From: Escherichia coli | GTDB lineage: Bacteria; Pseudomonadota; Gammaproteobacteria; Enterobacterales; Enterobacteriaceae | DNA: 64,000 bases | Reading direction: 5' to 3' (one strand) | Assembly (NCBI RefSeq): GCF_011045215.1 | Contig: NZ_CP049201.1 | In this document: positions 1 to 64,000 of the stretch, in pieces | How the letters are laid out: each line of letters opens with the position of its first letter | How positions within the stretch are numbered: the stretch's first letter is position 1 | Notes under the pieces: model-generated | Database searches by the model: none | What the model was told of the DNA's origin: nothing | What the model saw: only the letters and a program-made list of their open reading frames with translations | Program-made: the position numbers and the translations under genes

Positions 1-854
1 ACACCGCGTGCAGTGTAGGTAATCTCTTCGTCATCATCCATCCGCTTACCGGAGAACAACGCAGCGTCTGTTTGCCGCCCCATCGGATTAATGAATTTTT
101 CCGCCAACCGTTTACGACGCGCTAGCGCGCCGCGAAGAATACGGGCACGGCGTGATTCATGCTGTTTGCCGTGGTTTTCATCTTCATACTCTTCGTCATC
201 TTCATATTCATCTTCATCGACCCAGGTATCATCGCGACGGGTACGATTACTAGCGAAGGTGAGAATGTTTAAAATCCAGCCGCCGAGTTTTTCAGCAATG
301 GTCACCCATGACCAACCGGTGAACAGCGTCAGGCCCGCAGCCCAAACGCAGAGCAGCGCAATAGTTCCCCCGCTACTGTGTAGCAGTGGTTGTAGCGTAG
401 TGCTTAGTAAGCTGCCAATGACGCCACCGGAGGCAAAATACCAGATATCGTCAGCGTTGATTGCCGCCAGACCACAGGAGGTAAGGATGAGCGCCAAAAC
501 GCCAATGATGCGTAGCGAAACGGCAAAATAATCAATGTATTCGTCACTGGACTGATGACGCCAGGCAAACCAACAACCGCCGACAATAATGACGGGAATG
601 GTGTAAGCCATCACGCCAAAAATAAAGAACAGCGTATCTGCCAGCCACGCACCGGGCATCCCACCTAAATTATGGATAGGTTCATGCCAGGCCGTTTGCG
701 ACCAGCTGGGGTCCGAAGGGTTAAAGCTTAGTAAGGCAGCCATCAACCAGACGGCAAACAGGACAATAAGGATCAGCAACGCCTCCAGAAGGCGGCGGCC
801 GCTACTTAACTTTGTCAATGTGACTTCTTTGTCTTCAGTGTATTCCTGGCTCAA
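1..854 (-). CDS. ftsK: DNA translocase FtsK, 5' portion (N-terminal membrane and acidic linker region; gene continues beyond window start)
   Basis: Reverse-strand translation from ~854 reads (L/M)SQEYTEDKEVTLTKLSSGRRLLE and, at the window edge, MGRQTDAALFSGKRMDDDEEITYTARGV. The codon at the expected start is TTG. Absent from the ORF track because it has no ATG start and runs off the window. Confidence 0.85.
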   Translation of the reverse strand, partial: MSQEYTEDKEVTLTKLSSGRRLLEALLILIVLFAVWLMAALLSFNPSDPSWSQTAWHEPIHNLGGMPGAWLADTLFFIFGVMAYTIPVIIVGGCWFAWRHQSSDEYIDYFAVSLRIIGVLALILTSCGLAAINADDIWYFASGGVIGSLLSTTLQPLLHSSGGTIALLCVWAAGLTLFTGWSWVTIAEKLGGWILNILTFASNRTRRDDTWVDEDEYEDDEEYEDENHGKQHESRRARILRGALARRKRLAEKFINPMGRQTDAALFSGKRMDDDEEITYTARG

Positions 855-988
855 GAAAGGCTCTCCAGGTTACAGGCTTTTCCTGCCCGATGCTAAAACG
901 GACAACAGTACCAGGTTACCCCAGTACTGTTGCTGTATGGATTAACAGGAGTGTAATCAAAATACGCCGATTTTGCACCTGTTCCGTG

Positions 989-1483
989 TTAGCGCGTCTT
1001 AATAACCAGACGATTACTCTGCTTGACTTCTTCCATAACAACGTATGTCCGTGTGTCATTGACGCCAGGCAGACGCAGCAGGGTTTCCCCCAGCAACTTA
1101 CGGTAAGCTGACATATCCGGCACGCGTGTTTTCAACAGGTAGTCGAAATCACCGGATACTAAATGACACTCCTGAATTTCTTCAAGTTTTTGTACAGCGG
1201 TATTGAATTGTTCAAACACATCCGGTGCGCCACGATTCAGAGTAATCTCAACAAATACCAGAAGTGATGCATCCAGATAATGGGGGTTCAGCAGCGCCGT
1301 ATAGCCCTGAATAAACCCTTGTCTTTCCAGCCGACGCACACGCTCAAGGCACGGCGTTGGGGAAAGTCCCACACGTTTAGAAAGCTCGACGTTAGAAATA
1401 CGCCCATCCTTTTGCAACTCATTAAGAATGTTACGATCGATACGGTCGAGATCTTTGCCAGGGCGCTTCTTGCTATCTACCAT
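989..1483 (-). CDS. lrp: Leucine-responsive regulatory protein Lrp (164 aa)
   Basis: Track ORF 989..1537(-) contains MVDSKKRPGKDLDRIDRNILNELQKDGRISNVELSKRVGLSPTPCLERVRRLERQGFIQGYTALLNPHYL...; start set at the MVDSKK methionine. Confidence 0.97.
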   Translation of the reverse strand: MVDSKKRPGKDLDRIDRNILNELQKDGRISNVELSKRVGLSPTPCLERVRRLERQGFIQGYTALLNPHYLDASLLVFVEITLNRGAPDVFEQFNTAVQKLEEIQECHLVSGDFDYLLKTRVPDMSAYRKLLGETLLRLPGVNDTRTYVVMEEVKQSNRLVIKTR

Positions 1484-1853
1484 TATTATTGTCTCTCTGT
1501 ATTCCTTCCCTACTCCTGTCTGACCCTGAAACATCACTGTTCAGAGTCGCTACCCGTCACGATAGACCGAAATCATGAAGATTCACGGCGCGCAATGCCT
1601 GGGTCTACGGTGAGAAGACCGTTGCCTTGTGGCAGCTATCGACATCACGAATGGCGTCTGTCCACGCCATACGTAGATTTCACTAGCACGGTAAACATGG
1701 TATTTACATGCATGGTTATGCGCATATAAGAATACTGTTTTTTTTCTTCCTCGAATGTTTTCGCAAAACACCAGGGGATTGTCAAAGCAAAACATCGATT
1801 TTTAGTACAACATGCCAGATATTCATTAACAGGGGCGTTTATTCATCATTTAA

Positions 1854-2993
<1,140 letters not shown>

Positions 2994-3115
2994 TTTTACA
3001 AATCAGTAACAAAAGTAAAGAAGGCGACACCATGCGACTATGGGTCGCCTTTATTTTTTCCCCGTTGTAACATTGCTCTGCAAATAATTCTGATAACTCA
3101 CCTGCTAAGCGTGCA

Positions 3116-4882
3116 ATGAATAAATCTCGTCAAAAAGAGTTAACCCGCTGGTTAAAACAGCAAAGCGTCATCTCCCAACGTTGGCTGAATATTTCTCGTC
3201 TGCTGGGCTTTGTGAGCGGCATATTGATCATTGCCCAGGCCTGGTTCATGGCGCGAATTCTGCAACATATGATTATGGAGAATATTCCCCGTGAAGCCCT
3301 GCTGCTTCCCTTTACGTTACTGGTTCTGACCTTTGTACTGCGCGCATGGGTGGTCTGGTTACGCGAACGGGTGGGTTATCACGCCGGGCAGCATATCCGC
3401 TTTGCCATCCGCCGGCAGGTTCTCGACCGTCTGCAACAAGCAGGGCCAGCGTGGATTCAGGGTAAACCTGCGGGGAGCTGGGCGACGCTGGTACTCGAGC
3501 AAATTGACGATATGCATGATTACTATGCACGCTACCTGCCGCAAATGGCGCTGGCAGTGTCGGTGCCGTTGCTGATTGTGGTGGCAATCTTCCCCTCAAA
3601 CTGGGCTGCGGCGCTCATTCTGCTGGGCACTGCACCGTTAATTCCGTTGTTTATGGCGCTGGTTGGAATGGGGGCTGCCGATGCTAACCGACGTAACTTT
3701 CTCGCTCTTGCTCGCTTAAGTGGGCATTTCCTCGATCGCCTGCGCGGCATGGAAACATTGCGTATTTTTGGTCGTGGTGAAGCTGAAATTGAAAGTATTC
3801 GTTCTGCTTCGGAAGATTTCCGCCAACGGACAATGGAAGTGCTACGGCTGGCATTTTTATCCTCCGGCATTCTCGAATTTTTTACCTCGCTGTCAATTGC
3901 TCTGGTGGCGGTCTACTTTGGTTTTTCCTATCTCGGCGAGCTGGATTTTGGTCACTACGATACTGGCGTGACGCTGGCTGCGGGTTTTCTGGCCCTGATC
4001 CTTGCGCCAGAGTTTTTCCAGCCATTACGCGATCTCGGTACGTTTTATCATGCTAAAGCCCAGGCTGTTGGTGCAGCTGACAGTCTGAAAACGTTTATGG
4101 AAACCCCGCTCGCCCATCCGCAGCGTGGCGAGGTGGAATTAGCATCGACCGATCCGGTGACCATTGAGGCCGAGGATCTGTTTATCACGTCGCCGGAAGG
4201 TAAAACGCTGGCCGGACCGCTGAACTTTACTTTGCCAGCAGGCCAACGTGCAGTGTTGGTTGGTCGCAGCGGTTCAGGTAAAAGCTCACTGCTGAACGCG
4301 CTTTCTGGTTTTCTCTCATATCAGGGATCATTACGAATCAACGGGATAGAATTACGTGATTTATCACCAGAATCATGGCGTAAACATCTCTCCTGGGTTG
4401 GGCAAAACCCACAATTACCGGCAGCAACATTGCGGGATAACGTACTACTGGCGCGACCTGATGCCAGCGAACAAGAATTACAAGCAGCGCTGGATAACGC
4501 CTGGGTCAGCGAGTTTCTACCGCTCCTGCCACAAGGCGTTGATACGCCTGTTGGCGACCAGGCTGCCCGCCTTTCCGTGGGGCAGGCGCAGCGCGTGGCG
4601 GTGGCCCGTGCGTTACTAAATCCCTGTTCGCTATTACTGTTGGATGAACCCGCTGCCAGCCTTGATGCTCACAGTGAACAGCGCGTAATGGAGGCGCTGA
4701 ATGCCGCCTCTCTGCGCCAGACAACGTTAATGGTCACCCACCAGTTAGAAGATCTTGCTGACTGGGATGTCATTTGGGTTATGCAGGATGGCCGGATTAT
4801 TGAGCAAGGACGTTACGCGGAATTAAGTGTGGCTGGTGGCCCATTCGCCACATTACTGGCCCATCGTCAGGAGGAGATTTAA
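3116..4882 (+). CDS. cydD: Cysteine/glutathione ABC exporter subunit CydD (588 aa)
   Basis: Track ORF; N-terminus MNKSRQKELTRWLKQQSVISQRWL; Walker A GRSGSGKSS, ABC signature LSVGQAQR, Walker B LLLLDEP. Confidence 0.97.
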   Translation: MNKSRQKELTRWLKQQSVISQRWLNISRLLGFVSGILIIAQAWFMARILQHMIMENIPREALLLPFTLLVLTFVLRAWVVWLRERVGYHAGQHIRFAIRRQVLDRLQQAGPAWIQGKPAGSWATLVLEQIDDMHDYYARYLPQMALAVSVPLLIVVAIFPSNWAAALILLGTAPLIPLFMALVGMGAADANRRNFLALARLSGHFLDRLRGMETLRIFGRGEAEIESIRSASEDFRQRTMEVLRLAFLSSGILEFFTSLSIALVAVYFGFSYLGELDFGHYDTGVTLAAGFLALILAPEFFQPLRDLGTFYHAKAQAVGAADSLKTFMETPLAHPQRGEVELASTDPVTIEAEDLFITSPEGKTLAGPLNFTLPAGQRAVLVGRSGSGKSSLLNALSGFLSYQGSLRINGIELRDLSPESWRKHLSWVGQNPQLPAATLRDNVLLARPDASEQELQAALDNAWVSEFLPLLPQGVDTPVGDQAARLSVGQAQRVAVARALLNPCSLLLLDEPAASLDAHSEQRVMEALNAASLRQTTLMVTHQLEDLADWDVIWVMQDGRIIEQGRYAELSVAGGPFATLLAHRQEEI

Positions 4883-6604
4883 ATGCGCGCTTTGCTACCC
4901 TATCTGGCACTGTATAAACGTCATAAATGGATGTTAAGTCTTGGTATTGTGCTGGCAATTGTGACGCTGCTCGCCAGTATCGGTCTGTTGACACTTTCCG
5001 GCTGGTTTCTCTCGGCCTCAGCGGTTGCGGGGGTTGCCGGACTGTACAGCTTCAACTATATGCTACCCGCTGCGGGCGTGCGTGGTGCAGCAATCACCCG
5101 TACTGCCGGGCGTTATTTTGAACGTCTGGTAAGTCACGACGCGACTTTCCGCGTGTTGCAGCATCTGCGCATTTACACCTTCAGCAAATTGTTGCCCCTC
5201 TCCCCTGCCGGACTGGCGCGCTATCGTCAGGGCGAATTGCTCAACCGCGTGGTGGCGGATGTTGATACGCTCGATCATCTTTACCTGCGCGTTATCTCGC
5301 CGCTGGTGGGCGCTTTTGTGGTGATTATGGTGGTGACAGTCGGGTTAAGTTTCCTTGATTTCACCCTCGCCTTTACGCTGGGCGGCATTATGTTACTGAC
5401 GCTTTTCCTGATGCCACCGCTGTTTTATCGTGCGGGAAAAAGCACCGGGCAAAATCTGACTCATCTTCGCGGACAGTATCGCCAACAACTGACGGCCTGG
5501 CTGCAAGGGCAAGCTGAGCTGACCATTTTTGGTGCCAGCGATCGTTATCGCACGCAACTAGAGAATACAGAAATTCAATGGCTGGAAGCGCAACGCCGTC
5601 AATCTGAACTGACCGCATTGTCGCAAGCGATAATGCTGCTCATTGGCGCGTTAGCGGTGATCCTGATGCTGTGGATGGCGTCTGGCGGCGTTGGCGGCAA
5701 TGCTCAACCCGGCGCGTTAATTGCCCTGTTTGTCTTTTGCGCGTTAGCCGCGTTTGAAGCACTGGCACCAGTAACGGGTGCATTTCAGCATCTGGGGCAA
5801 GTCATTGCCTCTGCCGTTCGGATCACTGATTTAACGGATCAAAAACCGGAGGTCACCTTCCCTGATACCCAAACTCGTGTTGCCAATCGCGTTTCGCTGA
5901 CGTTACGGGATGTTCAGTTCACTTATCCGGAGCAATCTCAACAGGCACTTAAAGGGATTTCTCTTCAGGTAAACGCCGGGGAACATATAGCGATTCTCGG
6001 GCGAACCGGATGCGGCAAATCAACACTGTTACAACTGCTGACCCGCGCATGGGACCCGCAACAGGGCGAGATTTTGCTTAACGATAGCCCCATAGCCAGC
6101 CTGAATGAAGCGGCTCTACGACAGACCATCAGCGTTGTTCCTCAGCGAGTGCATCTGTTTAGCGCCACGCTGCGTGATAATCTGTTACTCGCCTCGCCTG
6201 GCAGTAGTGATGAGGCTCTGGCGGTGATCTTACGTCGCGTTGGTCTGGAGAAGCTGCTCGAGGATGCAGGTCTCAACAGTTGGTTAGGTGAAGGCGGACG
6301 CCAGCTCTCCGGTGGTGAACTGCGCCGTCTGGCTATCGCCCGTGCGCTGTTACATGATGCGCCACTGGTGTTGCTGGATGAACCTACCGAAGGCTTAGAT
6401 GCCACAACCGAAAGCCGGATCCTTGAATTGCTTGCAGAAATGATGCGTGAGAAAACGGTGTTAATGGTCACCCATCGACTTCGCGGACTCTCTCGTTTCC
6501 AGCAAATAATAGTGATGGACAACGGGCAAATTATTGAGCAAGGTACTCACGCAGAACTGCTTGCCAGACAGGGGCGTTATTACCAGTTCAAGCAGGGTTT
6601 GTAA
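4883..6604 (+). CDS. cydC: Cysteine/glutathione ABC exporter subunit CydC (573 aa)
   Basis: Track ORF starting immediately after the cydD stop; Walker A GRTGCGKST, signature LSGGELRR, Walker B VLLDEPTE. Confidence 0.97.
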   Translation: MRALLPYLALYKRHKWMLSLGIVLAIVTLLASIGLLTLSGWFLSASAVAGVAGLYSFNYMLPAAGVRGAAITRTAGRYFERLVSHDATFRVLQHLRIYTFSKLLPLSPAGLARYRQGELLNRVVADVDTLDHLYLRVISPLVGAFVVIMVVTVGLSFLDFTLAFTLGGIMLLTLFLMPPLFYRAGKSTGQNLTHLRGQYRQQLTAWLQGQAELTIFGASDRYRTQLENTEIQWLEAQRRQSELTALSQAIMLLIGALAVILMLWMASGGVGGNAQPGALIALFVFCALAAFEALAPVTGAFQHLGQVIASAVRITDLTDQKPEVTFPDTQTRVANRVSLTLRDVQFTYPEQSQQALKGISLQVNAGEHIAILGRTGCGKSTLLQLLTRAWDPQQGEILLNDSPIASLNEAALRQTISVVPQRVHLFSATLRDNLLLASPGSSDEALAVILRRVGLEKLLEDAGLNSWLGEGGRQLSGGELRRLAIARALLHDAPLVLLDEPTEGLDATTESRILELLAEMMREKTVLMVTHRLRGLSRFQQIIVMDNGQIIEQGTHAELLARQGRYYQFKQGL

Positions 6605-6645
6605 GCTATTATTGAACGATCCGACTTGCGTGGAGTTTTGCGGTC

Positions 6646-7350
6646 ATGCGCCTGGTTCAGCTTTCTCGCCATTCAATAGCCTTCCCTTCCCCGGAAGGCG
6701 CATTACGTGAGCCTAACGGCCTGCTGGCACTTGGGGGCGATCTTAGCCCTGCGCGCCTGTTAATGGCTTACCAGCGTGGTATTTTTCCGTGGTTTTCTCC
6801 AGGCGACCCCATCCTCTGGTGGTCGCCCGATCCTCGCGCGGTGCTATGGCCAGAATCACTGCATATCAGCCGTAGTATGAAGCGATTTCATAAACGCTCG
6901 CCCTATCGTGTCACGATGAATTACGCTTTTGGTCAGGTCATTGAAGGCTGTGCCAGCGATCGCGAAGAAGGAACCTGGATCACGCGTGGCGTGGTCGAAG
7001 CCTACCATCGCCTTCACGAACTCGGTCATGCCCACTCCATTGAAGTCTGGCGTGAAGATGAGCTTGTCGGCGGTATGTACGGCGTGGCCCAGGGAACGCT
7101 ATTTTGTGGCGAGTCCATGTTCAGCCGGATGGAAAATGCGTCTAAAACGGCGCTTCTGGTATTCTGTGAGGAATTTATCGGTCATGGCGGTAAGCTTATC
7201 GACTGCCAGGTCCTTAACGATCACACAGCATCGCTTGGTGCCTGCGAAATTCCCCGTCGGGATTATCTGAATTATCTCAATCAAATGCGCCTCGGACGAT
7301 TGCCGAATAATTTCTGGGTACCACGATGCTTGTTTTCACCACAAGAATGA
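6646..7350 (+). CDS. aat: Leucyl/phenylalanyl-tRNA--protein transferase Aat (234 aa)
   Basis: Track [67 protein letters not shown]. Confidence 0.95.
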
Positions 7351-7631
7351 ATGTTTTCGGCACATTTCTCCCCAGAGTGTTATAATTGCGGTCGCAGAGT
7401 TGGTTACGCTCATTACCCCGCTGCCGATAAGGAATTTTTCGCGTCAGGTAACGCCCATCGTTTATCTCACCGCTCCCTTATACGTTGCGCTTTTGGTGCG
7501 GCTTAGCCGTGTGTTTTCGGAGTAATGTGCCGAACCTGTTTGTTGCGATTTAGCGCGCAAATCTTTACTTATTTACAGAACTTCGGCATTATCTTGCCGG
7601 TTCAAATTACGGTAGTGATACCCCAGAGGAT

Positions 7632-7853
<222 letters not shown>

Positions 7854-7892
7854 TTGTTTTACCGCCTGATGGGCGAAGAGAAAGAACGAGTA

Positions 7893-7923
7893 AAAGGTCG
7901 GTTTAACCGGCCTTTTTATTTTG
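7893..7923 (+). terminator. Rho-independent terminator downstream of infA
   Basis: AAAGGTCGG-TTTAA-CCGGCCTTT hairpin (one G-U wobble) followed by TTTATTTTG. Confidence 0.6.
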
Positions 7924-8106
7924 TGATATGTATGAAGTACTTTGGAAGTATAAGTCCGTAACTTGTCTCGATGTAGATATACTGCACAACTTGTTTACAG
8001 TATGAGCAAACAATAATTATCATTAAAATTCTTCTTGACCGTTTTACTCCAACTCCCTATAGTAGCGCCCCGTTGCCACCCATGAGGTTTGGCAGCAAAA
8101 CAATTT

Positions 8107-8194
8107 GGTGAGGTGTCCGAGTGGCTGAAGGAGCACGCCTGGAAAGTGTGTATACGGCAACGTATCGGGGGTTCGAATCCCCCCCTCACCGCCA
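8107..8194 (+). tRNA. serW: tRNA-Ser (anticodon GGA), 88 nt, long variable arm
   Basis: GGTGAGGTGTCCGAGTGGCTGAAGGAGCACGCCTGGAAAGTGTGTATACGGCAACGTATCGGGGGTTCGAATCCCCCCCTCACCGCCA; position directly after infA identifies serW. Confidence 0.92.
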
Positions 8195-8200
8195 GATTAT

Positions 8201-8238
8201 AAGCGCATGTTATTGTTTAACATGCGCTTTTTTATTTT
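8201..8238 (+). terminator. Rho-independent terminator of serW
   Basis: Perfect 12-bp stem AAGCGCATGTTA / TAACATGCGCTT with TTGTT loop, followed by TTTTTTATTTT. Confidence 0.75.
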
Positions 8239-8343
8239 CCCTTTCAGACAGTATGCCATCGGGTATGCCATCTGAAACCGGTTTATATGCCCCGCGATCA
8301 TATCTTATCGGACAATTTCCGATCTTTGAGCATACTGGCAAAG

Positions 8344-9186
8344 CTATACTGCCAGCATATCAGGATAGTGTTTTGCGATAATATCATTCAGTCTGTCAAC
8401 CAGTTCTGGTTTTCTGAACGTGATATGCGCGGAGCCCTTCTTAAAATATCTGATGCTGAACATCTCATCTTCATAGTCCTCTTTACCCTGAACAGACTGG
8501 ATGTGATCATCCAGACGAAGGGTGATGTTTTCCCGGGTGTCGGGGATCGGTTTGCCGCTGAACAGATGCAGCATTCTTTCCAGATCGGCAAGTCTATCTG
8601 CCTGTTGCCCGCTGTTCAGATGAAATCCCCACCGGTCCCATCTCACCAGATTGTTGACGATAATTTTACTGCCAAATTTGCAGGGTGAATTGGTTTTGTA
8701 ATTCCAGCTCAGTCCCCTGAAAACGTTGATCACCCCTCGCTCAAACACTTCATCTTTGTTCTGGTGCAGTTGTTCAAACGTGCTCAGGATATTCGCTTCG
8801 CTGATTTCCGGAAAATTATCGTACTCCAGTGACCGGTACCATGTATCACGGGCTTGTGCATCCATTAATGACAGCATCCCTGAACGTTGCATCAGGTCAC
8901 GCCAGATTTCGCGGTCAAGGTTGCGGGTGATGGCTTTCATTGCGGTTTCCGGTTTCTCCATGAGCCAGCAGCCACAGCGAAAATCCTGTTTCATGGCCCA
9001 GTCCAGTGCGGTTTTACCTCCAATGCTTTCCGTCAGCACCGAGATTTCTGCCAGTTGCCGGATAAGCGTGTCGATTTGCAGCAGTGTACTTTTTCGTACA
9101 GCCAGAATGTGGCGGATACTGGTTGAGCAGATAACGTCCGTATGCCCGTTGACAACTTCCGGACGAGAGGCTGTGATATCAGACAT
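8344..9186 (-). CDS. Conserved island protein of unknown function (280 aa), first gene after serW; possibly DUF4942-like
   Basis: Track ORF; no catalytic motif recognised; family name is from memory only. Confidence 0.5.
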   Translation of the reverse strand: MSDITASRPEVVNGHTDVICSTSIRHILAVRKSTLLQIDTLIRQLAEISVLTESIGGKTALDWAMKQDFRCGCWLMEKPETAMKAITRNLDREIWRDLMQRSGMLSLMDAQARDTWYRSLEYDNFPEISEANILSTFEQLHQNKDEVFERGVINVFRGLSWNYKTNSPCKFGSKIIVNNLVRWDRWGFHLNSGQQADRLADLERMLHLFSGKPIPDTRENITLRLDDHIQSVQGKEDYEDEMFSIRYFKKGSAHITFRKPELVDRLNDIIAKHYPDMLAV

Positions 9187-9282
9187 AATCGATATTCCTT
9201 TTTGCAGATAAATGAAAACGCCAGCCCTGTTCAGGCTGGCGTCAGTGGAATGAAGTCTGGTGAGTGAGATGATGAGTGAAAC

Positions 9283-9480
9283 TCACCGGTTCGGGGGCTG
9301 AAGCTGCAGTTGGCGCAGGGTACGGATATCCTCCCTGGCCTGTTCAATACAGGACAACAGGGCTGTCGAATCCGTTTTATCCTCATCGTTGTCAAAGATA
9401 ATTCCGGATTCACAGTCGATATTGTCCTGCAGCCACGCAATCAGAATATCCAGTGCGGTTTCCGTGGTTAATGATTTCAT
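9283..9480 (-). CDS. Small hypothetical protein (~65 aa from MKSLTTETALDILIAWLQDN)
   Basis: Track ORF 9283..9525(-); upstream part overlaps the preceding gene, so an internal start is assumed. Confidence 0.35.
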   Translation of the reverse strand: MKSLTTETALDILIAWLQDNIDCESGIIFDNDEDKTDSTALLSCIEQAREDIRTLRQLQLQPPNR

Positions 9481-9491
9481 GTTGTTCCTGG

Positions 9492-9980
9492 TTACCAGTT
9501 GAAAGTGGGTAAGCCCGGCAGGCATTCAGCGCTGGCATCCAGATGAATGAGACTGACGCCATAACGTCGGGTAAGTGTGACAACCAGACGACGGAACGTT
9601 TTTGACAGGCCCAGGCGCTTAAGCCGCAGAACCGGGTATGACCACGCACCGGTACGTAACAGATATCCGCTACCTGTGAAATGAATCCATTCTGATTCGC
9701 CAGTGTCATTCGTCTGATGTGATAGTGAGTACAGCCAGGCGTTGTCCTTTGCCGTGATATGCGCGGTACTGCAGCGTATGCCGGTCAGGGCCGCAGATGG
9801 TGGCGTGCGCTCTGCTGATGTCCGGTCAGATTCATCAACAACACGAAGGGAGTAGCCATTGTCGCAGGCCACGTTAATCAGTTCAGCGAGATTAACACCA
9901 TCGACGTCAACGACAATGCGCCCCATGTTCAGCGTCTGCACGTTAATACTGTCAGCTTCCAGCGTCAGGGAAAGTTTCAT
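9492..9980 (-). CDS. Hypothetical protein (162 aa) immediately downstream of the toxin gene (YeeW-position)
   Basis: Track ORF; start overlaps the stop of the upstream toxin gene (translational coupling). Confidence 0.55.
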   Translation of the reverse strand: MKLSLTLEADSINVQTLNMGRIVVDVDGVNLAELINVACDNGYSLRVVDESDRTSAERTPPSAALTGIRCSTAHITAKDNAWLYSLSHQTNDTGESEWIHFTGSGYLLRTGAWSYPVLRLKRLGLSKTFRRLVVTLTRRYGVSLIHLDASAECLPGLPTFNW

Positions 9981-10354
9981 TGTTTCGCCTCCGGATGCTT
10001 ACCCAGGGTAATGTTATTTACCGTTCTGTAATTGTCGCGGGTCATCAGGCCTGTCGCCCGGCGGGCCCGGAGGATATCGATGCTGTTTATTAACTGAGAG
10101 TGGGTACAGGTGCTGAATCCCGGCTGGTCAGTACGCACCAGTGCGTATTTTTCCACGAGAAAGTTCACCGCATCGCACAGTGAAATGCCGGCCTCAATAT
10201 GCTGCTCAATCACACGTTCATCAGCGAACGGTGTGTCATTCAGCGTAAGGCCGTAGTGCTGGTCCAGTAGTCGGGAGAGCAGTGTCTGCCAGATGGTGAC
10301 GGGAGACGGGCTGCGCGATGCCTCCCGTACGTGTGTATCGGGTAATGTTTTCAT
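9977..10354 (-). CDS. cbtA: CbtA/YeeV/YkfI/YpjF-family type IV toxin (cytoskeleton-binding), ~125 aa
   Basis: Track ORF 9977..10495(-); start taken at MKTLPDTHVREASRSPSPVTIWQTLLSRLLDQHYGLTLNDTPFADERVIEQHIEAG..., matching the family N-terminus from memory; which paralogue is uncertain. Confidence 0.8.
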   Translation of the reverse strand: MKTLPDTHVREASRSPSPVTIWQTLLSRLLDQHYGLTLNDTPFADERVIEQHIEAGISLCDAVNFLVEKYALVRTDQPGFSTCTHSQLINSIDILRARRATGLMTRDNYRTVNNITLGKHPEAKQ

Positions 10355-10443
10355 ACTGAAGATTTTCCTGATATGAGAGATTAAATTTTGAGGAGAGTAG
10401 TGCTGTAGCGCACCGGGCCGGAGCAGACGATTATTTCGGTGGT

Positions 10444-10812
10444 TTACTTTTTCGTTTCGGGTGTCGGATAAACAGCCAGATAAACGTAACCACAACTACC
10501 GAGGGTGTCGGCTTTGCAGGTCAGCCCTTTGGCATACAGCGTGACGGTATGCTGATGGCGGGGATTCAGTTCACCGCTGGTGAGCATGAGTTCCAGTTGT
10601 TTCATCAGCAGCGGAAAGGCCTGGTCCAGATGGTACGCATCCGCGTCGCTGAACCGGCCTCTGATACCGGCGCGGTCTGCAAGGTAATGCAACCGGTTAC
10701 CCTCCTGCACCAGACGTGCTCCGAAACAAGGTGTCACGGTACAGGGCAGTCCCCACCAGGGGCGGCCGCGATTGTCGTCGGGATGAGTTGTCTCATGGAG
10801 TGTGTCTGACAC
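10444..10812 (-). CDS. cbeA: CbeA/YeeU/YafW/YfjZ-family antitoxin (122 aa)
   Basis: Track ORF; MSDTLHETTHPDDNRGRPWWGLPCTVTPCFGARLVQEGNRLHYLADRAGIRGRFSDADAYHLDQAFPLLMKQLELMLTSGELNPRHQHTVTLYAKGLTCKAD. Confidence 0.8.
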   Translation of the reverse strand: MSDTLHETTHPDDNRGRPWWGLPCTVTPCFGARLVQEGNRLHYLADRAGIRGRFSDADAYHLDQAFPLLMKQLELMLTSGELNPRHQHTVTLYAKGLTCKADTLGSCGYVYLAVYPTPETKK

Positions 10813-10886
10813 AATAAAATCCTCACAAAAAATCAGTTAAGAATGGTCCGGTGGCAGCGATAATTCTGCTCATCATTTCTCCTGAC

Positions 10887-11108
10887 TCAGTTCAGAGTGA
10901 CGCTCATCAGCCGGACATACGGGCCAAAACTGTCCTTACGGCGTTCTGCAAACACGGCCAGCACACCGGGAATATCCTGCACTTCACGACCGGTATACGC
11001 CTCAGCACTGCCGTGCCAGCGGTATTTGCCGGTACAGAACGGAAAAAGACGGGATGCAGGATGTTGTTGGTGAATACGCATGGCTTCACCACGGGTGATA
11101 ATTTTCAT
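10887..11108 (-). CDS. YeeT/YkfH-like DUF987 protein (73 aa)
   Basis: Track ORF; size and position between the RadC-like gene and the antitoxin match the CP4 island module. Confidence 0.65.
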   Translation of the reverse strand: MKIITRGEAMRIHQQHPASRLFPFCTGKYRWHGSAEAYTGREVQDIPGVLAVFAERRKDSFGPYVRLMSVTLN

Positions 11109-11176
11109 GGTGGGATACCTCTGAAGACAGAAGATAAAAGTGAAAACAGGTGTGATGTGGTTGTGACGGTGACGGG

Positions 11177-11668
11177 TTAAAGCAGACCGTGTTCCGCAAA
11201 GGAGAAAACCTGGTTGCCTCCGACTATCAGATGGTCCGGCACCCGGATGTCCACCAGGGCCAGCGCCTGTACCAGACGTTCGGTGATAAGCCGGTCTGCC
11301 TTACTGGGTGTGACTTCACCGGACGGATGATTGTGTGCCAGCACCACGGCTGCGGCATTGTGATACAGGGCGCGTTTAATCACTTCCCGGGGATGGACTT
11401 CCGTGCGGTTGATAGTGCCGGTGAAGAGGGTTTCACCGGCAATCAGCTGATTCTGGTTATTCAGATACAGCACCCGGAATTCTTCACGCTCCAGTCCCGC
11501 CATGTTCAGAATCAGCCATTCCCGTGCCGCATGCGTGGAGGTGAAGGCCACGCCGGGTTCATGAAGATGGCGGTCCAGGGTTTTCAGGGCCCGCTGAATG
11601 AGACTGCGCTCGCCGGGCGTCATCTCTCCGGGCAGAAAGGAAAGCTGTTGCATTGCCCCTGCCTCCAT
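11177..11668 (-). CDS. RadC-like JAB/MPN-domain protein (YeeS/YfjY/YkfG family)
   Basis: Track ORF; JAMM-like HNHPSGEVTPSKAD motif; true start may be the internal MQQLSFLPGEM. Confidence 0.8.
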   Translation of the reverse strand: MEAGAMQQLSFLPGEMTPGERSLIQRALKTLDRHLHEPGVAFTSTHAAREWLILNMAGLEREEFRVLYLNNQNQLIAGETLFTGTINRTEVHPREVIKRALYHNAAAVVLAHNHPSGEVTPSKADRLITERLVQALALVDIRVPDHLIVGGNQVFSFAEHGLL

Positions 11669-12154
11669 TCAGTCGATGATGCGCATAATGGCGCTGCATT
11701 CCGGATGTTGCAGGGCGTAATCCCGCAACCGATAATAATGGACCGTCATGGCATAACACTCCGTACGACAGGCATGATGACTGTACGTCATCAGACAGGC
11801 GGCAATGCCGGCGGCTTCCGGACTCATTTCAGCGCGGTTACCGTTCATGGCATTGAACAGTACCCATGTTTCGTCATCATCGTCATCCGGTTCGGGTGCC
11901 ATAAATGCCCCGCCGTTGTTCAGGGTGTACAGATTCCAGATACCACCGCAGTAGTCTTCGCACAGACGGTCCATCCAGCCGAAGACACGGGGTTCCAGGG
12001 TCACCCACTGTGGAATGAGGCCAAAGTGCTGCGGCCAGAAGCTGATGCGCTGTTCATCAGGGACGGGAGTGGCAACCAACTGAGACTGGTTATTCCCTGA
12101 TGCAGTAGTTACGGAAACAGAAGGTGTGGTGGAGCTATGCGAAAAGGTTGTCAT
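11669..12154 (-). CDS. Antirestriction protein, ArdB/KlcA family (YfjX/YafX-like), 161 aa
   Basis: Track ORF; conserved WNLYTLNNGGAFMAPE region and acidic DDDDDE stretch; stop abuts the RadC-like start. Confidence 0.75.
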   Translation of the reverse strand: MTTFSHSSTTPSVSVTTASGNNQSQLVATPVPDEQRISFWPQHFGLIPQWVTLEPRVFGWMDRLCEDYCGGIWNLYTLNNGGAFMAPEPDDDDDETWVLFNAMNGNRAEMSPEAAGIAACLMTYSHHACRTECYAMTVHYYRLRDYALQHPECSAIMRIID

Positions 12155-12245
12155 GAGATGATTCCTTATAAAAAGTAAATGAATGGAAGAATGCCTGGGG
12201 ATTGGTACAGACGTGAGTCAGGGCTGCACTTTCAGGGAAACAGCA

Positions 12246-13064
12246 TTAGCGCATGCTCTCCAGCAGCGTTTCTGCCATCACCCACAATGCGCGATTGAGC
12301 TTAATGTCCGTGTCGATGCTGTGAATGGCACGGGTGTGGATACGTTTTCCTTTAGCGCTGCGACCGGAAATTCCGCCTTTCAGCATATTCTCCTGAATGG
12401 TCTGATAAGCACTCCACAGGTCCTTACCGTAATCCTCCCTGCGTCGTGGTGTCAGAATGTCGGCGGTGGTGACGGGCTGATGTTCGTCACCATAACGGTA
12501 AGTCAGTGCCGCCTGTGCCAGCGCCTGGTGTGCCGGTGGCGGCAGAATCAGCGACTGCATGGCATCACGCTTTTCCTCAATCCGGTCAAAAACGCCCACC
12601 ACTTCGTAAGCCCCTTCAATAACTTTCTCCACCACGTCTCCCCGGTGCGGAACACGCACCTCTCCCAGAGACTGACCGCAGACGCACCCGTTCTGACAAA
12701 CGAATCTGAAGTAACCCGGCAGCATCTGGTAGCTGGAGGTACCGTCATGGGAATTGAGCAGGATGATTTCCGGGACATGCTGTCCGTTTATCTCTCCGGC
12801 CCGCCGCAGACGCAGCATGTGTTTGGTATACCCCCGGCGGCCCGGGTCACGTACGCGGGTCTGGCAGGCGAAGAAGGGCTGAAAGCCCTCCCGCTGCAGA
12901 CTTTCCAGCACGGTGATGGTGGGGATATACGTATAGCGTTCACTGCGGGAGGTATGCCGGTCTTCCCCAAAAATACCGGGTACATAGTGCATCAGCTCTT
13001 CATGTGTCAGCGGACGGTCACGGCGTATCTGGTTCGCATAACCAAAACGACTTGCTAATCGCAT
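12246..13064 (-). CDS. DUF932-family protein (YafZ/YfjQ-like), 272 aa
   Basis: Track ORF; size and position near the GTPase end of the CP4-type module. Confidence 0.7.
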   Translation of the reverse strand: MRLASRFGYANQIRRDRPLTHEELMHYVPGIFGEDRHTSRSERYTYIPTITVLESLQREGFQPFFACQTRVRDPGRRGYTKHMLRLRRAGEINGQHVPEIILLNSHDGTSSYQMLPGYFRFVCQNGCVCGQSLGEVRVPHRGDVVEKVIEGAYEVVGVFDRIEEKRDAMQSLILPPPAHQALAQAALTYRYGDEHQPVTTADILTPRRREDYGKDLWSAYQTIQENMLKGGISGRSAKGKRIHTRAIHSIDTDIKLNRALWVMAETLLESMR

Positions 13065-13338
13065 GATCTGCTCCTTATGAATGATTAAGCGGTATAAATG
13101 AAAAAGCCGCAGCTCCCGGAGAAGACGCGGCCTGATGGATGATGTTTATTGTCTGAGGTACCCTTCACGGGCGGGCCACGCATTAAGCTGTTATGACAGC
13201 AACCGCCTGCCCGTATGAGAAAGATCCTTCAGCCAGGACATACTCTGTGTAACCCGGCATATCTGTTTTCTCCTGATAAATAAAAAGCCTCTGCCACGCG
13301 TTGTGACAGAGGCTGAAGCATGAAACTGACTTCAGGGA

Positions 13339-13794
13339 TCAGTTAACGTTTTTTCCGGAAACGGTAATTAGCAGTGGATGGTAGTCCTGGGGATCGAAAA
13401 CCGATAACGGCAGACTGACACGATGGCCGTTACTTTCTTCAGTTGCTTTAATGATTTCGGTTGTGGCGACATTTTCCACGCACTCCGTTTCCAGAAATGC
13501 GTCTGTGGTTCGCGTGGCATCACTGTCACCAAAGGCTTCCGTTTCCATTTTTCTGGTCACCAGCCTCTGACCATATTTGTCTTTGAGTTGCAGAGTGATG
13601 GTGAGGGGGCCAAATCCTTCTCCGTTTCCGCCATTATCCAGCCGGAACTGGTAAGCACAAATATTTCCCGGGAGCCATATCGTATCTGTATTGCGTATAC
13701 TGATGTAACGTTGATCCTGTGCCCGGAGTGGGGCAGACCACGTTAACCCCAGAATGACGCCGGTAATAATGCAGGTTTTGAACAGGTGAATCAT
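13339..13794 (-). CDS. Secreted/periplasmic hypothetical protein (151 aa), YfjT-like
   Basis: Track ORF; N-terminal signal-peptide-like MIHLFKTCIITGVILGLTWSAPLRA. Confidence 0.5.
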   Translation of the reverse strand: MIHLFKTCIITGVILGLTWSAPLRAQDQRYISIRNTDTIWLPGNICAYQFRLDNGGNGEGFGPLTITLQLKDKYGQRLVTRKMETEAFGDSDATRTTDAFLETECVENVATTEIIKATEESNGHRVSLPLSVFDPQDYHPLLITVSGKNVN

Positions 13795-13869
13795 GGTATT
13801 TACCTCTCTGAGTCATGACGATGACACTGACAAATCAGGTGATAAAACGTAAAAGGTGCAGAATACTCG

Positions 13870-16392
13870 TTATGCCGGTAACTCCGGGGGTAATGCTTCT
13901 TCCAGCCGGTTAACCATATTGCCGAGATGGGATGCATCATATTCCATGACGGGGCGTTGCCTGATGATACTGACCACCAGTGGTTTGATTAACATATTGG
14001 TCGCGGCCCGTTGTTGTATACCGGCGGCGAAAATGATCTCCAGAGCATTCTGATCGATAACACGGGCCAGATTCGCGTTCAGATTTTCTGTTTCATGTCC
14101 GGTCAGCAGGAAACTGCCGGCAAGCCATGTCACCTGTTCCTGAATCATTGCCAGAATTTTGACGCGATCTTCTTCAACCAGCGCTCCGGCAATTTTTCCT
14201 GATACAGCGGAGGCAATCATTCCCCCCAGAACACCGCCAACCACACGCCCTGTCAGTGCACCAAATGGTCCCAGTGGACTGAACAGTATCCCGCCCGCCA
14301 CTGACCCGACAGCTCCACCTGCCACACCGGAAGATGCCACGGCAAGATTCCTGATGAACTGCGTACCGGAGATCCGTCCCCGCAACATTTTGATCATGTC
14401 AGGGCCGGTTGTGACAGCTACCAGTGCCAGAGATGTCACCAGCGTACCCTTCATCACTTTGTTCAGGGCACTGATATTTCCTGCACCGGTCCCCTTCTGA
14501 AGAGCCAGTCGGACAGTCGGGCTGGCAGTCGAAAAATCAATGTGCTTCAGCATACCCTGAACAACACTGAGCCGGTGGAGTTGCTGGGTTGTGACGTAGA
14601 CAGCCAGTGTGCGGGTGAAGGTTTTTCCTGCCTGGACAGCAGCTGTCTGCAGAGCAGCATCGCGATCGCCGGTGCTGAGCCAGAAGACCGATGCCGTCAG
14701 GGCAAAACTGATCCCTCCGGCCGCCAGACTGACAACCGAACCCTCGGCAATATCATAAGTGACCGATTCGATGGTCCCGAACCGGGTGATATTACGGGCC
14801 TGAGTATAAGTCAGATGTCCCCGACGAATCAGCCGGGACGCTTCTGCGGGATCGATTACACCGGGTACTTTACCTTCGCGGATCTTATTCCTCATGGTTT
14901 CAACAGCGCCGGCATACTGATCACGGGGGACTTCCAGTTGCATGGGGCCATTATTTCCCATGTAACGATACTGTCCGTTTTGTCCGTCGAATGCCGCACC
15001 GACGCTACGGGCTGCAGTTGAACAATATTTCGTCTGGATTTCTGTTCCGCTGACCAGTCTGTCTGCTCCATTTCTGGCATTATTATCACCGAGGATCCGT
15101 GCGTTTTTCAGACGGATTCTGTCGACAATATGGTTTCCCCGTTCAGCGGCAAACCCATGTCCCTGCCCTCCGGAAGCAAACATTTTCTCATTTGTACTCC
15201 AGGTTTCCGGCAGTTTCATGAGAATCAGACCATTCGCCGTTGCATCGGAAATAAAACTGTTGTAGGGGCGTTCATAAATTTCCTGACACAGTGTTTCTGT
15301 TTCGCGACAAAGAGAGGAGCAGTACCATTCCGGATCCGGCTTATGATTTTCCGGGGCATGATGTACTTCTGTCAGCCCGCAGGAGGCACAGACACGAAGC
15401 TCATCCACGTGATGGAATGATACAAAACGGCGACCTTCTGAAAAGGGATACCAGTCACCGCCGTCCAGGCAACGATCGAGAAAATCGTCATTCGCTTCCG
15501 GTGATAAATTCAGGCGGTTCCGGAAGAGTGTTTTCAGTTCATCAGGTGTGAATGACAGGTTCTCTTTCAACTGTTCGTTAAACCCTGCCATGTTTCTTTC
15601 ATACCAGGCATTGTTCAGTAACCAGTTTCCGTCTGCCAGTTCAAATTCCCTCAGCTCTCCCCGGGAAATCCGTTGAGAAATAAGCGTCAGCCAGATGCGC
15701 TCCGTCAGTGAGTCAGGAAGGCTGTAATCGTTTTGCAAACTGGTCAGCCACGATTTACTGTTGAGCACCGGTTGTTCTTCCAGTGTCTGGCTGATGGCAC
15801 AGGTCAGTTTTTTCAGCGCCTGGATTTGGCTGGCCGCCCATAGCAGCGTCACTAATGCAGCCAGCCAGTACAACAACCCGCCCCACCACATCAGTGACGG
15901 TGAAATATCGTACTGTAACGCGATCAATGGTGCGCATGCAGAACAAGCCATAAGGAAAAAGGCAGTATAAAAACAGCAGTAATATCCGTTAATTTCCTTG
16001 CTGATATCTTCTGGTGTGATCCCGTTCTGCTGAATGTTTTTGATCTGCAGGGGAACAGCCAGCAGACCACCGGCGAGAGCGGTGGTCAGAATAAATTTCA
16101 CGGAGTCAAAGGTGTGAGACTCCAGCGCAATATGTTTACCATCAAGTCCCCACATGAAGCTGATGATCATTCCGGCAATCGTCAGAAATACGCCTGCCAG
16201 CCAGCGAATATGGAACAACCGGGTTATGCGTTCGGTGATATAGCCAGCCAGTAAGGCCGGGCCGAACAGACACAGCAATATGAGCCCTGCCAGCGCAGAA
16301 GCCGTGCTGATTAATGCTCTGAACAAAAGGCGAAGAATGGCAAATCCTGCGATCAGCAGGATCAGCGCGCCGACTATCTGTAACATAGTCAC
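13870..16392 (-). CDS. Large inner-membrane protein of unknown function (840 aa), YeeR-position downstream of flu
   Basis: Track ORF; hydrophobic N-terminal ~250 aa; central cysteine cluster CASCGLTEVHH...CSSLC; Gly-rich hydrophobic C-terminal third. Confidence 0.6.
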   Translation of the reverse strand: MTMLQIVGALILLIAGFAILRLLFRALISTASALAGLILLCLFGPALLAGYITERITRLFHIRWLAGVFLTIAGMIISFMWGLDGKHIALESHTFDSVKFILTTALAGGLLAVPLQIKNIQQNGITPEDISKEINGYYCCFYTAFFLMACSACAPLIALQYDISPSLMWWGGLLYWLAALVTLLWAASQIQALKKLTCAISQTLEEQPVLNSKSWLTSLQNDYSLPDSLTERIWLTLISQRISRGELREFELADGNWLLNNAWYERNMAGFNEQLKENLSFTPDELKTLFRNRLNLSPEANDDFLDRCLDGGDWYPFSEGRRFVSFHHVDELRVCASCGLTEVHHAPENHKPDPEWYCSSLCRETETLCQEIYERPYNSFISDATANGLILMKLPETWSTNEKMFASGGQGHGFAAERGNHIVDRIRLKNARILGDNNARNGADRLVSGTEIQTKYCSTAARSVGAAFDGQNGQYRYMGNNGPMQLEVPRDQYAGAVETMRNKIREGKVPGVIDPAEASRLIRRGHLTYTQARNITRFGTIESVTYDIAEGSVVSLAAGGISFALTASVFWLSTGDRDAALQTAAVQAGKTFTRTLAVYVTTQQLHRLSVVQGMLKHIDFSTASPTVRLALQKGTGAGNISALNKVMKGTLVTSLALVAVTTGPDMIKMLRGRISGTQFIRNLAVASSGVAGGAVGSVAGGILFSPLGPFGALTGRVVGGVLGGMIASAVSGKIAGALVEEDRVKILAMIQEQVTWLAGSFLLTGHETENLNANLARVIDQNALEIIFAAGIQQRAATNMLIKPLVVSIIRQRPVMEYDASHLGNMVNRLEEALPPELPA

Positions 16393-16506
16393 TCCGTGAT
16401 GAATATCATGTTATTGTTAATGCCAGCGAATGTGGCGTTGAATATCCGTTGCGCCGGTCCGGGTCCCGATCATGATGACCGGGACCACAGAGAGGCGATG
16501 GTTCTG

Positions 16507-19356
16507 TCAGAAGGTCACATTCAGCGTGGCCTGACCGTTATAGCCTTCGGCGCTGTTGCCGCTGACACTGTGGGCATAACCGGCCTGAACGCCCAGGGTG
16601 ATATTTTCCCGGACACGGGCTTCCAGTCCGGCCTGCAGGTCCAGTGACGTGCCATTCCGGGACGGTGAAAACGTCATGTTACTGCCGGCGGCGGCTGTAC
16701 CCATGCTCATGTCACCCCGGGAGCTGAAAGTGCGGATAACAGAAGGCTGTACCCACCAGTTCACCGGCAGTTCACTCACACGGTGTTTTGCACTGTCGCG
16801 CAGAGTGTCACGGGATGAGGTGCCTTCGCCAAAAGTCATATCGTTGTGGCTGCCCAGACGGAAGCCGGCACGCACATGTTGTGCACTGCCATGCCCGAAC
16901 TTCACATAACCGGCGTTATCCTGGCCGTCATCCAGGGAGAGCCCCTGCCAGGTGTACTGCAGTTGTGGCTCCAGCATCAGGTTGTCAGTGATACTGAAGG
17001 GCAGACCGGTTTCCAGTGAGCCCAGCCAGCCCCAGCCCCGGGCGCGGAAGTCGTTATTGTCCGATGACGCTTTCATGCTGTGGCGGGTTCCCTGGGCCAC
17101 AATGTCAGCCCACAGGCCGGAGGACGTGTGTACCAGATTCAGGTATCCGCCCAGGCTGCCGGCATCATCCCGGACCGTGCCGGCACGGGAGCCGTCATCA
17201 TCCTTAACATCAACGGAAGAATGGCCAGCAGCACCATACACTCCTGTCGTCAGTGACATACCGGCAACCTCTGTTCTCAGCAGGTCACCCTCCAGACGGA
17301 CGAGGCCATAGCTGCCGCTGCTTTCCGGCGTGGCCCCACGGGCAATACCACCGTTGTTATCGTGCCCGAGATGACCGCCCTGAATGCTGAGACGGACGCT
17401 GTTATTTTCACCGCTTACACCGGTCTGATGGCTGCGGGAACCTGCCAGAATCCGGTCATAGTCCATTGCCTGTGTCAGCATGGAGGCATACAGGGGGACT
17501 TCAGCACGATAAGCATTTTCACTGCGCAGGTACCAGTCTTCATCGCTGTCACGGTTCAGGGTGTAGTTAAAGGCGCCGGCCTGAAGCGGGCGACTCAGGG
17601 CAAACGCACCTTCTTCTGTGGTAGCACCATTCTGTGCATCCACAACCCGGATACCCTGTCCGGAGGTTGCCACCCCGAGGTTACTGTTTCCGACATTTGT
17701 AAACGCAAGCCAGGTTTTGCCGGTTGCCTGACCACCATTAATCACCAGCTGGTCAGAGGCATTACTGCCATCAAGGCTGACACGCATATTGATGGTGCCG
17801 CCCTGGCCGGTGAGGTTCGTGGTGGTTAGTTTATGGAACGTTACCGGGGAGTTACTTTTTGCAACAGCACGGCTCAGCGCGGCATCCGGTGTCGTCTGAT
17901 TATCAAAGTGAATCTCTCCTGCGTTAATAATATCGCCGGTACTGACCACATCACCATTCAGTACCATACTGGCGCCTTTACTGAGCTGTGTTCTGCCACT
18001 CAGACTTCCCCCGGCAGCCAGCGTCAGTGTTCCACGATGTCCGACAGTGGTGTTGCTGGCCAGTCCTCCGGCATTAACCGTAAAGCTGCCGCCATTTTCC
18101 AGCAGCAGGCCGCTGGCCTGACCGGATATGCCATCAATACTGAACTTACCGCTGGCATTGGTCCCCTCAACAGTGGCACCACTGTCTGCAATCAGGGCAC
18201 CACCGGATGTCATGGTGACATCTGTTGCCTTACCACCGGCAGACACTGCCAGGGTACCGCCGTCATCCACCAGTGTTTTCCAGGCTGAATGGCCCTCCAG
18301 TACATCCAGGCGACCGCCGGACTCCAGAACAACGCCGTCAGCCTTACCGTTTTCCACTGTGAAATTCCCCAGGCGGTTTGTGCCGGTGACAGTTGCAGCA
18401 GTACTGGTAACCAGTGCACCGCCCGTGTTCTGGGTGACTGCAGTGGCTTCCCCGCCGGCATGTACCCTCAGTTCACCGTTCTGATTTATGGTGGTGTTAC
18501 CGGCAGCGCCACCGGCCTTAACAACCTGCCAGCCCCCCTCGTTAATTACCGTGTTCAGCGCCAGTCCGTCCTTGTGCACATACTGGTAACCGCCATTCAG
18601 TGTGGTATTCAGGGCCCTTCCGTGTACCGACTGGTCACCACCTGCGTAAATGAGAGTGTCACGGGCTATCCCGGAAGATAAGATAATCTGCCGTCCATTT
18701 TTGTTGATGGTGGTGGATTCTGCTGTTCCCTGGACCTTCTGACCCGTGTACGAGTTGTCAGAATCCGGGCCGCCTTCTGCGCCGGTGTTGATGATGGTTC
18801 CTGTTGCCAGCCCGCCACTTTTAACGCTCTGGTAACCGTCGCGGTTGATAATTGTACCGGTGGCAACCCCGCCCTCATGAACCCACTGCTCGCCTCTGTT
18901 ATTCAGCGTGGTGTTCACCGCCAGCCCGTTCAGGCTCTGTCCCCCGCCGTCACGAATAACCGTATCACTGGCTGTTCCCCCCTCCAGCACGACCTGACGA
19001 CCATTTGTGGTGACAGTGGTGTTTCCGGCTATCCCGCCATTCTGTATCCATTGCCCACCGGTGTTTTCTTCACTGTCCGGCCCCAGTTCCAGCCCGGTAC
19101 TGATGGTCATTCCGTTGGCCGTACCGAGGACAATCTGGTTGTCATGATTTGTCAGTGTTCCGCCGCTCATGGTTTCTCCCGCCTGTACAACCGTGTCAGC
19201 AGCCAGTGCCGGGACTGACGTGACAGCAGCAAGAGACAGCGCAACCGCCACACCGGTGCGTTTTCCCCGTGAGCGGGCCAGTTCGGAGGCCACCACCAGG
19301 GTGCCCGTAATGTGATTCCATACCAGCCTGTAGCTGGTGTTCAGATGTCGTTTCAT
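16507..19356 (-). CDS. flu: Antigen 43 (Ag43) self-associating autotransporter, ~949-aa allele
   Basis: Track ORF 16507..19431(-); start at MKRHLNTSYRLVWNHITGTLVVASELARS (extended signal peptide); repetitive passenger domain; C-terminal beta-barrel ending ...GYNGQATLNVTF. Confidence 0.92.
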   Translation of the reverse strand: MKRHLNTSYRLVWNHITGTLVVASELARSRGKRTGVAVALSLAAVTSVPALAADTVVQAGETMSGGTLTNHDNQIVLGTANGMTISTGLELGPDSEENTGGQWIQNGGIAGNTTVTTNGRQVVLEGGTASDTVIRDGGGQSLNGLAVNTTLNNRGEQWVHEGGVATGTIINRDGYQSVKSGGLATGTIINTGAEGGPDSDNSYTGQKVQGTAESTTINKNGRQIILSSGIARDTLIYAGGDQSVHGRALNTTLNGGYQYVHKDGLALNTVINEGGWQVVKAGGAAGNTTINQNGELRVHAGGEATAVTQNTGGALVTSTAATVTGTNRLGNFTVENGKADGVVLESGGRLDVLEGHSAWKTLVDDGGTLAVSAGGKATDVTMTSGGALIADSGATVEGTNASGKFSIDGISGQASGLLLENGGSFTVNAGGLASNTTVGHRGTLTLAAGGSLSGRTQLSKGASMVLNGDVVSTGDIINAGEIHFDNQTTPDAALSRAVAKSNSPVTFHKLTTTNLTGQGGTINMRVSLDGSNASDQLVINGGQATGKTWLAFTNVGNSNLGVATSGQGIRVVDAQNGATTEEGAFALSRPLQAGAFNYTLNRDSDEDWYLRSENAYRAEVPLYASMLTQAMDYDRILAGSRSHQTGVSGENNSVRLSIQGGHLGHDNNGGIARGATPESSGSYGLVRLEGDLLRTEVAGMSLTTGVYGAAGHSSVDVKDDDGSRAGTVRDDAGSLGGYLNLVHTSSGLWADIVAQGTRHSMKASSDNNDFRARGWGWLGSLETGLPFSITDNLMLEPQLQYTWQGLSLDDGQDNAGYVKFGHGSAQHVRAGFRLGSHNDMTFGEGTSSRDTLRDSAKHRVSELPVNWWVQPSVIRTFSSRGDMSMGTAAAGSNMTFSPSRNGTSLDLQAGLEARVRENITLGVQAGYAHSVSGNSAEGYNGQATLNVTF

Positions 19357-19569
19357 CAGCTTTTCCTTACAGAGGGTGAATAAAAAAGCCGGTACCCACA
19401 AATGTGGATACCGGCAGGTACAAAACAGCATGGTCAGATAAAGTGGTTTTTCCCGGACATAAATGCTTCCCCTCTCTCATCCGCCAGAGAAGTATCAGTC
19501 CGTTGTGTGCAATTCCGTTCTGCATGATGAAGAGATTCAGCTGCCTTTTCGCAGGCCATTAACCACTAC

Positions 19570-19612
19570 AAACGATCGATACTAACGATCGATACCTGTT
19601 TTATCGATCGTT
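19570..19612 (-). promoter_or_regulatory. agn43 phase-variation switch: three clustered GATC (Dam) sites overlapping the expected OxyR operator
   Basis: ACGATCGATACTAACGATCGATACCTGTTTTATCGATCG; three GATC within ~40 bp, ~215-255 bp upstream of the flu start. Confidence 0.65.
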
Positions 19613-19727
19613 TTATTCTATTGATAGCAGGGCAGTCACGCAAGAGAAACAGGAGGGTATGAGGGGTTTGTATCATGTTTTCAGTTGGTTAACGCAATGT
19701 AATCAGGCATTTCCCCTGGCAGAGTGT

Positions 19728-20600
19728 TCAGAAGAAAATCCAGTTCCATACCGCACGGGCAACAGAGACCACCGTGTCACGAACAGCGCGCAGGGCCGTA
19801 CGGACAACAGAGGCAACACAGACGCTCTCCGCTGTGTCAAATATCCGGTCCACCGCACCGGTAAACTGTTCACGGGCCTGAGAGCGGACAGATTCCGTGC
19901 GCAGCTCGTCCTGCAGTCGGGTCATCAGGGGACTGGCGGCATGGTCGGGAAGCGCTGTCATGAGCGCACTGACCAGCGTATCCAGTTCCCAGCCGGTGCG
20001 GGCCGATACGGCCACAACCGGATGTGCGGGCCGGAACAGACGGAATACCGCCTCCGTTTTTTCGCGAATGTTCCGTGCCTGTGCGGGAGAGGGCTGAATG
20101 CCGGCCATATCCCATTCATGGCAGGGCTCCGTTTTGTCGGCCTGCGTCACCACAAACAGCACCTGCTGATGTCCCCGGTGCAGGATGTGTCGCCAGAAAT
20201 ACTCATCCACAGACAGGGCACGGTCATCGGCTTTAATCAGCCACAGTACCAGGTCAAGTTCAGGCAGAATGTCACGGTACAGGGCTTCATACTCTGCATC
20301 CCTGTCCCGGCTCTCGCCCACCCCGGGCAGGTCAGTGATAACCATGCTGTGACCGTGGCCACTCAGACGGAAGCGCTGCACTTCCCGGGTGCCGGCGTGA
20401 ACATCACTGACCGGGGTGACCTCCCCCTGAAACAGTGCATTACAGAGTGAGGATTTACCGGCCCCGCTTTTACCCATAATGCCAATCACGGGTTCGTGAC
20501 TGGTGAGTTTGCGCAGATGTTCCAGGATGTGACGGGAAAGTGAGTAAGGCAGGGAGGAGAGCGGTTTTTCAATTGCCTCAATGGCATCAGACGGATTCAT
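19728..20600 (-). CDS. YeeP/YfjP/YkfA-family GTPase (50S ribosome-binding GTPase fold)
   Basis: Track ORF 19728..20639(-); P-loop GIMGKSGAGKSS, DLPG switch motif; start likely at MNPSDAIEAIEK. Confidence 0.8.
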   Translation of the reverse strand: MNPSDAIEAIEKPLSSLPYSLSRHILEHLRKLTSHEPVIGIMGKSGAGKSSLCNALFQGEVTPVSDVHAGTREVQRFRLSGHGHSMVITDLPGVGESRDRDAEYEALYRDILPELDLVLWLIKADDRALSVDEYFWRHILHRGHQQVLFVVTQADKTEPCHEWDMAGIQPSPAQARNIREKTEAVFRLFRPAHPVVAVSARTGWELDTLVSALMTALPDHAASPLMTRLQDELRTESVRSQAREQFTGAVDRIFDTAESVCVASVVRTALRAVRDTVVSVARAVWNWIFF

Positions 20601-21254
20601 ACATGTATTCCCGGTGAAAAAAGACAAAACCCCGCGCACCGGAAAGGTGGCGGGGGATTCACGGAGATAATATCTGCCTGAAATTATTTAGGATGCAGGT
20701 ATCTTCAGATAATCATACCTCCAGAATTTTGTTCTTAATAGTTGAGTAGTGGTATTTGGTTTCCCTGAGAGAATATAAAGGTGAATCATACTGTATTGAG
20801 TTTGATTCTATTTGTACTGAGACAGGTATCTTCATGATTATAATCAAAAGTCGGGTGGATTGGTCTGGCGCTCATTATTTTTTCGAATAAACTCACTAAT
20901 TATTGTAACCATCCCAGAGGAGATGATTTTATGTATAATTGTGGTGAATCATATTCAGAATACGACATATCATTATCTGACGATGAAAACTATAACGATG
21001 ACTATTATCGTGAACGCCCGTGCCCGGGAGAAGTTTTCGGCTATGATAATACTGAGGATAATGATGAGGCGGCATCTGATTATGCACTAAAAATAAATGA
21101 AAACTCTGATTAATACGAGGTGGCTGATAATAAGACAATCAATGACAAATATTAATGAATAAACATAATCAGGCGCTCAATACTTGATTTAATCTGGGCG
21201 CCTGATTAAAATCTGAGGTAACATATAATAATTTTCATCAAAATAGTATTTATG

Positions 21255-22274
21255 TGTGTGATTCATAGACATCGTTTCAATTTTCTCAGCTCAAGTTCAA
21301 GCTTGTAATTCTGTTCCTGAATATGCTCCTTATTGGGCTGATAGCTTGCGTGAACGGCATCCGAGTATGGCGTTTTCTCAGCAAGTTCAAAGTAGCGCTC
21401 CATCGGCGTTTTACCGTTGTGAGCGCAATGAGGACGTTCCCAGTTATAGTAATGCTGCCATTCTGCCAGTCGCTCCTCCAAGTTATCAGTAGCGATATCT
21501 ACGGTAGCGTAAAACTCAGCTTTGTCTGTCTTTTGGGAGCGTTCAACTTTGCCATTAAGATGGGGTGATGCTGGTTTATTTGGACGAAACTTGATGCCGT
21601 ATTCTTTCAGTCTTTCCTGCACCTTAACGGCAAAAAACTCTCTTCCCCGGTCTGTCTGAAAGCGCTGAATCGGGAACGGCATTTCTTCAATAAAACAATC
21701 AATGAAATCCAGTGTGTTTGTAGTCGTGCGACGGGAATAGAGCCTCAGAACTCTGTAGCGAGTGCAATCATCAACAGATGTGTACTGATATAAGCCGGGG
21801 CCAATTTTACAGGTATCCATCTGAACCCAATCACCGGGAACAGGGCGTTCGTAGCGAATGAAATCAGCTTTACGCCGGAGTTTAACAACAGGTTTAACCT
21901 GATTCTGGCAAAGAACTTTGTGGATTGTTGCCATTGCAAGTGAGATTGAATGAAGTCGTTTTAACTCGCTTTGAATCCGTCTTGCACCCAGATTTCGCTG
22001 GGAACGTAACTCCAGAATCAGAGCGACTTCGCAAGTGCCGGTTTTCGTTGATGGCGAACGCTTAGGGCGACGGCTGTGGCTTTCCAGACCAGCGATGCCC
22101 TGAGCCAGATATCTGCGCCACCATTTACGCAATGTGGGGCGGGAAATACCGCAGCGACGGCATACGAACCCCGCGTCACCAGACGTTTCATAGAGTTTTA
22201 CCCACTGTAGCCGCTGCTGAATTTCCCTGTTCATAGTAAGGCATTATAGTGAAACGATGTCTATGAATCACACA
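21255..22274 (-). mobile_element. ~1.0-kb insertion sequence with 25-bp perfect terminal inverted repeats and one DDE transposase (IS481-family-like)
   Basis: Left end TGTGTGATTCATAGACATCGTTTCA (21255-21279) is the exact reverse complement of the right end (22250-22274); encloses the transposase ORF. Confidence 0.75.
21263..22234 (-). CDS. DDE transposase (323 aa), N-terminal HTH plus integrase-core domain
   Basis: Track ORF; N-terminal HTH region (CRRCGISRPTLRKWWRRY), integrase-core region with W..D-/-D-/-E spacing (WVQMDTC... TDRGREF ... ERSQKT). Confidence 0.8.
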   Translation of the reverse strand: MNREIQQRLQWVKLYETSGDAGFVCRRCGISRPTLRKWWRRYLAQGIAGLESHSRRPKRSPSTKTGTCEVALILELRSQRNLGARRIQSELKRLHSISLAMATIHKVLCQNQVKPVVKLRRKADFIRYERPVPGDWVQMDTCKIGPGLYQYTSVDDCTRYRVLRLYSRRTTTNTLDFIDCFIEEMPFPIQRFQTDRGREFFAVKVQERLKEYGIKFRPNKPASPHLNGKVERSQKTDKAEFYATVDIATDNLEERLAEWQHYYNWERPHCAHNGKTPMERYFELAEKTPYSDAVHASYQPNKEHIQEQNYKLELELRKLKRCL

Positions 22275-22424
22275 AGTAAAGAACCTTGCAGAGGCGTTCG
22301 AGCATTATAACGAATGGCATCCGCATAGTGCGCTGGGTTATCGCTCGCCACGGGAATATCTACGACAGCGGACCTGTAATGGGTTAAGTGATAACAGATG
22401 TCTGGAAATATAGGGGCAAATCCA
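22275..22424 (+). mobile_element. IS2 right-end remnant (last ~40 codons of the orfB transposase plus right terminal repeat)
   Basis: Encodes ...[42 protein letters not shown] and ends ...TGGAAATATAGGGGCAAATCCA, which matches the IS2 terminus as I remember it; truncated where the IS481-like element begins. Confidence 0.7.
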
Positions 22425-22598
22425 GCGTAATACCAACCATATAATCTCTAGGAGGAGTATTTTTACAATAGTAAGAACTATCATACATCCCCCTACAGAT
22501 TCAGAGAAGAAAAAGAATTAATTATCGTCAAAACTTTCGACAAATCACATCATTAACATGATAACAACTAACAAAGGACAAGCTAATGAAAGATGTGA

Positions 22599-23651
22599 TT
22601 ACTGCATCAATACGGTAGCTATCGCACTGCCAGAAAACGATCCAGCATCAATTCTGTTTGTATCTATAACCCTATATTGTGACGTTATATCAAATGTTCT
22701 ACTTCCACTGATAACCCCCGAAAATTCCTTCGCACCATCAACAGTCAATGTGCACTTTCCATTATCTCCACATCGAGTTACATTCCCCCCTTCCCCTGAT
22801 ATTAGATTACTACCTTTAATGGTTATATCTACTCTGGTTGGTGAACTGCAATTAATCACTAATCCGGCCTTAGCAAAGTGTCCATCACGAGCCTGGGCTG
22901 ATGTTATTGCATTATGATTTATTGATATATCTTTATTCCCTGCTATATTACAGGATGCCAGAACATTCACTCTTACAGGGGCATATCTGTTCTCCATATT
23001 AACTACTGCAGACTCAACACCCCCACCATCAGAACAATATTTTTCCCCCTTATACCATTCCTCAGATCCTATTTTTAGCGGAATGTTTAAATCATATATT
23101 CCGGCTAAAGCACTGCCCCTCTCTATCGTTACCCTCAATTTGGTACTCTGAAAGTTGTTATATACCAGAGGATATCTGTATCCCGGGACAATTTCTCCTT
23201 CTGGGAATGGTCTGTCATACCAATCATAGTTATCATAAACACCAACGTAAGTCTGATAACCATTATAAATACCACGTTTATTATACCCCCCGGAAATAAT
23301 CTGAATACTCCCTTTCAGACCATTACCCAATCGTATGTTATTACTATCAACTGGCATCGCAATCCATGTTGCCTGACTCTTTGAGCCTTTACCCGAAAGA
23401 ATCTTAACCGGCGAGCTAACAGGCACATTATGACGCTGGACCCAGCTAACAACTGCAGACGTTCTTGGTGCCAGACCGGGCAATACAATATCAAAATAAC
23501 TTGCTGTGTTTCCTGAGGAAATTGTTACATCCGGAATAGTAACATTGTTACCATCTAACTGCCACAATATTTGCATATCACGACAAGGTTCATATGCAAA
23601 TGAACAACCTGATATAAAAACAAAAAGATAAATTATTTTCTCACACCACAT
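22599..23651 (-). CDS. Secreted adhesin-like protein (~350 aa), possible fimbrial tip adhesin; AT-rich
   Basis: Track ORF 22599..23714(-); signal peptide MWCEKIIYLFVFISGCSFA; cysteine pairs; beta-rich C-terminus ending ...GSAIATVLMQ; no chaperone or usher gene nearby. Confidence 0.45.
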   Translation of the reverse strand: MWCEKIIYLFVFISGCSFAYEPCRDMQILWQLDGNNVTIPDVTISSGNTASYFDIVLPGLAPRTSAVVSWVQRHNVPVSSPVKILSGKGSKSQATWIAMPVDSNNIRLGNGLKGSIQIISGGYNKRGIYNGYQTYVGVYDNYDWYDRPFPEGEIVPGYRYPLVYNNFQSTKLRVTIERGSALAGIYDLNIPLKIGSEEWYKGEKYCSDGGGVESAVVNMENRYAPVRVNVLASCNIAGNKDISINHNAITSAQARDGHFAKAGLVINCSSPTRVDITIKGSNLISGEGGNVTRCGDNGKCTLTVDGAKEFSGVISGSRTFDITSQYRVIDTNRIDAGSFSGSAIATVLMQ

Positions 23652-24797
23652 ACCTTTCACACCTTGTATATCCCCAGACCAGAAAATCCCTGAGCGCATA
23701 AATAACCCTCTCACTACGAACCGAAGACAACTCCATTAACAACGGAAAAACAAACTCAGATACCTTTCCTGGTATTAAAACATCCTTCTCTTTTACTTTT
23801 TTTGCACATCTTCTCCTTAACCATAAAACAGAGAAAGAATAAAATTCGCACACAGGATATATAGATACTTTATCCCAGTAAATAACAAAAAAACGATCTT
23901 TTTATCTACAAAAACGACACAATAAAGACAAACAAACCAAAAACACAAAAAAACACCAAAAATAACTCCAATTGGCAGCAAAATAACAAATAAAAAGATC
24001 GTTTAATTTGCATTAAGCAGCATTTTTAACCGTACAAACAAAAAAGCAAAAATTAGACAAAAATCAAAAACAAGTATATCAAAAAATGGAAAAACAAAAG
24101 ACAGTAATATTATGAGTTGCTTTTTTGTTCACATGTAAACAGGTGAATTTCATTTCAGAGATACTGATTATCCTGAAAATACTTATTCATTAATTACCAA
24201 CACTTTTTCATGTAAACATCACGCTAATTGCATGGAAAAAGAAAGGAAACTTTTTAGTCGGCATGAAGACACTTTTGTAATTACTGTACAGATACTAATT
24301 GTTCCTGCCCTTCCTGACCCGATAGCGTGACAATCCATTTACATGGTTCCATGAAATTGTGAACTGCCTGATAATCTAATGTCGTGTCAACACCACGATC
24401 TTTGACCGTCTTATATATCACTGGTACTAATAGATTAACCCGACCACAGGAAAAATATTTCCGTCAGGTATTTGGATATGCCCGGAACCAAGATCCACAA
24501 AACAGACCACTGACGTTTGTCAATGTAATACTGGCCTTCTATGGTAAATGTTGTGCTCATCAATACACAGATGTGATTTGTCTGAACCTTTACTATGTTA
24601 CTATGGATGGTATTTTACGGGAGAGCTGGAAATACGTTACGCATCCGGAGCTCTTCCCAAAGAATTAACAGCTTGAGCTCGAAAAGGGAAACCTGTTCTG
24701 AATTCCACCTCGGAAAATATAATAACCAGTTTTCTTATGACTATTATGCTTAAACACTGCCCAGATATGTCAGGGAAGAAAGAGTATGATAGACTCA

Positions 24798-25730
24798 TCA
24801 GCTGATGATCTCAGAAAAATCCAACTTTATCTGATGAATATCCTCAAGCTGTACTGATGGAAAATAATATCCCTGAACCCCCCATAAACCAGTTCCTGAA
24901 GCAGCATGCAGATAATCCTTATTTTCAACACCCTCGGCAATAACCAGAGGGCAAAATCTTTTTATATTGTCTATTAATGCAGAAAAATGCGGTTTCATAC
25001 TGTATTTTTGAAAAAAACTTTTGTCAAGTTTCACTGCCTGGAATTTATTTCTTATCAATGTATGTATTGTACTGTTACCACTCCCTAAATCATCCAGCCA
25101 GATATGTTCTGACAAATTAATGAGAAAAGGAATTATTGCATCATCAGCCTTTATGACCGGATATGTTTCAGAAATCTCAAGAACAATAAAATCATATGAC
25201 TTTATTATATCTTGAATGTTTTTATTTCTGTATATATACTGACATGTATCATAATCGACGTTAAGAGAACACAGTATATTATGCTTGCTAAAAAAAGAAG
25301 CTTTACTTATTATTTTTCTTATCTGTAATTCCAGCAAATCAATTTTCATCTCTGCTGTAAACATATTCAGCGTTTTCACGGTAGGAAGTTGTTTTCCGTT
25401 AACAGAATAAAATCGGCTCAGAATCTCCACCGCAATCAGCCTGTTACTGTTACCTGCCGTCACGACAGGCTCTGCTATGAAGATAGTTTTCATAAACTGC
25501 CCCATATGTGAATTGTTGCTTTCTCTTATGACTGTTGCTGTCAACGAATTAAACAAAAAGTCCCTGTTCATCCCTTCATCTGCCATGCCCTCCCCCCGGA
25601 ATAAATCAGTACCAGACAGAGCGCAGCACTTCTTTACAGCACAAAACAGCAATATAATCAATTGCTTTTTATTTATTACGTGACAACCATTACAAAAAAA
25701 CAAAATATTTTTCCTTTCTTTTCCTTTCAT
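24798..25730 (-). CDS. EAL-domain protein (cyclic-di-GMP phosphodiesterase-like), AT-rich
   Basis: Track ORF; EAL-family motifs AVEILSR, DDLGSGNS, KLDKSF, AEGVE, QGYYFP; start may be the internal MADEGMNRDF. Confidence 0.65.
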   Translation of the reverse strand: MKGKERKNILFFCNGCHVINKKQLIILLFCAVKKCCALSGTDLFRGEGMADEGMNRDFLFNSLTATVIRESNNSHMGQFMKTIFIAEPVVTAGNSNRLIAVEILSRFYSVNGKQLPTVKTLNMFTAEMKIDLLELQIRKIISKASFFSKHNILCSLNVDYDTCQYIYRNKNIQDIIKSYDFIVLEISETYPVIKADDAIIPFLINLSEHIWLDDLGSGNSTIHTLIRNKFQAVKLDKSFFQKYSMKPHFSALIDNIKRFCPLVIAEGVENKDYLHAASGTGLWGVQGYYFPSVQLEDIHQIKLDFSEIIS

Positions 25731-25833
25731 CCATACTTACATAAATAAAAAACTGTAACAGCGCAAAGAATTATGACTATCATCTGCTCCTTCATACTGA
25801 AAAAAGATCATTTGATTTTCGGTTTTTAATGAT

Positions 25834-26475
25834 GTGTTAATATTAAATTATGGCGATATTCTTCTTGTTAACCCATCTTTGATGACAAGCTTTCTTACAT
25901 TTTCAGATAAATTCACTGAAGTACCTCTGAATGAAGATACAGTAAACCATTATATACACCATCGCCATACAGGGGAAAAACCAACCTACGACGGGCCTGT
26001 TCATTTTCTGAAAAAATGTTTTGCCTACCCGGAAGTGTTGTCAGAACTCATAAACAATATAAATTATGAAAATCATATCCATCCGGAATTCAGAGAAGCT
26101 GTCTGTTTCTCGTTATTGTCAATTTTTAATACCCGCCCCGCTTTAATAAACTTCCTTTCATCTGGCATCCCAACTTTTTCAGGAAAAGTACGAAACATAT
26201 TACTGTCAGATATATCACGACAATGGAAGTTGCGCGATATATCTGAATATGTATATATGAGTGAAAGTCTGATAAAGAAAAAACTTCTGTCTGAAAACAC
26301 ATGTTTCAGTAAAATTTTACTCGAAGTACGAATGTTTTCAGCCAGAAACTTACTGGAACAGAAATACTCAGTGAAACACGTTGCTGAAAAATGTGGCTAT
26401 TCCAGTACATCCTACTTTGTCTATCTTTTCAGACAACACTTTAATATAACACCACGACAATTCACCATGATATGA
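25834..26475 (+). CDS. AraC-family transcriptional regulator, AppY/EnvY-like
   Basis: Track ORF; C-terminal double HTH ...RQWKLRDISEYVYMSESLIKKKLLSENTCFSKILLEVRMFSARNLLEQKYSVKHVAEKCGYSSTSYFVYLFRQHFNITPRQF. Confidence 0.7.
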   Translation: MLILNYGDILLVNPSLMTSFLTFSDKFTEVPLNEDTVNHYIHHRHTGEKPTYDGPVHFLKKCFAYPEVLSELINNINYENHIHPEFREAVCFSLLSIFNTRPALINFLSSGIPTFSGKVRNILLSDISRQWKLRDISEYVYMSESLIKKKLLSENTCFSKILLEVRMFSARNLLEQKYSVKHVAEKCGYSSTSYFVYLFRQHFNITPRQFTMI

Positions 26476-27065
26476 TCGTCCGGAAAAACAGATTCAATGG
26501 CGTTGACAAATGAACCCGAGCAATAACCATGCGGGCTGACAACGGGGCAGAACCTGAGCCAGCCGGGAGTCATTCCCTGGGTCACAACTTCATAACTTGC
26601 CACAAATACTCGTGTCAATACTTCGCAACCAGACTCAATCACCCGGCTGCGTGAACCAGTTAATCCAGCATCCAACAGAGGAACGGGCACAGCAGAGCGT
26701 TCTGGCAACGTCGCTGACACGGTCACCCCGGTACAGCATCAGCATAGCAGTCAGTCTGCGGGCATAATTTTATCGTGTGTTTTATGAATGGCTTTCTGCA
26801 TCAGGCGTCGTTCGTCACGGGAAATTGGTGCTATGATCGGCATTGCTCAGTACGGTTGGTGATTTGTTTTGATTTGGCGATTGACCAGATCGCACCATCC
26901 GGGCTGAGTTCCCTCAAAGGGATCTACTATTCCGCGCAGCTATTTAGCTACCAGCATAAATCACACTAAAATATTAAAATTATAATTCGCGTTGAAATTA
27001 TATTCAGCCCCTGAAGTTAACAGAGGCTGGTCGATTTGTATGATATGATGATTTCTGGTTAATTA

Positions 27066-27372
27066 TCAGTGAAGGCTGATCGTATCCATAATCGTACCAT
27101 CTTCAGCGCCTTTCAGAGCGAGATTGGCTTCGTAATATTTACCTTCAGCCATTAAGCTCTGCGCACTCCTCACTTTCTGCTGAGTCTGTTTTAAAGGCAT
27201 AAGCCACTGTGTTTCAGATATATTAATTCCTGCCAGTTGTAGTTTTTCAATTGCACCTTTTTTGTCACCTTTATCCAGTTTTTTATTTGCTTCATCGATG
27301 ACTTTCTGCTTTTCTGGCGTAGTTGTAAAATCTTCTGCCAGCGTCAGTTGACTGTTAATAATGACATAAATA
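27066..27372 (-). pseudogene. 5'-truncated gene fragment (C-terminal ~100 codons, no start codon) abutting the IS3-family element
   Basis: Reverse-strand frame reads ...DIYVIINSQLTLAEDFTTTPEKQKVIDEANKKLDKGDKKGAIEKLQLAG...AEGKYYEANLALKGAEDGTIMDTISLH*; open frame begins at a stop with no ATG. Confidence 0.3.
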
Positions 27373-27461
27373 TCGCCCTCTTGAGGGTTTTTTTATCTTT
27401 TCTGACCAAATGCGTATTTTCATGAAAGGAGATCACTCAATAACCCCCTGTGTCAGCATAG

Positions 27462-28004
27462 TTGTCGCCTCAACTTTTTAAGGAGATAACAATGCCAGGA
27501 CAACCAATATCAAGTGAGCTCAAAGAGAAAGGACTGATATGGCTTTTACCACCATACTGCTGGTCACATCGTCAGATAGCCCGTAAGCTGAAGATCAGTG
27601 CCTCAGTTGTATCAAAATGGAGATATGAGTTAGTGGAGCAAGGACTTTTACCTGAAAATGAAAAGATTACCTCCGTTGATGTTGAAGACTGGACACCGGA
27701 GCGTCGATTCTCAGTTGTTCTTGAGACGGCTACGCTGTCAGAAATGGAGCTTGCTGATTATTGTCGACGCATGGGATTGTTTGTTGAACAGGTTAAAGAA
27801 TGGCGGGCTATCTCAATTCAGGCGCATGAAAAAAAATTGACGGAAAATATTCGAACAGACAGGGCATTGCGTGACGCAAAAAATAAGTTACGAGAACTGG
27901 AGAAAGAGCTTAAGCGCAAAGATAAAGCTCTGGCGGAAGCTGCAGCCCTGCTTATATTGAGGGAAAAGTTCAATGCCCTCTGGGACAACAGCGAGGAAGA
28001 CTGA
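27462..28004 (+). CDS. IS3-family transposase OrfA (HTH plus coiled-coil region)
   Basis: Track ORF; alternative start MPGQPISSELKEK at ~27492; leucine/charged-rich C-terminal region. Confidence 0.8.
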   Translation: MSPQLFKEITMPGQPISSELKEKGLIWLLPPYCWSHRQIARKLKISASVVSKWRYELVEQGLLPENEKITSVDVEDWTPERRFSVVLETATLSEMELADYCRRMGLFVEQVKEWRAISIQAHEKKLTENIRTDRALRDAKNKLRELEKELKRKDKALAEAAALLILREKFNALWDNSEED

Positions 28005-29029
28005 CCCCTCTCCTGGAGTGGCGTAAAATTATTGCTCTTGTCCGTGAGGCCATCTCCAACGGCGCCCGGAAAAGTCAGACTTGTAGGTGTATCGGTATTT
28101 CTATTCGGACACTTCAGCGCTGGACTGATGGCAACGTTATTACCACGGATCGAAGATCCGATACTGTAAACAGATCTCCCCGAAATAAGCTGTCAGAAGC
28201 GGAAAGATTGCAGATACTGGAGTTGTGCAACTCTCCAGAGTTTGCATCCTTGCCTCCAAATGTAATCGTGCCAACTCTGGCAGACAGAGGGACTTATATT
28301 GCTTCTGAATCAACCTTTTATCGTGTACTGAAATCAGCCAACCAGTTGACGAAAAGATCCCGAGAATGCCAGTACAAACGGCCTGATGTACTCAGGGCTG
28401 TTGCGCCGAATCAAGTCTGGAGTTGGGACATCAGCTATTTGCCGTCCTGGGTCAGAAGCCAGCATTTTTACCTCTATATGATCGTCGATATTTACAGTCG
28501 CAAAATTATTGCTGCAGAGGTATTTGCCAGCGAGTCTGGAACACATGCAGCAGAACTACTCCAGCGTGCAGTATGGAATGAAAAATGTTCATCCAACAAT
28601 CTGGTACTCCATTCTGATAACGGTGGTCCCATGCGCAGTTATACGTTGTTGGCGAAAATGTATGCGCTTGGAGTGCTAAGTTCTTATTCCCGGCCAAGAG
28701 TCAGCAATGATAACCCTTACTCAGAATCTTTGTTCCGGACTCTCAAATATTGTCCCTGGTGGCCTGAGAACGGTTTTCGCACTATTGATGATGCCAGAGT
28801 ATGGGTAAACCGTTTTGTAAACTGGTACAACTTTGAACATAAGCACAGCGGGATCAAATACGTCACGCCAGCCGAGCGTCATCAAGGTAATGACATGAAA
28901 ATACTGGCAGCCAGAAAAGCAGTATACCAGCTGGCACGCGAACAGCACCCTGAACGTTGGGGAAAGCATCTACGTAACTGGGACTACATATCAGAAGTCT
29001 ACCTGAATCCAGAAAAAGAGGCTGCATAA
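27990..29029 (+). CDS. IS3-family transposase OrfB (DDE integrase core), expected to be expressed by -1 frameshift from orfA
   Basis: ATG-bounded track ORF 28208..29029, but the frame is open upstream to ~27990 and overlaps the orfA end near GGGAAAAG; integrase-core region with W..D-/-D-/-E spacing (WSWDISY ... HSDNGGP ... ESLFRTLK). Start coordinate approximate. Confidence 0.75.
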
Positions 29030-29143
29030 CGTAATTTTATTACAAAAGGCGACAACTACCTTGAAAAACGCCGGTTACTCACCGATCTCCTTCACGGTAA
29101 TACGCAAATATCCACAACCTTGTTTGTTGTACCAGCGGAAATT

Positions 29144-29392
29144 TCACTCATAATCTGACCGTGTTTTTTTACGGAAGTTGAGTCTGTCCATCAGATTAAA
29201 AAACATTACAATAAATGTAATTACCGCCCCCGTAATACACCCCCATATAATACTTCTCACCACCTGCCCGTCCGGAATTAAAAAATTCCCTGTCGTAATG
29301 CATATGATAAACGACACCATTCCACCGACAAGAAAATAAGCAGATACACAAAAAATACAGGAACATACTAAAAGCTTGATGAAAAAAATCAC
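29144..29392 (-). CDS. Small hydrophobic membrane protein (82 aa)
   Basis: Track ORF; two predicted transmembrane segments. Confidence 0.35.
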   Translation of the reverse strand: MIFFIKLLVCSCIFCVSAYFLVGGMVSFIICITTGNFLIPDGQVVRSIIWGCITGAVITFIVMFFNLMDRLNFRKKTRSDYE

Positions 29393-29612
29393 GACATATC
29401 TCCAACTGTTTCTTTGATTAAGATTTGTTTAATCTCCCCCGGAAATCAATGCCCTGTCTCCCGGAAATTAACAAAACCAAAATGCACGATTTTCCCCACC
29501 CCATGAATATCAGATGGTCAGCGTGATGTTTTCTCGCTCCGGAGATTAAGCGGTTTATCATTACCCTCCGGAAACGCCACACATTGTAAATGTACTGGTT
29601 GTCATCTGTGGG

Positions 29613-30248
29613 CTACTTATTACCAGTAAGCAGGGCCTCACGGTCTGCAGGACTTAACGCCAGATACCGCATGAGCCGGGACATACTCAGGCCCGTAACT
29701 TCGCAAATCTGTGGTCGTGTTATTGTTGGTAGCTTGTTCTGCGCATCAATAATTTCCAGAAGTTCTGATTTCTTCAGTGGTTTTTTTGTCCGCCGTACGT
29801 TGATAATCAGTCGCCCTTCAGCAATATCCCGGATGCGCTGCACTTCATCTTCGGACATTGAAAGATAATACCGGGCTGTCCCCCGATTCAGCCCGAGATA
29901 ACGGGCAATTTTTATCCTGTTCCAGCCCTTGTCCTCCAGTGCACGCATAATCTGATACAGCCGCCATCTACGCTGCGTGTCTGGTATATCCCGTCCGTTC
30001 GGACAGAAATGTTCAATAACCTCATCAACAGTAGCCATATCCCGCACTTCTTCATTAACGAGCGCCTGAACGTCATTCTCTGGCATGGCCAGCCAGCGTT
30101 TCATTGTTGACACAGATACGTCGAATTTTGCACATAAGTCTCCCGGTAATATCCGGGGATTATCGGCATACGCCTGACGCAGTGCCTGTATTACATGTCC
30201 TTCACCGGGTTCTTTGCAAGATGGAATACGCATAACATTCTCCGACAA
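29613..30248 (-). CDS. Putative DNA-binding protein with repeated helix-turn-helix-like motifs (211 aa)
   Basis: Track ORF; three HTH-like segments (VSVSTMKRWL, LGLNRGTARYYL, TGLSMSRLMRYL); no family recognised. Confidence 0.5.
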   Translation of the reverse strand: MSENVMRIPSCKEPGEGHVIQALRQAYADNPRILPGDLCAKFDVSVSTMKRWLAMPENDVQALVNEEVRDMATVDEVIEHFCPNGRDIPDTQRRWRLYQIMRALEDKGWNRIKIARYLGLNRGTARYYLSMSEDEVQRIRDIAEGRLIINVRRTKKPLKKSELLEIIDAQNKLPTITRPQICEVTGLSMSRLMRYLALSPADREALLTGNK

Positions 30249-30281
30249 TAAGAACAGTTCGCTTTTCCTGTTAAGAAAACG

Positions 30282-30524
30282 TTATTTAAGTCCCTGCCTT
30301 AAGTGTTTTGCTTCTTCTTCAAGAAGCGTCTGTAACTCCCGTTTCACATCAAGTCTCTCAAGTTTGAGTATCACGACTTTCATGGAATATCCTCCCCCAA
30401 AATCAGTTTCAAGTCTGGCTATCTGGCGTTCAAGCGAGCAATACTGACTGTATAATCTGTCAAAATGTTGGTGTCTGCCTTTCAGGGTGGACATTACATC
30501 ATGATACTTAAGGAACATATTCAT
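30282..30524 (-). CDS. Small hypothetical protein (80 aa), charged/coiled-coil-like C-terminus
   Basis: Track ORF; stop overlaps nothing, start overlaps the upstream ORF stop by 4 nt. Confidence 0.4.
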   Translation of the reverse strand: MNMFLKYHDVMSTLKGRHQHFDRLYSQYCSLERQIARLETDFGGGYSMKVVILKLERLDVKRELQTLLEEEAKHLRQGLK

Positions 30525-30958
30525 TTCTCCATGGTCTTACATGAATTATTGTATGCCCCGTCCATTACAAAATTATTTATCAACTCACGTAAAACCACCT
30601 TTTGTTCATTATCCTGAGCATACTGAATCTGGCATTCAATTTCGTCTACAGTCAGTCTTATATCAGATTCATTAATTATTTCCGTTATTCGTTTTCTCAG
30701 ATATTCAGGCTGGCCTTTCGTGTTTCGTAAAACAAGACAGAATAACATGTCATAAAGGGCACAATGCCATGAATAACCATCATTGGTTAAAATAAGTCCC
30801 CAAACCTGCTCCGCAATAAGCTGCAGAATAAAGGATTCAGCCTGTTCTGTTTGTCCGGGAGCAACACGGTATAGCGGAGCAATCACAGCAAAAAACAGTT
30901 CATTTAACCAGGATTCCACCTCCTGCGTATTACCGTGAAGGAGATCGGTGAGTAACAT
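30521..30958 (-). CDS. Hypothetical protein (145 aa); N-terminus is encoded by IS terminal-repeat sequence, probably a 5'-truncated gene
   Basis: Track ORF; the first 12 codons (MLLTDLLHGNTQ) are encoded by the inverted IS3-type repeat copy at 30924-30955 and the ATG lies at the IS21-family terminus. Confidence 0.4.
   Translation of the reverse strand: MLLTDLLHGNTQEVESWLNELFFAVIAPLYRVAPGQTEQAESFILQLIAEQVWGLILTNDGYSWHCALYDMLFCLVLRNTKGQPEYLRKRITEIINESDIRLTVDEIECQIQYAQDNEQKVVLRELINNFVMDGAYNNSCKTMEK
30924..30955 (-). repeat. Isolated inverted copy of the IS3-family right terminal repeat
   Basis: GCGTATTACCGTGAAGGAGATCGGTGAGTAAC is the reverse complement of 29073-29104; together they bracket the 29107-30923 segment. 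Confidence 0.7.
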
Positions 30959-31008
30959 CGATGGAGATCGGTTCGTGTCACTTTCACAGAACCGTTTTTA
31001 AATTACCT

Positions 31009-41234: not shown

Positions 41235-41299
41235 GGCGAATTAAATAAACCTGATAATAACAGTATGGTGAAAGCCCGGAATAAAGAAATAATCCGGTA

Positions 41300-43126
<1,827 letters not shown>

Positions 43127-43222
43127 ATTCCGTCTGAAGGGAATATGTCGAATACTTCATTAAAATACAAACATTCAGTAAACTTCACTACGCAAGTGCA
43201 ATTATCCAGTCCCGTCTAATGA

Positions 43223-43798
43223 TTAAAAACGATAACCAACTCCAACAGTAAATCCATTGACCGAATGTTTTCCATATATATCTGCTTTAGTTCCCTCATA
43301 CCCAACATTTACAGACATATTGCCCCACGGATTAATAATAACACCAGCTGCATAAGCAAAATCAGTGGATTTTTTTGATACAGACTCACTTAAATATCCA
43401 TCAGATTCATCAGCACCCACACTGTTTCTCCACTCATAATCTCCCTTCGCTTTAGTATGAGATATCCCCACCAAACCATAAAAACTGATATAGTCATTCA
43501 GACGATAAGCTGGGCCTGCGAGAAATGAATAATATTTAATATCAGCCTGCTGTCTGTAAAAATCGTCAGCTTCATCGCGATGACTGTCCGCCCAGTCACC
43601 TTTCATATACGAAAAACTCCCGACAACACTGACCGGAGAATCCCACTCATATCGATATTGCAGATTCACTCCTTTAATATTCTTAAAGTCCTGTACCTTA
43701 CTCTGAGCATAACCAGCCGATAGCGTATGATTATCAGCCAGTGTTGAACCACTCATAACAGATAATATCATTACTGAAATTATAACGAGTTTTTTCAT
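43223..43798 (-). CDS. Ail/Lom/PagC-family outer-membrane beta-barrel protein (191 aa)
   Basis: Track ORF; signal peptide MKKLVIISVMILSVMSGSTLA; TLSAGYAQSK...YRYEW; C-terminal ...GFTVGVGYRF. Confidence 0.85.
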   Translation of the reverse strand: MKKLVIISVMILSVMSGSTLADNHTLSAGYAQSKVQDFKNIKGVNLQYRYEWDSPVSVVGSFSYMKGDWADSHRDEADDFYRQQADIKYYSFLAGPAYRLNDYISFYGLVGISHTKAKGDYEWRNSVGADESDGYLSESVSKKSTDFAYAAGVIINPWGNMSVNVGYEGTKADIYGKHSVNGFTVGVGYRF

Positions 43799-44344
43799 TT
43801 AACCCTCCTTCATTAATAAATGATTTCTGAAAATCAAAAAGGACCACACATCACAAAACATTATTTGAAATCATCATCAAAAAACTATAAATATATCACC
43901 TGACGATTTGAACACACTGACAAAAAACCAGGCATGGTAATAAACCGAACTCCCCACAAACTTCTGTTGCCTCAGATACCACAGCCACTTTCCTCAGGTA
44001 TAAATGTTGTTCCATAACGAACCAGCCCTGTATCGTTAAATCCTGCCTCAGTGACATAATGTAACTCACCAGACTGAGTCTTCGCCTACATCATCATTTC
44101 AATACGCTTAATACATTATTCATAATATCCAGAATTTCCTATAGAATATTTACTTTGCTATATCAGTCGGTCCATAATCAGGCAAATCATTAATGCTTCC
44201 TGACTGAATATTTAAAATGCGTCACATGTTATCAAAAATTTAAAGAATACCCTATTCTTCTTCATTGGCCGGATTTAGCTCAATCTTGTCAACAAAACTA
44301 ATATAAAGCCGTTCATAAAGAGAAGGATGTAGCTTCGTTATTTA

Positions 44345-44460
44345 TCTTTTACATGTAACAGTACCAGGGGATATTCCGCACATCTCTGTGGCTATCATCC
44401 CCACCACATCGCCGGTGGCAGCACCTGCGGCACCAGCAAGAACGTTATTTCCCAATGTCC
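44345..44460 (-). pseudogene. Remnant of a cdiA pretoxin-region coding segment (no start codon)
   Basis: Reverse frame encodes ...GNNVLAGAAGAATGDVVGMIATEM..., homologous to cdiA at ~46620-46700 (QGNNALAGAAGAATGEVVGMIATQM); nucleotide similarity visible by eye. Confidence 0.45.
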
Positions 44461-44467
44461 GGATTAC

Positions 44468-44728
44468 TCAGGATCCTGACGAGGGCGTTTTTCGAGCCTT
44501 GCGTTCGTCCAATTTGGTGAAGATCCACGATCTAAATGCTGCTGCAGTTCCAACAATAACACTAGCAACTAAAATATTTTCAAGATCTGATTGCTTAATA
44601 TTCACTTCATGGCTAATAACAAACTTAACTACTATCAGAGTCAAGGAGAAGAATATTAAGCAGCAGAAAATCATGTACATAATACTTAGGAGCAGTAAAC
44701 CTACAGTAGCTTTATTTTTTCGTTCCAT
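44468..44728 (-). CDS. Small membrane protein (86 aa), candidate immunity protein for the upstream toxin-like ORF
   Basis: Track ORF; two hydrophobic helices; overlaps the stop of the 200-aa ORF. Confidence 0.5.
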   Translation of the reverse strand: MERKNKATVGLLLLSIMYMIFCCLIFFSLTLIVVKFVISHEVNIKQSDLENILVASVIVGTAAAFRSWIFTKLDERKARKTPSSGS

Positions 44729-45314
44729 TTATCTCATCTTTAACTGCATTGCTGATAAATTCACCACCTATAGCACCAATAATATCACCTGAAGGCACTG
44801 AACCTGGACCTAAAACAGGGCTAAATACCGGCGGTGCAACTACTCCAACTACAGTACCGAATACCCAACCAGCTCCCGTACCAGCTAAAGCACCTTTATC
44901 TGGTCCATCAATAAATAGAGTTCCACCTGCCGCTATCCCTGCGTTCTGCCATATATTTCGACCTGGAGCCAGCGCTCCAGTAATGCCTGCCGAGGCACTT
45001 CCCCAGTAATCCCAGCTCTTGTTTTCATTGCCTGGTTTGCTCAAGTCGTACCACTGATACGTACCATTGGCAATGGCTGAGATGACTGCGCCACTGACTA
45101 CTTTACCTGTTGATGCTGCAGGTCCTAAATACCAGGCACCTGCAATCAATACGCCATCTTTATAGCCATCAACTATCACTTTACTTATATTGGCACCTTC
45201 AGGTAACTCACCTTTGGCAAGTTTATCCAGTCCTGCCTGCTTCTGTTCCGGGGTGAGATTATTGGCATCAGCATACTGATTCCATGAGGAAACCGCCTGA
45301 CCATAACTCACCAT
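44712..45314 (-). CDS. Glycine-rich toxin-like protein (200 aa), possible pore-forming/ionophore module downstream of cdiI
   Basis: Track ORF; glycine-zipper-like hydrophobic stretch GALAGTGAGWVFGTVVGVVAPPVFSPVLGPG...IIGAIGG; same composition as the CdiA C-terminal domain. Confidence 0.5.
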   Translation of the reverse strand: MVSYGQAVSSWNQYADANNLTPEQKQAGLDKLAKGELPEGANISKVIVDGYKDGVLIAGAWYLGPAASTGKVVSGAVISAIANGTYQWYDLSKPGNENKSWDYWGSASAGITGALAPGRNIWQNAGIAAGGTLFIDGPDKGALAGTGAGWVFGTVVGVVAPPVFSPVLGPGSVPSGDIIGAIGGEFISNAVKDEINGTKK

Positions 45315-45352
45315 TCCTGATGGCAGACTGAGCGCATTATTCTCAACAACAA

Positions 45353-45571
45353 CTATTTACGATAGTATCTTCGCATTTGTAGATAGAGTTGTAACCAAAT
45401 CCCAGCACCTCCCCATAAGCCAACTACTGCGCCAATTATTCCGTATTTTACATACACCTCAGAAGGTATTGGTTCCCGAGCTATAAACCAGATACTAACC
45501 ACTATTCCAATAGAGCAAGTAGCTATAGATATAAGTAACAACTTAATAAGAAGTAGTAGATGTTTTTTCAT
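45353..45571 (-). CDS. cdiI: Putative CdiI immunity protein, small inner-membrane protein (72 aa)
   Basis: Track ORF; start overlaps the cdiA stop; two predicted transmembrane helices. Confidence 0.65.
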   Translation of the reverse strand: MKKHLLLLIKLLLISIATCSIGIVVSIWFIAREPIPSEVYVKYGIIGAVVGLWGGAGIWLQLYLQMRRYYRK

Positions 45572-48500
45572 TTTTTGTCTCCATCAACTTCTTTTTGCGT
45601 TGCGCTGCTTGCACCTTCTGATACGAATGAACCAACAAATCCACCAAATGTTCCTGGTATAGAACTCATTTGGCCGCCTTGATACATACCGTATCCGATA
45701 GACTTTTCCGAATATTGCAGTGAATATTTACTGGCGTCCATTCCCAGTTGATTTTTGATGTATTGAGCTTCTAACTTATTAGTAATTGAAGCGCCAATGT
45801 TATAGCCAAGGCCTGTACCAGCCATGCTACCCACTACTGATGCGGTACTGTCCTGGCCTTCAATCTGGCTGCTCATGTAAGCGCTACCGGCACCCAACAA
45901 CTGGTTAGCGTAATATCCTTTCCCGGCTGTACCTACACCAGTCAAGCCTGACATCATGAAACTGAGATAATCGAACTTATCACCGATATTTCCCGTACCA
46001 ATTTGTACCGCACCATTAGCCCCATAGCTCAGCCCGGCACTAACAAATTTTTCCGTCAGCGTGGCTGATGACGTTAACAACGAACCCGCTCCGGCAACCG
46101 TACCCCAGTAATTTTCCGGTTCCCCGAAGAAAGCCAGAGCCCTGTCACCCTTCGACGTATTACTGTTCAGATAATTCAGGTCGTAGCTGTTGCCTTCAGC
46201 CACGTAATCCTTCACCTCCTGATTAGTCAGTGAACCATACAGCCAGCTAGGTCGGCCCGCCGCGCTGAGCCCGCCCTCAATATTCCATTTATCTTCCCCG
46301 GACAGAGCCGTCAGAGGATCTGCGGCCACATCAATGTGTAATTTCTGTCGGTTCTCTGCGCTTAATACAGCATATTTATTCTGAATATCGCCGCAGTCTC
46401 CACCCGCTTTACGACAGGCCGTCATTTCTCTGTCAAAAGCATGCGCCTCGTCGTAGCTGAGGTAGTTATTCTCAACTGTTGTCTTACCTGACTGTGCGCC
46501 GGCTACCGCTGAAGCCCCCGAGTCGCCCACCAGACCACCGGCCAGGCCGGCAGCAACCGTTGCCAGCGTGGAGACCGTCTGTTTCTCTGTCTCACTCAGT
46601 TCACTCACCGGTTTATCGTACATCTGTGTGGCTATCATTCCCACCACCTCGCCGGTGGCTGCACCTGCAGCACCGGCAAGAGCATTATTTCCCTGTGCCA
46701 GAGACAGTGCGGCATTCACCACGGCATGGGCGGCCACATTTGCAGCCTTATTCACCTCACCTGTAACCGGGTCTGTGGTCATGGTTTTCACCACTTCAGC
46801 CAGATACGGTGCTGCACCACCTGCCAGGGCTGCACTCAGATTACCGCCGGCCAGCCCCTGTACTGCTGCCGTTGCGGCCTGTATCGCCTGCTGGTATTTG
46901 CCTCCCGTTCCAAAACCGGAGGCCGCCATACCGTTATTGTAAGCCCGCTGTGCCACATCCTGTTCCGTGAACGGTTTTCCTGCTGCCTCAAGCTCTGCAC
47001 GGGCCTGATTCAGTGCTGCCGGGTCCCGTTTCGCTTTCTCACCGGCTATCTGTCCTTCCGTTCTGGCAATATCTGCCACCTGGTTACCAATCTCACCAAT
47101 GAGTTGCGCCTGCTGCAACCGCTGCTGCTCTTTTTCCCTGTCAAAGATGGGGGACAGCGTCTGGTTTGCATGCGCAACGTCACGGTTCAGGTCTGCCACA
47201 TCCTGTTTCTGGCTCTGTGTATCCCGGATAGTGATATTCCCGGCAGACACAGCCGACTGCGTGGTACTGTCCGCATGGCCTTCATGATTTGCACCGACCA
47301 GCAGATTGTTTGCCATGTTCCCCAGGAAATTTCCGGCAACACTGCCACCGGTACTGAGCCCTGCACTCTGATGTTCCGTTTTAAAGTCAGCCCGGTTTTC
47401 AGTGTCACTGAAGCCCAGTGTGCCGGTATCCAGCCTGTTTTTATCTGCCGTTGCCGTGGACGCAATCACCGCACCGTTCAGTTGTGTATGCTGTCCGGTC
47501 GTGACATCAAACCCGCCCCTGCCGGCAAAAATCCCTGTCTGCTCCTGCACACTGTCGTGGTTACTGTGCATTTTATCCCGGCTGAGGCTCACACTCGCCG
47601 AACCGCTCATGGACCCGAAAGTGAAGCTGCCTCCGGCGCTGGCATTCTGCTGTTTACTGTCATAATGGTCACTGTCCTGCTCACTGGTCAGTGTCAGATG
47701 GCGACCGGCATCCACTTTCACGGTTTCTCCACTGGCCTGCGCCCCGGTAAGTGTGGTGTCACGCCCACTGATAATGGTCAGCTGTTTTCCCGCATCCACC
47801 GTGGTTTCTGTATGGGTGGTACCGTTGCCTTTTTCACTGCCCTTACCCTGGTTTGCGCTGGCTGACAGACTGAAACCAGGCCCTCCGGGCCCCACACCGA
47901 TACCGACACCCACGCTGCCACCACTGGATGTGTTCTTTCCTTCCAGCTTTGACGTGTTTTCTGCTGATACCAGATTCACGTCACGGTTTGCCTGCAGCAG
48001 AACGTTGTTCCCGGCCTTTATCTGACCGCCCTGTATCGTCAGGTCACCATCCACGCCCTTCACGCCGGAGCCGGTGGCCTGAATACTGAGGTTATTACCT
48101 GCGGTCAGTGTACTGCCCTTCGCCACCGTCTGCTCTGACTGCTGTTCTGATTTCGAAGACTGGCTGCCGTAAGAGAGGCTGATACCCACGGTATTGTTAT
48201 TCTCTTTCTGGTTGCCCTGTGCTTCTGCCAGTCGTCCGGCCTGCACGGCCTGAGCCCCCGAGAGCGCGGCCTTCACCCCCTGCAGGGCTTCAAGCCGGCT
48301 GTTTCCGGCAGATTTCGCCGCCTGTACGGTCTCCACCGTCGTGTTCAGGGCGCTGCCCGCTGTGCCGGACAGGGCAAGCGTCAGACCGGAGGTTTTCTGC
48401 TCCACCGTATGTGTCTGCACATGCCGGTCAGTGGCGGCGGTAATGCTGACCTCCTTACCACTGAGTGCCATGTCCCTGCCGGCAATCAGGTCAGAGCCGT

Positions 48501-51500
48501 TGACGGTCAACCGGTTACCTGCCTGAAGGGAAACATCACCGTGAACACTCCCCACCGTGCTGCCTTTCTGCGTGGTGTCTGTTGCGGTGTCCGTGACCTT
48601 CAGACTCTGGCTGCCCACGCTGAATCCCACACCTCCGGAGCTCATCAGTCCGGATTTTTTCTCCTGTTTCAGGTGTGTTTCACGGTTGCTTTCTGTCAGC
48701 GTTCCGATACTCAGGTTATTTCCGGCAGCCAGGGAGACACGGTTATCCCCGGCCACACTGCTGCCCGTGACGTTCAGATTATGTCCGGCACCGATACTGA
48801 CCGTATCCCCGTTCAGTTCACTGCCCGTCATGGTCCGGCGGTCAGTGACATCATGCGTGGTAGTGGTGGTTTTCGATAACATCCCGCTGTTGCCGGTCAC
48901 TTTATGGTATTCATCCAGCGAGCGGGTATTCTGTGCACCGGTCAGCGTCACGTCATGACCCGCCATCAGGGCCAGGCCTTTCTGAGCTGACAGCAATGCC
49001 GCCTGTGACGTCATATCCCGTCCGGCGGTCAGCGTGACATCACCGTTACCGGCAAGCGTGCTGCCCGTACTCTGTGTGACGCCCTGCGACAGACGATTAT
49101 TTTTATCCCAGATAATATTGTCCTGCGCGGATGTGGTCACTGTGGAGAATGTCATATCCCTGCCGGCACTGAGTTGCGTCAGACTGTCCTTACCCTGGTT
49201 CACCACCGTTGCTGCCGTCAGGTTTATGTCCCGTCCGGCCTGCAGCACCAGTCTGCCCTGGTCATTCTGCACATATACGCCAGCCACACTGTCGATGCTG
49301 GTACGTTCAAAATGGTTCTGTCCGGCGTCACTCTGTGCCGTACGGGTGGTGGTGGTCAGACTGATATCCCGTCCGGCCATCGCCAGCAGGCTGTCCGTGG
49401 CCTGCAGCAGCCCGCCGGTACTGTTAATATCCGTCCGGGCCGTCAGGCTGACATTTGCTCCCTGAATGGTGCCGGCCTGGTTGTGAATGTTTTCTGCACT
49501 GAGCTGCACGGCCTGCTTCCCGGCCAGTTTACCGCTGTTAAACAGGTCACCATCCAGCTTCATCACCATGTCCCTGCCGGCAATCAGCGCACCGGCACTG
49601 TTCACATCACCGGGTTTTACACGGGCATACACCTGAGGTACCTGAACCGTCTGCGTGCTGCCGTCCGGCAGTGTCACCGTGGTGTTAACCAGCCAGACAA
49701 TATCACCGGTCAGTAACGCCATCTGCTCAGCAGTCAGCGCCACACCTGGTGTCAGGTTGTATTGCTTACCAAATGCAATACCCGCATCCATTAACGCCTT
49801 AAACTGCTCTTCATCATTACTGTATCCGTCCAGGTACCGTTGCCCGGTCAGAGCGACAACCTGCTCACGAATCAGACGCTGTTCGTAAAAACCATCCCCC
49901 AGGCGTTTGAGCATGTTATCCCCGTTCTGAGAAAACGCCTTCTGCATGTAATCACTGCCCAGCCACGTCTTCTGGTTCGTAAAACGCGGGTCCGTTTCAA
50001 CCAGATATGGCACATTCACTGCCGGATTTGTTTTAAACAGGCTGCTGTCCGGCAGACGGGTATCCGGCCCGGCAACATGGATACTGCCCTGAGGTGCGCT
50101 GACTTCAAACTGCTGCCCCGGCAACAGAATGACCGGTTCACCGGCTGACACCACCGGGCGAAGCGGTATCCGGTCAGTAACGGCTACTGTCGCATCCACA
50201 TTTCCGGTCAGTCCTGTCTGTACATCCGTTCCCTGTGGCTTCAGGGGAGAAAGCGTGACCTGGCTGCCCTGAACCTGTCCGTGGCTGGTGAGCTCTCCCG
50301 GCTTCAGCGTGATGGTCTGAATGACGGGGGGCGGCTCGTAAGGGGAAATTCTTTCCCCCTGCCTGTCATTTTTATTTTTTCTTTTTATCCGGTAATAATA
50401 TGTGGATGTCCCTTTATCAGTAACATGGCGCTCTCCGCTGACACTGACGTTTTCCACATCACCGGCCTGCATATCCAGCAGACCACCTGCAACCACCTGG
50501 CTCTTGTCATTAAGCAGTTTGTCTGCCACAACCGTCATGCCGGCACCGGACAGTATTTTCCCCGGGTCGGAGTCTTTTACCCGGGTTTCCTCCACGGTAC
50601 GGGTGTATTCATATTTTGTGAACCGGTCGTTGTTATGTCCGGTATCATCCGGCGTGTTCAGGTTCAGCAGTCCATCAGAGGAGTTGTTATCAATGAACAC
50701 CCCCTCATCTTTTGCATTCCAGCGGACATCTGACCCGCGATGCTGATACTCAGTCACCTTTTCCGTGGAAACCACCACGCGCTCCGTGGTGAAATGGTCA
50801 TTGACGTTATTGATTTGTCCGGCACTCAGTACCAGATATCCGGCGGCTTCAATAGTGGCACTGTGATTATTCAGTACACCGGTTTTACCTGTGGCGGTGC
50901 CATTCGCATCCAGCGTGCCACCGATATGCATATCACCTGCACTGTAAATCAGGCTGTGCGTCCGGTTATTCAGGGTCTGTACCCCCAAGTCCACACGCTC
51001 ACGCCCGGCCAGCGTCGCCGCCACGCCATTTTCTTCCAGATTATTAAATGTGGCAGCACTGACACCAACAGCATCGCCGTAGATTCGCCCGGTACCGGAA
51101 TTCGTCAGGGTGTTCGCCTGAAGATGCGTATATTTCCCGTCAATCAGCCCACGGTTCAGCAGTGTGTCCGTCACGTTAAGCCAGGTCTGCCCGGCACTGA
51201 TTTCACCTTTCCCGGTGTTTTCAAGGCGGATGCTGTTCAGGTCAAGTCGGCTGCCTGCCAGCAGGCTGCCGGTATTAGAGACATCGCCATTAACGGAAAG
51301 CGTAAGGTTTCCGTTCGCAATAGTCTGACCACTGTTACTGAACGCTGTGTTACTTTTCAGCGTTATATCGCCCGGGGAAAGCAGTTTCCCGTCACCACCG
51401 AGCTGACCGGCATCCACAGAGACTGACTGCCCGGCCTTAACCACACCGTCACGGTTCGAAAACGCCAGCTGACGGCCACTGACAGACAATGTCGCGCCGG

Positions 51501-54500
51501 AAGAGAGCACGCCATCATTATTACTGAGCGTCCTGTCTGCCATAACCGTAAGCGCCCTGTCTGCCAGAATACTGCCCTCCTGGTTATCAAGGTCCTGCGT
51601 CGTGATGTGTATTGTCTGCGCTTCCAGCCCCTGGCCGGTATTCTGCGTGTGGCGATTGATAAACTGCAGGGCGTTCAGCGTAATGGCAGAACCACTGCGA
51701 ATCAGACCAGAGACGTTGTCCACAACGCCCCGTACACTGTCGAACAGAATGTCGCCCACAGACTGTATCTGTCCGTGGCTGTTCTGCAGGCCTCCCGTAT
51801 GCAGACGGAGTTCACCTTCACTGACCAGCCGGCCACCCTCACGGTTATCCAGCGAGGTGGTGCTCAGGTCAGCTGTCGTTTTCGCCCCCACGGTCCCGCC
51901 CCGGTTATCCATTGCTCCGGTACTGACAGTCAGTTCCTGCAGGCTGTTCAGCGTACCCCCTCTGTTATCCAGCGTCCGGCCTGCGCTATTAATGCTGATG
52001 CCTTTCCCCTGAATAAGACCGGACTGATTGTTCAGCGCCAGACTGTTCCGGCCGGGCAGACCGGTCGCCACAATCTGACCATTCGCCACCACCTGACCGG
52101 ATGTATTGTTAACCACGCCTGCAGTCAGGGACAGCGCATCTCCCGACAAAAGCACACCGGCAGTGCTGTCCAGTGTGCCGGCATTCAGCGTCATCGGGCC
52201 CTGACTGATAACCCCGCCCCGGTCACCACTGTTACGGTTGCTCAGTGTGTCAGCACGGAGATTCAGTGTGGCACCGCTCTGTATCAGACCACCTGCATCA
52301 TTGCTGATATCCGTCGAGGAAAGGGTCAGTGACTGCTGTGCCACCAGTCTGCCGCCCTGATTATCAGAGCGGGTGACATCCAGCCTGCTGTTACCGTTGC
52401 TGACCACCGTCCCCTGCTGATTTTCCAGCACATTCAGGTGCGCATTCAGGTCCCCGCCGGCGGCAAGCGTCCCTTCCTGATTACTGACATCGCCACCACT
52501 CAGCAACATATCCGTCCCGGCCTTCAGTGCGCCTTTCTGGTTCATCAGCGTACCTGACGATATCTGTAATGACGCCTGACTCCCCAGCACGCCCTGACGG
52601 TTATCGAGCGTTCCGGCGTTCAGGGTCATATCCTTCTGACCCGCCATAAATCCCTGCTGGTTATTCAGCATACCGGCCCGTACTGTCAGGGTACCGGCGC
52701 TGCTGATACCACCCCGTGTTTTCGTGTTCCGGTTACTGAGAACCCCGTCCTGTACATCCAGCGTCATGTCACTGCCGGACTGAATCAGACCATCATCAGA
52801 GACCAGTTCGCTGCCTGACACAGACAGCGTTTTCTGTGAAAGCAGTCTGCCGGACGTATTATCCAGCGCACCATCCAGCGTCACGGACAGCCCGTCAGAC
52901 ACCACCGTACCCTGGTGGTTATTCAGACTCCCTGCCGAAATATCCAGCCTGCCGGCGGACTCCATTCGTCCCTCAGTATTGCTGACAGCCTGCTGTGTTT
53001 TTATCCTGCCCGTTCCGGCAGCAGCTGAAATCAGTCCGTTGTCGTTATTCAGTGCCTGTGTATTAATCAGGATGTCACGGCTGGCAATCAGACTTCCCTG
53101 CTGGTTATCCACGGCGCCGGTTGTCCTCACCTGCAGACTACCTGACTGCGCCGCCTGCACTTTCCCCCTGCGATTATCAAGGCTCAGTGCATCCAGGCGC
53201 ACCGCGCCATTTGCCGCAAGCAGCCCTTCCCGGTTATCCACGCTTCCCGGCAGACTCAGCGAAAAATCCCCTGTTCCCGTCTGAATCAGACTGCCTTTAC
53301 GATTTGACAGGCTCTGTGCCGATATCTGCAGTGTGTCGGCATTTACCGTGCCACCATTATTGCTGAACTGCCCGGCAGTCCGGGCGGAAAGCGTACCGGC
53401 ACTCAGTTGTGCATTCTGTGTGGACAGATTTCCGCTGCCTGCATCCAGCTCAGTATGTTGTCCCTGTATCCGGCTGTTGCTTAAATCCAGCCCCTGCCCC
53501 TTCAGTTGCATGTCCCCACCGGACAGAACCTGTCCGTGTGCCGCCAGTTCGCCGGTGGTACTGACAGTCAGGTTGCCCGCTGCCGCCAGACGTCCGTCAT
53601 CTTTCACCCCGGCGGCCAGCAGACTCCGCTCACCGCCGGTCAGACGCGCTGTCTGAATCCGGGTGTTGCGGCGTGATGCCACAGAGCCTGTATGGGTGAA
53701 TGCACCATCACTCTGTATCTGCGTATCCTGCCCCGCATAAACAGAACCACTGTTATGCAGCTCCCGGGTTGTCGCCAGATGCACATCCGTTTTCGCACTG
53801 ATACTGCCACTGTTTTCAATACGTCCGTCAGCCGTCAGGGTAACCGCCCCTGCCTGCGCACCAATATGACCGGCGTTACGAACCCCCACCCCCGTTTCCG
53901 TACCGACAAGGCGAATTTTTCCGGCATACATTCCACCAAGGCTGGACACATCCAGCGCCACCTGTGGCTGCGAAGAGGCATCAGCGGCTTTTTTCTCAGT
54001 CTGCCCGTGTGCAATATCCACATTGTTACGTCCGGTGGTCACTTTCAGGTCCTGCGCCCAGATACCCGCATTAATCTTCACAGACCGGGCAATGATATCG
54101 GTATAATCCGTGCGCGAGGCATCCATCCCTTTGCCCGTAATCTGAATCTCACCACGTTCAACACTGAATCCGGTCAGACTGCCGTTTTTCATCTGAGGCT
54201 GCCCCGTGGTCAGCGTGGCCCGGTTCGCATTAATAAAACCGCACCCGTCGCAACTGATGCCGGCCGGGTTCGCAATCACCACCTGCGCCTTTTTCCCGGC
54301 AACCTCAACAAAACCGTTCAACTGGCTGGGATTGCGACTGTTCACTTCATTAAGAATGATTCGGGCCTCTCCCTTCGCCAGCCACGGGTTACCGGCAACC
54401 ATGCCGCCCAGTTGGGTCTGCACATTTTTATGCGAGTTATTCAGAATGACACCCTGATGACTGACATCAAACTGACTGTAAGTATTGTGCGATACCCCAC

Positions 54501-54804
54501 CTGCAGAAGGTGTCTGGATATTGACCTGAGGAATGCCGCTGGCTGTCTGCGTAATCGTGGGCTGCTGATGCCCCGGTGCGCCATGGTCTGCGACAATGCC
54601 TGCAGCACTGACAGAATGCACCATCCCCGAGGCCAGCCACAGGGAGAATGCAAGCGATGTGACACGGCAGATACGTTGCCTGCGTGGATATCCTGTACGG
54701 GAGGAGGGTGATGCACCGGCGCGACCGGAACGGGCAATATCTGCCACCACCATCAGCATTCCCCGGGCTTTGTTAAAAATAATGCGGTAACAATTTTTGT
54801 TCAT
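45568..54804 (-). CDS. cdiA: Contact-dependent growth inhibition exoprotein CdiA (3078 aa), two-partner-secretion TpsA family
   Basis: Track ORF; extended signal peptide MNKNCYRIIFNKARGMLMVV; TPS domain (NTYSQFDV...ILNEVNSRNPSQL); long repeat region; VENN motif 298 aa before the C-terminus. Confidence 0.92.
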   Translation of the reverse strand: MNKNCYRIIFNKARGMLMVVADIARSGRAGASPSSRTGYPRRQRICRVTSLAFSLWLASGMVHSVSAAGIVADHGAPGHQQPTITQTASGIPQVNIQTPSAGGVSHNTYSQFDVSHQGVILNNSHKNVQTQLGGMVAGNPWLAKGEARIILNEVNSRNPSQLNGFVEVAGKKAQVVIANPAGISCDGCGFINANRATLTTGQPQMKNGSLTGFSVERGEIQITGKGMDASRTDYTDIIARSVKINAGIWAQDLKVTTGRNNVDIAHGQTEKKAADASSQPQVALDVSSLGGMYAGKIRLVGTETGVGVRNAGHIGAQAGAVTLTADGRIENSGSISAKTDVHLATTRELHNSGSVYAGQDTQIQSDGAFTHTGSVASRRNTRIQTARLTGGERSLLAAGVKDDGRLAAAGNLTVSTTGELAAHGQVLSGGDMQLKGQGLDLSNSRIQGQHTELDAGSGNLSTQNAQLSAGTLSARTAGQFSNNGGTVNADTLQISAQSLSNRKGSLIQTGTGDFSLSLPGSVDNREGLLAANGAVRLDALSLDNRRGKVQAAQSGSLQVRTTGAVDNQQGSLIASRDILINTQALNNDNGLISAAAGTGRIKTQQAVSNTEGRMESAGRLDISAGSLNNHQGTVVSDGLSVTLDGALDNTSGRLLSQKTLSVSGSELVSDDGLIQSGSDMTLDVQDGVLSNRNTKTRGGISSAGTLTVRAGMLNNQQGFMAGQKDMTLNAGTLDNRQGVLGSQASLQISSGTLMNQKGALKAGTDMLLSGGDVSNQEGTLAAGGDLNAHLNVLENQQGTVVSNGNSRLDVTRSDNQGGRLVAQQSLTLSSTDISNDAGGLIQSGATLNLRADTLSNRNSGDRGGVISQGPMTLNAGTLDSTAGVLLSGDALSLTAGVVNNTSGQVVANGQIVATGLPGRNSLALNNQSGLIQGKGISINSAGRTLDNRGGTLNSLQELTVSTGAMDNRGGTVGAKTTADLSTTSLDNREGGRLVSEGELRLHTGGLQNSHGQIQSVGDILFDSVRGVVDNVSGLIRSGSAITLNALQFINRHTQNTGQGLEAQTIHITTQDLDNQEGSILADRALTVMADRTLSNNDGVLSSGATLSVSGRQLAFSNRDGVVKAGQSVSVDAGQLGGDGKLLSPGDITLKSNTAFSNSGQTIANGNLTLSVNGDVSNTGSLLAGSRLDLNSIRLENTGKGEISAGQTWLNVTDTLLNRGLIDGKYTHLQANTLTNSGTGRIYGDAVGVSAATFNNLEENGVAATLAGRERVDLGVQTLNNRTHSLIYSAGDMHIGGTLDANGTATGKTGVLNNHSATIEAAGYLVLSAGQINNVNDHFTTERVVVSTEKVTEYQHRGSDVRWNAKDEGVFIDNNSSDGLLNLNTPDDTGHNNDRFTKYEYTRTVEETRVKDSDPGKILSGAGMTVVADKLLNDKSQVVAGGLLDMQAGDVENVSVSGERHVTDKGTSTYYYRIKRKNKNDRQGERISPYEPPPVIQTITLKPGELTSHGQVQGSQVTLSPLKPQGTDVQTGLTGNVDATVAVTDRIPLRPVVSAGEPVILLPGQQFEVSAPQGSIHVAGPDTRLPDSSLFKTNPAVNVPYLVETDPRFTNQKTWLGSDYMQKAFSQNGDNMLKRLGDGFYEQRLIREQVVALTGQRYLDGYSNDEEQFKALMDAGIAFGKQYNLTPGVALTAEQMALLTGDIVWLVNTTVTLPDGSTQTVQVPQVYARVKPGDVNSAGALIAGRDMVMKLDGDLFNSGKLAGKQAVQLSAENIHNQAGTIQGANVSLTARTDINSTGGLLQATDSLLAMAGRDISLTTTTRTAQSDAGQNHFERTSIDSVAGVYVQNDQGRLVLQAGRDINLTAATVVNQGKDSLTQLSAGRDMTFSTVTTSAQDNIIWDKNNRLSQGVTQSTGSTLAGNGDVTLTAGRDMTSQAALLSAQKGLALMAGHDVTLTGAQNTRSLDEYHKVTGNSGMLSKTTTTTHDVTDRRTMTGSELNGDTVSIGAGHNLNVTGSSVAGDNRVSLAAGNNLSIGTLTESNRETHLKQEKKSGLMSSGGVGFSVGSQSLKVTDTATDTTQKGSTVGSVHGDVSLQAGNRLTVNGSDLIAGRDMALSGKEVSITAATDRHVQTHTVEQKTSGLTLALSGTAGSALNTTVETVQAAKSAGNSRLEALQGVKAALSGAQAVQAGRLAEAQGNQKENNNTVGISLSYGSQSSKSEQQSEQTVAKGSTLTAGNNLSIQATGSGVKGVDGDLTIQGGQIKAGNNVLLQANRDVNLVSAENTSKLEGKNTSSGGSVGVGIGVGPGGPGFSLSASANQGKGSEKGNGTTHTETTVDAGKQLTIISGRDTTLTGAQASGETVKVDAGRHLTLTSEQDSDHYDSKQQNASAGGSFTFGSMSGSASVSLSRDKMHSNHDSVQEQTGIFAGRGGFDVTTGQHTQLNGAVIASTATADKNRLDTGTLGFSDTENRADFKTEHQSAGLSTGGSVAGNFLGNMANNLLVGANHEGHADSTTQSAVSAGNITIRDTQSQKQDVADLNRDVAHANQTLSPIFDREKEQQRLQQAQLIGEIGNQVADIARTEGQIAGEKAKRDPAALNQARAELEAAGKPFTEQDVAQRAYNNGMAASGFGTGGKYQQAIQAATAAVQGLAGGNLSAALAGGAAPYLAEVVKTMTTDPVTGEVNKAANVAAHAVVNAALSLAQGNNALAGAAGAATGEVVGMIATQMYDKPVSELSETEKQTVSTLATVAAGLAGGLVGDSGASAVAGAQSGKTTVENNYLSYDEAHAFDREMTACRKAGGDCGDIQNKYAVLSAENRQKLHIDVAADPLTALSGEDKWNIEGGLSAAGRPSWLYGSLTNQEVKDYVAEGNSYDLNYLNSNTSKGDRALAFFGEPENYWGTVAGAGSLLTSSATLTEKFVSAGLSYGANGAVQIGTGNIGDKFDYLSFMMSGLTGVGTAGKGYYANQLLGAGSAYMSSQIEGQDSTASVVGSMAGTGLGYNIGASITNKLEAQYIKNQLGMDASKYSLQYSEKSIGYGMYQGGQMSSIPGTFGGFVGSFVSEGASSATQKEVDGDKK
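45571..46476 (-). other. CdiA-CT toxin domain: VENN motif (46465-46476) plus 298-aa glycine-rich C-terminal domain
   Basis: ...GKTTVENNYLSYDEAHAFDREMTACRKAGGDCG... followed by Gly/Ala/Ser-rich hydrophobic stretches (GTVAGAGSLL, GLTGVGTAGKG, VVGSMAGTGLGYNIGA). Confidence 0.75.
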
Positions 54805-54819
54805 TCTGATAAACCTGAC

Positions 54820-55347
54820 TTATCTCTCCGGCACATCCACAGCAAGCGGGTGCTGCACACGCCACTGGCGCGCCTCTTCACGACTGACCTGTGCACCCCG
54901 GAAATTCATCACCCGCAACCCGGTCTGCTGCCCACGGTGGTACAGCGAACGCCAGCACAGACGGGGAAAAATATCCTGCCGGACAAGACGACTCATATCC
55001 GGGGTATGTCCAAAAGGGGCAATCCAGTCACAGACCCACATCCGGTCGCCGCTGTTCCAGTCCGACTGAGGCATGAGAATTGCCGGCTGCGTAAGATAAC
55101 GCGCCTCTGCCTCCGGGCTGAGCCAGGCCTGGCTCATGAAGAAAACCGGTCGCCCCTGCTCTGTTGCCACCACATACTGTCGGTGCTTAATCACCGGCAG
55201 CAGCAGGTCCGGCAGGGTATGCAGTGGCGCATCACGATGCAGGGGGGAGTGCATCCACAACCAGACGGCCGCCCCCAGAACTTCCGCCTCATTGACCGGC
55301 TCACCGGAATACAGGGGACTCAGAACGTCATATTTCCCGTTACGCAT
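54820..55347 (-). CDS. cdiC: CdiC, HlyC/CyaC-family toxin-activating lysine acyltransferase (175 aa)
   Basis: Track ORF; VWLWMHSPLHRDAPL and SGDRMWVCDWIAPFG align with the HlyC motifs SWLWASSPLHRNWPV and SGDRKWFIDWIAPFG (HlyC recalled from memory); lies between cdiB and cdiA. Confidence 0.85.
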   Translation of the reverse strand: MRNGKYDVLSPLYSGEPVNEAEVLGAAVWLWMHSPLHRDAPLHTLPDLLLPVIKHRQYVVATEQGRPVFFMSQAWLSPEAEARYLTQPAILMPQSDWNSGDRMWVCDWIAPFGHTPDMSRLVRQDIFPRLCWRSLYHRGQQTGLRVMNFRGAQVSREEARQWRVQHPLAVDVPER

Positions 55348-55356
55348 GAAATTTTC

Positions 55357-57096
55357 TCAGAAATCCCGGAACAGATTAAAACCGGCTGTCACATCACTCG
55401 TCATAAAACCCGCCGGTTTTGAAAACGGACGACCGATGAAAACGTCATAATCCGTACTGAACAGTTGCCCCCTCAGCCCCACAACACCACCGGCCAGATG
55501 ACGTCCCACCAGGTATTCACTGCCGGCTCCCCCCACCTCGCCGTAATCCATTCCCAGATATAACGCCTGCTCCGGCAGTGGCGTACGCCAGGCCAGGTCG
55601 TTGCGGATATACCAGCCGTTACTGGCATTCAGCGTTCGCTCCCCGTCAAAACCACGAACCGTCCAGCGGTTACCGATGGCAAACTGTTCCTGTGGGGTCA
55701 GCGGGGTATTGCTCAGCTGGCGCTGATACCGGAAGGAATAACTGAAGGGCTGCCCTGCAAGGGTAAAGGGCAGATTAAAGGATGCATTCAACTGCAGGAT
55801 CTTACTGAGCGCCGTTGCCTCACCGAACGTTTCTTCCGGCGCCGGCTGTGCACCAAACCAGCGGGTTCCCCGTTGCCAGCTGACACCAGCATCCAGTGTG
55901 GCCTGAGAAATATAATGACGGTGCTGCAGCCCAAGTCGCCAGGCCGCTGTCTGCCGGCGCTGCACCTGGATTTCCGTATCATTAATGTAGTTACGCGACC
56001 TGCGGGCCTGAACATCGTAGGTCAGCACCGTTTTCTGCGTCCCGTTACGGTGCAGTACCCGGCTCAGCTGCATACCCAGATTCTGACTCTCGCCACTGTA
56101 CTGGTAATCCTCAACCGCACCAGCTACCGTCTGATGGTAATCGTAATCACTGGCGGTGACGGAAAACTGCCAGTAGCCGAAAGGCACAGAGTAATGGGCC
56201 GTGTAGTTTTTACTGCCCTTACCCCCGTAATGTGGAAAATTACGGGTGGCAGAAACATACAGCAGGTCACTCAGGGAAAAAGGATTATCCAGAGAAAATG
56301 TTATACCACCGAGATAACGCCCTGTGCTGCGGGTACCTGAATCATCAAGCGAAAACCCCAGTCGCCAGTATTTGTCCTGTTTGCGGGTAATAAGAATGTC
56401 ACTTTCCCCTGGCTGCTCACCGGGTACAATTTCCATATCAGCCTGCACACCCGGCAGTCGTTGCATATTCTCCAGCCCCTGCTCAATGTCCCGTAAATCC
56501 AGCAGAGAACCTTCGTGTGCCGGGAATGAGGAATACAACTGAATATAGTCATCACTGTCCGGTGTCAGACGCACATGTCGCACAACACCGGGAATAACAA
56601 CCAGCCGGAGGATACCGCTTTTTAAATCCTGCGAAGGTGCCAGAACACGGGTGGTGACATAACCATGATCGACCAGACGGTTCTGCAATGTACTCATCAG
56701 CAGATTAATTCCTTTCGCCCCCAGGCAATGCCCGACCGCCCCGTTGGCGATTTTTTGTAAAGGCAGCCAGTGTGGTAACGCATCAGCCCCCTCCAGTTCC
56801 GTCTGTTTAATCTGAAAACAGGGCGTTTCAACAGGAAAATTAATCTTACGGGCAAAAGAGCCAGGTGCAGAAAGGCGAACATCAGGGGCTGAAGGCGTCA
56901 GTTGTTGCTCAAGGGCTTCCTGACGCTGCTGCTGAATGATAAATGCATTATCTCCGCTACGCCGGACATCCGCGGCCTGAAGAGATAAAGGCGATAATAA
57001 AACAGACATCAGTGTCAGTGACAGCAAGGACGGACAGCGCCGGAATACGCTTTGTTCCTCAGCCCTCTCGTTCCTGCAACATAATTTTCCAGTCAA
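55357..57096 (-). CDS. cdiB: CdiB, TpsB/Omp85-family outer-membrane transporter (579 aa)
   Basis: Track ORF; signal peptide at the internal start [15 protein letters not shown] (~57009); C-terminal beta-barrel ending ...AGFNLFRDF. Confidence 0.88.
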
Positions 57097-57303
57097 ACGA
57101 AAAACCTTTTATTCATGTCATACCAACAATCACCAGCCTCCTGACGATACCTCCCACCATGTTTTGCGATGGTACGCTACCGCCCTTCCGGTATTTACCC
57201 GCATCAACCGGTACCAGAATGTTGAGTAATAAATTTGTCAACTCTGAATTGGTTTAATTTTGATCATTATAGAATGAAGATCTGAAAATTCTCAATATTG
57301 CAG

Positions 57304-57321
57304 ACATATCGATCGATATGT
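57304..57321. promoter_or_regulatory. Perfect 18-bp palindrome containing GATC, ~210-300 bp upstream of cdiB
   Basis: ACATATCGATCGATATGT is self-complementary; function not established. Confidence 0.3.
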
Positions 57322-57687
57322 AGTTATCACGTAGTTATTTATTCCAACTAATATCGCAAAAGCAGCATATTGCAAAACTTATAACCACGGAGAACAAAAA
57401 ACGACAGAAAATTATTCCGTAAGATGCTTCAAATACAGCCAGTCAACACTGAAAAAAGTGATTTTTGATTAAAATCATTGAAGTTTATGCAGTACAGAAT
57501 CTGAGCGGTTCTCAGCGAAAGTCAGAAGAAAGGGAGGTGAGGTAAAAGGCAGAAATCAGAGTGACAGGAATGCACAAAAAGCAAAAAAAAATCAACAAAA
57601 CAATAAATTAACATACCCCGAAAAAGCATCCGCAACGTACCGGGTAATAACAACAATATCGTGTAAAACAACATTGTTCCGGAAGTT

Positions 57688-57879
57688 ATGTCTGAAGATA
57701 TCCCGTTACCCAAAGTCGGTCAGCGATACAGAGACGATCATGGTGCGCTTGTCACCGTAACCAGTGTTGAGGAAACCCGGGTGGTATTTATGCGGGACGG
57801 CTATCCACATCCCTGTATGCGGCCAATGTACAACTTTCCAGGAAAATTCAAACCCGAACCCCGGGAAGAAACAGAATAA
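57688..57879 (+). CDS. Small hypothetical protein (63 aa), possibly DUF4222-like
   Basis: Track ORF; an antisense ORF 57706..57981(-) overlaps it and is judged less protein-like; family name from memory. Confidence 0.35.
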   Translation: MSEDIPLPKVGQRYRDDHGALVTVTSVEETRVVFMRDGYPHPCMRPMYNFPGKFKPEPREETE

Positions 57880-57931
57880 AACGAAATTCCTGCCGGCAAT
57901 CACACTGCCTGATGGCAGCATAATCCACTTT

Positions 57932-58165
57932 TTAATTCTCATCCCCGAAGACAAGCCCAGAAAACCACTCCGGGTGTTCACTGTATGCCGTGTTCAGCGC
58001 ATCCCAGGAAACGTTTATATAAAAGCTGTCCTGCAATCTGCGGGTAACAACTTCTGCCAGGCGATTCCGGTTATCCGCCAGTCCGGCATAACCTCTCTCT
58101 GCCAGCCACTCATTCAGTTCATGTTCCAGAGACAGATTGATAATATCGTAATCGGACCTTGCCAT
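57932..58165 (-). CDS. Small hypothetical protein (77 aa)
   Basis: Track ORF; no motif recognised. Confidence 0.4.
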   Translation of the reverse strand: MARSDYDIINLSLEHELNEWLAERGYAGLADNRNRLAEVVTRRLQDSFYINVSWDALNTAYSEHPEWFSGLVFGDEN

Positions 58166-58251
58166 TCCCGTTTCCTTAGCACATGTTTTCAGGCACGGGT
58201 AAAAGTATAAAGAATGTCATACTGCTGCCAGAGCCCCCCCTGATGGTCGTA

Positions 58252-58911
58252 TCAGAGATGGTATGCCGGCACTTTGCGGGTTGTTCCCGTCAGGTTATCG
58301 TGCACCTCCACATTCGTTGTCACTACCGGCATTCCGCTCTGTCTTAATCTCAGGACATCAGCCGCAATACGCTGACTGCCAGACCAGAACAGCCCGTCCA
58401 GTGCGGTCACCAGTAAACCTGCTTCCAGCGCATACTTCAGCCGTTCACGGGACGCTTTCACTTCCCGGGCAACCTGCTGATATGGCAATGATGTGTTTTC
58501 ATTCCCAACCACGCGACGAATACGGTGAGACAGATGATACCGGAATGTATCTGGCACACCCGAAAGGCTGGCCTTCAGGCTGTACACGCAGCCAAAGCGT
58601 TTATCGTTAAACACCACATTTTTCTGGCTGATGCCCCATTCTTCACGCAGCGCGGCAATCAATTGCGGTGTCCGGGTAAGCAGCAAGCGAAAAGGCAGTT
58701 CAAAACTGGTGACGTAATCCACATTCAGCAGTGCAATACGCAGCCGTTCTTCTGGCCCGGCCTCTGTCTGCCGACACTCCTCCAGAACATCCTGCCACTG
58801 CCGGCGAAGACGGAGGGATTCGTTCCGTTCTGTAAAACAGTATTTATCCGCCAGATAGTCAACTCGTGTACGCATACTGAAAAGAATTCCGTATAAAAAT
58901 TCATCTGACAA
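58252..58911 (-). CDS. Hypothetical protein (219 aa)
   Basis: Track ORF; no motif recognised. Confidence 0.5.
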   Translation of the reverse strand: MSDEFLYGILFSMRTRVDYLADKYCFTERNESLRLRRQWQDVLEECRQTEAGPEERLRIALLNVDYVTSFELPFRLLLTRTPQLIAALREEWGISQKNVVFNDKRFGCVYSLKASLSGVPDTFRYHLSHRIRRVVGNENTSLPYQQVAREVKASRERLKYALEAGLLVTALDGLFWSGSQRIAADVLRLRQSGMPVVTTNVEVHDNLTGTTRKVPAYHL

Positions 58912-59932
58912 AACTTTATCAGTCCATAAAAATCAACGGAAGCACAGATGATTCACTCGTCCATTACCAACGGATTTTGCCAATAACCCTGGCGTTGACA
59001 ACGGGTAACATAAAAGACAAAGACTGAACAACTGTTTTTAACGGCGATACTGCATGATTTCATCGCCATCCGTCACCGTCATATCCACCAGATGAAACAA
59101 CTCTGTGCAGGTTTTATCCGCAATTTCCGGATTATCAAAACACGTCGGTCAGTTCATGTTGTACGGGGACGGGCTGCGCTCCCCATGACAGAACATTATC
59201 GATATCACCAGCATACGTGCCACTCAAAGTGTTACGGCATCGTACGGCGTGGTCATGTTCTTCTCTTTTTCCTGTTCACAATAACCTGCTTAACGGTCAG
59301 AAGGCATTTTCACCAGGATTATATTCACCTGTACAACCATGTTCAGCCATGACCGCTGATAAGTGAACATCCGGAGTATATTATTCTGCCGCTGTTGAAT
59401 TGCCAGTAAGCTCCCGGTCCTTTGCTCCGGCACACTGTTTTTGTTCCTGGCTCTCTGTCTGAGGTGAAACCTTCCAGGTATGTCGCCCCATTTTTGTTCG
59501 TCTCCATTTTTTTAAGAAGTGCTCAAGTGAAAAACTTTTTACCTCTCCGGGAGTTGTCGTATTTGCTGATATTGTTCGTTTGTTTAAAGAACCTGCTGGT
59601 CTTGCCATTAATATTACCTGCTGATTGCTTCACGCCCGGGCTCCTCGCACTGTGCGCGGGTTATTGTTTCGTTTTCAGTCCCGGGGGCGCCAGGACTCTG
59701 TTTGCAGACCATAACGGCCTGACCTGTACTGTTTCTTCGGCTCTTTGATGCCCGTTTACGCCATTTGTTCCCTGCCCCTCTGTCTGATAACGAATACGCT
59801 CACTACGCACAGCACTGAACAATACCGGCAACAGCATGTCTTACATGACATTCGCTGTGCCATCCACCGGAAAACATTTTCAGATACCGGATGAGGTACC
59901 ACTTCCATTAACAGCACGAGGTAACAATACTG

Positions 59933-60409
59933 ATGGTAACGCTGGCCATTAACCGTAAACCGCAGGGTATTTTCAGTAAGTCACCGGCAACGCCGCTGCA
60001 GGATAAAACGAACACAGTACACAACGAGAAGCCTCTTCGGGTGAGGAATCAAACACCATGGCGACATATGACAAAACGCCAGCGCAAAAACCGTAAGCGT
60101 ATAAATCGTCTTGTGGAACTCTGGCCTGAGTTATTCAACCGGGAAAAACCAAAACCGCTTAAAGTGGGGATACCTGACGACCTGATACAGGATATCGCCA
60201 TCAGAAAACTGGCGTTTGGCGCAGGTACATTACGCGCGGCAGTGGCGTCTTATGTGCAGTCTCCGCGCTATTACCGTACGTTAATGGCAGGTGGCGCCCG
60301 TTACGACCTGAAGGGGCAACCGTGCGGAGAGGTGACACCACATGAACAGAAAGAGGCAGAGAGCCGTTTAATGATGCTGAATGACCGACGAAAAGCCAGA
60401 AAGCGCTGA
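59933..60409 (+). CDS. FinO/ProQ-family RNA-binding-domain protein
   Basis: Track ORF; LVELWPELFNREKPKPLKVGIPDDLIQDIAIRKL...GARYDLKGQPCGEVTPHE matches the FinO/ProQ fold signature; basic N-terminus; start may be the internal MTKRQRKNRKR (~60068). Confidence 0.65.
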   Translation: MVTLAINRKPQGIFSKSPATPLQDKTNTVHNEKPLRVRNQTPWRHMTKRQRKNRKRINRLVELWPELFNREKPKPLKVGIPDDLIQDIAIRKLAFGAGTLRAAVASYVQSPRYYRTLMAGGARYDLKGQPCGEVTPHEQKEAESRLMMLNDRRKARKR

Positions 60410-60410
60410 T

Positions 60411-60959
60411 TCACTGAGCTGTAATCAATGTACAGCGCTGTACCGGACGATGGATAATGGCGGTCACAACCGGTAACCCCAGAGACAATGCGACTGTTTT
60501 TAACGCAACATACTGGCCGGATGTATCACCCCGGGCAACCCGAAAACACTTTTCCACCCGGCATTGTCCGCCAGCGCTTATCACCTGCCAGGTCTGTTGT
60601 AGTAAATCCACCAGTTGTGAACATTCTTCATCAACTGTCACACTGGCTCGCGGATGGCAAATGCTCGTCTGGCTGAGCAGCAACAGGCATCGCATTGTTG
60701 CTCCTCCATGTTGTTCCCGCAACCAGCGTAATACCAGCGGCGATGATGGACTGGCCGTGTGATTACGCTCAGTAATACGTTCGTGCACCTGTCGATAAAA
60801 GGAAGTACAGAATGTCTGAACCTGTTGTCCGTTGATGTTTCCTTCAGCCGAATGGAGCGTGAAGTGGACTGCCAGCAGACGCGGCCAGTGGTCCACCGCC
60901 TGCTGAACAAAACGCCGGATGTCTCCCGGCTCTGAAAGTAATACTTCGGTTATTTGCAC
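60411..60959 (-). CDS. Hypothetical protein (182 aa)
   Basis: Track ORF; no motif recognised. Confidence 0.45.
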   Translation of the reverse strand: MQITEVLLSEPGDIRRFVQQAVDHWPRLLAVHFTLHSAEGNINGQQVQTFCTSFYRQVHERITERNHTASPSSPLVLRWLREQHGGATMRCLLLLSQTSICHPRASVTVDEECSQLVDLLQQTWQVISAGGQCRVEKCFRVARGDTSGQYVALKTVALSLGLPVVTAIIHRPVQRCTLITAQ

Positions 60960-61225
60960 GAAATGTTCCTTTTCGAATCCTGTTGAATTTTACTGATCCG
61001 GTACAGACACGCAGGAAAACACGCCTGCACCGGTGTAATGCCAGTTACAAACAATAAGAACGGAAGGACGAATCAGTCAGGAAATGATGACAAACCGTTC
61101 ACTGACCGGAGGATACCACCAGGAAGGTTAACGGGAGAGTAACCGGTACCAGGGACAGGGCCGGGTTCCACAATACCAGCGCCGGCATTTCGCACATTGC
61201 CAGCGTACCGGCATCCCAACACGTT

Positions 61226-61459
61226 TCATGCTGCTGACCCTCGTGATTCTTCGATTCGCTGCTGCATCCACTGCTCCACTTCGCTTTTGTACCAGCGGCT
61301 GCTGCGACCCAGTTTGATGGGTTTAGGAAAATGGCCTTCACTGATCAGCCTGTAAAACCATTTATCGGTCATGCCGGTGAAACTGGTGATGTAGTTCATG
61401 TCGATCAGGGGATCGTCGGCACGCAGCAACACGCTGTCGTGGCTTATTGTGGTCAACAT
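61226..61459 (-). CDS. alpA: AlpA-family phage regulatory/excisionase-like DNA-binding protein
   Basis: Track ORF; FTGMTDKWFYRLISEGHFPKPIKLGRSSRWYKSEVEQWM is the AlpA-type HTH; start may be the internal MNYITSF. Confidence 0.75.
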   Translation of the reverse strand: MLTTISHDSVLLRADDPLIDMNYITSFTGMTDKWFYRLISEGHFPKPIKLGRSSRWYKSEVEQWMQQRIEESRGSAA

Positions 61460-61527
61460 GGTCAGAATATCCTCTGTAAGATTTATGAAGGTTGTGCGAA
61501 TGCGGGGAAAGATGCTGAGCCGTGTTT

Positions 61528-62133
61528 TCAGAACGGCCCTGCAGATCCGGGATACCCGGGATTACCGGCGAGGCAACGGGCTTCCGGATCGCACACATCA
61601 CGACGAGCGCGGGCGAAATCACTGAACGCCCAGATAAGGTCTTTAAACAGGGCTTCGCAGTCCGGTGACCGGCGATCCAGTACCACATCCCGGGTGATCT
61701 GCTTCTGGTACGGCTTTGCTTCACCTGGTGACGCGAAGCCCAGCACGTTACTCCAGGCATCCAGAATCAACCGATCCAGCTCAGGGCCATCGAAATACTC
61801 CTGTCTGACGCACAGCACCACGTGGTATTCCGGTTTTTCAGGATGACGGGTCAGGAGCCAGCAGAGGTCACGTCCGGGTGTTGCATTCATCAGCGCACTG
61901 ACGGTTTCGATAAAATCCATACCAAACCAGGTCTTTCTGCTGCTGAAGGTATTGTCATATTCACACGGCAGACGAAGCAGGATCCGCCGTATCCGGGAGC
62001 CGGACTGCTCACGCAGCGCACGCTCAAGGACACCGATAACTTTGCTCTGATAAGATGGCCAGAAAGGTGCCAGGCTATAGTCGAAATAAGGGATAGTATT
62101 CATAAGATATGCTCCGTTATGCGCAGCCCACAA
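61528..62133 (-). CDS. Island-associated hypothetical protein (201 aa), YfjI/YfjJ-neighbourhood type
   Basis: Track ORF; position directly upstream of alpA. Confidence 0.5.
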   Translation of the reverse strand: MWAAHNGAYLMNTIPYFDYSLAPFWPSYQSKVIGVLERALREQSGSRIRRILLRLPCEYDNTFSSRKTWFGMDFIETVSALMNATPGRDLCWLLTRHPEKPEYHVVLCVRQEYFDGPELDRLILDAWSNVLGFASPGEAKPYQKQITRDVVLDRRSPDCEALFKDLIWAFSDFARARRDVCDPEARCLAGNPGYPGSAGPF

Positions 62134-62360
62134 TGCGTCCTGCCCATGAATGAGCTGACGTGTTATAGCTTGCGGATGGGGTTGATGGAATAAGTGAAGA
62201 ACCGAAGCAGAACGGAAAGATCAGGTCACCGACAAGGGACAGAACACTGGATATGGTTCAGGGCGAATAATCTCCGTTGACTTCAGTTCACATCATTAAG
62301 CAAGGTGGTAAGGTTTTACCGACGGAATGTTTCCAGGACAGGAAGCTCAGGATTTAAGTT

Positions 62361-62927
62361 TCAGAAGTGAGGCTTACGAGGACGCCCTGCAGCAGGTCGT
62401 TCAGGAACTTCATTGCAGCCGTAGGCGCACAGCCCGTCTTTTTGTTCTTCTTTCGCCAGATAATGCAGGACACCGCGAATATTATCGATGCTCCCGGGAT
62501 CGTTATGACGCACGGGGATGTTGATGTTGTATGTATAATGCGGCTGATATGTACAACGGTGCACCGAACCGCTGTTATGCGTAATAGACCGCCAGCATTC
62601 CGTAATCCGCTCCGCAAAGGGATATACTTTTTTAACCCTCTGACGATCGATCCAGAAAACCGCATGCGCATGAAAACCATGATCAACCGTCCATTCAATC
62701 ACCCAGAAGAAGCCAACCATATTTTCAAATTGTTCCGCCTGCTCCAGCAGCATACGTAACTGTAATTCAAGCCAACGATGATCAGGTTGTAAGAAATCAG
62801 GCGTATCTTTCCTGTAGAAGAAATCCATGCGTAAGGCCCGCAGGCAGGAATAGCGTGCTATCATTTGATTGATGTGATTGTCAAATAAAGCGGTAAAAAA
62901 CCAGTTTGGTGTGTAAGATTTAGGCAT
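62361..62927 (-). CDS. Inovirus Gp2-like (YagK/YfjJ-family) protein with an HUH-like motif (188 aa)
   Basis: Track ORF; HGFHAHAVFW contains a His-hydrophobic-His motif typical of rolling-circle Rep-like proteins. Confidence 0.55.
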   Translation of the reverse strand: MPKSYTPNWFFTALFDNHINQMIARYSCLRALRMDFFYRKDTPDFLQPDHRWLELQLRMLLEQAEQFENMVGFFWVIEWTVDHGFHAHAVFWIDRQRVKKVYPFAERITECWRSITHNSGSVHRCTYQPHYTYNINIPVRHNDPGSIDNIRGVLHYLAKEEQKDGLCAYGCNEVPERPAAGRPRKPHF

Positions 62928-64000
62928 GCTGATGACTCCTGAAAGTTAATGACGTTTTAAGTGCTGTAAGCGAATTAATGCTTTCGCTCATAATCAGATC
63001 TAAAACGGTAATAACTTACAGACGGTATTTATCAGGCATGCTGTAACAGAATGGATACGTCGGTTATTAACGACACGCAACGTTGTGCTGAAGGGAATGG
63101 GTCATCTGATGGCATTGACTAAAGAAATGAGATAAACGAGGAGTAAAAAAATACAGATTCAATAAAACACAATGAAACACTGCAAAATACGCAATAAACC
63201 CCCACTACCAGGAGATTAAGAAACATATTACGACCAATAACATCATAAACTACAAACTTGCTCTCAGTGAGTCTGAAAAAACGTGTACAAGGCCAACACA
63301 TATCTGTAACCTGATAAAATCATACACTCTCATTTAATCTGTTAAAAACAACTCATGTTCAAGATATGAACGTTAACGGGTACACGGTACCAGAATGAAA
63401 CATACCATTGATGGATAATTTTCATTTTGTTTAACATAAAAGATAATCAGAAACGAACAGACATAATCAGGAATTCACCCTGTTAATTTCATTGTTTATC
63501 CTGCGCTGTTAAACATGACGGAATCATAGACACCTTATCAAAGAGTAAACATTCAGTTAATCAGTGATGACAGAAGAATTGATGTTCACCAGAATAGTTA
63601 AAACACTTCAGATAAACAATTATTGTTAAACAATGATAACGCATGACGGACAAGATTAAAATCAATTACTGTCTCACTGAACATGAGAACAGATGAATAT
63701 CTGTCAGTAGAATGGTAGAGAATACACCTGAATATCATATGAGTTACAATCGTCATGATTGAGATATGGATGGAGAGGATATTGTTATAATAGTGACAGT
63801 GAAGACTGGAGAAGGACATGAGTGAGTATAACTGGATGAAAATAATAGTAATGGAATGTGTAAAGATAGAGAGGAGAGATGAATGACAAAGATGGATAGA
63901 AAATAAAGAGACAGATATTAATTATAGTAATAAACCTAAATTAAAATTATCCATATCTGATGAGTAAAAATAAGAAATCCTACGTCCTGAATACAAGCCT

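Follow-up and report, generated by a model that had tools for sequence, protein, structure and literature searches.

The stretch of Escherichia coli DNA analysed here (64,000 nucleotides of NZ_CP049201.1, assembly GCF_011045215.1, hereafter the window) carries an island whose toxin-antitoxin end abuts a tRNA gene, and the question is where the integrase that should have brought it there is to be found. The earlier note regarded this layout as abnormal for a CP4-type island, in which it expected the integrase beside the tRNA, and offered three explanations: inversion, tandem accretion of several elements, or anchorage by an integrase and an attachment repeat past 64 kb. Our comparisons suggest that the last of these is the best supported.

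A single tRNA gene, tRNA-Ser(GGA), was found in the window by ARAGORN, and it can be identified as serW because cydC, aat and infA lie upstream of it and the core sequence is 99.3% identical to E. coli (the features are collected in the table below). The attL junction was observed directly: in the alignment with the empty site of K-12, a check proposed in the earlier note, homology ends exactly past the CCA at 8194 and foreign DNA follows directly, unlike K-12 and like the island of strain 1303. The crossover is located within the last 14 nt of serW, as in SRL PAI, OI-43 and OI-48, and these 14 nt, CCCCCTCACCGCCA, are the published direct repeat of OI-43/48 and SRL PAI (PMC3064760). A pattern search allowing up to one mismatch found this core once in the window (0.03 matches expected by chance), with no second copy, and no further copy of the longer tRNA 3' end was found in the window at up to three mismatches. 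Since the core occurs only once, the second boundary of the island lies beyond 64 kb.

The arm that follows the core is homologous to the tRNA-side arm of the known members of the SRL-PAI/OI-43/OI-48 family: positions 8195-8650 are 95-98% identical to the serW junction of 281 genomes, and likewise to the serX junction of O157:H7. A terminator scan placed an intrinsic terminator in it (8201-8229 plus a T run; fold of -17.4 kcal/mol, z -8.4), which replaces the native serW terminator; in 1303 the latter is located at the clpA-side junction. The island arm would in this way supply serW with a new terminator.

The claim that the toxin end adjoins the 3' end of serW is borne out by the Pfam matches to DUF4942 (the first gene after serW), DUF5983, CbtA and CbeA directly after 8194. 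Gene content and order, likewise observed directly, form a CP4-type backbone, i.e. a co-directional ordered set of YeeP-like GTPase, Ag43/Cah, DUF932, antirestriction protein, RadC, DUF987, CbeA, CbtA, DUF5983, DUF957 and DUF4942. All of its members were recognised by Pfam except DUF957, which was assigned by homology to the annotated 1303 island, an 80-aa ORF in its area (9286-9525) giving no Pfam match. The part from DUF987 to the GTPase shows 92-97% identity to the serW islands annotated in 1303 and C5, and the window contains only one such GTPase-to-toxin module. That all genes read toward the tRNA, as the earlier note had it, holds for the majority: the minus strand carries 31 of the 41 non-overlapping island ORFs that reach 100 aa (37.5 kb vs 6.8 kb on the plus strand), but a few genuine genes, namely an AraC-type regulator, ProQ/FinO, DUF4222 and IS transposases, run the other way. 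Antisense artefacts or IS transposases account for several of the plus-strand ORFs.

Table. Features of the serW junction and of the island in the window.
Feature	Position	Strand	Basis
serW, tRNA-Ser(GGA), intact	8107..8194	+	ARAGORN; identical to K-12 serW in alignment
attL core, final 14 nt of serW	8181..8194	+	pattern search
Island-derived attL arm (P' arm)	8195..8343	+	K-12/1303 alignment
DUF4942 gene, last of the conserved distal module	8344..9186	-	Pfam PF13708, E 1.6e-69
DUF957	about 9271-9468	-	position transferred from E. coli 1303 RefSeq annotation, segment 97.7% identical
DUF5983	9492-9980	-	Pfam
CbtA + CbeA, type IV toxin-antitoxin pair	9977..10812	-	
CbtA toxin	within ORF 9977-10495	-	Pfam PF06755, E 1.6e-60
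CbeA/YeeU antitoxin	10444-10812	-	Pfam PF06154, E 1.2e-54
DUF987, RadC/JAB, antirestriction protein, DUF932, IrmA-like, YeeR-like (840 aa), Cah/Ag43 autotransporter, YeeP-like GTPase	10887..20639	-	Pfam
IS-rich variable cargo	21249..36348	.	Pfam; inverted repeats at IS ends; names from relatives
IS481-family IS	21249-22280		
371-aa ORF without assigned family (listed between IS481-family IS and EAL protein)			
EAL protein	24798-25730		
AraC-type regulator (listed between EAL protein and IS3-family IS)			
IS3-family IS	about 27426-29106		
IbrB-like and truncated IbrA (listed between IS3-family IS and ISEc12)			
ISEc12	about 30953-33428		100% identical to CP131 copy
IS4-family IS	about 33367-34952		
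PerC (last item of the variable cargo)			
AAA_11/AAA_12 + DUF2726 helicase, ImpA/VasL type VI secretion remnant, NERD-UvrD helicase, Ail/Lom (PagC-like) outer membrane protein, 200-aa "adhesin" ORF	36349..45314	-	Pfam
Probable contact-dependent inhibition (CDI) locus	45353..57096	-	
Candidate immunity gene, 72 aa	45353-45571	-	position only, downstream of CdiA; no family match
CdiA, 3078 aa	45568-54804	-	Pfam TPS/Fil_haemagg/PT-VENN
CdiC acyltransferase	54820-55347	-	Pfam HlyC
CdiB	55357-57096	-	Pfam ShlB/POTRA
Regulatory module, type usual on the integrase-proximal side	57688..62927	-	Pfam AlpA; RefSeq names on homologous blocks, about 91% identity
DUF4222, ECs1377-family, ProQ/FinO (in the module, before YagK/YfjJ)		+ (DUF4222, ProQ/FinO)	
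YagK/YfjJ (YagK/Gp2-like)	60411-60959	-	
AlpA-family	61226-61459	-	PF05930, E 1e-10
201-aa ORF without assigned family (listed between AlpA and YagK/Gp2-like)			
YagK/Gp2-like	62361-62927	-	
AT-rich, ORF-poor stretch leaving the window	62928..64000	.	GC 0.40; no ORF of at least 70 aa save one low-complexity ORF

The absence of an integrase from the window, also a direct observation, agrees with what had been claimed, as does the position of the AlpA and YagK/Gp2-like genes at the far end. The six tyrosine-recombinase queries used in tblastn (the 1303 serW integrase twice, IntA, IntF, a pheV integrase and the short recombinase of the 1303 island) detected neither an integrase nor a remnant of one in the window (best E 0.19), and a Pfam search for integrases among the long ORFs returned DDE transposases only. 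In particular, no integrase lies directly downstream of serW, within 56 kb, where the topology of our control, CP4-57, would place it.

The interpretation of this layout as abnormal, on the other hand, does not hold. The serW and serX islands, which we found with the toxin end at the serW junction in about 281 of 5,426 genomes and at serX in more, and CP4-6 of K-12 all have the toxin end near the tRNA and the integrase far from it. In CP4-6, inserted at thrW, the toxin ykfI and the antitoxin yafW follow the tRNA 3' end, the genes read toward the tRNA, and intF is 34 kb off at the far boundary; the topology is that of the present island, although the tRNA is a different one and IntF gives only a remote local match to the serW integrase (E 0.002). 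CP4-57, at ssrA, has the order int, alpA, yfjI, yfjJ, cargo, GTPase, DUF932, antirestriction, RadC, DUF987, antitoxin, toxin, and shares this internal order with the serW type of island, but its polarity is opposite, with intA adjoining ssrA and the toxin end distal. Because CP4-57 is opposite to CP4-6, both layouts exist among CP4-type islands, and a toxin end at the tRNA with the integrase far off by clpA is the standard, already known layout of the SRL-PAI/OI-43/OI-48 family at serW/serX.

A close named counterpart is the tellurite-adherence island of O157:H7 (OI-43/OI-48, SpLE1), which has the same target tRNA and 14-bp repeat at serW/serX. As in the present island, its DUF4942/CbtA/CbeA/Cah end adjoins the intact tRNA, also at serX, with about 95% identity over 6000-12000 of the window. 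The same 14-bp direct repeat flanks it; the clpA/ycdU side carries the integrase, the opposite side the intact tRNA (PMC3064760), whereas the integrase end of the present island is not visible. It also differs in cargo: the window is without ter, ure and iha genes, and contains a probable CDI locus, helicases, a remnant of type VI secretion and multiple IS elements. OI-43 excises as one unit, at a frequency measured for OI-43/48 at about 1e-3 to 1e-4 (PMC3064760). The OI-43/48 integrase is 99% identical at the nucleotide level to that of SRL PAI, whose excision requires this integrase and whose target is serX, with serW as the alternative (PMC3064760; PMC7545054). To judge from the literature descriptions, SRL PAI has direct repeats of the same 14 bp, but contains resistance and fec genes that are missing from the window.

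The far ends of related islands could be observed directly in other genomes. As the earlier note had suggested, strains with serW/serX islands were compared, and the same junction was found; all seven inspected complete genomes that share it and have an intact far end (1303, O157 644-PT8, CP131_Sichuan (CP131), TB354, EC2, Z1323CEC0018 and TUM1886) carry a P4-family integrase and the 14-bp serW-derived repeat beside clpA, in the order int, 160 nt, core, clpA (the core was placed 160 nt from the integrase in 1303, 644-PT8, CP131, TB354 and EC2). In the first five of the seven the serW junction and the distal module are 92-98% identical to the window. By its domain set the 1303 integrase is of the P4 type, with 34% identity to IntA of CP4-57; TB354 has on the clpA side two copies of the core 163 nt apart (177-nt offset). 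The clpA-attR-int junction was found in 223 genomes, a number in keeping with the 281 serW junctions. If the 223 are taken as a subset of the 281, the standard clpA-int junction is not seen, at the thresholds used, in up to about 58 of the genomes that have the serW junction; co-occurrence in the same genome was confirmed in the seven inspected only.

From this anatomy we propose how the layout could arise. The P4-family tyrosine integrase would recombine a 14-bp core that matches the final 14 nt of serW and serX exactly, and the attachment site of the circular form, between the DUF4942 end and the start of int, would comprise about 149 nt, the 14-nt core and 160 nt. Upon integration, the orientation of the core would bring the DUF4942/toxin-antitoxin end against the intact tRNA (attL); the opposite end (attR), adjoining clpA, would hold the integrase together with the displaced 14-bp copy and the native terminator of serW. 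As in CP4-57, the genes would run int-alpA...cargo...GTPase...cbeA-cbtA-DUF4942, and only the polarity of the core relative to int would differ, which is why the whole element would read toward the tRNA. Excision by integrase-dependent recombination of the repeats has been shown experimentally for OI-43/48 and SRL PAI only.

Between the conserved module and the far end the island is a mosaic, with GC ranging from 0.35 to 0.58 in the window. The best match to 12-25.7 kb is strain C5. From 30.5 to 62 kb the window is 90-97% identical to blocks of the LAA/PAI I-CL3 type islands at pheV and selC, with which it shares IbrAB, PerC, the AAA helicase, the PagC-like Ail/Lom protein, two-partner secretion/CDI genes and the DUF4222...AlpA set; in those islands, however, block and neighbouring GTPase-to-toxin module are transcribed in opposite directions and the integrase adjoins the tRNA, whereas in the window, at serW, the two are co-directional. 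The segment with the two helicases appears, judging from a review table, to resemble module III of LAA; it is collinear with the pheV/selC islands at 95-97%, and collinear too with the canonical serW island of EC2. That 88-kb island contains the skeleton of window positions 36-62 kb (AAA helicase...DUF4222...ECs1377...YagK...AlpA) in the same orientation, ahead of int, its regulatory module being collinear with ours and more divergent (81-92%). The CdiB-CdiA locus is found in the orientation of the window in the serW islands of 1303 and 644-PT8, the latter also with CdiC, and 46456-57482 is 95.5% identical to the canonical island of 644-PT8. Among the 5,426 complete E. coli genomes searched, no single one gives coverage above about 75% for a 24-kb piece of the window, and none has the whole cargo combination. 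We regard the mixture, including an intact 3078-aa CdiA with CdiC, two helicase genes, a type VI secretion remnant and a PagC-like protein, as ordinary island mosaicism.

We therefore read 8195-64000 as the tRNA-proximal 56 kb of an island of the SRL-PAI/OI-43/OI-48 kind in its normal orientation at serW, with a probability of about 0.75. The island goes on past 64000. Its second boundary is probably several to tens of kb further rather than immediately beyond, and by analogy with the relatives its integrase and attR probably lie past 64 kb beside clpA, 5-35 kb further.

Another view of the far end is suggested by strain C5, in which the serW island is joined to the distal part of a pheV island by a chromosomal inversion: from serW one passes through the toxin end and the CDI block to a second CP4 module of opposite orientation, and on to the pheV-side core genes yghD-gsp-glc. 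A hybrid island of this sort, in which recombination with a pheV/selC LAA-type island, through IS copies or homologous blocks, led to the inversion of a large part of the chromosome, appears rather improbable, and equally so its corollary that a divergent GTPase-to-toxin module and pheV/selC-side core genes follow past 64 kb, int and attR being elsewhere beside clpA. Apart from the precedent of C5, it would account for the fact that 30.5-64 kb is most similar to pheV/selC blocks and for the IS elements at the seam (26-36 kb). The closest matches to 57-64 kb (about 91%) are pheV/selC islands, where the terminal AT-rich stretch has 88-90% identity at the equivalent position. What comes after the block there is variable cargo and a divergent GTPase-to-toxin module rather than an integrase. 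Yet seven of the eight serW islands inspected are intact with int at clpA, the same skeleton occurs inside the intact island of EC2, and for the CDI core the intact island of 644-PT8 is just as close a match. A C5-like rearranged far end in general, by recombination between serW and pheV/selC LAA-type islands with a megabase-scale inversion that kept the toxin-antitoxin end at serW, is somewhat easier to accept, but still unlikely; if true, the island could no longer excise, its integrase and attR having been lost or left behind elsewhere.

It is very unlikely that the integrase end has been lost by an IS-mediated or other deletion, leaving an immobile remnant anchored by attL only. The many IS elements of the window, the excess of serW junctions over int junctions (281 vs 223) and the O157 derivative 95S, which lost the int-side repeat together with clpA (PMC3064760), agree with such a loss, but the regulatory module of the integrase side (AlpA, YagK/Gp2) is intact at 57-63 kb, the island is still running at 64 kb, and most relatives have kept int. 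Less credible still is a tandem array that grew by repeated site-specific integration at serW, with the toxin end and the AlpA/Gp2 end belonging to different elements. Tandem islands are known at pheV, the double core of TB354 might be taken as a trace of one, and the composition is mosaic; however, the accretion proposed in the earlier note finds no support inside the window, where there are no internal att cores, each with its integrase or remnant, and only a single GTPase-to-toxin module, and mosaicism is accounted for by IS elements and homologous exchange. Finally, a local inversion that flipped the island in place, suggested by nothing but the earlier expectation of int beside the tRNA, is excluded because what lies beside the tRNA is the conserved attL arm, found in hundreds of genomes, with the crossover exactly at the CCA, while a flip would have put the int-side arm there instead.

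The island at serW, as we read it, is not a new biological arrangement. It illustrates that the "integrase next to the tRNA" rule of thumb does not hold for all E. coli islands: at serW, serX and thrW one should expect the toxin-antitoxin end to touch the tRNA, and the integrase and a partial tRNA copy to be at the far end, which is useful for annotation and for placing island boundaries in short windows and draft contigs.

The only tRNA gene in the window is a tRNA-Ser(GGA) (8107-8194, + strand; ARAGORN), which we identify as serW because the 8 kb upstream of it carry trxB, cydD, cydC, aat and infA, with up to 99.3% identity to E. coli chromosomes. The window is oriented as the reverse complement of K-12, where the gene next after serW is clpA. 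When K-12, the window and E. coli 1303 (a relative with an intact serW island) are aligned, the window follows K-12 as far as the CCA at 8194, past which the two diverge completely; the foreign DNA that starts at 8195 is still present at the window end. The first genes after serW run from DUF4942 to CbtA/CbeA, confirming that the toxin end of the island abuts the tRNA, as the earlier note had it. Its further statement that all genes are read toward the tRNA holds for the minus-strand genes, about 85% of the coding length, and fails for the remainder. The earlier note saw in this an anomaly with respect to CP4-type islands, in which the integrase and alpA were thought to lie next to the tRNA.

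Features of the window on the island side of serW
Feature	Position	Strand	Content
Conserved distal module (GTPase-to-toxin genes)	nearest serW	minus	DUF4942, DUF957, DUF5983, CbtA toxin, CbeA antitoxin, DUF987, RadC
Conserved distal module, continued		minus	antirestriction protein, DUF932, IrmA-like, YeeR-like 840-aa, Cah/Ag43 autotransporter, YeeP-like GTPase
IS-rich stretch	21-36 kb		IS481-, IS3-, IS21- and IS4-family elements
Other genes of the IS-rich stretch	21-36 kb		EAL protein, AraC-type regulator, IbrB, truncated IbrA, PerC
Perfect inverted repeat, 33 nt	29074-29106 / 30924-30956		flanks the IbrB-like gene and truncated IbrA
Helicase block, after the IS-rich stretch			two helicase genes, fused ImpA/VasL type VI secretion remnant, Ail/Lom protein
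First helicase-type gene	36349-39030		AAA_11/AAA_12 + DUF2726
ImpA/VasL ORF	39657-40874		405 aa, ImpA_N + VasL domains
Second helicase-type gene	41300-43126		NERD + UvrD
CdiB-CdiC-CdiA locus	45353-57096		complete; CdiA 3078 aa in a single ORF
Last coding module			DUF4222, ECs1377-family, ProQ/FinO, YagK/YfjJ, AlpA, 201-aa unknown, second YagK/Gp2-like gene
Window end	62928-64000		1.1 kb, AT-rich, GC 0.40, no convincing ORF

The relatives reveal where the integrase belongs. In 1303 the junction is as in the window, with serW followed by DUF4942, CbtA and the GTPase reading toward the tRNA, while the far end of the island, 58 kb off, carries a 402-aa integrase adjoining clpA. This protein possesses the P4-type set of arm-binding, central and catalytic domains and shows 34% full-length identity to IntA of CP4-57. 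On the serW side of 1303 (attL) island sequence directly follows the CCA. On the clpA side (attR) the alignment places, between int and clpA, CCCCCTCACCGCCA, which equals the last 14 nt of serW, then the native serW terminator and K-12-type sequence. A search of 1303 with the 25-mer of the tRNA 3' end found no repeat, because the repeat is only 14 nt long, and it was the alignment that exposed it. The same 14-mer occurs 160 nt from the integrase start, in the int-clpA interval, in 644-PT8 (O157), CP131_Sichuan, TB354 and EC2, and by their coordinates Z1323CEC0018 and TUM1886 each contain both junctions, that at serW and that of clpA with int, at a distance of 40-47 kb. Counted separately among 5,426 complete genomes, the window-type serW junction is present in 281 and the clpA-attR-int junction in 223. 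In about one sixth of evenly spaced rows of the junction search the tRNA-DUF4942 junction appeared without the serW upstream flank; the one such row checked was serX of O157:H7, with a ghrA flank and the toxin end likewise against the tRNA. The serW island of CP131_Sichuan (L019 33672-36804) carries phoH, pgaD, pgaC and truncated pgaB between IS elements. We take these genes to lie near serX on the K-12 map, which, if so, would suggest that the serW and serX loci have exchanged DNA.

This layout has been described before. In EDL933 a perfect 14-bp repeat, TGGCGGTGAGGGGG, bounds each of OI-43 and OI-48 at both ends and corresponds to the final 14 bp of serW and serX; the integrase (5') side has clpA or ycdU and a cryptic ser'W or ser'X, the other side the intact tRNA (PMC3064760). 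Read on the opposite strand, this repeat is the core of the window. The integrase of these islands shares 99% nucleotide identity with the one of the Shigella SRL PAI, and complete excision was found in 1.8e-3 of cells for OI-43 and 2e-4 for OI-48 (PMC3064760). For the SRL PAI, int is needed for excision and serW is an alternative site (reviewed in PMC7545054), and the general rule for integrative elements is that int lies near one end, no more (PMC7192596). The expectation of an integrase beside the tRNA corresponds to CP4-57 of K-12 (ssrA, intA, alpA, yfjI, yfjJ, then the GTPase, antitoxin and toxin). In CP4-6 of K-12, however, thrW is followed by the toxin ykfI and the antitoxin yafW reading toward the tRNA, and intF lies 34 kb off at the far boundary, so that the generalization fails for a textbook CP4 element; 1303 and the serW/serX relatives contradict it as well.

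Judging from this anatomy, both topologies would share one internal order (int, alpA, cargo, GTPase, toxin module, DUF4942), with the attachment site of the circular form between DUF4942 and int, and would differ in which way the tRNA-derived core points with respect to int. In the serW/serX family the DUF4942-side arm (149 nt, 8195-8343) would become joined to the tRNA, and the int-side arm would come to adjoin the displaced 14 nt. The tRNA-side arm contains, within 8195-8245, an intrinsic terminator whose stem (8201-8229, followed by a T run) begins 6 nt past the CCA; its predicted fold (-17.4 kcal/mol, z -8.4) is graded strong. The native terminator (TATTTAAAGAAGAGCTCGTACGAAAGTGCGAGC) is displaced in the relatives to attR at the clpA-side junction. 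Since the island arm brings a terminator of its own and the native one sits on the clpA side, the island appears to swap out the terminator of serW together with its last 14 nt.

The absence of an integrase from the window, claimed in the earlier note, was borne out: six tyrosine-recombinase queries in tblastn detected none (best E 0.19), and Pfam searches of 39 window ORFs identified no tyrosine integrase, the recombinase-type matches being DDE transposases only. The 1303 island possesses, beside the GTPase module, a second, short tyrosine-recombinase gene of 200 aa (L001 31736-32338), a counterpart of which is absent from the window by tblastn. Neither a further copy of the 25-nt tRNA 3' end (up to 3 mismatches allowed) nor a second one of the 14-nt core (up to 1 mismatch allowed) exists in the window; the second island boundary must therefore lie beyond 64 kb.

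That int and attR stand next to clpA, roughly 5-35 kb beyond the window end, has in our estimate a probability of about three in four. The intact serW island of 644-PT8 shares its CDI core with the window at 95.5% identity, and the intact 88-kb serW island of EC2 has the AAA helicase, ImpA remnant, CdiB-upstream, DUF4222-ECs1377, YagK and AlpA segments, matching the window in order and orientation; EC2 then continues with about 35 kb more cargo, followed by Gp2, DUF3987, int, the core and clpA. Seven of the eight serW islands inspected are intact. A far end that has been rearranged or truncated is unlikely, but some observations point that way. The 57-64 kb part of the window is best matched (~91%) in pheV and selC islands, where what comes next is variable cargo, a 732-nt Gp2-family gene and a divergent GTPase-to-toxin module, and not an integrase. 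Moreover, C5, the best match to window positions 12-25.7 kb, has its serW island joined to core genes of the pheV flank: in NZ_CP010122.1 (3761000-3898000) the serW island includes a CDI block, after which come an oppositely oriented second CP4 module and yghD-gsp-sslE-glc, which flank pheV. Since the serW island runs into pheV-flank genes, this arrangement points to a putative inversion of a large chromosomal segment between the two islands of C5, at serW and at pheV. The top far-end matches (F2_407_2_2, FXCREC035, STEC367, TUM13754, CFS3273, JNEC-KY177, SFE8 and ST130) were rejected as guides to the island end because they are located at pheV, selC or other sites, none at serW.

Tandem accretion of several elements, the second explanation offered by the earlier note, has no support within the window, where the core and the toxin module each occur once and integrase remnants are absent; for the unseen part it is very unlikely. 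In its favor, TB354 has two copies of the 14-bp core between clpA and int (L022 8623-8636 and 8800-8813; 163 nt apart, a 177-nt offset), which may have been left by an earlier integration or by a tandem array that was later reduced. Because the arm that adjoins serW is the conserved attL arm, an inversion of the island in place can be discarded.

Names of distal-module genes without their own Pfam basis were taken from the annotated 1303 and C5 islands, which are 92-98% identical. One arm of the inverted repeat around IbrB is the end of an IS3-family element; the other adjoins ISEc12 and resembles a solo IS end. Together with an order of PerC and IbrBA unlike that in SFE8 and ST130, this suggests an IS-mediated local rearrangement. 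The two helicase-type genes look like candidate defence genes. The ImpA_N/VasL ORF stands alone, without the remaining type VI secretion cluster, whereas selC/pheV islands (STEC367, TUM13754) have a full T6SS cluster in its place; in the window, as in other pheV islands, that space is filled by the CDI locus. CdiA, with its VENN motif at residues 2733-2783, is intact in the window, whereas CdiA or CdiB is split or partial in the RefSeq annotation of 644-PT8, C5, JNEC-KY177 and SFE8; the C-terminal toxin of the window CdiA and a 72-aa downstream ORF matched no Pfam family. The final 1.1 kb is kept at 88-90% in pheV/selC islands, ahead of a strain-variable slot (YfjI, ireA, a nuclease, IS elements).

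Sampling of the source lineage seems poor. The core-genome flank finds a best match of at most 99.3% among complete E. coli genomes, and for every 24-kb piece of the island the coverage by any one of them stays at or below about 75%. The exact 48-mer at 63870-63917 has no match in species-representative genomes or metagenome contigs, the 188-aa Gp2-like protein has no exact match on record, and the ProQ/FinO protein is matched exactly, in public assemblies, only on a 1.27-kb contig of run SRR11014969. The arrangement itself is already known: the island is a mosaic member of a well-described family, in the normal orientation of that family, and its toxin end at serW is real but ordinary.

What the first reader, a model, noticed from the sequence alone, without database searches (positions are those of the whole stretch)
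13870..16392. 840-aa membrane protein with a central cysteine cluster downstream of agn43
The YeeR-position gene encodes 840 aa: a polytopic N-terminal domain, a CxxC...CxxxC cluster (CASCGLTEVHH...CSSLC) that could bind metal, a soluble central domain and a Gly-rich hydrophobic C-terminus. The function of this family is, to my knowledge, uncharacterised despite its conserved position beside Ag43.
Basis: inference. Interest (0 to 1): 0.4.

Follow-up and report, generated by a model that had tools for sequence, protein, structure and literature searches.

The report
Membrane-anchored nuclease-like protein YeeR
The gene after Ag43 is full-length YeeR, an inner-membrane protein whose conserved core looks like a restriction-endonuclease-type nuclease joined to a glycine-rich membrane segment, and its relatives sit in mobile elements and beside phage-defence genes, so it is most likely an untested defence or exclusion protein, not an Ag43 helper or transporter.

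Summary
The ORF is real: window 13870..16392, minus strand. The likely start is the ATG at 16386, giving 838 aa rather than 840.

It is full-length YeeR. K-12 carries only the first 61% of the gene. It lies in the published agn43-yeeR-irmA operon.

The cysteine cluster (C335, C338, C358, C362, C369) is invariant in 20 full-length homologues, so a structural zinc ribbon is likely. It is not the family's core, because about 500-aa relatives lack it.

The family core is residues ~400-815 (Pfam YeeR_C). It has two parts:
- Amphipathic and glycine-zipper helices.

The family is sparse but spans many phyla, and outside E. coli it is not next to Ag43. It occurs as cargo of mobile elements and often behind WYL regulators. 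In Enterobacter, Serratia and another Enterobacteriaceae genome it directly follows PDC-M09A/B, an untested PADLOC defence candidate. PDC-M09B is a distant homologue of the YeeR core.

Best reading: a membrane-tethered nuclease-type defence or exclusion effector, expressed phase-variably with Ag43 (confidence about 0.45). No activity has been shown.

The parts
13870..16386 (-). yeeR coding sequence from the probable ATG start (838 aa plus stop). The maximal ORF starts at the GTG at 16392.
   Evidence: ORF list. GGAG then a 5-nt spacer then ATG. PGAP and the homologues start at the ATG.
16392..16395 (-). Shine-Dalgarno GGAG for the ATG start
   Evidence: Sequence read.
15808..16386 (-). N-terminal polytopic membrane domain (aa 3-195, 5-6 helices). 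Loops 2 and 4 and the segment after the last helix are rich in K/R, which places the following domains in the cytoplasm.
   Evidence: Hydropathy. AF2 pLDDT >90. K/R distribution over 20 homologues. This domain occurs only in the YeeR-type subfamily.
15403..15768 (-). Two helix-helix-beta-hairpin units (aa 209-330) resembling tandem winged-helix domains
   Evidence: AF2 secondary structure. Foldseek local hits to ESCRT-II tandem winged-helix, F93 and SelB winged-helix proteins, prob up to 0.99 but E about 0.07-0.3.
15268..15402 (-). Cysteine cluster, probable zinc ribbon or treble clef (aa 331-375: C335, C338, C358, C362, C369)
   Evidence: Invariant in 20 full-length homologues. Hairpin plus helix N-terminus geometry. 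Only sub-threshold Pfam zinc-finger hits.
14749..15177 (-). PD-(D/E)xK-like (restriction-endonuclease-fold) domain, aa 406-548, the most conserved part of the protein. Its motifs are GHGFAAE (H412, E417), GADR (D444, R445), IQTKY (Q453, K455) and EVPxD (E487, P489, D491).
15028..15063 (-). Codons D444..K455: the predicted catalytic beta-hairpin (D-x8-Q-x-K)
14341..14748 (-). Moderately hydrophobic and amphipathic helices (aa 549-684), conserved across the whole family
   Evidence: Hydropathy, AF2, conservation 0.61-0.75.
14179..14340 (-). Glycine-zipper hydrophobic segment (aa 685-738)
   Evidence: Sub-threshold C19orf12-like Pfam hit, 18.7 bits against a cut-off of 30. Invariant glycines. AF2 pLDDT <50.
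13873..14178 (-). C-terminal helical domain (aa 739-840), conserved to about residue 815
16507..19431 (-). agn43 (Ag43 autotransporter), first gene of the operon
   Evidence: Pfam AIDA, Autotransporter, AC_1 and ESPR domains. Operon shown in PMC4807369.
13339..13794 (-). irmA, last gene of the operon
   Evidence: Pfam IrmA, E 1e-38. PMC4807369.
13286..13314 (-). Intrinsic-terminator-like hairpin (12-bp stem plus T run) just after irmA. None lies between agn43, yeeR and irmA.

Best explanation
YeeR is an inner-membrane protein built from two parts: a lineage-specific front end and a conserved, horizontally mobile back end.

Front end (residues 1-405):
- Five or six transmembrane helices.
- Two winged-helix-like units and a Cys4(+1) zinc ribbon, placed in the cytoplasm.
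- I infer that this part localises the protein and binds or senses nucleic acid.

Back end (residues ~406-815, Pfam YeeR_C):
- A restriction-endonuclease-fold domain. Its invariant E417, D444 and Q453-x-K455 occupy the positions of the PD-(D/E)xK active site.
- Amphipathic helices, a glycine zipper and a helical tail. I infer that these give a second membrane attachment or an oligomerisation or pore element.

Proposed role: a membrane-tethered nuclease-type effector that acts on incoming or replicating foreign nucleic acid at the inner face of the membrane. In other words, an anti-phage or anti-mobile-element defence or exclusion protein, possibly with membrane damage as a second output.

In E. 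coli it is co-transcribed with agn43 and irmA, so it is expressed phase-variably under OxyR/Dam control.

Shown:
- The gene, its conservation and the operon (the operon from the literature).
- The predicted fold.
- The genomic neighbourhoods.

Inferred:
- Topology, zinc binding, nuclease activity, substrate and the defence role.
For: Conserved core:
- The core is residues ~400-815. Short relatives align only there.
- The 406-548 domain has the highest conservation, 0.77 mean column identity.
- H412, G413, F414, A416, E417, D424, D444, R445, Q453, K455, Y477, E487, P489 and D491 are invariant in 75 sequences. Most remain invariant (H412 at 90% or more) in 101 more diverse sequences.

Fold:
- AF2 models are confident in this domain (pLDDT 90-97 in the full model; domain model pLDDT 86.6, pTM 0.82).
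- They give alpha-beta-beta-beta-alpha-beta, with D444 at the start of strand 2 and Q453/K455 on strand 3.
- Foldseek finds winged-helix proteins for residues ~210-330.

Topology:
- The charge distribution puts the central region in the cytoplasm.
- Short relatives have no N-terminal membrane segment before the domain.

Genomic context:
- The domain profile finds 1072 clusters at 50% identity. A species-level genome scan shows a sparse distribution across many phyla: 258 confirmed loci in 100,044 species genomes.
- Mobile-element or defence neighbourhoods include CP4-like islands, an integrase element with PLD and DUF6361 genes, TIR genes, an integrative mobilisable element and a conjugative Lactococcus plasmid.
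- A co-directional WYL regulator lies upstream in at least 10 of 72 loci and on the Lactococcus plasmid.
- In Enterobacter, Serratia and another Enterobacteriaceae genome, a 68%-identical YeeR directly follows WYL, PDC-M09A (E 3e-120) and PDC-M09B (E 5e-214). In that last genome the cluster also lies next to dndBCDE.

Relation to PDC-M09B:
- It carries the same motifs and architecture.
- The PADLOC model matches a short YeeR_C relative at E 6e-8 over almost its whole length.
- hhalign gives probability 71.5%, E 3.6e-5, and the alignment is collinear.
- PDC systems are defence candidates predicted by guilt-by-embedding (bioRxiv 10.1101/2024.01.29.577857).

Operon:
- RT-PCR and OxyR regulation are published (PMC4807369). 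H-NS/Hha repression is in PMC6480617.
- No internal terminator is present.
Against: Weak points in the nuclease assignment:
- No sequence or profile match to any known nuclease family or PDB chain was found.
- The third catalytic position is Q, not D or E. From my own knowledge this variant occurs in Mrr/MspJI-type enzymes; I did not test it here.
- I could not inspect model coordinates to confirm that the invariant residues cluster in space.

Weak points in the defence assignment:
- PDC-M09 is untested, so the defence link is guilt by association twice over.
- Several homologues sit in ordinary chromosomal contexts with no visible mobile or defence genes.
- The family is very rare in phage genomes: 1 of 50,697 phage records and 6 IMG/VR loci.
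- The E. coli gene has no WYL or PDC-M09 partner.

Other limits:
- The glycine zipper is poorly modelled (pLDDT <50).
- No phenotype for full-length yeeR is reported in the papers I read.
Confidence: 0.45

Rival explanations
1. Membrane-damaging abortive-infection or toxin-type effector. The alpha/beta domain is a non-catalytic sensor or binding module, and the working part is the glycine-zipper and amphipathic C-terminal region, which depolarises or permeabilises the inner membrane when triggered.
For: - The glycine zipper and flanking helices are conserved family-wide.
- There is a weak C19orf12-like hit.
- There are weak matches to the C-terminal membrane region of LeoB, part of the Eleos dynamin-like defence system.
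- PDC-M09A is itself a glycine-rich membrane protein.
- PGAP names a Lactococcus relative 'glycine zipper family protein'.
Against: - The alpha/beta domain is the most conserved part. It keeps a full set of invariant charged residues in nuclease-site positions, which suggests catalysis rather than binding alone.
- The two outputs are not mutually exclusive.
Confidence: 0.17
2. A nucleic-acid-processing enzyme at the membrane with a non-defence role, for example island maintenance or addiction, DNA uptake or transfer processing, or a toxin used in competition.
For: - It is cargo of integrative elements that also carry toxin-antitoxin, antirestriction and RadC genes.
- In-frame deletion alleles and truncations in E. 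coli hint at a cost.
Against: - No adjacent immunity-like gene is conserved with the E. coli gene.
- The protein is polytopic and has no secretion or delivery domain.
- The WYL and PDC-M09 associations fit defence better.
- The catalytic-core segment is not preferentially lost across 5426 genomes.
Confidence: 0.12
3. An accessory factor for Ag43 or IrmA (biogenesis, secretion or regulation), as its operon position suggests.
For: - It is co-transcribed with agn43 and irmA (PMC4807369).
- An IrmA-family gene also neighbours YeeR in Serratia, in the opposite order.
Against: - IrmA is released without YeeR or Ag43 (PMC4807369).
- From my own knowledge, not checked here: K-12, where Ag43-mediated aggregation was characterised, carries only the truncated yeeR (truncation shown, PMC6480617).
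- Homologues at 68% identity and below have no Ag43 neighbour.
- Nothing in the predicted structure suggests a secretion role.
Confidence: 0.05
4. A metal-binding membrane transporter or sensor, with the cysteine cluster as the functional metal site.
For: - The cluster is a conserved Cys4(+1) motif with TRASH-like spacing.
- One sub-threshold TRASH_ZMYM4 hit was found.
Against: - The cluster is absent from most of the family.
- It sits between winged-helix-like units and a nuclease-like domain, the usual setting for a structural zinc ribbon.
Confidence: 0.03

Closest known systems
Pfam PF27347 (YeeR_C) / E. coli K-12 YeeR (b2001)
   Same: It is the same gene family. Every homologue found carries the precomputed PF27347 hit, and the name YeeR_C appears. 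K-12 yeeR matches nucleotides 1-1527 at 99% identity.
   Different: The K-12 protein is a truncated remnant: the first 61% of the gene, cut inside the nuclease-like domain. It lacks the whole C-terminal membrane module (PMC6480617, PMC4807369). The family name carries no function.
PADLOC phage-defence candidate PDC-M09 (PDC-M09A + PDC-M09B)
   Same: - PDC-M09B has the same order of motifs (HGxxAE, D-x8-Q-[ST]-K, [VI]P[KR]D) and the same trailing glycine-rich membrane helices.
- Model and profile comparisons support distant homology.
- In Enterobacter, Serratia and another Enterobacteriaceae genome, YeeR lies directly after PDC-M09A/B.
   Different: - YeeR matches the PDC-M09B models only weakly (E 9e-6).
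- YeeR has an extra 400-aa front end of transmembrane helices, winged-helix units and a zinc ribbon.
- The window copy has no PDC-M09A or PDC-M09B neighbour.
- PDC-M09 itself is untested.
PD-(D/E)xK nucleases with a D...QxK active-site variant (Mrr / MspJI-type type IV restriction enzymes)
   Same: - It shares the alpha-beta-beta-beta-alpha-beta core.
- An acidic residue sits at strand 2 and QxK on strand 3.
- The resemblance of the GADRLV..IQTKY motif to Mrr's GIDGVI..VQAKRW comes from reading the K-12 Mrr sequence.
   Different: - No profile-level similarity to E. coli Mrr was found (hhalign probability 0.4%).
- YeeR has no DNA-modification-reading domain.
- YeeR is membrane-integrated.
- Extra invariant residues (H412, D424, R445, E487, D491) are specific to this family.
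Membrane-coupled defence systems such as Zorya and Kiwa (from my own knowledge)
   Same: The concept is similar: an inner-membrane component coupled to a cytoplasmic nucleic-acid-targeting activity that acts at the cell envelope.
   Different: - YeeR would combine both functions in one polypeptide.
- This is an analogy only.

Membership tests
Pfam PF27347 YeeR_C | Significant match to the family model | tested here: met
   The local Pfam copy lacks this model. However, the 98%-identical cluster representative P0001 and nearly all of the 120 listed homologues carry the precomputed PF27347 hit. The name is given. PGAP names one allele 'YeeR family protein'.
PD-(D/E)xK nuclease superfamily | Core alpha-beta-beta-beta-alpha-beta fold | tested here: met
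   - AF2 secondary-structure order.
PD-(D/E)xK nuclease superfamily | Acidic residue at the start of strand 2 and (D/E)xK on strand 3, plus a helix-1 glutamate | tested here: inconclusive
   - D444, Q453-x-K455 and E417 are invariant and sit at the expected secondary-structure positions.
- The middle residue is Q, not D or E.
- Spatial clustering could not be checked because no coordinates were available.
PD-(D/E)xK nuclease superfamily | Metal-dependent phosphodiester cleavage | not testable with these tools
   This needs biochemistry.
PADLOC candidate system PDC-M09 | Strong match to the PDC-M09B model and an adjacent PDC-M09A gene | tested here: not met
   - The window YeeR matches PDC-M09B only at E 9e-6 with partial stretches.
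- Its neighbours are agn43 and irmA.
- It is a distant relative, not a member.
TRASH / FCS-type zinc finger | C-x2-C-x19-22-C-x3-C pattern and a match to a family profile | tested here: inconclusive
   - The pattern is met in the window protein (C335-x2-C338-x19-C358-x3-C362) and conserved.
- In some homologues the middle spacer falls below 19.
- Profile hits are all sub-threshold: TRASH_ZMYM4 E 0.13 in 1 of 10 segments, and other zinc-finger families score similarly.
Glycine-zipper membrane proteins (C19orf12-like PF20721) | Match above the Pfam gathering score | tested here: not met
   The score is 18.7 bits against a cut-off of 30. The Gly-rich repeat is real, but this is compositional resemblance only.
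Characterised transporters or channels | Sequence or fold similarity of the membrane domain to a known transporter | tested here: not met
   - No Pfam, NCBIfam or PDB sequence hit.
- Foldseek found no hit at E <=0.001.
Eleos / LeoBC dynamin-like defence proteins | Dynamin-type GTPase domain plus membrane paddle | tested here: not met
   YeeR has no GTPase domain. Only the C-terminal membrane region of short relatives matches LeoB weakly, at E about 4e-6.

The most novel reading that the evidence does not exclude
YeeR_C and PDC-M09B together form a previously unrecognised superfamily of membrane-integrated PD-(D/E)xK nuclease effectors used in anti-phage or anti-plasmid immunity. In about a third of E. 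coli strains one member is wired into the OxyR/Dam phase-variable agn43 operon. If so, the aggregating (Ag43-ON) subpopulation would also be the one carrying this immunity function.
Probability: 0.3. Interest if true: 0.7.

Novelty: new variant of a known kind. Interest (0 to 1): 0.5.

Why it matters
YeeR is one of the commonest accessory genes of unknown function in E. coli. It is present in about 41% of complete genomes, often in several copies. It is the middle gene of a well-studied virulence-associated operon, agn43-yeeR-irmA.

Work in K-12 could not reveal its function, because K-12 holds only a fragment cut inside the conserved domain.

Assigning a nuclease-like catalytic core with named residues gives a directly testable hypothesis: E417, D444, Q453 and K455. 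So does the link to an untested defence candidate (PDC-M09) and to WYL-regulated operons.

If confirmed, three things follow:
- A new single-polypeptide, membrane-tethered nuclease effector would be added to bacterial immunity.
- PDC-M09 would gain a mechanism.
- Phase-variable aggregation would be linked to phase-variable immunity.

Tried and rejected
Searches that found nothing useful:
- Pfam, NCBIfam and PHROGs on the whole protein gave nothing above threshold.
- PDB sequence searches with the protein and with the domain profile gave nothing. L7Ae hits at E about 0.1 were judged chance.
- Pfam at E <=10 on 46 domain sequences showed no recurring nuclease family. SecD_1st appeared in 10 at E >=0.015 and was judged noise.
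- hhalign of the domain profile against the E. coli Mrr catalytic domain gave probability 0.4%, so a specific Mrr relationship was dropped.
- The AFDB library was unavailable.
- The zinc segment against Pfam left the zinc-finger class unresolved.
- A search with only the N-terminal 393 aa returned only E. coli fragments, so there is no evidence that the front end occurs with other effectors.
- Literature searches for YeeR_C, PF27347 and PDC-M09 found nothing relevant.
- One paper listing yeeR (PMC7561378) has no mention of it in the main text.
- The context look-up for P0092 failed.

Ideas tested and dropped:
- That E. coli preferentially deletes the catalytic core. N-terminal, core and C-terminal segments occur in 2216, 2209 and 2189 genomes respectively.
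- That YeeP and YeeR form a split dynamin-like pair. The idea rested only on weak LeoBC and LeoB hits, and YeeR relatives generally lack a GTPase neighbour, so I did not pursue it.
Full report
**Observation.** The window has an 840-aa ORF on the minus strand at 13870..16392, starting at a GTG. That GTG overlaps a GGAG Shine-Dalgarno sequence. An ATG follows five bases after the GGAG, at 16386. Homologues and NCBI's annotation of other E. coli genomes both begin at that ATG, so the protein is most likely 838 aa. I keep the 840-aa numbering below.

Upstream lies Ag43, with AIDA, autotransporter, autochaperone and ESPR domains. Downstream lie IrmA, then DUF932, an antirestriction protein, RadC and the cbeA/cbtA genes. 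A YeeP-type GTPase sits upstream of Ag43. This is a CP4-44-type island.

- a hydrophobic N-terminal third;
- the cysteines C335, C338, C358, C362 and C369;
- a soluble middle;
- a glycine-rich hydrophobic stretch at 685-738.

**Identity and what is published.** The gene is full-length yeeR.
- Of 5426 complete E. coli genomes, 2587 carry a match and 1800 carry a near-full-length copy, with up to five copies per genome.
- K-12-type strains match only nucleotides 1-1527.
- Two papers say the same: K-12 yeeR is truncated by a deletion that also removed irmA (PMC6480617; PMC4807369).
- PMC4807369 showed by RT-PCR that agn43-yeeR-irmA is one transcript repressed by OxyR. It also showed that IrmA release needs neither Ag43 nor YeeR, and it calls YeeR uncharacterised.
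- PMC6480617 reports H-NS/Hha repression.
- In the window, the only terminator-like hairpin on this strand lies just after irmA (13286-13314). None lies between the three genes.
- I found no paper on the family itself.

**Family structure.** A homologue search found about 820-850-aa relatives in Serratia, Methylomonas, Shewanella, Pseudomonas, Herbaspirillum, Cupriavidus and Deefgea. It also found many 470-630-aa proteins that align only to residues ~400-815. All carry Pfam PF27347, named YeeR_C, which my local Pfam copy lacks.

So the protein has two parts:
- a lineage-specific front end, residues 1-405;
- a conserved core, residues ~406-815.

In 20 full-length homologues at 36-67% identity, C335, C338, G339, W356, C358, S359, C362 and C369 are invariant.

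Conservation peaks in residues 406-548, at 0.77 mean column identity against 0.39 for the N-terminal membrane domain. Across 75 sequences down to 25% identity, these residues are invariant: H412, G413, F414, A416, E417, D424, D444, R445, Q453, K455, Y477, E487, V488, P489 and D491. In a further 101 sequences of varied architecture, most of the set remains invariant and H412 is at least 90% conserved.

**Structure prediction.** The full-length AlphaFold model has mean pLDDT 83. The N-terminal helices and residues 440-530 score above 90. The glycine zipper scores below 50. In order, the model shows:
- helices 2-206;
- two helix-helix-hairpin units (212-260 and 283-325);
- a hairpin carrying C335/C338, followed by a helix that starts at C358/C362;
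- a long helix (377-404);
- an alpha-beta-beta-beta-alpha-beta domain (412-535);
- a further helical region.

K/R counts over 20 homologues put loop 2, loop 4 and the segment after the last N-terminal helix on the cytoplasmic side. Short relatives have no membrane segment before the conserved domain. So the central region is most likely cytoplasmic, which also suits a Cys4 zinc site.

**Fold comparisons.**
- Foldseek with the full model gave no match at E <=0.001. Its best local hits were tandem winged-helix proteins (ESCRT-II, F93, SelB). The membrane part matched no transporter convincingly.
- D444 lies immediately before strand 2, Q453 and K455 lie on strand 3, and E417 lies on helix 1. These are the canonical positions of the PD-(D/E)xK site.
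- The Q variant is known, from my own knowledge, in Mrr/MspJI-type enzymes. A direct profile comparison with the E. coli Mrr catalytic domain found nothing.
- Profile searches of PDB sequences and of Pfam also found nothing.

I therefore treat the fold assignment as likely and the catalytic activity as an inference.

The zinc segment has TRASH-like spacing (C-x2-C-x19-C-x3-C in the window protein; the middle spacer is shorter in some homologues). It matches zinc-finger profiles only below threshold.

**Distribution and context.** The domain profile finds 1072 clusters at 50% identity. N-terminal additions vary: Sel1/TPR repeats in 6 of 55 proteins, and single cases of TM2, DUF805, TraT, TerB and FGE-sulfatase.

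A scan of one genome per species confirmed 258 loci in 100,044 species genomes. Of these, 80 were fetched. They span Proteobacteria, Firmicutes, Cyanobacteria, Lentisphaerae, Riflebacteria, Chlamydiae and others. This is a sparse, patchy pattern typical of horizontally moving accessory genes.

Ag43 is a neighbour only in E. coli-type islands. Other contexts are:
- A 68%-identical YeeR in Enterobacteriaceae sits in a CP4-like island without Ag43. It follows a WYL regulator and two genes that match PADLOC's PDC-M09A (E 3e-120) and PDC-M09B (E 5e-214), and it lies next to dndBCDE.
- The same M09A-M09B-YeeR order recurs in two Enterobacter genomes and one Serratia genome.
- Another Serratia copy has an IrmA-family gene upstream and no Ag43.
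- A 52%-identical copy is a lone chromosomal gene. So are a Pseudomonas copy and a metagenomic copy.
- Other copies lie near HicAB, a TIR gene and IS66 in Methylomonas.
- One lies on an integrase-bearing element beside PLD and DUF6361 genes in Herbaspirillum.
- One lies near a TIR-TPR gene.
- One lies in an integrative mobilisable element.
- One lies on a conjugative Lactococcus plasmid directly after a WYL gene.
- One lies in a temperate Oscillospirales phage between the endolysin and an invertase.

Among 72 loci analysed, a co-directional WYL regulator lies upstream in at least 10 and a divergent XRE/CapH-like regulator in 7. Two conserved small soluble proteins flank the gene in 6-7 Firmicutes loci. 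One Lachnospiraceae-type locus shows a seven-gene operon: WYL, an AAA ATPase, four small proteins, then YeeR_C.

The family is rare in phages. Apart from chromosome-sized records filed in the plasmid collection, it is also rare on plasmids.

**Relation to PDC-M09.**
- PDC-M09B shows the same motif order: KHGEIAE, ADYMIDGVDVQSKF and HIPKD. It also has trailing glycine-rich helices.
- PADLOC's PDC-M09B model matches a short YeeR_C relative at E 6e-8 over nearly its full length.
- My hhalign of the YeeR core against 115 PDC-M09B sequences gave probability 71.5% and E 3.6e-5, and the alignment was collinear end to end.
- The two are therefore probably sister families.
- PDC systems are 145 untested candidates predicted because they are embedded in BREX, DISARM or type I RM loci (bioRxiv 10.1101/2024.01.29.577857).

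**Interpretation.** The best-supported reading is a membrane-tethered nuclease-type effector with a variable front end. Its probable role is defence or exclusion against phages or other mobile DNA, and in E. coli it is expressed phase-variably with Ag43.

The steps stand as follows:
- Shown: the gene, its conservation, the operon, the predicted fold and the neighbourhoods.
- Inferred: topology, zinc binding, nuclease activity, substrate and biological role.

The main rival keeps the defence role but makes the glycine zipper the effector and the alpha/beta domain a sensor. An Ag43 or IrmA accessory role is weakly supported, and so is a metal-transport role.

**E. coli alleles.** Besides the K-12 truncation and IS3 insertions, there are in-frame deletion alleles. 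Both remove the catalytic strands and one also removes the zinc ribbon:
- a 691-aa form lacking residues 313-459;
- a 746-aa form lacking residues 395-483.

These are a small minority. N-terminal, core and C-terminal segments occur in 2216, 2209 and 2189 genomes respectively.

**Verdict.** The gene is known by name but not by function. The nuclease-like core, the link to PDC-M09 and the WYL association make it a new variant of a known kind, a defence-type nuclease effector that here is membrane-integrated. It is of moderate interest and readily testable.

Noticed in passing
E. coli proteins P0004 (691 aa) and P0003 (746 aa); window equivalent 15016..15456 and 14944..15210: Some E. coli carry in-frame internal deletion alleles of yeeR, lacking residues 313-459 or 395-483. 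Both remove the predicted catalytic strands and the first also removes the zinc ribbon, while the reading frame is kept. Other alleles are IS3-interrupted or truncated as in K-12.
   Followed up: partly
L012 4761-10523; also L029, L034, L037: In Enterobacter, Serratia and another Enterobacteriaceae genome, a YeeR orthologue (68% identical in L012) is the last gene of a WYL, PDC-M09A, PDC-M09B, YeeR cluster. In L012 this cluster lies next to dndBCDE and a PIN gene. The cluster therefore holds two paralogous nuclease-like membrane proteins side by side.
   Followed up: partly
L109 2577-8899; L044, L060-L102: In Lachnospiraceae/Oscillospiraceae-type loci, YeeR_C ends an operon of WYL, an AAA ATPase and four small proteins of unknown function, with a divergent XRE/CapH-like regulator. 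Two of the small proteins (about 114 aa each) recur directly upstream and downstream of YeeR_C in 6-7 loci and match no Pfam or PADLOC model.
   Followed up: partly
window 19728..20639 (-); short YeeR_C relatives: The YeeP-type GTPase of the island weakly matches the N-terminal GTPase region of LeoBC and LeoA, the Eleos dynamin-like defence proteins (E 1.6e-8). The C-terminal membrane region of short YeeR_C relatives and of PDC-M09A weakly matches the LeoB/LeoBC C-terminus (E about 1e-5). This could be compositional.
   Followed up: no
L016 7163-10520 (Serratia sp.): An IrmA-family gene lies directly upstream of YeeR in a Serratia CP4-like island that has no Ag43. So the IrmA-YeeR linkage exists apart from Ag43 and in the opposite gene order.
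   Followed up: no
window 45568..57096 (-): A 3078-aa ORF lies next to a ShlB/FhaC-type transporter with POTRA domains. This looks like a two-partner secretion (CdiA/CdiB-like) locus in the same window.
   Followed up: no
window 36349..43126 (-): Three adjacent genes sit within an IS-rich mosaic region: an AAA_11/AAA_12 helicase with a C-terminal DUF2726 domain, a VasL/ImpA_N (type VI secretion-related) protein, and a NERD-UvrD helicase. The two helicases look defence-like.
   Followed up: no
window 24798..25730 (-): A 310-aa EAL-domain protein (a cyclic-di-GMP phosphodiesterase type) is encoded between IS elements upstream of the island's GTPase gene.
   Followed up: no
L019 879-9524 (E. coli TUM1886, same island type): In a strain whose yeeR is 99.4% identical, agn43 is split by an IS3 element. 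The island's upstream part carries a type I restriction-modification system with darTG embedded between its genes.
   Followed up: no

What the first reader, a model, noticed from the sequence alone, without database searches (positions are those of the whole stretch)
19570..19612. Intact three-GATC Dam/OxyR phase-variation switch upstream of this agn43 allele
Three GATC sites lie within ~40 bp (ACGATCGATACTAACGATCGATACCTGTTTTATCGATCG) at the position expected for the OxyR operator of agn43. This Ag43 allele (949 aa) is therefore likely phase-variable.
Basis: partly seen in the sequence, partly recalled or inferred. Interest (0 to 1): 0.35.

Follow-up and report, generated by a model that had tools for sequence, protein, structure and literature searches.

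The report
Known Ag43 Dam/OxyR on-off switch
The three closely spaced GATC sites are real and form the well-known methylation-and-OxyR on/off switch in front of an E. coli Antigen 43 adhesin gene, so this is an ordinary, already described element, although the gene behind it contains no GATC at all.

Summary
Observation confirmed. GATC sits at 19574-77, 19587-90 and 19606-09, and the quoted 39-mer is 19572-19610. The gene is on the minus strand (ATG 19356, stop 16507, 949 aa, Ag43/Cah family).

Read on that strand, the -10 hexamer TAGAAT and all three GATCs align in register with the K-12 flu regulatory region, with identical 19- and 13-bp spacing. Two OxyR half-sites (8/10 each) lie 32 bp apart, the spacing canonical for reduced OxyR. 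They overlap the -10/+1 and hold the GATCs. Together they are the best OxyR-type site in the 64 kb.

Across 12 distinct operator sequences, none of the 16 consensus-matching positions varies, against 17 of 31 others. This operator type occurs in 3,236 of 5,426 complete E. coli genomes, including ST131, the sequence type of EC958, in which OxyR repression of agn43 has been published. The 253-nt leader matches Rfam IS102/IsrC. The switch probably drives agn43-yeeR-irmA.

Phase variation itself is inferred, not tested.

Side observations:
- agn43 is GATC-free in all 12 full-length switch-family alleles sampled.
- A pap-like GATC pair 102 bp apart lies 4.3 kb away.
- An FHA-like operon has three invariant promoter GATCs and a 9-kb nearly GATC-free body.

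The parts
19638..19643 (-). -35-like hexamer TTGCGT, 17-bp spacer to the -10
   Evidence: Read from the sequence. It aligns with K-12 TTGTCC at the same 17-bp distance. It matches TTGACA at only 3 of 6 positions, so the consensus promoter scan did not call it.
19615..19620 (-). -10 hexamer TAGAAT
   Evidence: Identical to and aligned with K-12. Invariant in 16 of 17 sampled alleles; EC12 has TAGGGC.
19607..19621 (-). OxyR half-site A, ATAGAATAAAACGAT (8 of 10 consensus positions); overlaps the -10 hexamer and GATC-I
   Evidence: Half-site scan. Identical in K-12.
19606..19609 (-). GATC-I; its G (19609) is the inferred transcription start
   Evidence: The K-12 isrC 5' end annotated in RefSeq coincides with the G of the homologous GATC.
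19587..19590 (-). GATC-II
19575..19589 (-). OxyR half-site C, ATCGTTAGTATCGAT (8 of 10); flanked by and overlapping GATC-II and GATC-III
   Evidence: Allelic variation is confined to the non-consensus positions 5 and 7-9. Its centre is 32 bp from the centre of half-site A.
19574..19577 (-). GATC-III
19568..19625 (-). Predicted OxyR-protected operator (-16 to +42 relative to the inferred +1)
   Evidence: Inferred by transferring the K-12 footprint, which I recall from Wallecha et al. 2002 and did not re-read here, onto alignment A1. It contains both half-sites.
19375..19611 (-). 5' leader RNA, Rfam IS102 (K-12 isrC) homologue
   Evidence: Rfam RF00124: 74.4 bits against a gathering score of 46, E 1.6e-12, full model length.
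19378..19415 (-). Intrinsic-terminator-like hairpin (12 bp, 8 GC pairs) plus T-run, just before the ribosome-binding site
   Evidence: Terminator scan. Appears in both the minimum-free-energy and centroid folds. Nearly invariant across alleles.
16507..19356 (-). agn43/cah coding sequence, 949 aa, no GATC
   Evidence: Translation. NCBIfam NF033177 Ag43/Cah: 1973 bits against a cut-off of 1200. Pfam ESPR, AIDA, AC_1 and Autotransporter domains. GATC count.
13870..16392 (-). yeeR-like gene (840 aa ORF), probable second gene of the operon
   Evidence: Synteny with annotated loci. The agn43-yeeR-irmA operon was shown in UPEC (PMC4807369).
13339..13794 (-). irmA, probable third gene of the operon
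   Evidence: Matches PDB 5EK5 IrmA with E 1.7e-81. Annotated as IrmA family in syntenic loci.
16472..22638 (.). 6.2-kb stretch whose only GATCs are the three switch sites
   Evidence: 3 observed against about 23-24 expected from composition.

Best explanation
This is the operator of the Dam/OxyR epigenetic phase-variation switch of an Ag43/Cah-family autotransporter gene, in the form common to most E. coli.

Transcription reads leftward on the minus strand. A sigma-70 promoter (-35 TTGCGT, -10 TAGAAT) starts transcription at about 19609, the G of the first GATC.

An OxyR tetramer binds two half-sites 32 bp apart, at 19621-19607 and 19589-19575. These cover the -10/+1 and the three GATCs. Bound OxyR blocks transcription and shields the GATCs from Dam; this is the OFF state, with unmethylated sites.

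If Dam methylates the sites after replication before OxyR rebinds, OxyR can no longer bind and the promoter is free; this is the ON state, with methylated sites. Both states are inherited and switch at low frequency.

The transcript begins with a 253-nt IS102/IsrC-type leader that ends in a terminator-like hairpin. It then probably continues through agn43, yeeR and irmA.

Shown here: the sequence anatomy, the homology, the conservation pattern and the gene identities. Inferred from published work on K-12 and UPEC alleles: OxyR binding, methylation sensitivity, the ON/OFF behaviour and co-transcription.
For: - Three GATCs at the stated coordinates.
- In-register alignment with K-12 flu: same -10, same GATC spacing of 19 and 13 bp. 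The K-12 isrC 5' end falls at the G of GATC-I.
- Two 8/10 OxyR half-sites with a 17-bp spacer score 16/20. This is the single best site in the 64-kb window over all spacers from 5 to 19 bp. All 13 alleles with this regulatory region, K-12 included, also score 16/20.
- A 32-bp centre-to-centre distance is described as canonical for reduced OxyR (PMC4856963). The Salmonella gtr half-sites, with GATC pairs 13 bp apart, follow the same pattern (PMC2909390).
- In 12 distinct operator sequences, 0 of 16 consensus-matching positions vary, against 17 of 31 other positions (Fisher P = 1e-4).
- All three GATCs are intact in 16 of the 17 alleles sampled that retain this regulatory region. The single exception sits in front of a gene truncated by IS2.
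- The 60-bp operator is present in 3,236 of 5,426 complete E. coli genomes, with up to 5 copies.
- A strain of ST131, the sequence type of EC958, carries the same operator type. In EC958, an oxyR mutation raised agn43 transcription 121-fold, and agn43-yeeR-irmA were co-transcribed (PMC4807369).
- Published statement that both Ag43 allele groups keep three GATCs with similar spacing (PMC2808357).
- The downstream gene is a bona fide Ag43/Cah.
- The leader matches Rfam IS102.
- The host core genes are E. coli at 99.3% identity. E. coli carries dam and oxyR (established knowledge).
Against: - There are no methylation, binding or expression data for this allele.
- dam and oxyR are not in the window.
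- The -35 is weak (3 of 6) and the consensus promoter scan called nothing here.
- On the classical contiguous 37-bp OxyR motif the site scores only 13/20, tied with 11 other sites in the window.
- In the K-12 register that holds all three GATCs, this allele scores 10/20 against 14/20 for K-12, by hand count from the sequences. The cause is that the K-12 CTAT element between GATC-I and GATC-II is replaced here.
- The exact operator sequence (TTAGT in half-site C) matched no complete genome at full length; the nearest differs by one base at a non-consensus position.
- The footprint and start-site coordinates for K-12 come from my memory of Wallecha et al. 2002, because the paper could not be opened.
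Confidence: 0.9

Rival explanations
1. The operator is present but functionally locked. Because the K-12 central element between GATC-I and GATC-II (AATATCTATTT) is replaced by GATAAAACAGG, OxyR would bind too weakly or differently. The gene would then be constitutively ON, or regulated without heritable switching.
For: In the contiguous 22-bp register that spans all three GATCs, the score drops from 14/20 in K-12 to 10/20 here (hand count from the sequences). The classical-motif score of 13/20 is not exceptional in the window.
Against: - The replaced segment falls in the 17-bp spacer of the extended half-site arrangement, which scores 16/20 in both K-12 and this allele.
- This is the majority operator type in E. 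coli.
- The ST131 operator is of this type, and an oxyR deletion derepressed agn43 121-fold in ST131 strain EC958 (PMC4807369).
- The consensus positions and the GATCs are under visible constraint.
Confidence: 0.06
2. The palindromic CGATCG elements are conserved for an RNA-level role. They would form the 5' hairpin of the IS102/IsrC leader or sRNA, and the GATCs would be incidental to that structure rather than a DNA methylation switch.
For: The Rfam IS102 model has a first helix made by the GATC-II and GATC-III palindromes. The leader's minimum-free-energy fold puts a 5' hairpin on the GATC-I and GATC-II sequences.
Against: - The two predictions pair different GATCs, so no single helix is supported.
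- Invariant positions coincide with the OxyR consensus and extend upstream of +1 into the untranscribed -10 region.
- The whole-leader fold is only weakly better than shuffles (z = -2.0).
- The DNA-level mechanism is established experimentally for K-12 (reviewed in PMC13337833).
- The two roles are not mutually exclusive.
Confidence: 0.03
3. The three GATCs are a chance cluster in an intergenic region.
For: A triple within 32 bp somewhere in 64 kb has P about 0.27. Six such triples within 50 bp exist in the window.
Against: In-register homology with K-12, presence in more than 3,000 genomes, and P about 0.002 for this particular intergenic region.
Confidence: 0.01

Closest known systems
E. coli K-12 agn43 (flu) Dam/OxyR phase-variation switch, with its isrC/IS102 leader
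   Same: - Same -10 hexamer TAGAAT and the same 17-bp distance to a weak -35.
- Three GATCs in the same register (spacing 19 and 13 bp).
- The first GATC lies at the start of the leader RNA.
- Identical half-site A and an equivalent half-site C (8/10 each, 32 bp apart).
- The terminator hairpin, ribosome-binding site and first codons are nearly identical.
   Different: - 9 of the 11 bases immediately after GATC-I differ (K-12 AATATCTATTT, here GATAAAACAGG). This removes K-12's extra CTAT element and so the contiguous oxidised-type register (14/20 in K-12, 10/20 here).
- The leader is 31 nt longer, and its middle is too diverged for megablast.
- The protein has 949 aa against 1039 aa, with 78% nucleotide identity.
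Ag43/Cah alleles of pathogenic and commensal E. coli (ST131, Nissle 1917/ST73, O157:H7 cah, EAEC 042)
   Same: The operator type is identical. Differences occur only at non-consensus positions of half-site C and in the promoter spacer. The flanks are the same: yeeP-like GTPase upstream, yeeR and irmA downstream. OxyR repression and the three-gene operon were shown in CFT073, EC958 and 83972 (PMC4807369). The three-GATC conservation has been noted in print (PMC2808357).
   Different: This allele's exact operator sequence was not found at full length in 5,426 complete genomes; the nearest differs by one base. The island sits at tRNA-Ser(GGA), next to the trxB-cydDC-aat core genes.
Salmonella gtr (P22, LT2) and opvAB OxyR/Dam phase-variation switches
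   Same: They use the same two proteins. OxyR half-sites carry GATCs, the GATC pair is 13 bp apart within a half-site, and the half-site spacing is 32 bp as for reduced OxyR (PMC2909390, PMC4856963).
   Different: Those systems have three or four half-sites upstream of the promoter and switch by alternative OxyR registers, so that OxyR acts as both activator and repressor. Here a single half-site pair overlaps -10/+1 and can only repress.
Pap-family Lrp/Dam phase-variation switch
   Same: It is a heritable methylation pattern set by competition between Dam and a DNA-binding protein.
   Different: It uses Lrp and PapI, with two GATC boxes 102 bp apart upstream of the promoter. That spacing is not met at 19574-19609. 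A separate element of that kind lies at 23895 and 23997 in the same window.

Membership tests
agn43-type Dam/OxyR phase-variation operator | Three GATC sites in the K-12 register, immediately at and downstream of the transcription start | tested here: met
   Alignment A1: all three align with K-12, with spacing of 19 and 13 bp in both. GATC-I coincides with the homologue of the isrC 5' end.
agn43-type Dam/OxyR phase-variation operator | An OxyR binding site overlapping the GATCs and the promoter | tested here: met
   Two 8/10 half-sites 32 bp apart score 16/20, the best in the window. Consensus positions are invariant across alleles. The classical contiguous motif scores only 13/20.
agn43-type Dam/OxyR phase-variation operator | A sigma-70 promoter whose -10/+1 lies inside the operator | tested here: inconclusive
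   The -10 TAGAAT and the 17-bp spacer are conserved with K-12. The -35 matches only 3 of 6 positions and the consensus scan found no promoter. The start site is inferred by homology.
agn43-type Dam/OxyR phase-variation operator | The controlled gene is an Ag43/Cah autotransporter | tested here: met
   NCBIfam NF033177: 1973 bits against a cut-off of 1200, full length. Pfam ESPR, AIDA, AC_1 and Autotransporter.
agn43-type Dam/OxyR phase-variation operator | Methylation of the GATCs abolishes OxyR binding, and OxyR binding blocks Dam | not testable with these tools
   This needs EMSA or footprinting with methylated and unmethylated DNA, or single-molecule methylation calls.
agn43-type Dam/OxyR phase-variation operator | Heritable, reversible ON/OFF expression that depends on dam and oxyR | not testable with these tools
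   Shown for K-12 (reviewed in PMC13337833). OxyR repression was shown for UPEC strains, among them EC958 of ST131, a sequence type that carries this operator type (PMC4807369). It has not been shown for this allele.
agn43-type Dam/OxyR phase-variation operator | The host encodes Dam and OxyR | not tested
   Neither gene was looked for in the window. The core flank is E. coli at 99.3% identity, a species that carries both (established knowledge).
Rfam IS102 (isrC) leader RNA | Score at or above the family gathering threshold over the full model | tested here: met
   74.4 bits against 46, model positions 1-206 of 206, window 19611-19375 on the minus strand.
gtr/opvAB-type OxyR/Dam switch | Three or more OxyR half-sites offering alternative binding registers upstream of the promoter | tested here: not met
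   Only two non-overlapping half-sites of 8/10 or better exist, and they overlap -10/+1. A 7/10 site overlaps half-site C.
Pap-type Lrp/Dam switch | Two inverted GATC boxes 102 bp apart | tested here: not met
   Spacings here are 13 and 19 bp. A true 102-bp pair lies elsewhere, at 23895 and 23997.

The most novel reading that the evidence does not exclude
The three regulatory GATCs are the only GATCs in 6.2 kb, and this isolation may be selected and part of how the switch works. The coding sequence has been kept GATC-free while alleles diverged by 22%.

The evidence that this is selection rather than inheritance:
- Synonymous codon choice avoids GATC: GAC is always used before a codon starting with C, and ATC is never used after a codon ending in G.
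- Replaying the observed substitutions at random positions would create about 6 sites (P of none about 0.002).

One possible purpose is to insulate the operator kinetically from the processive Dam enzyme, or from SeqA or MutH. That would keep the unmethylated OFF state heritable.

The same layout appears at two other loci seen here:
- the FHA-like two-partner secretion operon at 45568-57314, with three invariant promoter GATCs and 1 GATC against 31 expected in the 9.2-kb gene;
- a pap-type fimbrial operon on an E. coli C5 plasmid, with a 5.8-kb GATC-free body.
Probability: 0.2. Interest if true: 0.55.

Novelty: already known. Interest (0 to 1): 0.15.

Why it matters
For annotation, it means this Ag43/Cah allele should be treated as phase-variable, together with the downstream yeeR and irmA. 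Its expression in any culture or infection model will then depend on the ON/OFF state of the colony picked. It adds nothing new to the mechanism.

The side observation could matter more. Some genes behind Dam-controlled promoters are kept free of GATC. If that is functional, it would add a cis-acting design rule to bacterial epigenetic switches. It would also give a specific explanation for some of the 'GATC-free regions' reported in E. coli mobile elements.

Tried and rejected
- **Whole-collection scan.** The scan of genome contigs with TCGATCGNNNNNATCGATCG was too unspecific. One hit was relevant, Citrobacter werkmanii L029.
- **Primary papers.** Haagmans 2000, Waldron 2002, Wallecha 2002 and 2003, Kaminska 2010 and Casadesus & Low 2006 could not be opened. 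The K-12 start site and footprint are therefore cited from memory and cross-checked only against the isrC annotation.
- **Classical OxyR motif.** The 37-bp motif does not single out the site: 13/20, tied with 11 others. The extended 17-bp-spacer arrangement does.
- **Promoter scan.** The consensus scan found no promoter. The promoter assignment rests on homology.
- **TCGA as a control.** TCGA is also absent from agn43, which first suggested a purely compositional cause for the missing GATC. A second-order Markov expectation explains TCGA (about 1.5 expected) but not GATC (about 7 expected).
- **Is the GATC desert specific to the switch?** This is not supported as stated. A switch-less Ag43-like allele is also nearly GATC-free. 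Several unrelated island genes in the window are depleted too. GATC-free stretches in mobile elements are already described in general terms (PMC4659465).
- **IrmA and NCBIfam.** NCBIfam has no model that hits IrmA. The gene was identified through PDB 5EK5 instead.

Full report
**Observation**

The + strand has GATC at 19574, 19587 and 19606. The adjacent long ORF is on the minus strand. From the ATG at 19356 to the stop codon at 16507-16509 it encodes 949 aa, beginning MKRHLNTSYRLVWNHITGTL.

The protein is an Ag43/Cah-family autotransporter:
- NCBIfam NF033177 scores 1973 bits against a cut-off of 1200 over its full length.
- Pfam finds ESPR, AIDA repeats, AC_1 and the autotransporter beta-domain.

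The GATCs therefore lie 218-253 nt upstream of the start codon, in the 371-bp gap between agn43 and a yeeP-like GTPase gene (19728-20600, minus strand).

The cluster is not statistically remarkable on its own. A triple within 32 bp somewhere in this window has P about 0.27, and there are six triples within 50 bp. Within this particular intergenic region P is about 0.002.

**Anatomy on the coding strand**

| Element | Coordinates |
|---|---|
| -35-like TTGCGT | 19643-19638 |
| spacer | 17 bp |
| -10 TAGAAT | 19620-19615 |
| GATC-I | 19609-19606 |
| GATC-II | 19590-19587 |
| GATC-III | 19577-19574 |
| leader | about 253 nt |
| 12-bp GC-rich hairpin with T-run | 19415-19378 |
| Shine-Dalgarno and ATG | immediately after the hairpin |

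Rfam's IS102 family, which is the K-12 isrC RNA, matches 19611-19375 on the minus strand at 74.4 bits. The gathering score is 46, and the match covers model positions 1-206 of 206.

**Comparison with K-12**

I fetched the MG1655 flu region and aligned it. The -10 hexamer and all three GATCs align column for column, with the same spacing of 19 and 13 bp. The terminator, the ribosome-binding site and the first codons are almost identical.

In RefSeq the 5' end of isrC is the G of the K-12 GATC-I. That agrees with my recollection of Wallecha et al. 2002: agn43 transcription starts at the G of the upstream GATC, and OxyR protects -16 to +42. I could not open that paper. Transferred to the window, +1 is about 19609 and the protected region is 19625-19568.

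Two things differ from K-12:
- 9 of the 11 bases immediately after GATC-I are different (K-12 AATATCTATTT, here GATAAAACAGG).
- The middle of the leader is so diverged that megablast matched K-12 only over the last 80 bases.

The window's version is the common one. The 401-bp regulatory region is found in 4,017 of 5,426 complete E. coli genomes, mostly at 95-99% identity. The 60-bp operator is found in 3,236 genomes, with up to five copies per genome.

**OxyR site**

The classical contiguous OxyR motif (ATAGnTnnnAnCTAT, N7, ATAGnTnnnAnCTAT) scores 13/20 here and 14/20 in K-12. That is not exceptional; twelve sites in the window reach 13.

Scanning for single half-sites shows two of 8/10:
- half-site A, ATAGAATAAAACGAT (19621-19607), overlaps the -10 and GATC-I;
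- half-site C, ATCGTTAGTATCGAT (19589-19575), is bracketed by GATC-II and GATC-III.

Their centres are 32 bp apart. With a 17-bp spacer the pair scores 16/20. This is the single best hit in the window over all spacers from 5 to 19 bp. The same 16/20 is found in all 13 alleles with this regulatory region, K-12 included.

A 32-bp spacing is what the opvAB study calls canonical for reduced OxyR (PMC4856963). The gtr half-sites, with GATC pairs 13 bp apart, follow the same pattern (PMC2909390). The segment that differs from K-12 falls in the spacer of this arrangement.

Across 12 distinct operator sequences, none of the 16 positions that match the OxyR consensus varies, whereas 17 of the other 31 do (Fisher P = 1e-4; P = 0.009 without K-12). 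The sequences are related, so these P values are indicative only.

**Population sample**

I read 17 alleles that retain this regulatory region (analysed). All three GATCs are intact in 16 of them. These include K-12, Nissle 1917, ST131, UM146, O157:H7 and O111 cah, and an allele interrupted by ISEc12.

- The exception is Z217-4, where GATC-II is CAATC and the gene behind it is truncated by IS2.
- STEC2018-553 has an IS3 in the leader that removes both promoter and switch.
- EC12 has a mutated -10 (TAGGGC).

**Published support**

The mechanism is established for K-12: OxyR represses and shields the GATCs, while Dam methylation blocks OxyR (PMC3764049, PMC4872104, PMC13337833).

For alleles of the window's operator type:
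- The EAEC 042 genome paper states that both allele groups have three GATCs with similar spacing (PMC2808357).
- Moriel et al. showed that agn43-yeeR-irmA are co-transcribed and OxyR-repressed in CFT073, EC958 (ST131) and 83972. In EC958, agn43 rose 121-fold in the oxyR mutant (PMC4807369).

The window has the same gene order: a yeeR-like gene at 16392-13870, and irmA at 13794-13339 (PDB 5EK5, E 1.7e-81). The switch probably controls all three genes.

The host is E. coli. The trxB-cydDC-aat flank ending at tRNA-Ser(GGA), 8107-8194, is 99.3% identical to E. coli genomes.

**Verdict on the finding**

This is an ordinary, intact copy of a textbook switch, and its conservation across alleles is already in the literature. 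What is not shown for this allele is OxyR binding, methylation state and ON/OFF behaviour.

Points against:
- the -35 is weak and the promoter scan was negative;
- the match to the classical OxyR motif is modest;
- the exact operator sequence is absent at full length from the 5,426 complete genomes, the nearest differing by one base at a non-consensus position.

I put 0.9 on a functional Dam/OxyR phase switch and about 0.06 on a locked variant. The remainder goes to an RNA-only role or chance.

**What I noticed beyond the finding: GATC-free genes**

The three GATCs are the only ones between 16472 and 22638. That is 3 observed against about 23-24 expected.

The agn43 coding sequence has none. 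The same holds for the K-12 flu gene and for all 12 full-length switch-family alleles I sampled, which span 78-97% nucleotide identity. A thirteenth, switch-less Ag43-like allele has a single GATC near its 3' end.

Four tests say this is not just composition or shared ancestry:
- Codon shuffling expects 5.8 GATCs in the window allele (P about 6e-4) and 8.6 in K-12.
- A second-order Markov model expects 6-9. The same model explains the equally absent TCGA, for which about 1.5 are expected.
- Codon choice depends on context. Asp before a codon starting with C is always GAC (5 of 5 and 6 of 6), although GAT makes up half or more of the other Asp codons. Ile after a codon ending in G is never ATC (0 of 9 and 0 of 6), although ATC is about half elsewhere.
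- Replaying the 618 K-12-versus-window substitutions at random positions, keeping the same codon position and base change, creates about 6 GATCs, with P of none about 0.002.

The boundary is sharp. The yeeR-like gene, next in the same operon, has 19 GATCs against 15.6 expected.

The depletion is not confined to agn43:
- The window as a whole has 140 GATCs against about 248 expected.
- The core genes are normal, but the GTPase gene, the small CP4-44-like genes, two helicase-like genes and above all a 3,078-aa FHA-type exoprotein gene (1 against 31.3 +/- 4.2) are depleted.
- The switch-less Ag43-like allele in PigCaeca_2 is also almost GATC-free.

Forde et al. already reported that GATC-free stretches of 1 kb or more are enriched in E. 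coli mobile elements, without giving a mechanism (PMC4659465). A functional link to the switch, through insulation from processive Dam, SeqA or MutH, is therefore possible but unproven. I give it about 0.2.

**Other side observations**

*A pap-type switch remnant.* At 23892-24006 there are two inverted pap-type GATC boxes, AACGATCTTTTTA and ATAAAAAGATCGTTTAA, whose GATCs are exactly 102 bp apart. Next to them is a truncated PapB-family gene (Pfam PF03333, E 3e-15). This module occurs in only 3 of 5,426 genomes. On an E. coli C5 plasmid it heads a complete chaperone-usher operon, whose body has no GATC for 5.8 kb.

*A GATC cluster in front of the FHA-like operon.* Upstream of that operon, three GATCs at 57262-57314 are invariant in an alignment that is otherwise about 82-88% identical:
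- one lies at the centre of the 18-bp palindrome ACATATCGATCGATATGT;
- one lies in the spacer of a TTGAGA-N18-TATAAT promoter-like site;
- one abuts the TATAAT, inside a sequence matching the Fur box at 13 of 19 positions by hand count.

This looks like a candidate Dam-sensitive promoter. I did not pursue it further.

Noticed in passing
window 16472-22638 (agn43 CDS 16507-19356, yeeP-like GTPase 19728-20600); also L001, L003, L124-L135: The three switch GATCs are the only GATCs in 6.2 kb. agn43 has none in all 12 full-length switch-family alleles sampled (78-97% nucleotide identity), and a switch-less Ag43-like allele has one. Expectations are 6-9. Synonymous codon choice avoids GATC, and replaying the inter-allele substitutions predicts about 6 new sites (P of none about 0.002). 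The boundary with the GATC-rich yeeR-like gene is sharp (19 observed, 15.6 expected). I found no report of this for agn43 specifically. GATC-free regions in mobile elements are known in general (PMC4659465).
   Followed up: yes
window 45568-57321 (tpsA-like 45568-54804, acyltransferase 54820-55347, tpsB-like 55357-57096, promoter-like region 57262-57321), minus strand: This is a two-partner-secretion operon: a filamentous-haemagglutinin-type 3,078-aa exoprotein, a gene whose RM11911 counterpart is annotated as a toxin-activating lysine-acyltransferase, and a ShlB/FhaC-type transporter. The 9.2-kb gene has 1 GATC against 31.3 +/- 4.2 expected. Upstream, three GATCs are invariant in an alignment of about 82-88% identity. 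One is inside the palindrome ACATATCGATCGATATGT, one is in the spacer of TTGAGA-N18-TATAAT, and one abuts the TATAAT within a 13-of-19 Fur-box-like sequence (hand count). It is a candidate Dam-sensitive promoter.
   Followed up: partly
window 23641-24006 (GATC at 23895 and 23997; papB-like ORF 23641-23853, minus strand): Two inverted pap-type GATC boxes lie exactly 102 bp apart, next to a truncated PapB-family regulator gene (PF03333). No papI-like ORF or fimbrial genes were found nearby, so this looks like a remnant Lrp/Dam phase switch 4.3 kb from the agn43 switch. The module is rare: 3 of 5,426 complete genomes, all from cattle.
   Followed up: partly
L139 (E. coli C5 plasmid A) 7399-14049: The same pap-like switch (97% identical) heads a complete chaperone-usher fimbrial operon here. 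After GATCs at 7399 and 7501, and a second pair also 102 bp apart at 8037 and 8139, there is no GATC for 5.8 kb (8208-14049) across the subunit, usher and chaperone genes.
   Followed up: no
whole window; gaps 46317-55798, 39495-44472, 8728-13065, 57736-60995: The window has 140 GATCs against about 248 expected. Core genes (1-7350) have the expected number. Many island genes have none: the small CP4-44-like genes at 9492-13064, the UvrD/Rep-like helicase gene at 41300-43126, and a TssA-like gene at 39657-40874. The SF1 helicase gene with ProA/Hhe anti-phage-like hits at 36349-39030 has 1 against 7.2 expected.
   Followed up: partly
window 34924-34984: Three direct repeats, GTTATTnnnnGATCT, are spaced exactly 23 bp apart. 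They lie immediately after the stop of an IS4-family transposase ORF (33497-34912) and may be Dam-sensitive subterminal sites of the insertion sequence.
   Followed up: no
L128 (Z217-4), L134 (STEC2018-553), L131 (EC12), L127 (OZ038769): These are natural variants of the switch:
- In Z217-4, GATC-II has mutated to CAATC in front of an agn43 truncated by IS2.
- In STEC2018-553, an IS3 in the leader removes promoter and operator but leaves an intact gene.
- In EC12, the -10 has changed from TAGAAT to TAGGGC while all three GATCs are kept.
- In OZ038769, the operator is intact in front of a gene split by ISEc12.
   Followed up: partly
L029 (Citrobacter werkmanii NBRC 105721), about 7060-7200, minus strand: An array of OxyR-type half-sites carrying GATCs (ATCGTTTTTACCTAT, ATAGTTTTTATCGAT, ATCGTTTTTATCGAT) lies upstream of a small ORF whose first residues look hydrophobic by eye. 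It resembles the Salmonella opvAB and gtr architecture rather than agn43. It was the only relevant hit of an otherwise failed collection scan.
   Followed up: no
window 8107-8194 and 8344-13064: The island abuts tRNA-Ser(GGA), next to trxB-cydDC-aat. It begins with a CP4-44-type module. By synteny with C5 this includes CbtA/CbeA toxin-antitoxin, DUF987, RadC/JAB, an antirestriction protein and DUF932. This is the usual neighbourhood of agn43.
   Followed up: partly

Follow-up and report, generated by a model that had tools for sequence, protein, structure and literature searches.

The 1,020-bp insertion sequence that borders a 150-bp fragment of IS2 in the 64,000-nucleotide stretch of Escherichia coli DNA analysed here (the window) is very probably a copy of a known IS481-family element that entered a serW-associated genomic island long ago at the heptamer ATTTATG and whose right side was later replaced by the joint with the IS2 stump. 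The left junction can be followed through related genomes with filled and empty versions of the same site. The right junction is shared with two other strains and coincides to the base with the end of the element.

A complete IS481-family element abuts an IS2 remnant

A sequence-only reading of this DNA had given the span 21255–22424 for an IS481-like element and the truncated IS2 end beside it. That span covers two pieces: the terminal repeats bound the 1,020 bp from 21255 to 22274, and the rest is IS2. The features are as follows.

21255–22274, minus strand: complete IS481-family insertion sequence related to ISEc18, 1,020 bp, recognized by its identity to other copies
21255–21279: 25-bp terminal inverted repeat, TGTGTGATTCATAGACATCGTTTCA, on the side of the transposase gene's 3′ end; the perfect reverse complement of 22250–22274
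22250–22274: 25-bp terminal inverted repeat on the side of the transposase gene's 5′ end; the reverse complement of TGTGTGATTCATAGACATCGTTTCA
21263–22234, minus strand: intact transposase open reading frame (ORF) of 323 aa with HTH domains and an rve core (ORF list, Pfam and NCBIfam)
22275–22424, plus strand: IS2 remnant, nt 1182–1331 of 1,331 (blastn against the full IS2 of strain YSP8-1)

The perfect inverted repeats reported in the sequence-only reading are present, and their length is exactly 25 bp, with the adjacent base mismatching both inward and outward. A 31-nt arm with 94% identity, returned by a repeat search, was rejected as a chance extension through the A/T-rich flanks. By our own arithmetic, chance alone would yield ~2e-6 perfect 25-bp inverted pairs per 64 kb. 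Homology to copies from at least seven different contexts ends exactly at 21255 and 22274; the copies compared come from E. coli EC1515, D8, EC11, DSM 103246 and YSP8-1, from two plasmids and from Serratia sp. H1w. The window holds a single IS481-like copy, with no second or inverted one.

The transposase is encoded by a single, uninterrupted ORF on the minus strand, with no programmed frameshift, unlike in IS3. Its product matches the Pfam integrase-core families rve and rve_3 and, at the N terminus, HTH_32 and HTH_28. The motifs VQMD(140)T, QTD(195)RG and GKVE(231)R, with D-55-D-36-E spacing, mark D140, D195 and E231 as candidate catalytic residues. Against the NCBIfam model of the IS481 family (NF033577), the protein scores 261.8 bits (cut-off of 224, E value of 8e-78), as compared to just 84.9 bits against the IS3 model (cut-off of 160). 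The repeats start with TGTGTG and finish with CACACA, giving the element the TGT...ACA ends that characterize the IS481 family (PMC10045372). Judged by its profile score, single ORF, DDE core and ends, the element is a member of this family, in agreement with the sequence-only reading. Members are also recognized by a short direct target duplication of 2–15 bp, which is mostly 6 bp long (PMC10045372). The window copy has none, whereas sister copies, among them the same insertion in strain EC11, carry duplications of 7 bp; the absence at the window copy is therefore secondary and no argument against IS481 membership.

At the nucleotide level, the element is 99.8% identical to its counterpart in E. 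coli C5, 97.6–97.9% identical to copies in a group of six strains that includes EC11, and 92.5–93.5% identical to the copies that NCBI labels ISEc18. These comparisons place it in the IS481 family with ISEc18 as its closest relative, and public genomes already contain it in annotated form. The threshold for isoforms in ISfinder is an identity of roughly at least 95% at the nucleotide level. With copies labelled by the NCBI annotation pipeline PGAP ('IS481-like element ISEc18 family transposase') as reference, the window element appears to fall below the identity expected for the same IS as ISEc18. PGAP labels window-type copies merely 'IS481 family transposase', without the ISEc18 name. In the literature we found ISEc18 in table listings of resistance-genomics papers and found no characterization of it.

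The 150 bp that adjoin the element align without gaps to the IS2 of YSP8-1 with 96.7% identity (5 mismatches) and finish at the IS2 right terminus (...GGGGCAAATCCA), which bears out the proposal that the last ~150 bp of IS2 lie here. Positions 22276–22413 comprise, in reading frame 2, the final 45 codons of orfB, the transposase gene of IS2, and the stop codon, and Pfam recognizes the C terminus of rve_3. No further IS2 sequence was found in the 64-kb window. With one end and a 45-codon orfB tail, the stump is inert, as judged from its sequence. This IS2 copy is located 175 bp downstream of a rare ORF of 371 aa, for which searches of Pfam, NCBIfam and PDB sequences returned no match. A promoter and terminator scan of 20900–22700 gave no more sites than in shuffled sequences.

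An inherited insertion in an SpLE1-type island

The element resides in a genomic island that starts after a tRNA gene.

8107–8194, plus strand: tRNA-Ser (serW), at which the element's SpLE1-like island is attached (ARAGORN; collinear with C5 and with SpLE1 of strain Sakai)

The chromosomal backbone of the window (ftsK-lrp-trxB-cydDC-aat-infA) has a best E. coli match of 99.3%. The island is collinear with that of C5 up to 25772, and its cargo includes a CbtA/YeeU-type toxin–antitoxin module, antirestriction genes, an Ag43/Cah autotransporter and a YeeP-like GTPase. SpLE1 is annotated in Sakai as a phage-like element and is an integrative element at serW.

Two heptamers flank the element.

21248–21254: ATTTATG, left repeat of the original 7-bp target-site duplication, still in place (EC11 filled site, Sakai empty site)
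22275–22281: AGTAAAG, IS2 heptamer (nt 1182–1188) at the IS end, which fits NNTNANN and differs from the left flank

Because these flanks do not match, the window copy is without a target-site duplication, just as the sequence-only reading had stated. Six sister copies do have matched 7-bp direct repeats: CCTGACT, TTTTATC, CCTAAAG, ATTTATG, ACTAAAA and GCTGACG. We pooled 80 distinct flanks of the terminal repeat, taken from 55 contigs of other species as well as from E. coli, and obtained the palindromic target preference NNTNANN, with T at −5 in 67 of the 80 flanks and A at −3 in 73. Both window flanks conform to it; the probability of matching T and A at two positions by chance is ~1/16. Canonical IS2 reads AGCAAAG at nt 1182–1188, as compared to AGTAAAG in the window, so the first 3 bp past the IS end are uncertain as IS2, and the fit to the consensus hangs on one base.

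Inspection of the flanks in related strains, which had been proposed as a check, revealed both states of the left-hand site. In EC11 and five other genomes, the element occupies this position between two copies of ATTTATG. In O157 Sakai, SpLE1 has the corresponding empty site, with a single ATTTATG and no IS (reading ...AAAATAGTATTTATGTACTAACTAAGCTGGATTTG..., laid out as ...CATCAAAATAGT-ATTTATG-TACTAACTAAGCTGGATTTGAACC...), and DSM 103246 has a diverged version of this empty site. To the right of ATTTATG, EC11, Sakai and DSM 103246 read TACTAACTAAGC and then TGGATTTGAACCTCTATTTCTGGG..., which resembles an inward-reading IS2 right terminus. This original right flank, consisting of TACTAACTAAGC followed by the old IS2-like terminus and IS66/IS3 debris, is missing in the window. 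The filled sites of the EC11 type and the empty site of Sakai together indicate that the window insertion is old, inherited and was later stripped of its right flank. On this comparison of sites, the window copy is the inherited insertion at the SpLE1 site, and its left junction is original, whereas its right junction is not.

Origin of the joint with IS2

The element first inserted at ATTTATG in an SpLE1-type island, where its neighbours were a small hypothetical gene on one side and an old IS2-like end on the other, a step that is documented at the sequence level by the filled and empty sites. Later, in a lineage common to the window, C5 and 52F4, everything originally to the right of the IS was replaced. 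The resulting breakpoint is flush with the end of the IS481-like element and lies inside IS2 (nt 1181/1182), not at an IS2 end. From the flush position of the joint at the IS end and the match of the adjoining heptamer to the target preference, we infer that the joint was probably made by the IS481-like transposase and neither by IS2 nor by random deletion. Since nt 1181/1182 is not an IS2 end, the IS2 transposase is not implicated.

We considered two routes by which this transposase could have produced the joint. In the first, a second copy of the element would insert into IS2 at nt 1182–1188 and then recombine with the resident copy, with loss of IS2 nt 1–1188, one IS copy and the intervening DNA. 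Relatives in the IS3 and IS481 families presumably transpose by way of a circular copy, and because of this analogy we lean toward the first route, to which we assign about an even chance. In the second, which we hold to be somewhat less probable, IS2 would be attacked in cis by the right end of the resident copy, and an adjacent deletion would result in a single step. The data are compatible with both routes and with more than one order of events. The earlier proposal that IS2 was truncated by insertion followed by deletion covers either route and agrees with our results in outline, in that the joint is flush, AGTAAAG fits NNTNANN and the original right flank is gone.

An exchange between two copies would also yield a reciprocal product, reading IS2(...AGTAAAG), the IS and then ATTTATGTACTAAC. 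A synthetic 300-nt query for the precursor or reciprocal junction, in which IS2 up to nt 1188 is followed by the IS, had no contiguous match in 5,426 complete E. coli genomes. The best matches to this query, on pig ETEC plasmids, have the two parts ~185 bp further apart and the IS outside the IS2-like end. Metagenome contigs scanned by exact pattern for this junction also returned 0 matches, and no genome was found in which the IS2 site at 22424/22425 is empty or holds a full IS2. Separately, we observed repeated proximity to IS3-family right ends among the cases at hand: the window copy lies in IS2, the SpLE1 site lies 12 bp from an IS2-like end, and the element on the pig ETEC plasmids lies ~46 bp from an IS2-like end.

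Among the 5,426 complete E. coli genomes, the joint itself occurs only in C5, in two island copies, and in 52F4. The C5 chromosome has the element in three places, two of them with the joint, and these two joint copies sit in paralogous ~9 kb blocks. The block to the right of the joint is likewise found only in C5 and 52F4, and in part in RM8082, where it begins past the 371-aa ORF. From ~20918 or 21221 through 23750, the window is nearly identical to C5 and 52F4, with 4 differences from the first C5 copy and a 6-bp indel plus 3 substitutions relative to the second C5 copy and 52F4; further left it is 2–3% divergent. Near-identity around the joint and divergence further left indicate that the joint was a single past event, whose product homologous recombination afterwards carried from one island copy to another. 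The unit that spread in this way comprises the IS, the IS2 stump and the 371-aa ORF block.

We also weighed whether the joint could have arisen without the IS481-like transposase, through an illegitimate or IS2-driven deletion, or whether 21255–22424 is a composite mobile unit. The absent duplication and the failure to find a precursor agree with such origins, IS-rich regions accumulate deletions, and in other strains (L007, L008 and L067) copies of the ISEc18 type have IS2 close by. However, a random deletion does not predict an endpoint that matches the IS end to the base next to a heptamer that fits the target consensus, and a deletion driven by IS2 is at odds with a breakpoint (nt 1181/1182) that is no IS2 end. 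The pair of IS and stump was seen only within the same larger block and with the same flanks, never at a new site with a duplication of its own, and the composite unit of 1,170 bp was rejected on this ground. Taken together, we regard these origins as improbable and favor a joint made by the IS481-like transposase. An assembly artefact was ruled out, as the joint is identical in three independent assemblies.

Perfect terminal repeats do not date the insertion

The sequence-only reading had taken the perfect repeats as a sign of recent activity. In 55 contigs that belong to species representatives of many bacterial groups, including isolates of Legionella, Burkholderia/Caballeronia, Serratia and Erwinia and several metagenome-assembled genomes (MAGs), the 25-bp repeat recurs without a mismatch, and the transposases on many of these contigs are 52–77% identical to the window protein. 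In a Verrucomicrobia MAG contig, both arms are exact, and the DNA alignment to the window element consists of the end alone (31 nt). The ISEc18 copy of YSP8-1 (L007) has perfect repeats despite a frameshifted transposase gene. Exact repeats in such distant and frameshifted copies show that perfect ends are a feature which the group conserves and from which no date can be read; with a site that is shared between strains as well, recent activity is not supported. The invariance of the 25-bp ends across phyla, the strict NNTNANN target and the repeated proximity to IS3-family right ends are in themselves mildly unusual.

A survey of copy number, which had been suggested as a check, lent recent activity no support. 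Any match to the element occurs in 890 of 5,426 complete E. coli genomes and a full-length copy in 217, at a median of 1 and a maximum of 3 places per genome. Identity of at least 99% is confined to C5 (from a cow) and 52F4 (from a calf); the six strains in the 97.6–97.9% group include EC11, GN02350 and 8D, and most E. coli copies, some of them labelled ISEc18, are ~93% identical. The left junction is common to at least eight other E. coli genomes, namely C5, 52F4 and six EC11-type strains, whose copies are ~2% divergent.

These data bear on a further alternative, in which a recently active element inserted afresh into IS2 in the window strain. Perfect 25-bp repeats and an intact 323-aa ORF with D140, D195 and E231 would be expected of such an element, and the matched 7-bp duplications at several sites indicate that the family has moved within E. 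coli. A fresh insertion, however, predicts that 7 bp are duplicated and that IS2 sequence flanks the element left and right, and the window shows neither. The left junction, shared with at least eight other genomes in which EC11-type copies have diverged by 2%, argues against it, as does the presence of the IS2 junction in 52F4 and twice in C5. Perfect repeats carry little weight here, given that they also occur in the frameshifted L007 copy and alongside transposases of 52–77% identity, and one copy in the window with a median of one per genome is not what recent activity predicts. We therefore consider a fresh insertion very improbable and retain the old insertion with a later replacement of its right side. 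The window copy is intact in its coding sequence and could be functional, and the sequence gives no indication of its recent transposition.

The least probable account, to which we give hardly any weight, is an inversion between the IS end and the IS2-like right end of SpLE1: such an end does lie in opposite orientation 12 bp from the insertion site in SpLE1-type islands, but it is only ~82% identical to the stump (over 49 bp) as compared to 96.7% for IS2, the inversion predicts GCTTAGTTAGTACATAAAT beyond the IS2 terminus where the window reads GCGTAATACCAACC..., and the second, inverted IS copy is absent from the window, so that this account was rejected for its low identity and wrongly predicted flank.

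Significance

Both the element and its island are of known kinds, and the IS-mediated rearrangement is a routine one. The value of the analysis is mainly one of annotation: the element is 1,020 bp long, ISEc18-related and of the IS481 family, and the adjoining 150 bp are an inert IS2 stump. The filled and empty sites further document the remodelling of one SpLE1-type serW island at an IS end, which brought the rare block with the 371-aa ORF, PapB and EAL beside the Ag43–GTPase module. Our results also counsel caution when only the sequence is read, in that perfect terminal repeats in the ISEc18-type group do not date movement.

We think it unlikely that ISEc18-type elements form a distinct cross-phylum subgroup of the IS481 family, with near-invariant ends, transposases of ~50–60% identity, a strict 7-bp NNTNANN target and a possible tendency toward IS3-family right ends. 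Should this be true and undescribed, one IS family would be homing to the termini of another.

Comparison with known systems

The prototype of the family, IS481 of Bordetella pertussis, resembles the window element in its DDE transposase, which fits the family profile and is encoded by one ORF of ~1 kb, in its TGT...ACA ends and in its preference for a short palindromic target; the target of IS481 itself is NCTAGN. The two differ in copy number, with about one per genome for the window element as compared to hundreds for IS481 in B. pertussis. They also differ in target duplication, which is 7 bp at NNTNANN in the group of the window element and mostly 6 bp in the family (PMC10045372).

ISEc18 resembles the window element in length (1,020–1,021 bp), in its identical 25-bp terminal repeats, in its single-ORF layout, in the 7-bp duplications of related copies and in its host species, E. 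coli. The window element is nevertheless only 92.5–93% identical to copies so labelled by PGAP at the nucleotide level and ~91% identical at the amino-acid level over the readable part of one labelled, frameshifted copy (L007). The stump, for its part, resembles IS2 of the IS3 family in that it includes the orfB C terminus and the right terminal repeat. It differs from IS2 in having neither a left end nor a functional gene, and it represents a slightly diverged isoform (5 of the 150 bp differ).

The island is most readily compared to SpLE1 of E. coli O157:H7 Sakai, with which it shares its location at serW, 96% identity over 16507–21255 (an Ag43/AidA-type adhesin, the GTPase and a small ORF) and further common blocks at 30569–37678. 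Where Sakai has the empty site and, ~930 bp further right, a 352-bp IS481-like fragment, the window has instead the full IS, the IS2 stump and the rare 371-aa ORF/PapB/EAL block.

Target preference of the IS481-like element

The flanks of the repeats in the window and in comparison loci L001–L067 reveal a 7-bp duplication and a strong palindromic target preference, NNTNANN, with T at position -5 in 67 and A at position -3 in 73 of 80 distinct flanks. The heptamer TCTAATG is common to two copies from different strains, neither of which has a matched duplication, and it lies on opposite sides of them (left flank at L003 3001; right flank at L007 3529, in YSP8-1). These flanks may represent one duplication that was split via recombination between copies.

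Independent insertions of the ISEc18 type, to which the window element is related, also lie inside, or ~12–150 bp from, the right termini of IS2 or of IS3-family elements.

Insertions in or near IS2 or IS3-family right ends
window, 22275
L002, 4039–4087
L067, 2382–2836
L005, 2665–3001

This closeness could reflect a target preference or mere crowding in IS-rich DNA.

A partial copy occurs in O157 Sakai (L069, NC_002695.2), where a 352-bp fragment of the IS481-like transposase gene (L069 5935–6286) is 94% identical to window 21896–22246. It is overlapped by a CDS, ECs_5709 (L069 5774–6274), annotated as 'glycolate transporter', which is probably a wrongly annotated IS remnant. Fragments of this kind likely explain many of the ~680 partial matches in E. 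coli genomes.

DNA flanking the insertion

Immediately to the left of the IS insertion site and downstream of a 60-aa ORF (20931–21113) is a hairpin that is kept in both Sakai and EC11, the empty-site and filled-site strains, respectively. Because it is without a T tract, it was not called in the terminator scan. To the right, an ORF directly follows the IS2 stump.

Features bordering the insertion
21166–21208, hairpin, 14 bp, 93% complementary (TAATCAGGCGCTCA / TGGGCGCCTGATTA)
22599–23714, minus strand, 371-aa ORF

Sequence searches of Pfam, NCBIfam and the PDB returned no match to the 371-aa ORF, which has a possible lipoprotein signal (...FVFISGC) following an internal Met and adjoins genes for a PapB/FocB-type regulator and an EAL-domain protein. 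Of the 5,426 complete E. coli genomes surveyed, only C5 and 52F4 have this ORF. The C5 chromosome carries two paralogous blocks of ~9 kb, L001 and L009, at about 3.77 Mb and 3.98 Mb, each with the order Ag43, GTPase, IS481-like element, IS2 stump, 371-aa ORF, PapB and EAL; overall identity between the blocks is 96.5%, and from the IS to the right they are almost identical.

The window and C5 diverge past 25772.

Features of window 25772–64000
25834–26475, AraC-type regulator
about 27460–29030, further IS3-family element
31009–33311, IS21-like ISEc12
45568–54804, 3,078-aa ORF
genes by related-strain annotation: AAA protein, 3'-5' exonuclease, PAPS reductase (named ibrA in Sakai)

In the region of the 3,078-aa ORF, the annotation of related strains includes a 'VENN motif pre-toxin domain-containing protein', and the ORF is probably CdiA-like.

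Terminal repeats across bacteria

The exact 25-bp terminal repeat of the element (21255–21279 and 22250–22274) is present in 55 species-representative contigs (L012–L066), whose sources include Legionella, Burkholderia/Caballeronia, Serratia, Erwinia and Edwardsiella, as well as Verrucomicrobia and Desulfovibrionaceae metagenome-assembled genomes. The transposases encoded by these contigs are often just 52–77% identical to that of the window, and the ends are thus conserved far better than the gene they enclose.

What the first reader, a model, noticed from the sequence alone, without database searches (positions are those of the whole stretch)
22599..26475. AT-rich adhesin/EAL/AraC remnant without assembly genes
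A secreted adhesin-like protein (350 aa) sits next to the IS2 remnant with no chaperone, usher or major subunit gene. About 1 kb of A/C-rich low-complexity DNA (23700-24400) separates it from an EAL-domain gene, which is divergent from an AppY/EnvY-like AraC regulator gene. This may be a fimbrial locus eroded by IS activity that kept only its tip adhesin and regulators, or an unrelated secreted-protein module.
Basis: inference. Interest (0 to 1): 0.4.

Follow-up and report, generated by a model that had tools for sequence, protein, structure and literature searches.

The report
Gutted Pap-like fimbrial operon remnant
This is the leftover of a P-pilus-like fimbrial operon in which everything between the regulator gene papB and the last gene, a PapG-like tip adhesin, has been lost, so the adhesin now sits directly behind an intact pap-type on/off switch with no assembly machinery; it is an ordinary decay product with a few curious details.

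Summary
The 350-aa ORF (22599-23651, minus strand) is a two-domain fimbrial tip adhesin. Its AlphaFold model matches full-length PapG (Foldseek E 8e-17). Its C-terminal half is about 33% identical to PixG and SfpG. Homologues (51-66% identical) are the last gene of intact Pap-like chaperone-usher operons. The 64-kb window has no usher, chaperone, pilin or PapI gene.

The "low-complexity" spacer holds a truncated papB (23641-23853). It also holds the pap-family phase-switch signature: two inverted GATC boxes exactly 102 bp apart (23895 and 23997).

The papB sequence matches intact papB genes up to about codon 69. It then joins the adhesin signal peptide near codon 4, at 23649-23653. There is no IS element at this junction.

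The EAL protein is closest to the anti-FlhD4C2 factors STM1697 and YdiV, but it keeps all the canonical phosphodiesterase residues. The AraC gene lacks about 21 N-terminal codons. The divergent AraC/EAL pair also occurs in a phage-plasmid-like context without fimbrial genes.

In relatives the EAL, AraC or adhesin genes are broken by frameshifts, IS66 or IS2. My verdict is an eroded fimbrial locus containing a new member of the G-adhesin kind. Interest is modest.

The parts
21263..22234 (-). IS481-family transposase gene. It bounds the module on the adhesin's 3' side.
   Evidence: 323-aa ORF. Annotated as an IS481 family transposase in the syntenic C5 and 52F4 loci. 93% nt identity to ISEc18 beside the adhesin homologue on plasmid p7_33_46A-3.
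22264..22424 (+). IS2 (IS3-family) 3'-end remnant, including the terminal inverted repeat.
   Evidence: The C5 annotation reads 'integrase core domain-containing protein, incomplete, missing N-terminus' at the equivalent position. The sequence ends ...GGGGCAAATCCA. I recognise this as the IS2 right end from memory. It is 82% identical to an IS3-family element elsewhere in L001.
22599..23651 (-). PapG-like two-domain fimbrial tip adhesin gene (350 aa from ATG 23651). Lectin domain about residues 20-225, pilin domain about residues 226-350. It is orphaned here.
   Evidence: AlphaFold2 model pLDDT 83. Foldseek against PDB: PapG 6cd2_B E 7.7e-17, 7lhg_G E 8.2e-16, PapG lectin domain TMt 0.73, PapG pilin domain TMt 0.77. 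Family profile against PDB sequences: the top 4 hits are all the PapG pilin domain, E 0.03-0.17. tblastn: PixG 33% (E 5e-15) and SfpG 33% (E 3e-11). Homologues are the terminal gene of intact chaperone-usher operons.
23649..23653 (.). Fusion junction between papB (about codon 69 of the intact gene) and the adhesin signal-peptide coding region (about codon 4).
   Evidence: Similarity to intact papB loci (RM8082, C5 plasmid A) ends at 23649. Similarity to adhesin homologues begins at about 23653. Alignments A4 and A5 show a 9-bp deletion 13 nt upstream, then identity to papB up to ...GAAAGGTATG, then adhesin-type sequence.
23641..23853 (-). Truncated papB (70 codons). The last 34 residues of the intact 103-aa gene are missing. 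Its stop lies 8 nt inside the adhesin ORF.
   Evidence: Pfam PapB PF03333 E 3e-15, covering profile positions 12-63 of 91. Matches the first 69 residues of intact 103-aa PapB from RM8082 and C5 plasmid A, apart from a 3-residue (KEV) deletion, then YVV-stop.
23891..23905 (.). Promoter-proximal GATC box (GATC at 23895-23898).
   Evidence: AAACGATCTTTTTAT is one arm of a perfect 15-nt inverted repeat. 0 matches expected in shuffles.
23990..24004 (.). Promoter-distal GATC box (GATC at 23997-24000), 102 bp from the proximal one.
   Evidence: The 102-bp spacing is conserved in C5, in 6 of the 7 other C5-type loci (101 bp in L016), and in the L011/L012, L020 and L028 loci. Two GATC boxes 102 bp apart are described as the signature of pap-family operons (PMC2909390).
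23854..24797 (-). Regulatory spacer between EAL and papB. It is T/G-rich on the transcribed strand and contains short degenerate repeats. No PapI gene is present.
   Evidence: Composition. Imperfect 10-11-nt tandem repeats at 23908-23971. None of the small ORFs hits Pfam. No Rfam family. IS66 is inserted at 24492-24499 in relatives.
24798..25493 (-). Stand-alone EAL-domain protein gene (231 aa from ATG 25493; the longest ORF runs to 25730).
   Evidence: Pfam EAL E 3.5e-20. The closest solved relatives are STM1697 (8e-32) and YdiV (6e-18). The canonical residues E(IL)xR, N, ExxE, DD, K, EGVE and QG are all present, and the C-terminal half aligns with active YahA/PdeL. Homologues are 224-229 aa.
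25834..26475 (+). AraC-family regulator gene (GadW/YdeO-like), 213 aa from GTG. Its N-terminal ~21 codons are lost to in-frame stops.
   Evidence: Pfam HTH_18 and HTH_AraC. NCBIfam YdeO 169.6 bits, below the 348 cut-off. Homologues are about 234 aa, and the upstream frame reads ...Y*KKII*FSVFNDV.

Best explanation
The region is the remnant of a Pap-like (pi-class) chaperone-usher fimbrial operon.

**What survives**
- A divergent AraC/EAL gene pair.
- A pap-type Dam/Lrp phase-variation switch: two GATC boxes 102 bp apart.
- The first two-thirds of the papB regulator gene.
- The operon's last gene, a PapG-like tip adhesin, fused directly to papB.

**What was lost**
An illegitimate recombination or deletion removed the major pilin, usher, chaperone and minor pilins, about 8-9 kb in intact relatives. 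It joined papB to about codon 4 of the adhesin signal peptide. The adhesin now borrows a papB-derived ATG and carries a chimeric signal peptide.

**Shown**
- The fold and homology of the adhesin.
- The position of the junction.
- The absence of assembly genes and PapI from the window.
- The presence of the switch signature.
- Decay of the module in sister strains.

**Inferred**
- The adhesin can still be transcribed from the papBA-type promoter. With no cognate chaperone or usher in cis it cannot build a fimbria.
- With papB truncated and no papI, the switch can no longer sustain an ON state by itself.
- The locus is therefore most likely a non-functional relic drifting towards loss.
- The EAL protein most likely still hydrolyses c-di-GMP, because all catalytic residues are kept across 43-55% identical homologues. 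The AraC protein probably regulates it. Together they form a separable sessility/motility module.
For: **Adhesin identity**
- Foldseek against full-length PapG gives E 7.7e-17 and 8.2e-16. Both domains also match separately.
- In the profile search of PDB sequences, the top four hits are all the PapG pilin domain.
- PixG and SfpG are 33% identical over residues 171-349.
- There are 22 homologues. Those at 51-66% identity are the terminal gene of intact PapB-A-C-D-J-...-G type operons.

**Junction**
- Nucleotide similarity to intact papB loci ends at 23649, and similarity to adhesin genes starts at about 23653.
- The reference intact operon with the same head (96% nt identity) is on C5 plasmid A.

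**Missing parts**
- No usher, chaperone, pilin or PapI is found in 64 kb.

**Switch**
- GATC sites at 23895 and 23997 are 102 bp apart, inside perfect 15-nt inverted boxes. None is expected by chance.
- This is the published pap-family signature (PMC2909390).

**Decay in sister loci carrying the same fusion**
- EAL is frameshifted (L015-17) or cut by IS66 (L018).
- AraC is frameshifted or truncated in every sister copy.
- IS2 is inserted in the adhesin gene in strain 52F4.

**EAL residues**.
Against: - The adhesin ORF is intact in 35 or more contigs, with 0 non-synonymous and at most 2 synonymous differences. A relic would not be expected to stay this clean unless the event is very recent.
- The switch keeps its exact 102-bp geometry in the window.
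- No intact operon was found that combines this exact regulatory head with this adhesin allele. A single internal deletion is therefore not proven, and import of an adhesin cassette by recombination is equally possible.
- Expression, export and enzyme activity were not and could not be tested here.
Confidence: 0.82

Rival explanations
1. Functional orphan adhesin. The fusion is a working module in which a stand-alone, phase-variable G-adhesin is exported and then built, in trans, onto pili made by a related chaperone-usher machinery elsewhere in the genome (for example on a plasmid). This would give the cell an alternative tip specificity.
For: - The ORF is intact and identical in protein sequence across many isolates.
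- It keeps a plausible signal peptide and a complete pilin domain.
- The switch geometry is preserved.
- Strain C5 carries two chromosomal copies of the orphan and also plasmid A. The plasmid has an intact operon with a 96% identical head and a full papB and papI.
- The usher+chaperone family is present in 317 of 5426 complete E. coli genomes.
- A second, independently built 'GATC switch then lone adhesin' arrangement exists in L011/L012.
Against: - The adhesin is interrupted by IS2 in strain 52F4.
- The neighbouring EAL and AraC genes decay freely in sister strains.
- papB is truncated, and there is no papI in the window.
- The signal peptide has a chimeric N-region, MWCEK, with no net positive charge. 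Homologues have MKK.
- Adaptor/adhesin donor-strand specificity is usually tight. This is general knowledge and was not tested here.
Confidence: 0.15
2. Cassette import rather than internal deletion. The adhesin, with IS481 and the IS2 remnant, arrived as a mobile cassette. It recombined into the papB of a locus that had already lost, or never had, its structural genes. The window never contained a complete operon of its own.
For: - The IS481-adhesin-papB' block shows 0-2 substitutions per gene between isolates, while both flanks differ by 1-4% plus indels.
- An IS481-family element also sits beside the homologue on p7_33_46A-3.
- Homologues have a papB-like gene or remnant immediately upstream. 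In L010 the upstream ORF ends 'GYLSTTLGRIGGYL*'. In L011 the upstream ORF's stop overlaps the adhesin ATG.
- F2_407_2_2 has a distal papB-[adhesin remnant]-papI-dsbA module.
- No intact operon pairs this head with this allele.
Against: - The result is the same remnant either way.
- The junction has no IS end or target duplication.
- The uneven divergence can also come from gene conversion of the flanks by paralogous copies. C5 has three copies of the head.
Confidence: 0.3
3. The 350-aa protein is an unrelated secreted protein, and the EAL and AraC genes have nothing to do with fimbriae.
For: - Pfam and NCBIfam give no hit for the protein.
- The AraC/EAL pair does occur without fimbrial genes in a phage-plasmid-like context.
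Against: - Fold, profile and tblastn evidence all point to PapG/PixG/SfpG-type adhesins.
- Gene context in five intact operons agrees.
- The gene is physically fused to papB.
Confidence: 0.02

Closest known systems
PapG, the tip adhesin of P pili (pap operon, uropathogenic E. coli)
   Same: - Two-domain architecture: an N-terminal lectin domain and a C-terminal pilin domain. The model matches both PapG domains (TMt 0.73 and 0.77) and the full-length protein (E about 1e-16).
- Homologues occupy the last position of PapB-A-(H)-C-D-J-...-G type operons.
   Different: - Only 12-18% sequence identity.
- No Pfam PapG_N hit, and PapG_C is below threshold.
- The receptor is unknown.
- In the window the gene has no operon around it.
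PixG and SfpG (G-adhesins of the Pap-related Pix and Sfp fimbriae)
   Same: These are the closest named sequence relatives: 33% identity over residues 171-349, E 5e-15 and 3e-11. They belong to Pap-related operons, some of them plasmid-borne.
   Different: The N-terminal 170 residues, which form most of the receptor-binding domain, show no detectable sequence similarity. The family here is annotated only as 'hypothetical protein'.
pap-family Dam/Lrp/PapI epigenetic phase switch
   Same: Two GATC boxes in inverted orientation, exactly 102 bp apart, lie just upstream of a papB gene. This is the published signature (PMC2909390; PMC12388093).
   Different: - There is no divergent papI. In intact relatives papI sits at the 3' end of the operon, and in the window it is absent.
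- papB lacks its last 34 residues (about a third of the protein).
STM1697 / YdiV (EAL-like anti-FlhD4C2 factors) and stand-alone fimbria-linked EAL phosphodiesterases (SfaY, STM0551, MrkJ)
   Same: - The closest solved relatives are STM1697 (E 8e-32) and YdiV.
- The two key FlhD-contact residues of STM1697, F160 and L173, are conserved (PMC5622320).
- Like SfaY and STM0551, it is a small EAL-only protein encoded beside a fimbrial operon (PMC3487979, PMC6385356).
   Different: - Unlike STM1697 and YdiV, it keeps every canonical catalytic residue (E, R, N, ExxE, DD, K, E, Q).
- It lies upstream of the switch, not at the promoter-distal end as described for sfaY (reference title).

Membership tests
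Chaperone-usher two-domain tip adhesin (PapG/PixG/SfpG type) | C-terminal pilin domain homologous to that of G-adhesins | tested here: met
   Foldseek hits to the PapG pilin domain: 3me0_B TMt 0.77 and 2wmp_B TMt 0.77. The profile aligns residues 237-343 end-to-end with the PapG pilin domain, E 0.03. tblastn to PixG and SfpG.
Chaperone-usher two-domain tip adhesin (PapG/PixG/SfpG type) | N-terminal receptor-binding (lectin) domain of PapG-like fold | tested here: met
   PapG lectin-domain structures 4z3j, 1j8r and 4z3e: E about 3e-9 to 1e-8, TMt 0.69-0.73. Model pLDDT is 83. Similarity is at the fold level only, with 12-13% identity.
Chaperone-usher two-domain tip adhesin (PapG/PixG/SfpG type) | Encoded in an operon with a periplasmic chaperone and an outer-membrane usher | tested here: not met
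   Met for homologues. Not met in the window: no usher or chaperone in 64 kb.
Chaperone-usher two-domain tip adhesin (PapG/PixG/SfpG type) | Sec signal peptide | tested here: inconclusive
   A hydrophobic core and an SFA|Y cleavage motif are present, and A19 is invariant in the family. The N-region MWCEK is chimeric and uncharged, where homologues have MKK. No signal-peptide predictor was available.
Pfam PapG_N / PapG_C | Score above the gathering threshold | tested here: not met
   The window protein has no hit even at E 10. Homologue P0004 scores 17.2 bits on PapG_C against a cut-off of 20, and P0017 scores 17.6 bits on MrpH_C against a cut-off of 27.
pap-family Dam/Lrp phase-variation switch | Two GATC boxes with conserved flanks, 102 bp apart, upstream of papB/A | tested here: met
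   GATC at 23895 and 23997, inside 15-nt perfect inverted boxes, with 0 expected by chance. The spacing is conserved in relatives.
pap-family Dam/Lrp phase-variation switch | A PapI-like co-regulator | tested here: not met
   tblastn with two PapI homologues found nothing in the window. Small ORFs in the spacer have no Pfam hit.
pap-family Dam/Lrp phase-variation switch | Mutually exclusive Lrp binding and Dam methylation; heritable ON/OFF states | not testable with these tools
   This needs methylation mapping or reporter assays.
PapB/FocB regulator family | Full-length PapB domain | tested here: not met
   The Pfam PapB score is 56.5 bits, above the 29.4 cut-off, but only profile positions 12-63 of 91 are covered. 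34 C-terminal residues are missing compared with intact copies that are otherwise near-identical.
EAL c-di-GMP phosphodiesterase | EAL domain with the catalytic and metal-binding residues (E..R, N, ExxE, DD, K, E, Q) | tested here: met
   Pfam EAL 72.8 bits. The motifs AVEILSR, SLNVD, LEISE, LDDLGSG, VKLDK, AEGVE and VQGY are present. The C-terminal half aligns residue for residue with active YahA/PdeL. The motifs are kept in 43-55% identical homologues. Loop 6 is DLGSGNST rather than the consensus DFG(T/A)GYSS, which I recall from memory.
EAL c-di-GMP phosphodiesterase | Hydrolysis of c-di-GMP | not testable with these tools
   This needs an enzyme assay.
YdiV/STM1697 anti-FlhD4C2 factors | Degenerate EAL active site, with no c-di-GMP binding or hydrolysis | tested here: not met
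   STM1697 and YdiV have G/N, Q/L and G at positions where the window protein has DD, E and E. Their lack of activity is stated in PMC5622320.
YdiV/STM1697 anti-FlhD4C2 factors | FlhD-binding interface residues | tested here: inconclusive
   Of the 11 STM1697 contact residues, L136, F160, K167 and L173 are identical. V147I and Y180F are conservative changes. K175D, H176N, L172A and L116A are changed, and V115 falls in a gap (alignment, residue list).
AraC/XylS regulators, GadW/YdeO subgroup | C-terminal double helix-turn-helix; equivalog-level match | tested here: inconclusive
   HTH_18 scores 49.8 bits and HTH_AraC 44.9 bits, both above their cut-offs. The YdeO model scores 169.6 bits, below its 348 cut-off. 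GadW is about 40% identical. The N-terminal ~21 residues are missing.

The most novel reading that the evidence does not exclude
PapG-like adhesin genes of this family are repeatedly wired on their own to a pap-type GATC switch, in at least two independently built versions.

- **Window type.** The switch is followed by a truncated papB fused to the adhesin.
- **L011/L012 type.** A 102-bp switch is followed by a degraded papB remnant whose stop overlaps the adhesin ATG. This copy sits inside an ICE-like element next to an intimin-like gene.

These could be stand-alone, phase-variable 'tip cassettes'. Related chaperone-usher machines encoded elsewhere would pick them up. That machinery family is present in about 6% of complete E. 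coli genomes, and it occurs together with the orphan in strain C5. The cell could then vary adhesin specificity without duplicating the whole operon.
Probability: 0.12. Interest if true: 0.55.

Novelty: new member of a known kind. Interest (0 to 1): 0.3.

Why it matters
Mostly it does not matter much. It is a clear, well-documented example of how fimbrial operons decay inside mosaic islands of bovine-associated E. coli.

Three points have some value:

- **Annotation.** A family annotated only as 'hypothetical protein' can now be labelled as a PapG/PixG/SfpG-type G-adhesin of a Pap-like fimbria found on E. coli and Klebsiella plasmids and islands.
- **The EAL protein.** It sits in the STM1697/YdiV clade but has an intact catalytic site. 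That makes it a useful comparison point for how anti-FlhD4C2 factors evolved from active phosphodiesterases.
- **Orphan adhesins.** If orphan adhesins behind pap switches are used in trans, this would be a cheap route to adhesin diversification.

Tried and rejected
- **Family scans of the adhesin.** Pfam and NCBIfam returned nothing, even at E 10. Fold search and gene context were needed instead.
- **PapI search.** I looked for a divergent PapI in the EAL-papB spacer. Eight small ORFs gave no Pfam hit, and tblastn with two PapI proteins was negative for the whole window.
- **RNA families.** Rfam found nothing in 21000-28000.
- **Promoter and terminator scan.** It is uninformative: 15 promoter-like sites against 14.4 expected.
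- **Lipoprotein idea.** 'ISGC' in the signal peptide resembles a lipobox. I rejected this because the Cys is absent from most homologues, while the FA|Y cleavage site is conserved.
- **papB frameshift idea.** A strong SD+ATG is followed by an A7 run that puts it out of frame with papB. I rejected a mutation because A7 is identical in every relative, including intact operons. It remains unexplained.
- **papB remnants in L010-L012.** tblastn found nothing significant. The resemblance is visible only by eye, so I treat it as a lead.
- **Co-occurrence in strain 52F4.** I could not tell whether 52F4 also carries the chaperone-usher operon, because only 40 of 320 records were listed.

Full report
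**What is in the sequence**

On the minus strand, read from right to left, the region contains:
- an EAL-domain gene: 24798-25730 as the longest ORF, with a probable start at ATG 25493, giving 231 aa like its homologues
- a 0.94-kb spacer
- a 70-codon papB-like ORF (23641-23853)
- a 350-aa ORF (22599-23651), overlapping the papB fragment by a few bases
- about 175 bp of unassigned DNA
- an IS2 right-end remnant (about 22264-22424)
- an IS481-family transposase gene (21263-22234)

On the plus strand an AraC-family gene (25834-26475) runs divergently from the EAL gene.

It is about 0.6 kb, and it is the mirror image of a T/G-rich regulatory region plus the papB fragment.

**The 350-aa protein is a PapG-type tip adhesin**

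Pfam and NCBIfam give no hit. A search of 5.8 billion proteins found only 22 relatives at 51-100% identity, all unnamed.

- **Fold.** An AlphaFold2 model built on their alignment reached mean pLDDT 83. Its best Foldseek matches in the PDB are full-length PapG (6cd2_B E 7.7e-17; 7lhg_G E 8.2e-16, TM 0.57/0.62). Next come the isolated PapG lectin domain (TMt 0.69-0.73) and the isolated PapG pilin domain bound to PapD (TMt 0.77). Other two-domain adhesins follow: LpfD, CupB6, CsuE and FimH.
- **Profile.** A family profile searched against PDB sequences returned PapG as its four best hits (E 0.03-0.17). It aligns residues 237-343 with the PapG pilin domain up to the C-terminus.
- **Sequence.** tblastn against plasmids found PixG (33% identity over residues 171-349, E 5e-15) and SfpG (33%, E 3e-11).

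**Context of the homologues**

Homologues at 51-66% identity are the last gene of intact Pap-like operons. These operons contain PapB or another regulator, a major pilin, an 835-aa usher, a chaperone, PapJ and two to four minor pilins before the adhesin. They occur on:
- Klebsiella plasmids (L006-L009)
- the bovine E. coli plasmid p7_33_46A-3 and its near twin L019
- contigs L020, L021 and L022

The closest relatives (84% and 73%) are orphans next to intimin/invasin-like genes in ICE-like DNA (L010-L012).

**The junction**

The window's papB fragment matches the intact 103-aa papB of strain RM8082 and of plasmid A of strain C5 through residue 69, apart from a 9-bp (KEV) deletion. After ...GAAAGGTATG the sequences diverge. 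From about 23653 downward the window instead aligns with the 5' ends of adhesin homologues, starting inside the signal-peptide coding region.

The consequences are:
- The adhesin's start codon is papB-derived.
- Its first residues are MWCEK, where homologues have MKK or MKSVSSVRK.
- The truncated papB frame stops 8 nt inside the adhesin ORF.
- There is no IS end or target duplication at the junction.

On C5 plasmid A the same head (96% nt identity) is followed by eight genes for pilins, usher, chaperone and fibrillin. Three unrelated adhesin-like genes and papI come after those. About 8-9 kb of assembly genes are therefore missing from the window.

tblastn with ushers, chaperones, pilins, PapI and DsbA from these operons found only the papB fragment in the whole 64 kb. 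Pfam scans of the large ORFs show transposases, helicases, a ShlB-type transporter, ABC transporters and a T6SS ImpA/VasL-like protein, with no fimbrial genes.

**The spacer is a pap-type switch**

GATC sites at 23895 and 23997 are exactly 102 bp apart. Each lies in a 15-nt box (AAACGATCTTTTTAT), and the two boxes are perfect inverted copies. No match is expected by chance.

Two GATC boxes at 102-bp spacing plus a PapI-like protein are described as the signature of pap-family Dam/Lrp phase variation (PMC2909390; mechanism reviewed in PMC12388093).

The spacing is kept in C5, in 6 of the 7 other C5-type loci (101 bp in L016), and in L020, L011/L012 and F2_407_2_2. RM8082 has an 18-bp repeat expansion that makes it 120 bp.

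The window lacks papI, and its papB lacks the last 34 of 103 residues. From my own knowledge of PapB mutagenesis (Xia and Uhlin 1999, listed), the region around residues 53-70 is needed for oligomerisation and DNA binding. I therefore infer that the fragment is inactive. I infer, and have not shown, that the switch cannot hold an ON state without PapB and PapI supplied in trans.

**EAL and AraC**

*EAL.* The protein's closest solved relatives are STM1697 (E 8e-32) and YdiV (E 6e-18). Both are EAL-like proteins that neither bind nor hydrolyse c-di-GMP and that act by binding FlhD (PMC5622320).

- **Active site.** The window protein keeps the residues those two proteins have lost. It has DD where they have GD or GN. 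It has EGVE where they have GGQE or GGID. It has ExxE where they have QxxE or LxxE. It has EILSR where they have EIITH or ELITH. Its C-terminal half aligns motif for motif with active YahA/PdeL.
- **Homologues.** The same motifs persist in homologues at 43-55% identity.

I therefore favour an active phosphodiesterase. The conserved F160 and L173 equivalents leave FlhD binding open.

*AraC.* The AraC gene is GadW/YdeO-like. Compared with 234-aa homologues it has lost about 21 N-terminal codons to in-frame stops.

*The pair.* The divergent AraC/EAL pair recurs, at 57% and 53% identity, in a phage-plasmid-like context without fimbrial genes (its neighbours include a P7-type C1 repressor). It is thus a separable module. 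Small EAL proteins beside fimbrial operons are known: SfaY, STM0551, MrkJ and FimK (PMC3487979, PMC6385356).

**Distribution and decay**

Only 5 of 5426 complete E. coli genomes match the region, all from cattle. Only C5 and 52F4 have the papB-adhesin fusion. The fusion protein cluster has 42 members on 35 contigs.

C5 has two chromosomal copies, both in Ag43/Cah-GTPase islands, plus the intact plasmid operon.

In sister copies the module is damaged in several independent ways:
- EAL is frameshifted in L015-17 and cut by IS66 at 24492-24499 in L018. The same IS66 insertion is present in C5 plasmid A.
- AraC is frameshifted or truncated in every copy except the window's.
- In 52F4 an IS2 interrupts the adhesin gene itself.

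This pattern is what a dispensable relic would show. Against that, the adhesin ORF is otherwise identical in protein sequence everywhere. The IS481-adhesin-papB' block has 0-2 substitutions per gene, while its flanks differ by 1-4%. That fits a very recent spread of the block, or gene conversion of the flanks.

**Origin and the more interesting reading**

I found no operon that combines this head with this adhesin allele, so a single internal deletion is not proven. Three observations suggest a recurring cassette in which papB is followed by the adhesin and then papI:
- In L011/L012 the 73% homologue lies 187 bp downstream of its own 102-bp GATC pair. A degraded papB-like ORF between them has a stop that overlaps the adhesin ATG (the papB resemblance is by eye only).
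- In L010 a PapB-like C-terminus ends 60 nt upstream of the adhesin.
- In F2_407_2_2 a distal papB-[adhesin remnant]-papI-dsbA module follows the structural genes.

The window may therefore come from recombination between a papB at the operon head and such a cassette.

Whether lone adhesins behind pap switches are ever used in trans by related machinery is open. That machinery family is present in 317 of 5426 genomes. I give this reading about 0.12-0.15.

**Verdict**

The object is a new, previously unnamed member of the G-adhesin kind sitting in a decayed pap-like locus. Interest is modest.

Noticed in passing
window 23784-23819 (minus strand): Near the papB 5' end, a strong Shine-Dalgarno plus ATG (TAAGGAGAAGATG) is followed by an A7 run. 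This places the ATG out of frame with papB, giving a 17-codon ORF from that ATG. One fewer A would give MCKKVKEKDVLIPG... in frame. A7 is identical in all relatives, including intact operons, so it is not a mutation. It could be a slippage site or a leader peptide.
   Followed up: partly
L011 5093-5382 and L012 4162-4451: The 73%-identical orphan adhesin next to an intimin-like gene has its own pap-type GATC pair at exactly 102 bp, 187 bp upstream of its ATG. There is no intact papB and no assembly genes on the contig. The insert is flanked by a duplicated 5' end of a UvrD-like helicase gene.
   Followed up: partly
L024/L025 9030-10690; L026/L027: A divergent AraC/EAL pair homologous to the window's (57% and 53% identity) sits in a phage-plasmid-like context whose neighbours include a P7-type C1 repressor. 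A 43% EAL homologue is sandwiched between two AraC genes, near a TibC-like glycosyltransferase gene and with an autotransporter gene further along the contig.
   Followed up: partly
window 24492-24499: An IS66 (ISEc8) element is inserted at this 8-bp site in C5 plasmid A and in L018. The 8-bp overlap between the two BLAST pieces looks like a target-site duplication.
   Followed up: no
L002 (RM8082) 12234-12354: An 18-bp expansion of the TTTTTTGTG repeat between the two GATC boxes changes the spacing from 102 to 120 bp. RM8082 also has papB followed by a pseudogene and a 324-aa adhesin-like gene with no assembly genes. This is a second, independent erosion.
   Followed up: partly
window 21263-23853 compared with its flanks: The IS481-IS2'-adhesin-papB' block is almost invariant between isolates (0-2 substitutions in each of the adhesin, papB' and IS2' segments, somewhat more in IS481). 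The GTPase side and the switch/EAL/AraC side differ by 1-4% with indels.
   Followed up: no
L029 (strain 52F4) 3200-5164: A complete IS2 is inserted in the orphan adhesin gene, leaving a 241-aa fragment.
   Followed up: yes
L005 (C5 plasmid A) 4621-7525: Three tandem genes (319, 309 and 314 aa) with signal peptides follow the last pilin gene and precede papI. They show no BLAST similarity to each other or to the window adhesin. They may be alternative adhesins.
   Followed up: no
L019 6063-7403; L003 13221-14561; L028 15735-17069: A 446-aa secreted protein with FKBP_N/FKBP_C domains and a long coiled-coil-like middle is embedded between pilin genes of these Pap-like operons. A DsbA gene sits just before the adhesin. 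Dedicated folding helpers inside a chaperone-usher operon are unusual.
   Followed up: no
L028 (F2_407_2_2) 9449-9809 and 19713-21448: In this operon the 102-bp GATC switch sits directly before the major pilin gene, with no papB between them. papB, an adhesin C-terminal remnant, papI and dsbA lie at the distal end. The YfdX/porin'/ProQ flank matches window 26949-27414 and the RM8082 context.
   Followed up: partly
window 24037-24049 and 24117-24129: A second perfect 13-nt inverted repeat (AACAAAAAAGCAA / TTGCTTTTTTGTT) lies upstream of the distal GATC box. Its role is unknown.
   Followed up: no
window 39657-40874; 45568-57096: The island also carries an isolated T6SS ImpA/VasL-like gene. It also has a ShlB-type transporter gene (55357-57096) upstream of a 3078-aa ORF (45568-54804), which looks like a CdiB/CdiA-type two-partner system. 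RM8082 has cdiA and cdiB near its copy of the module.
   Followed up: no
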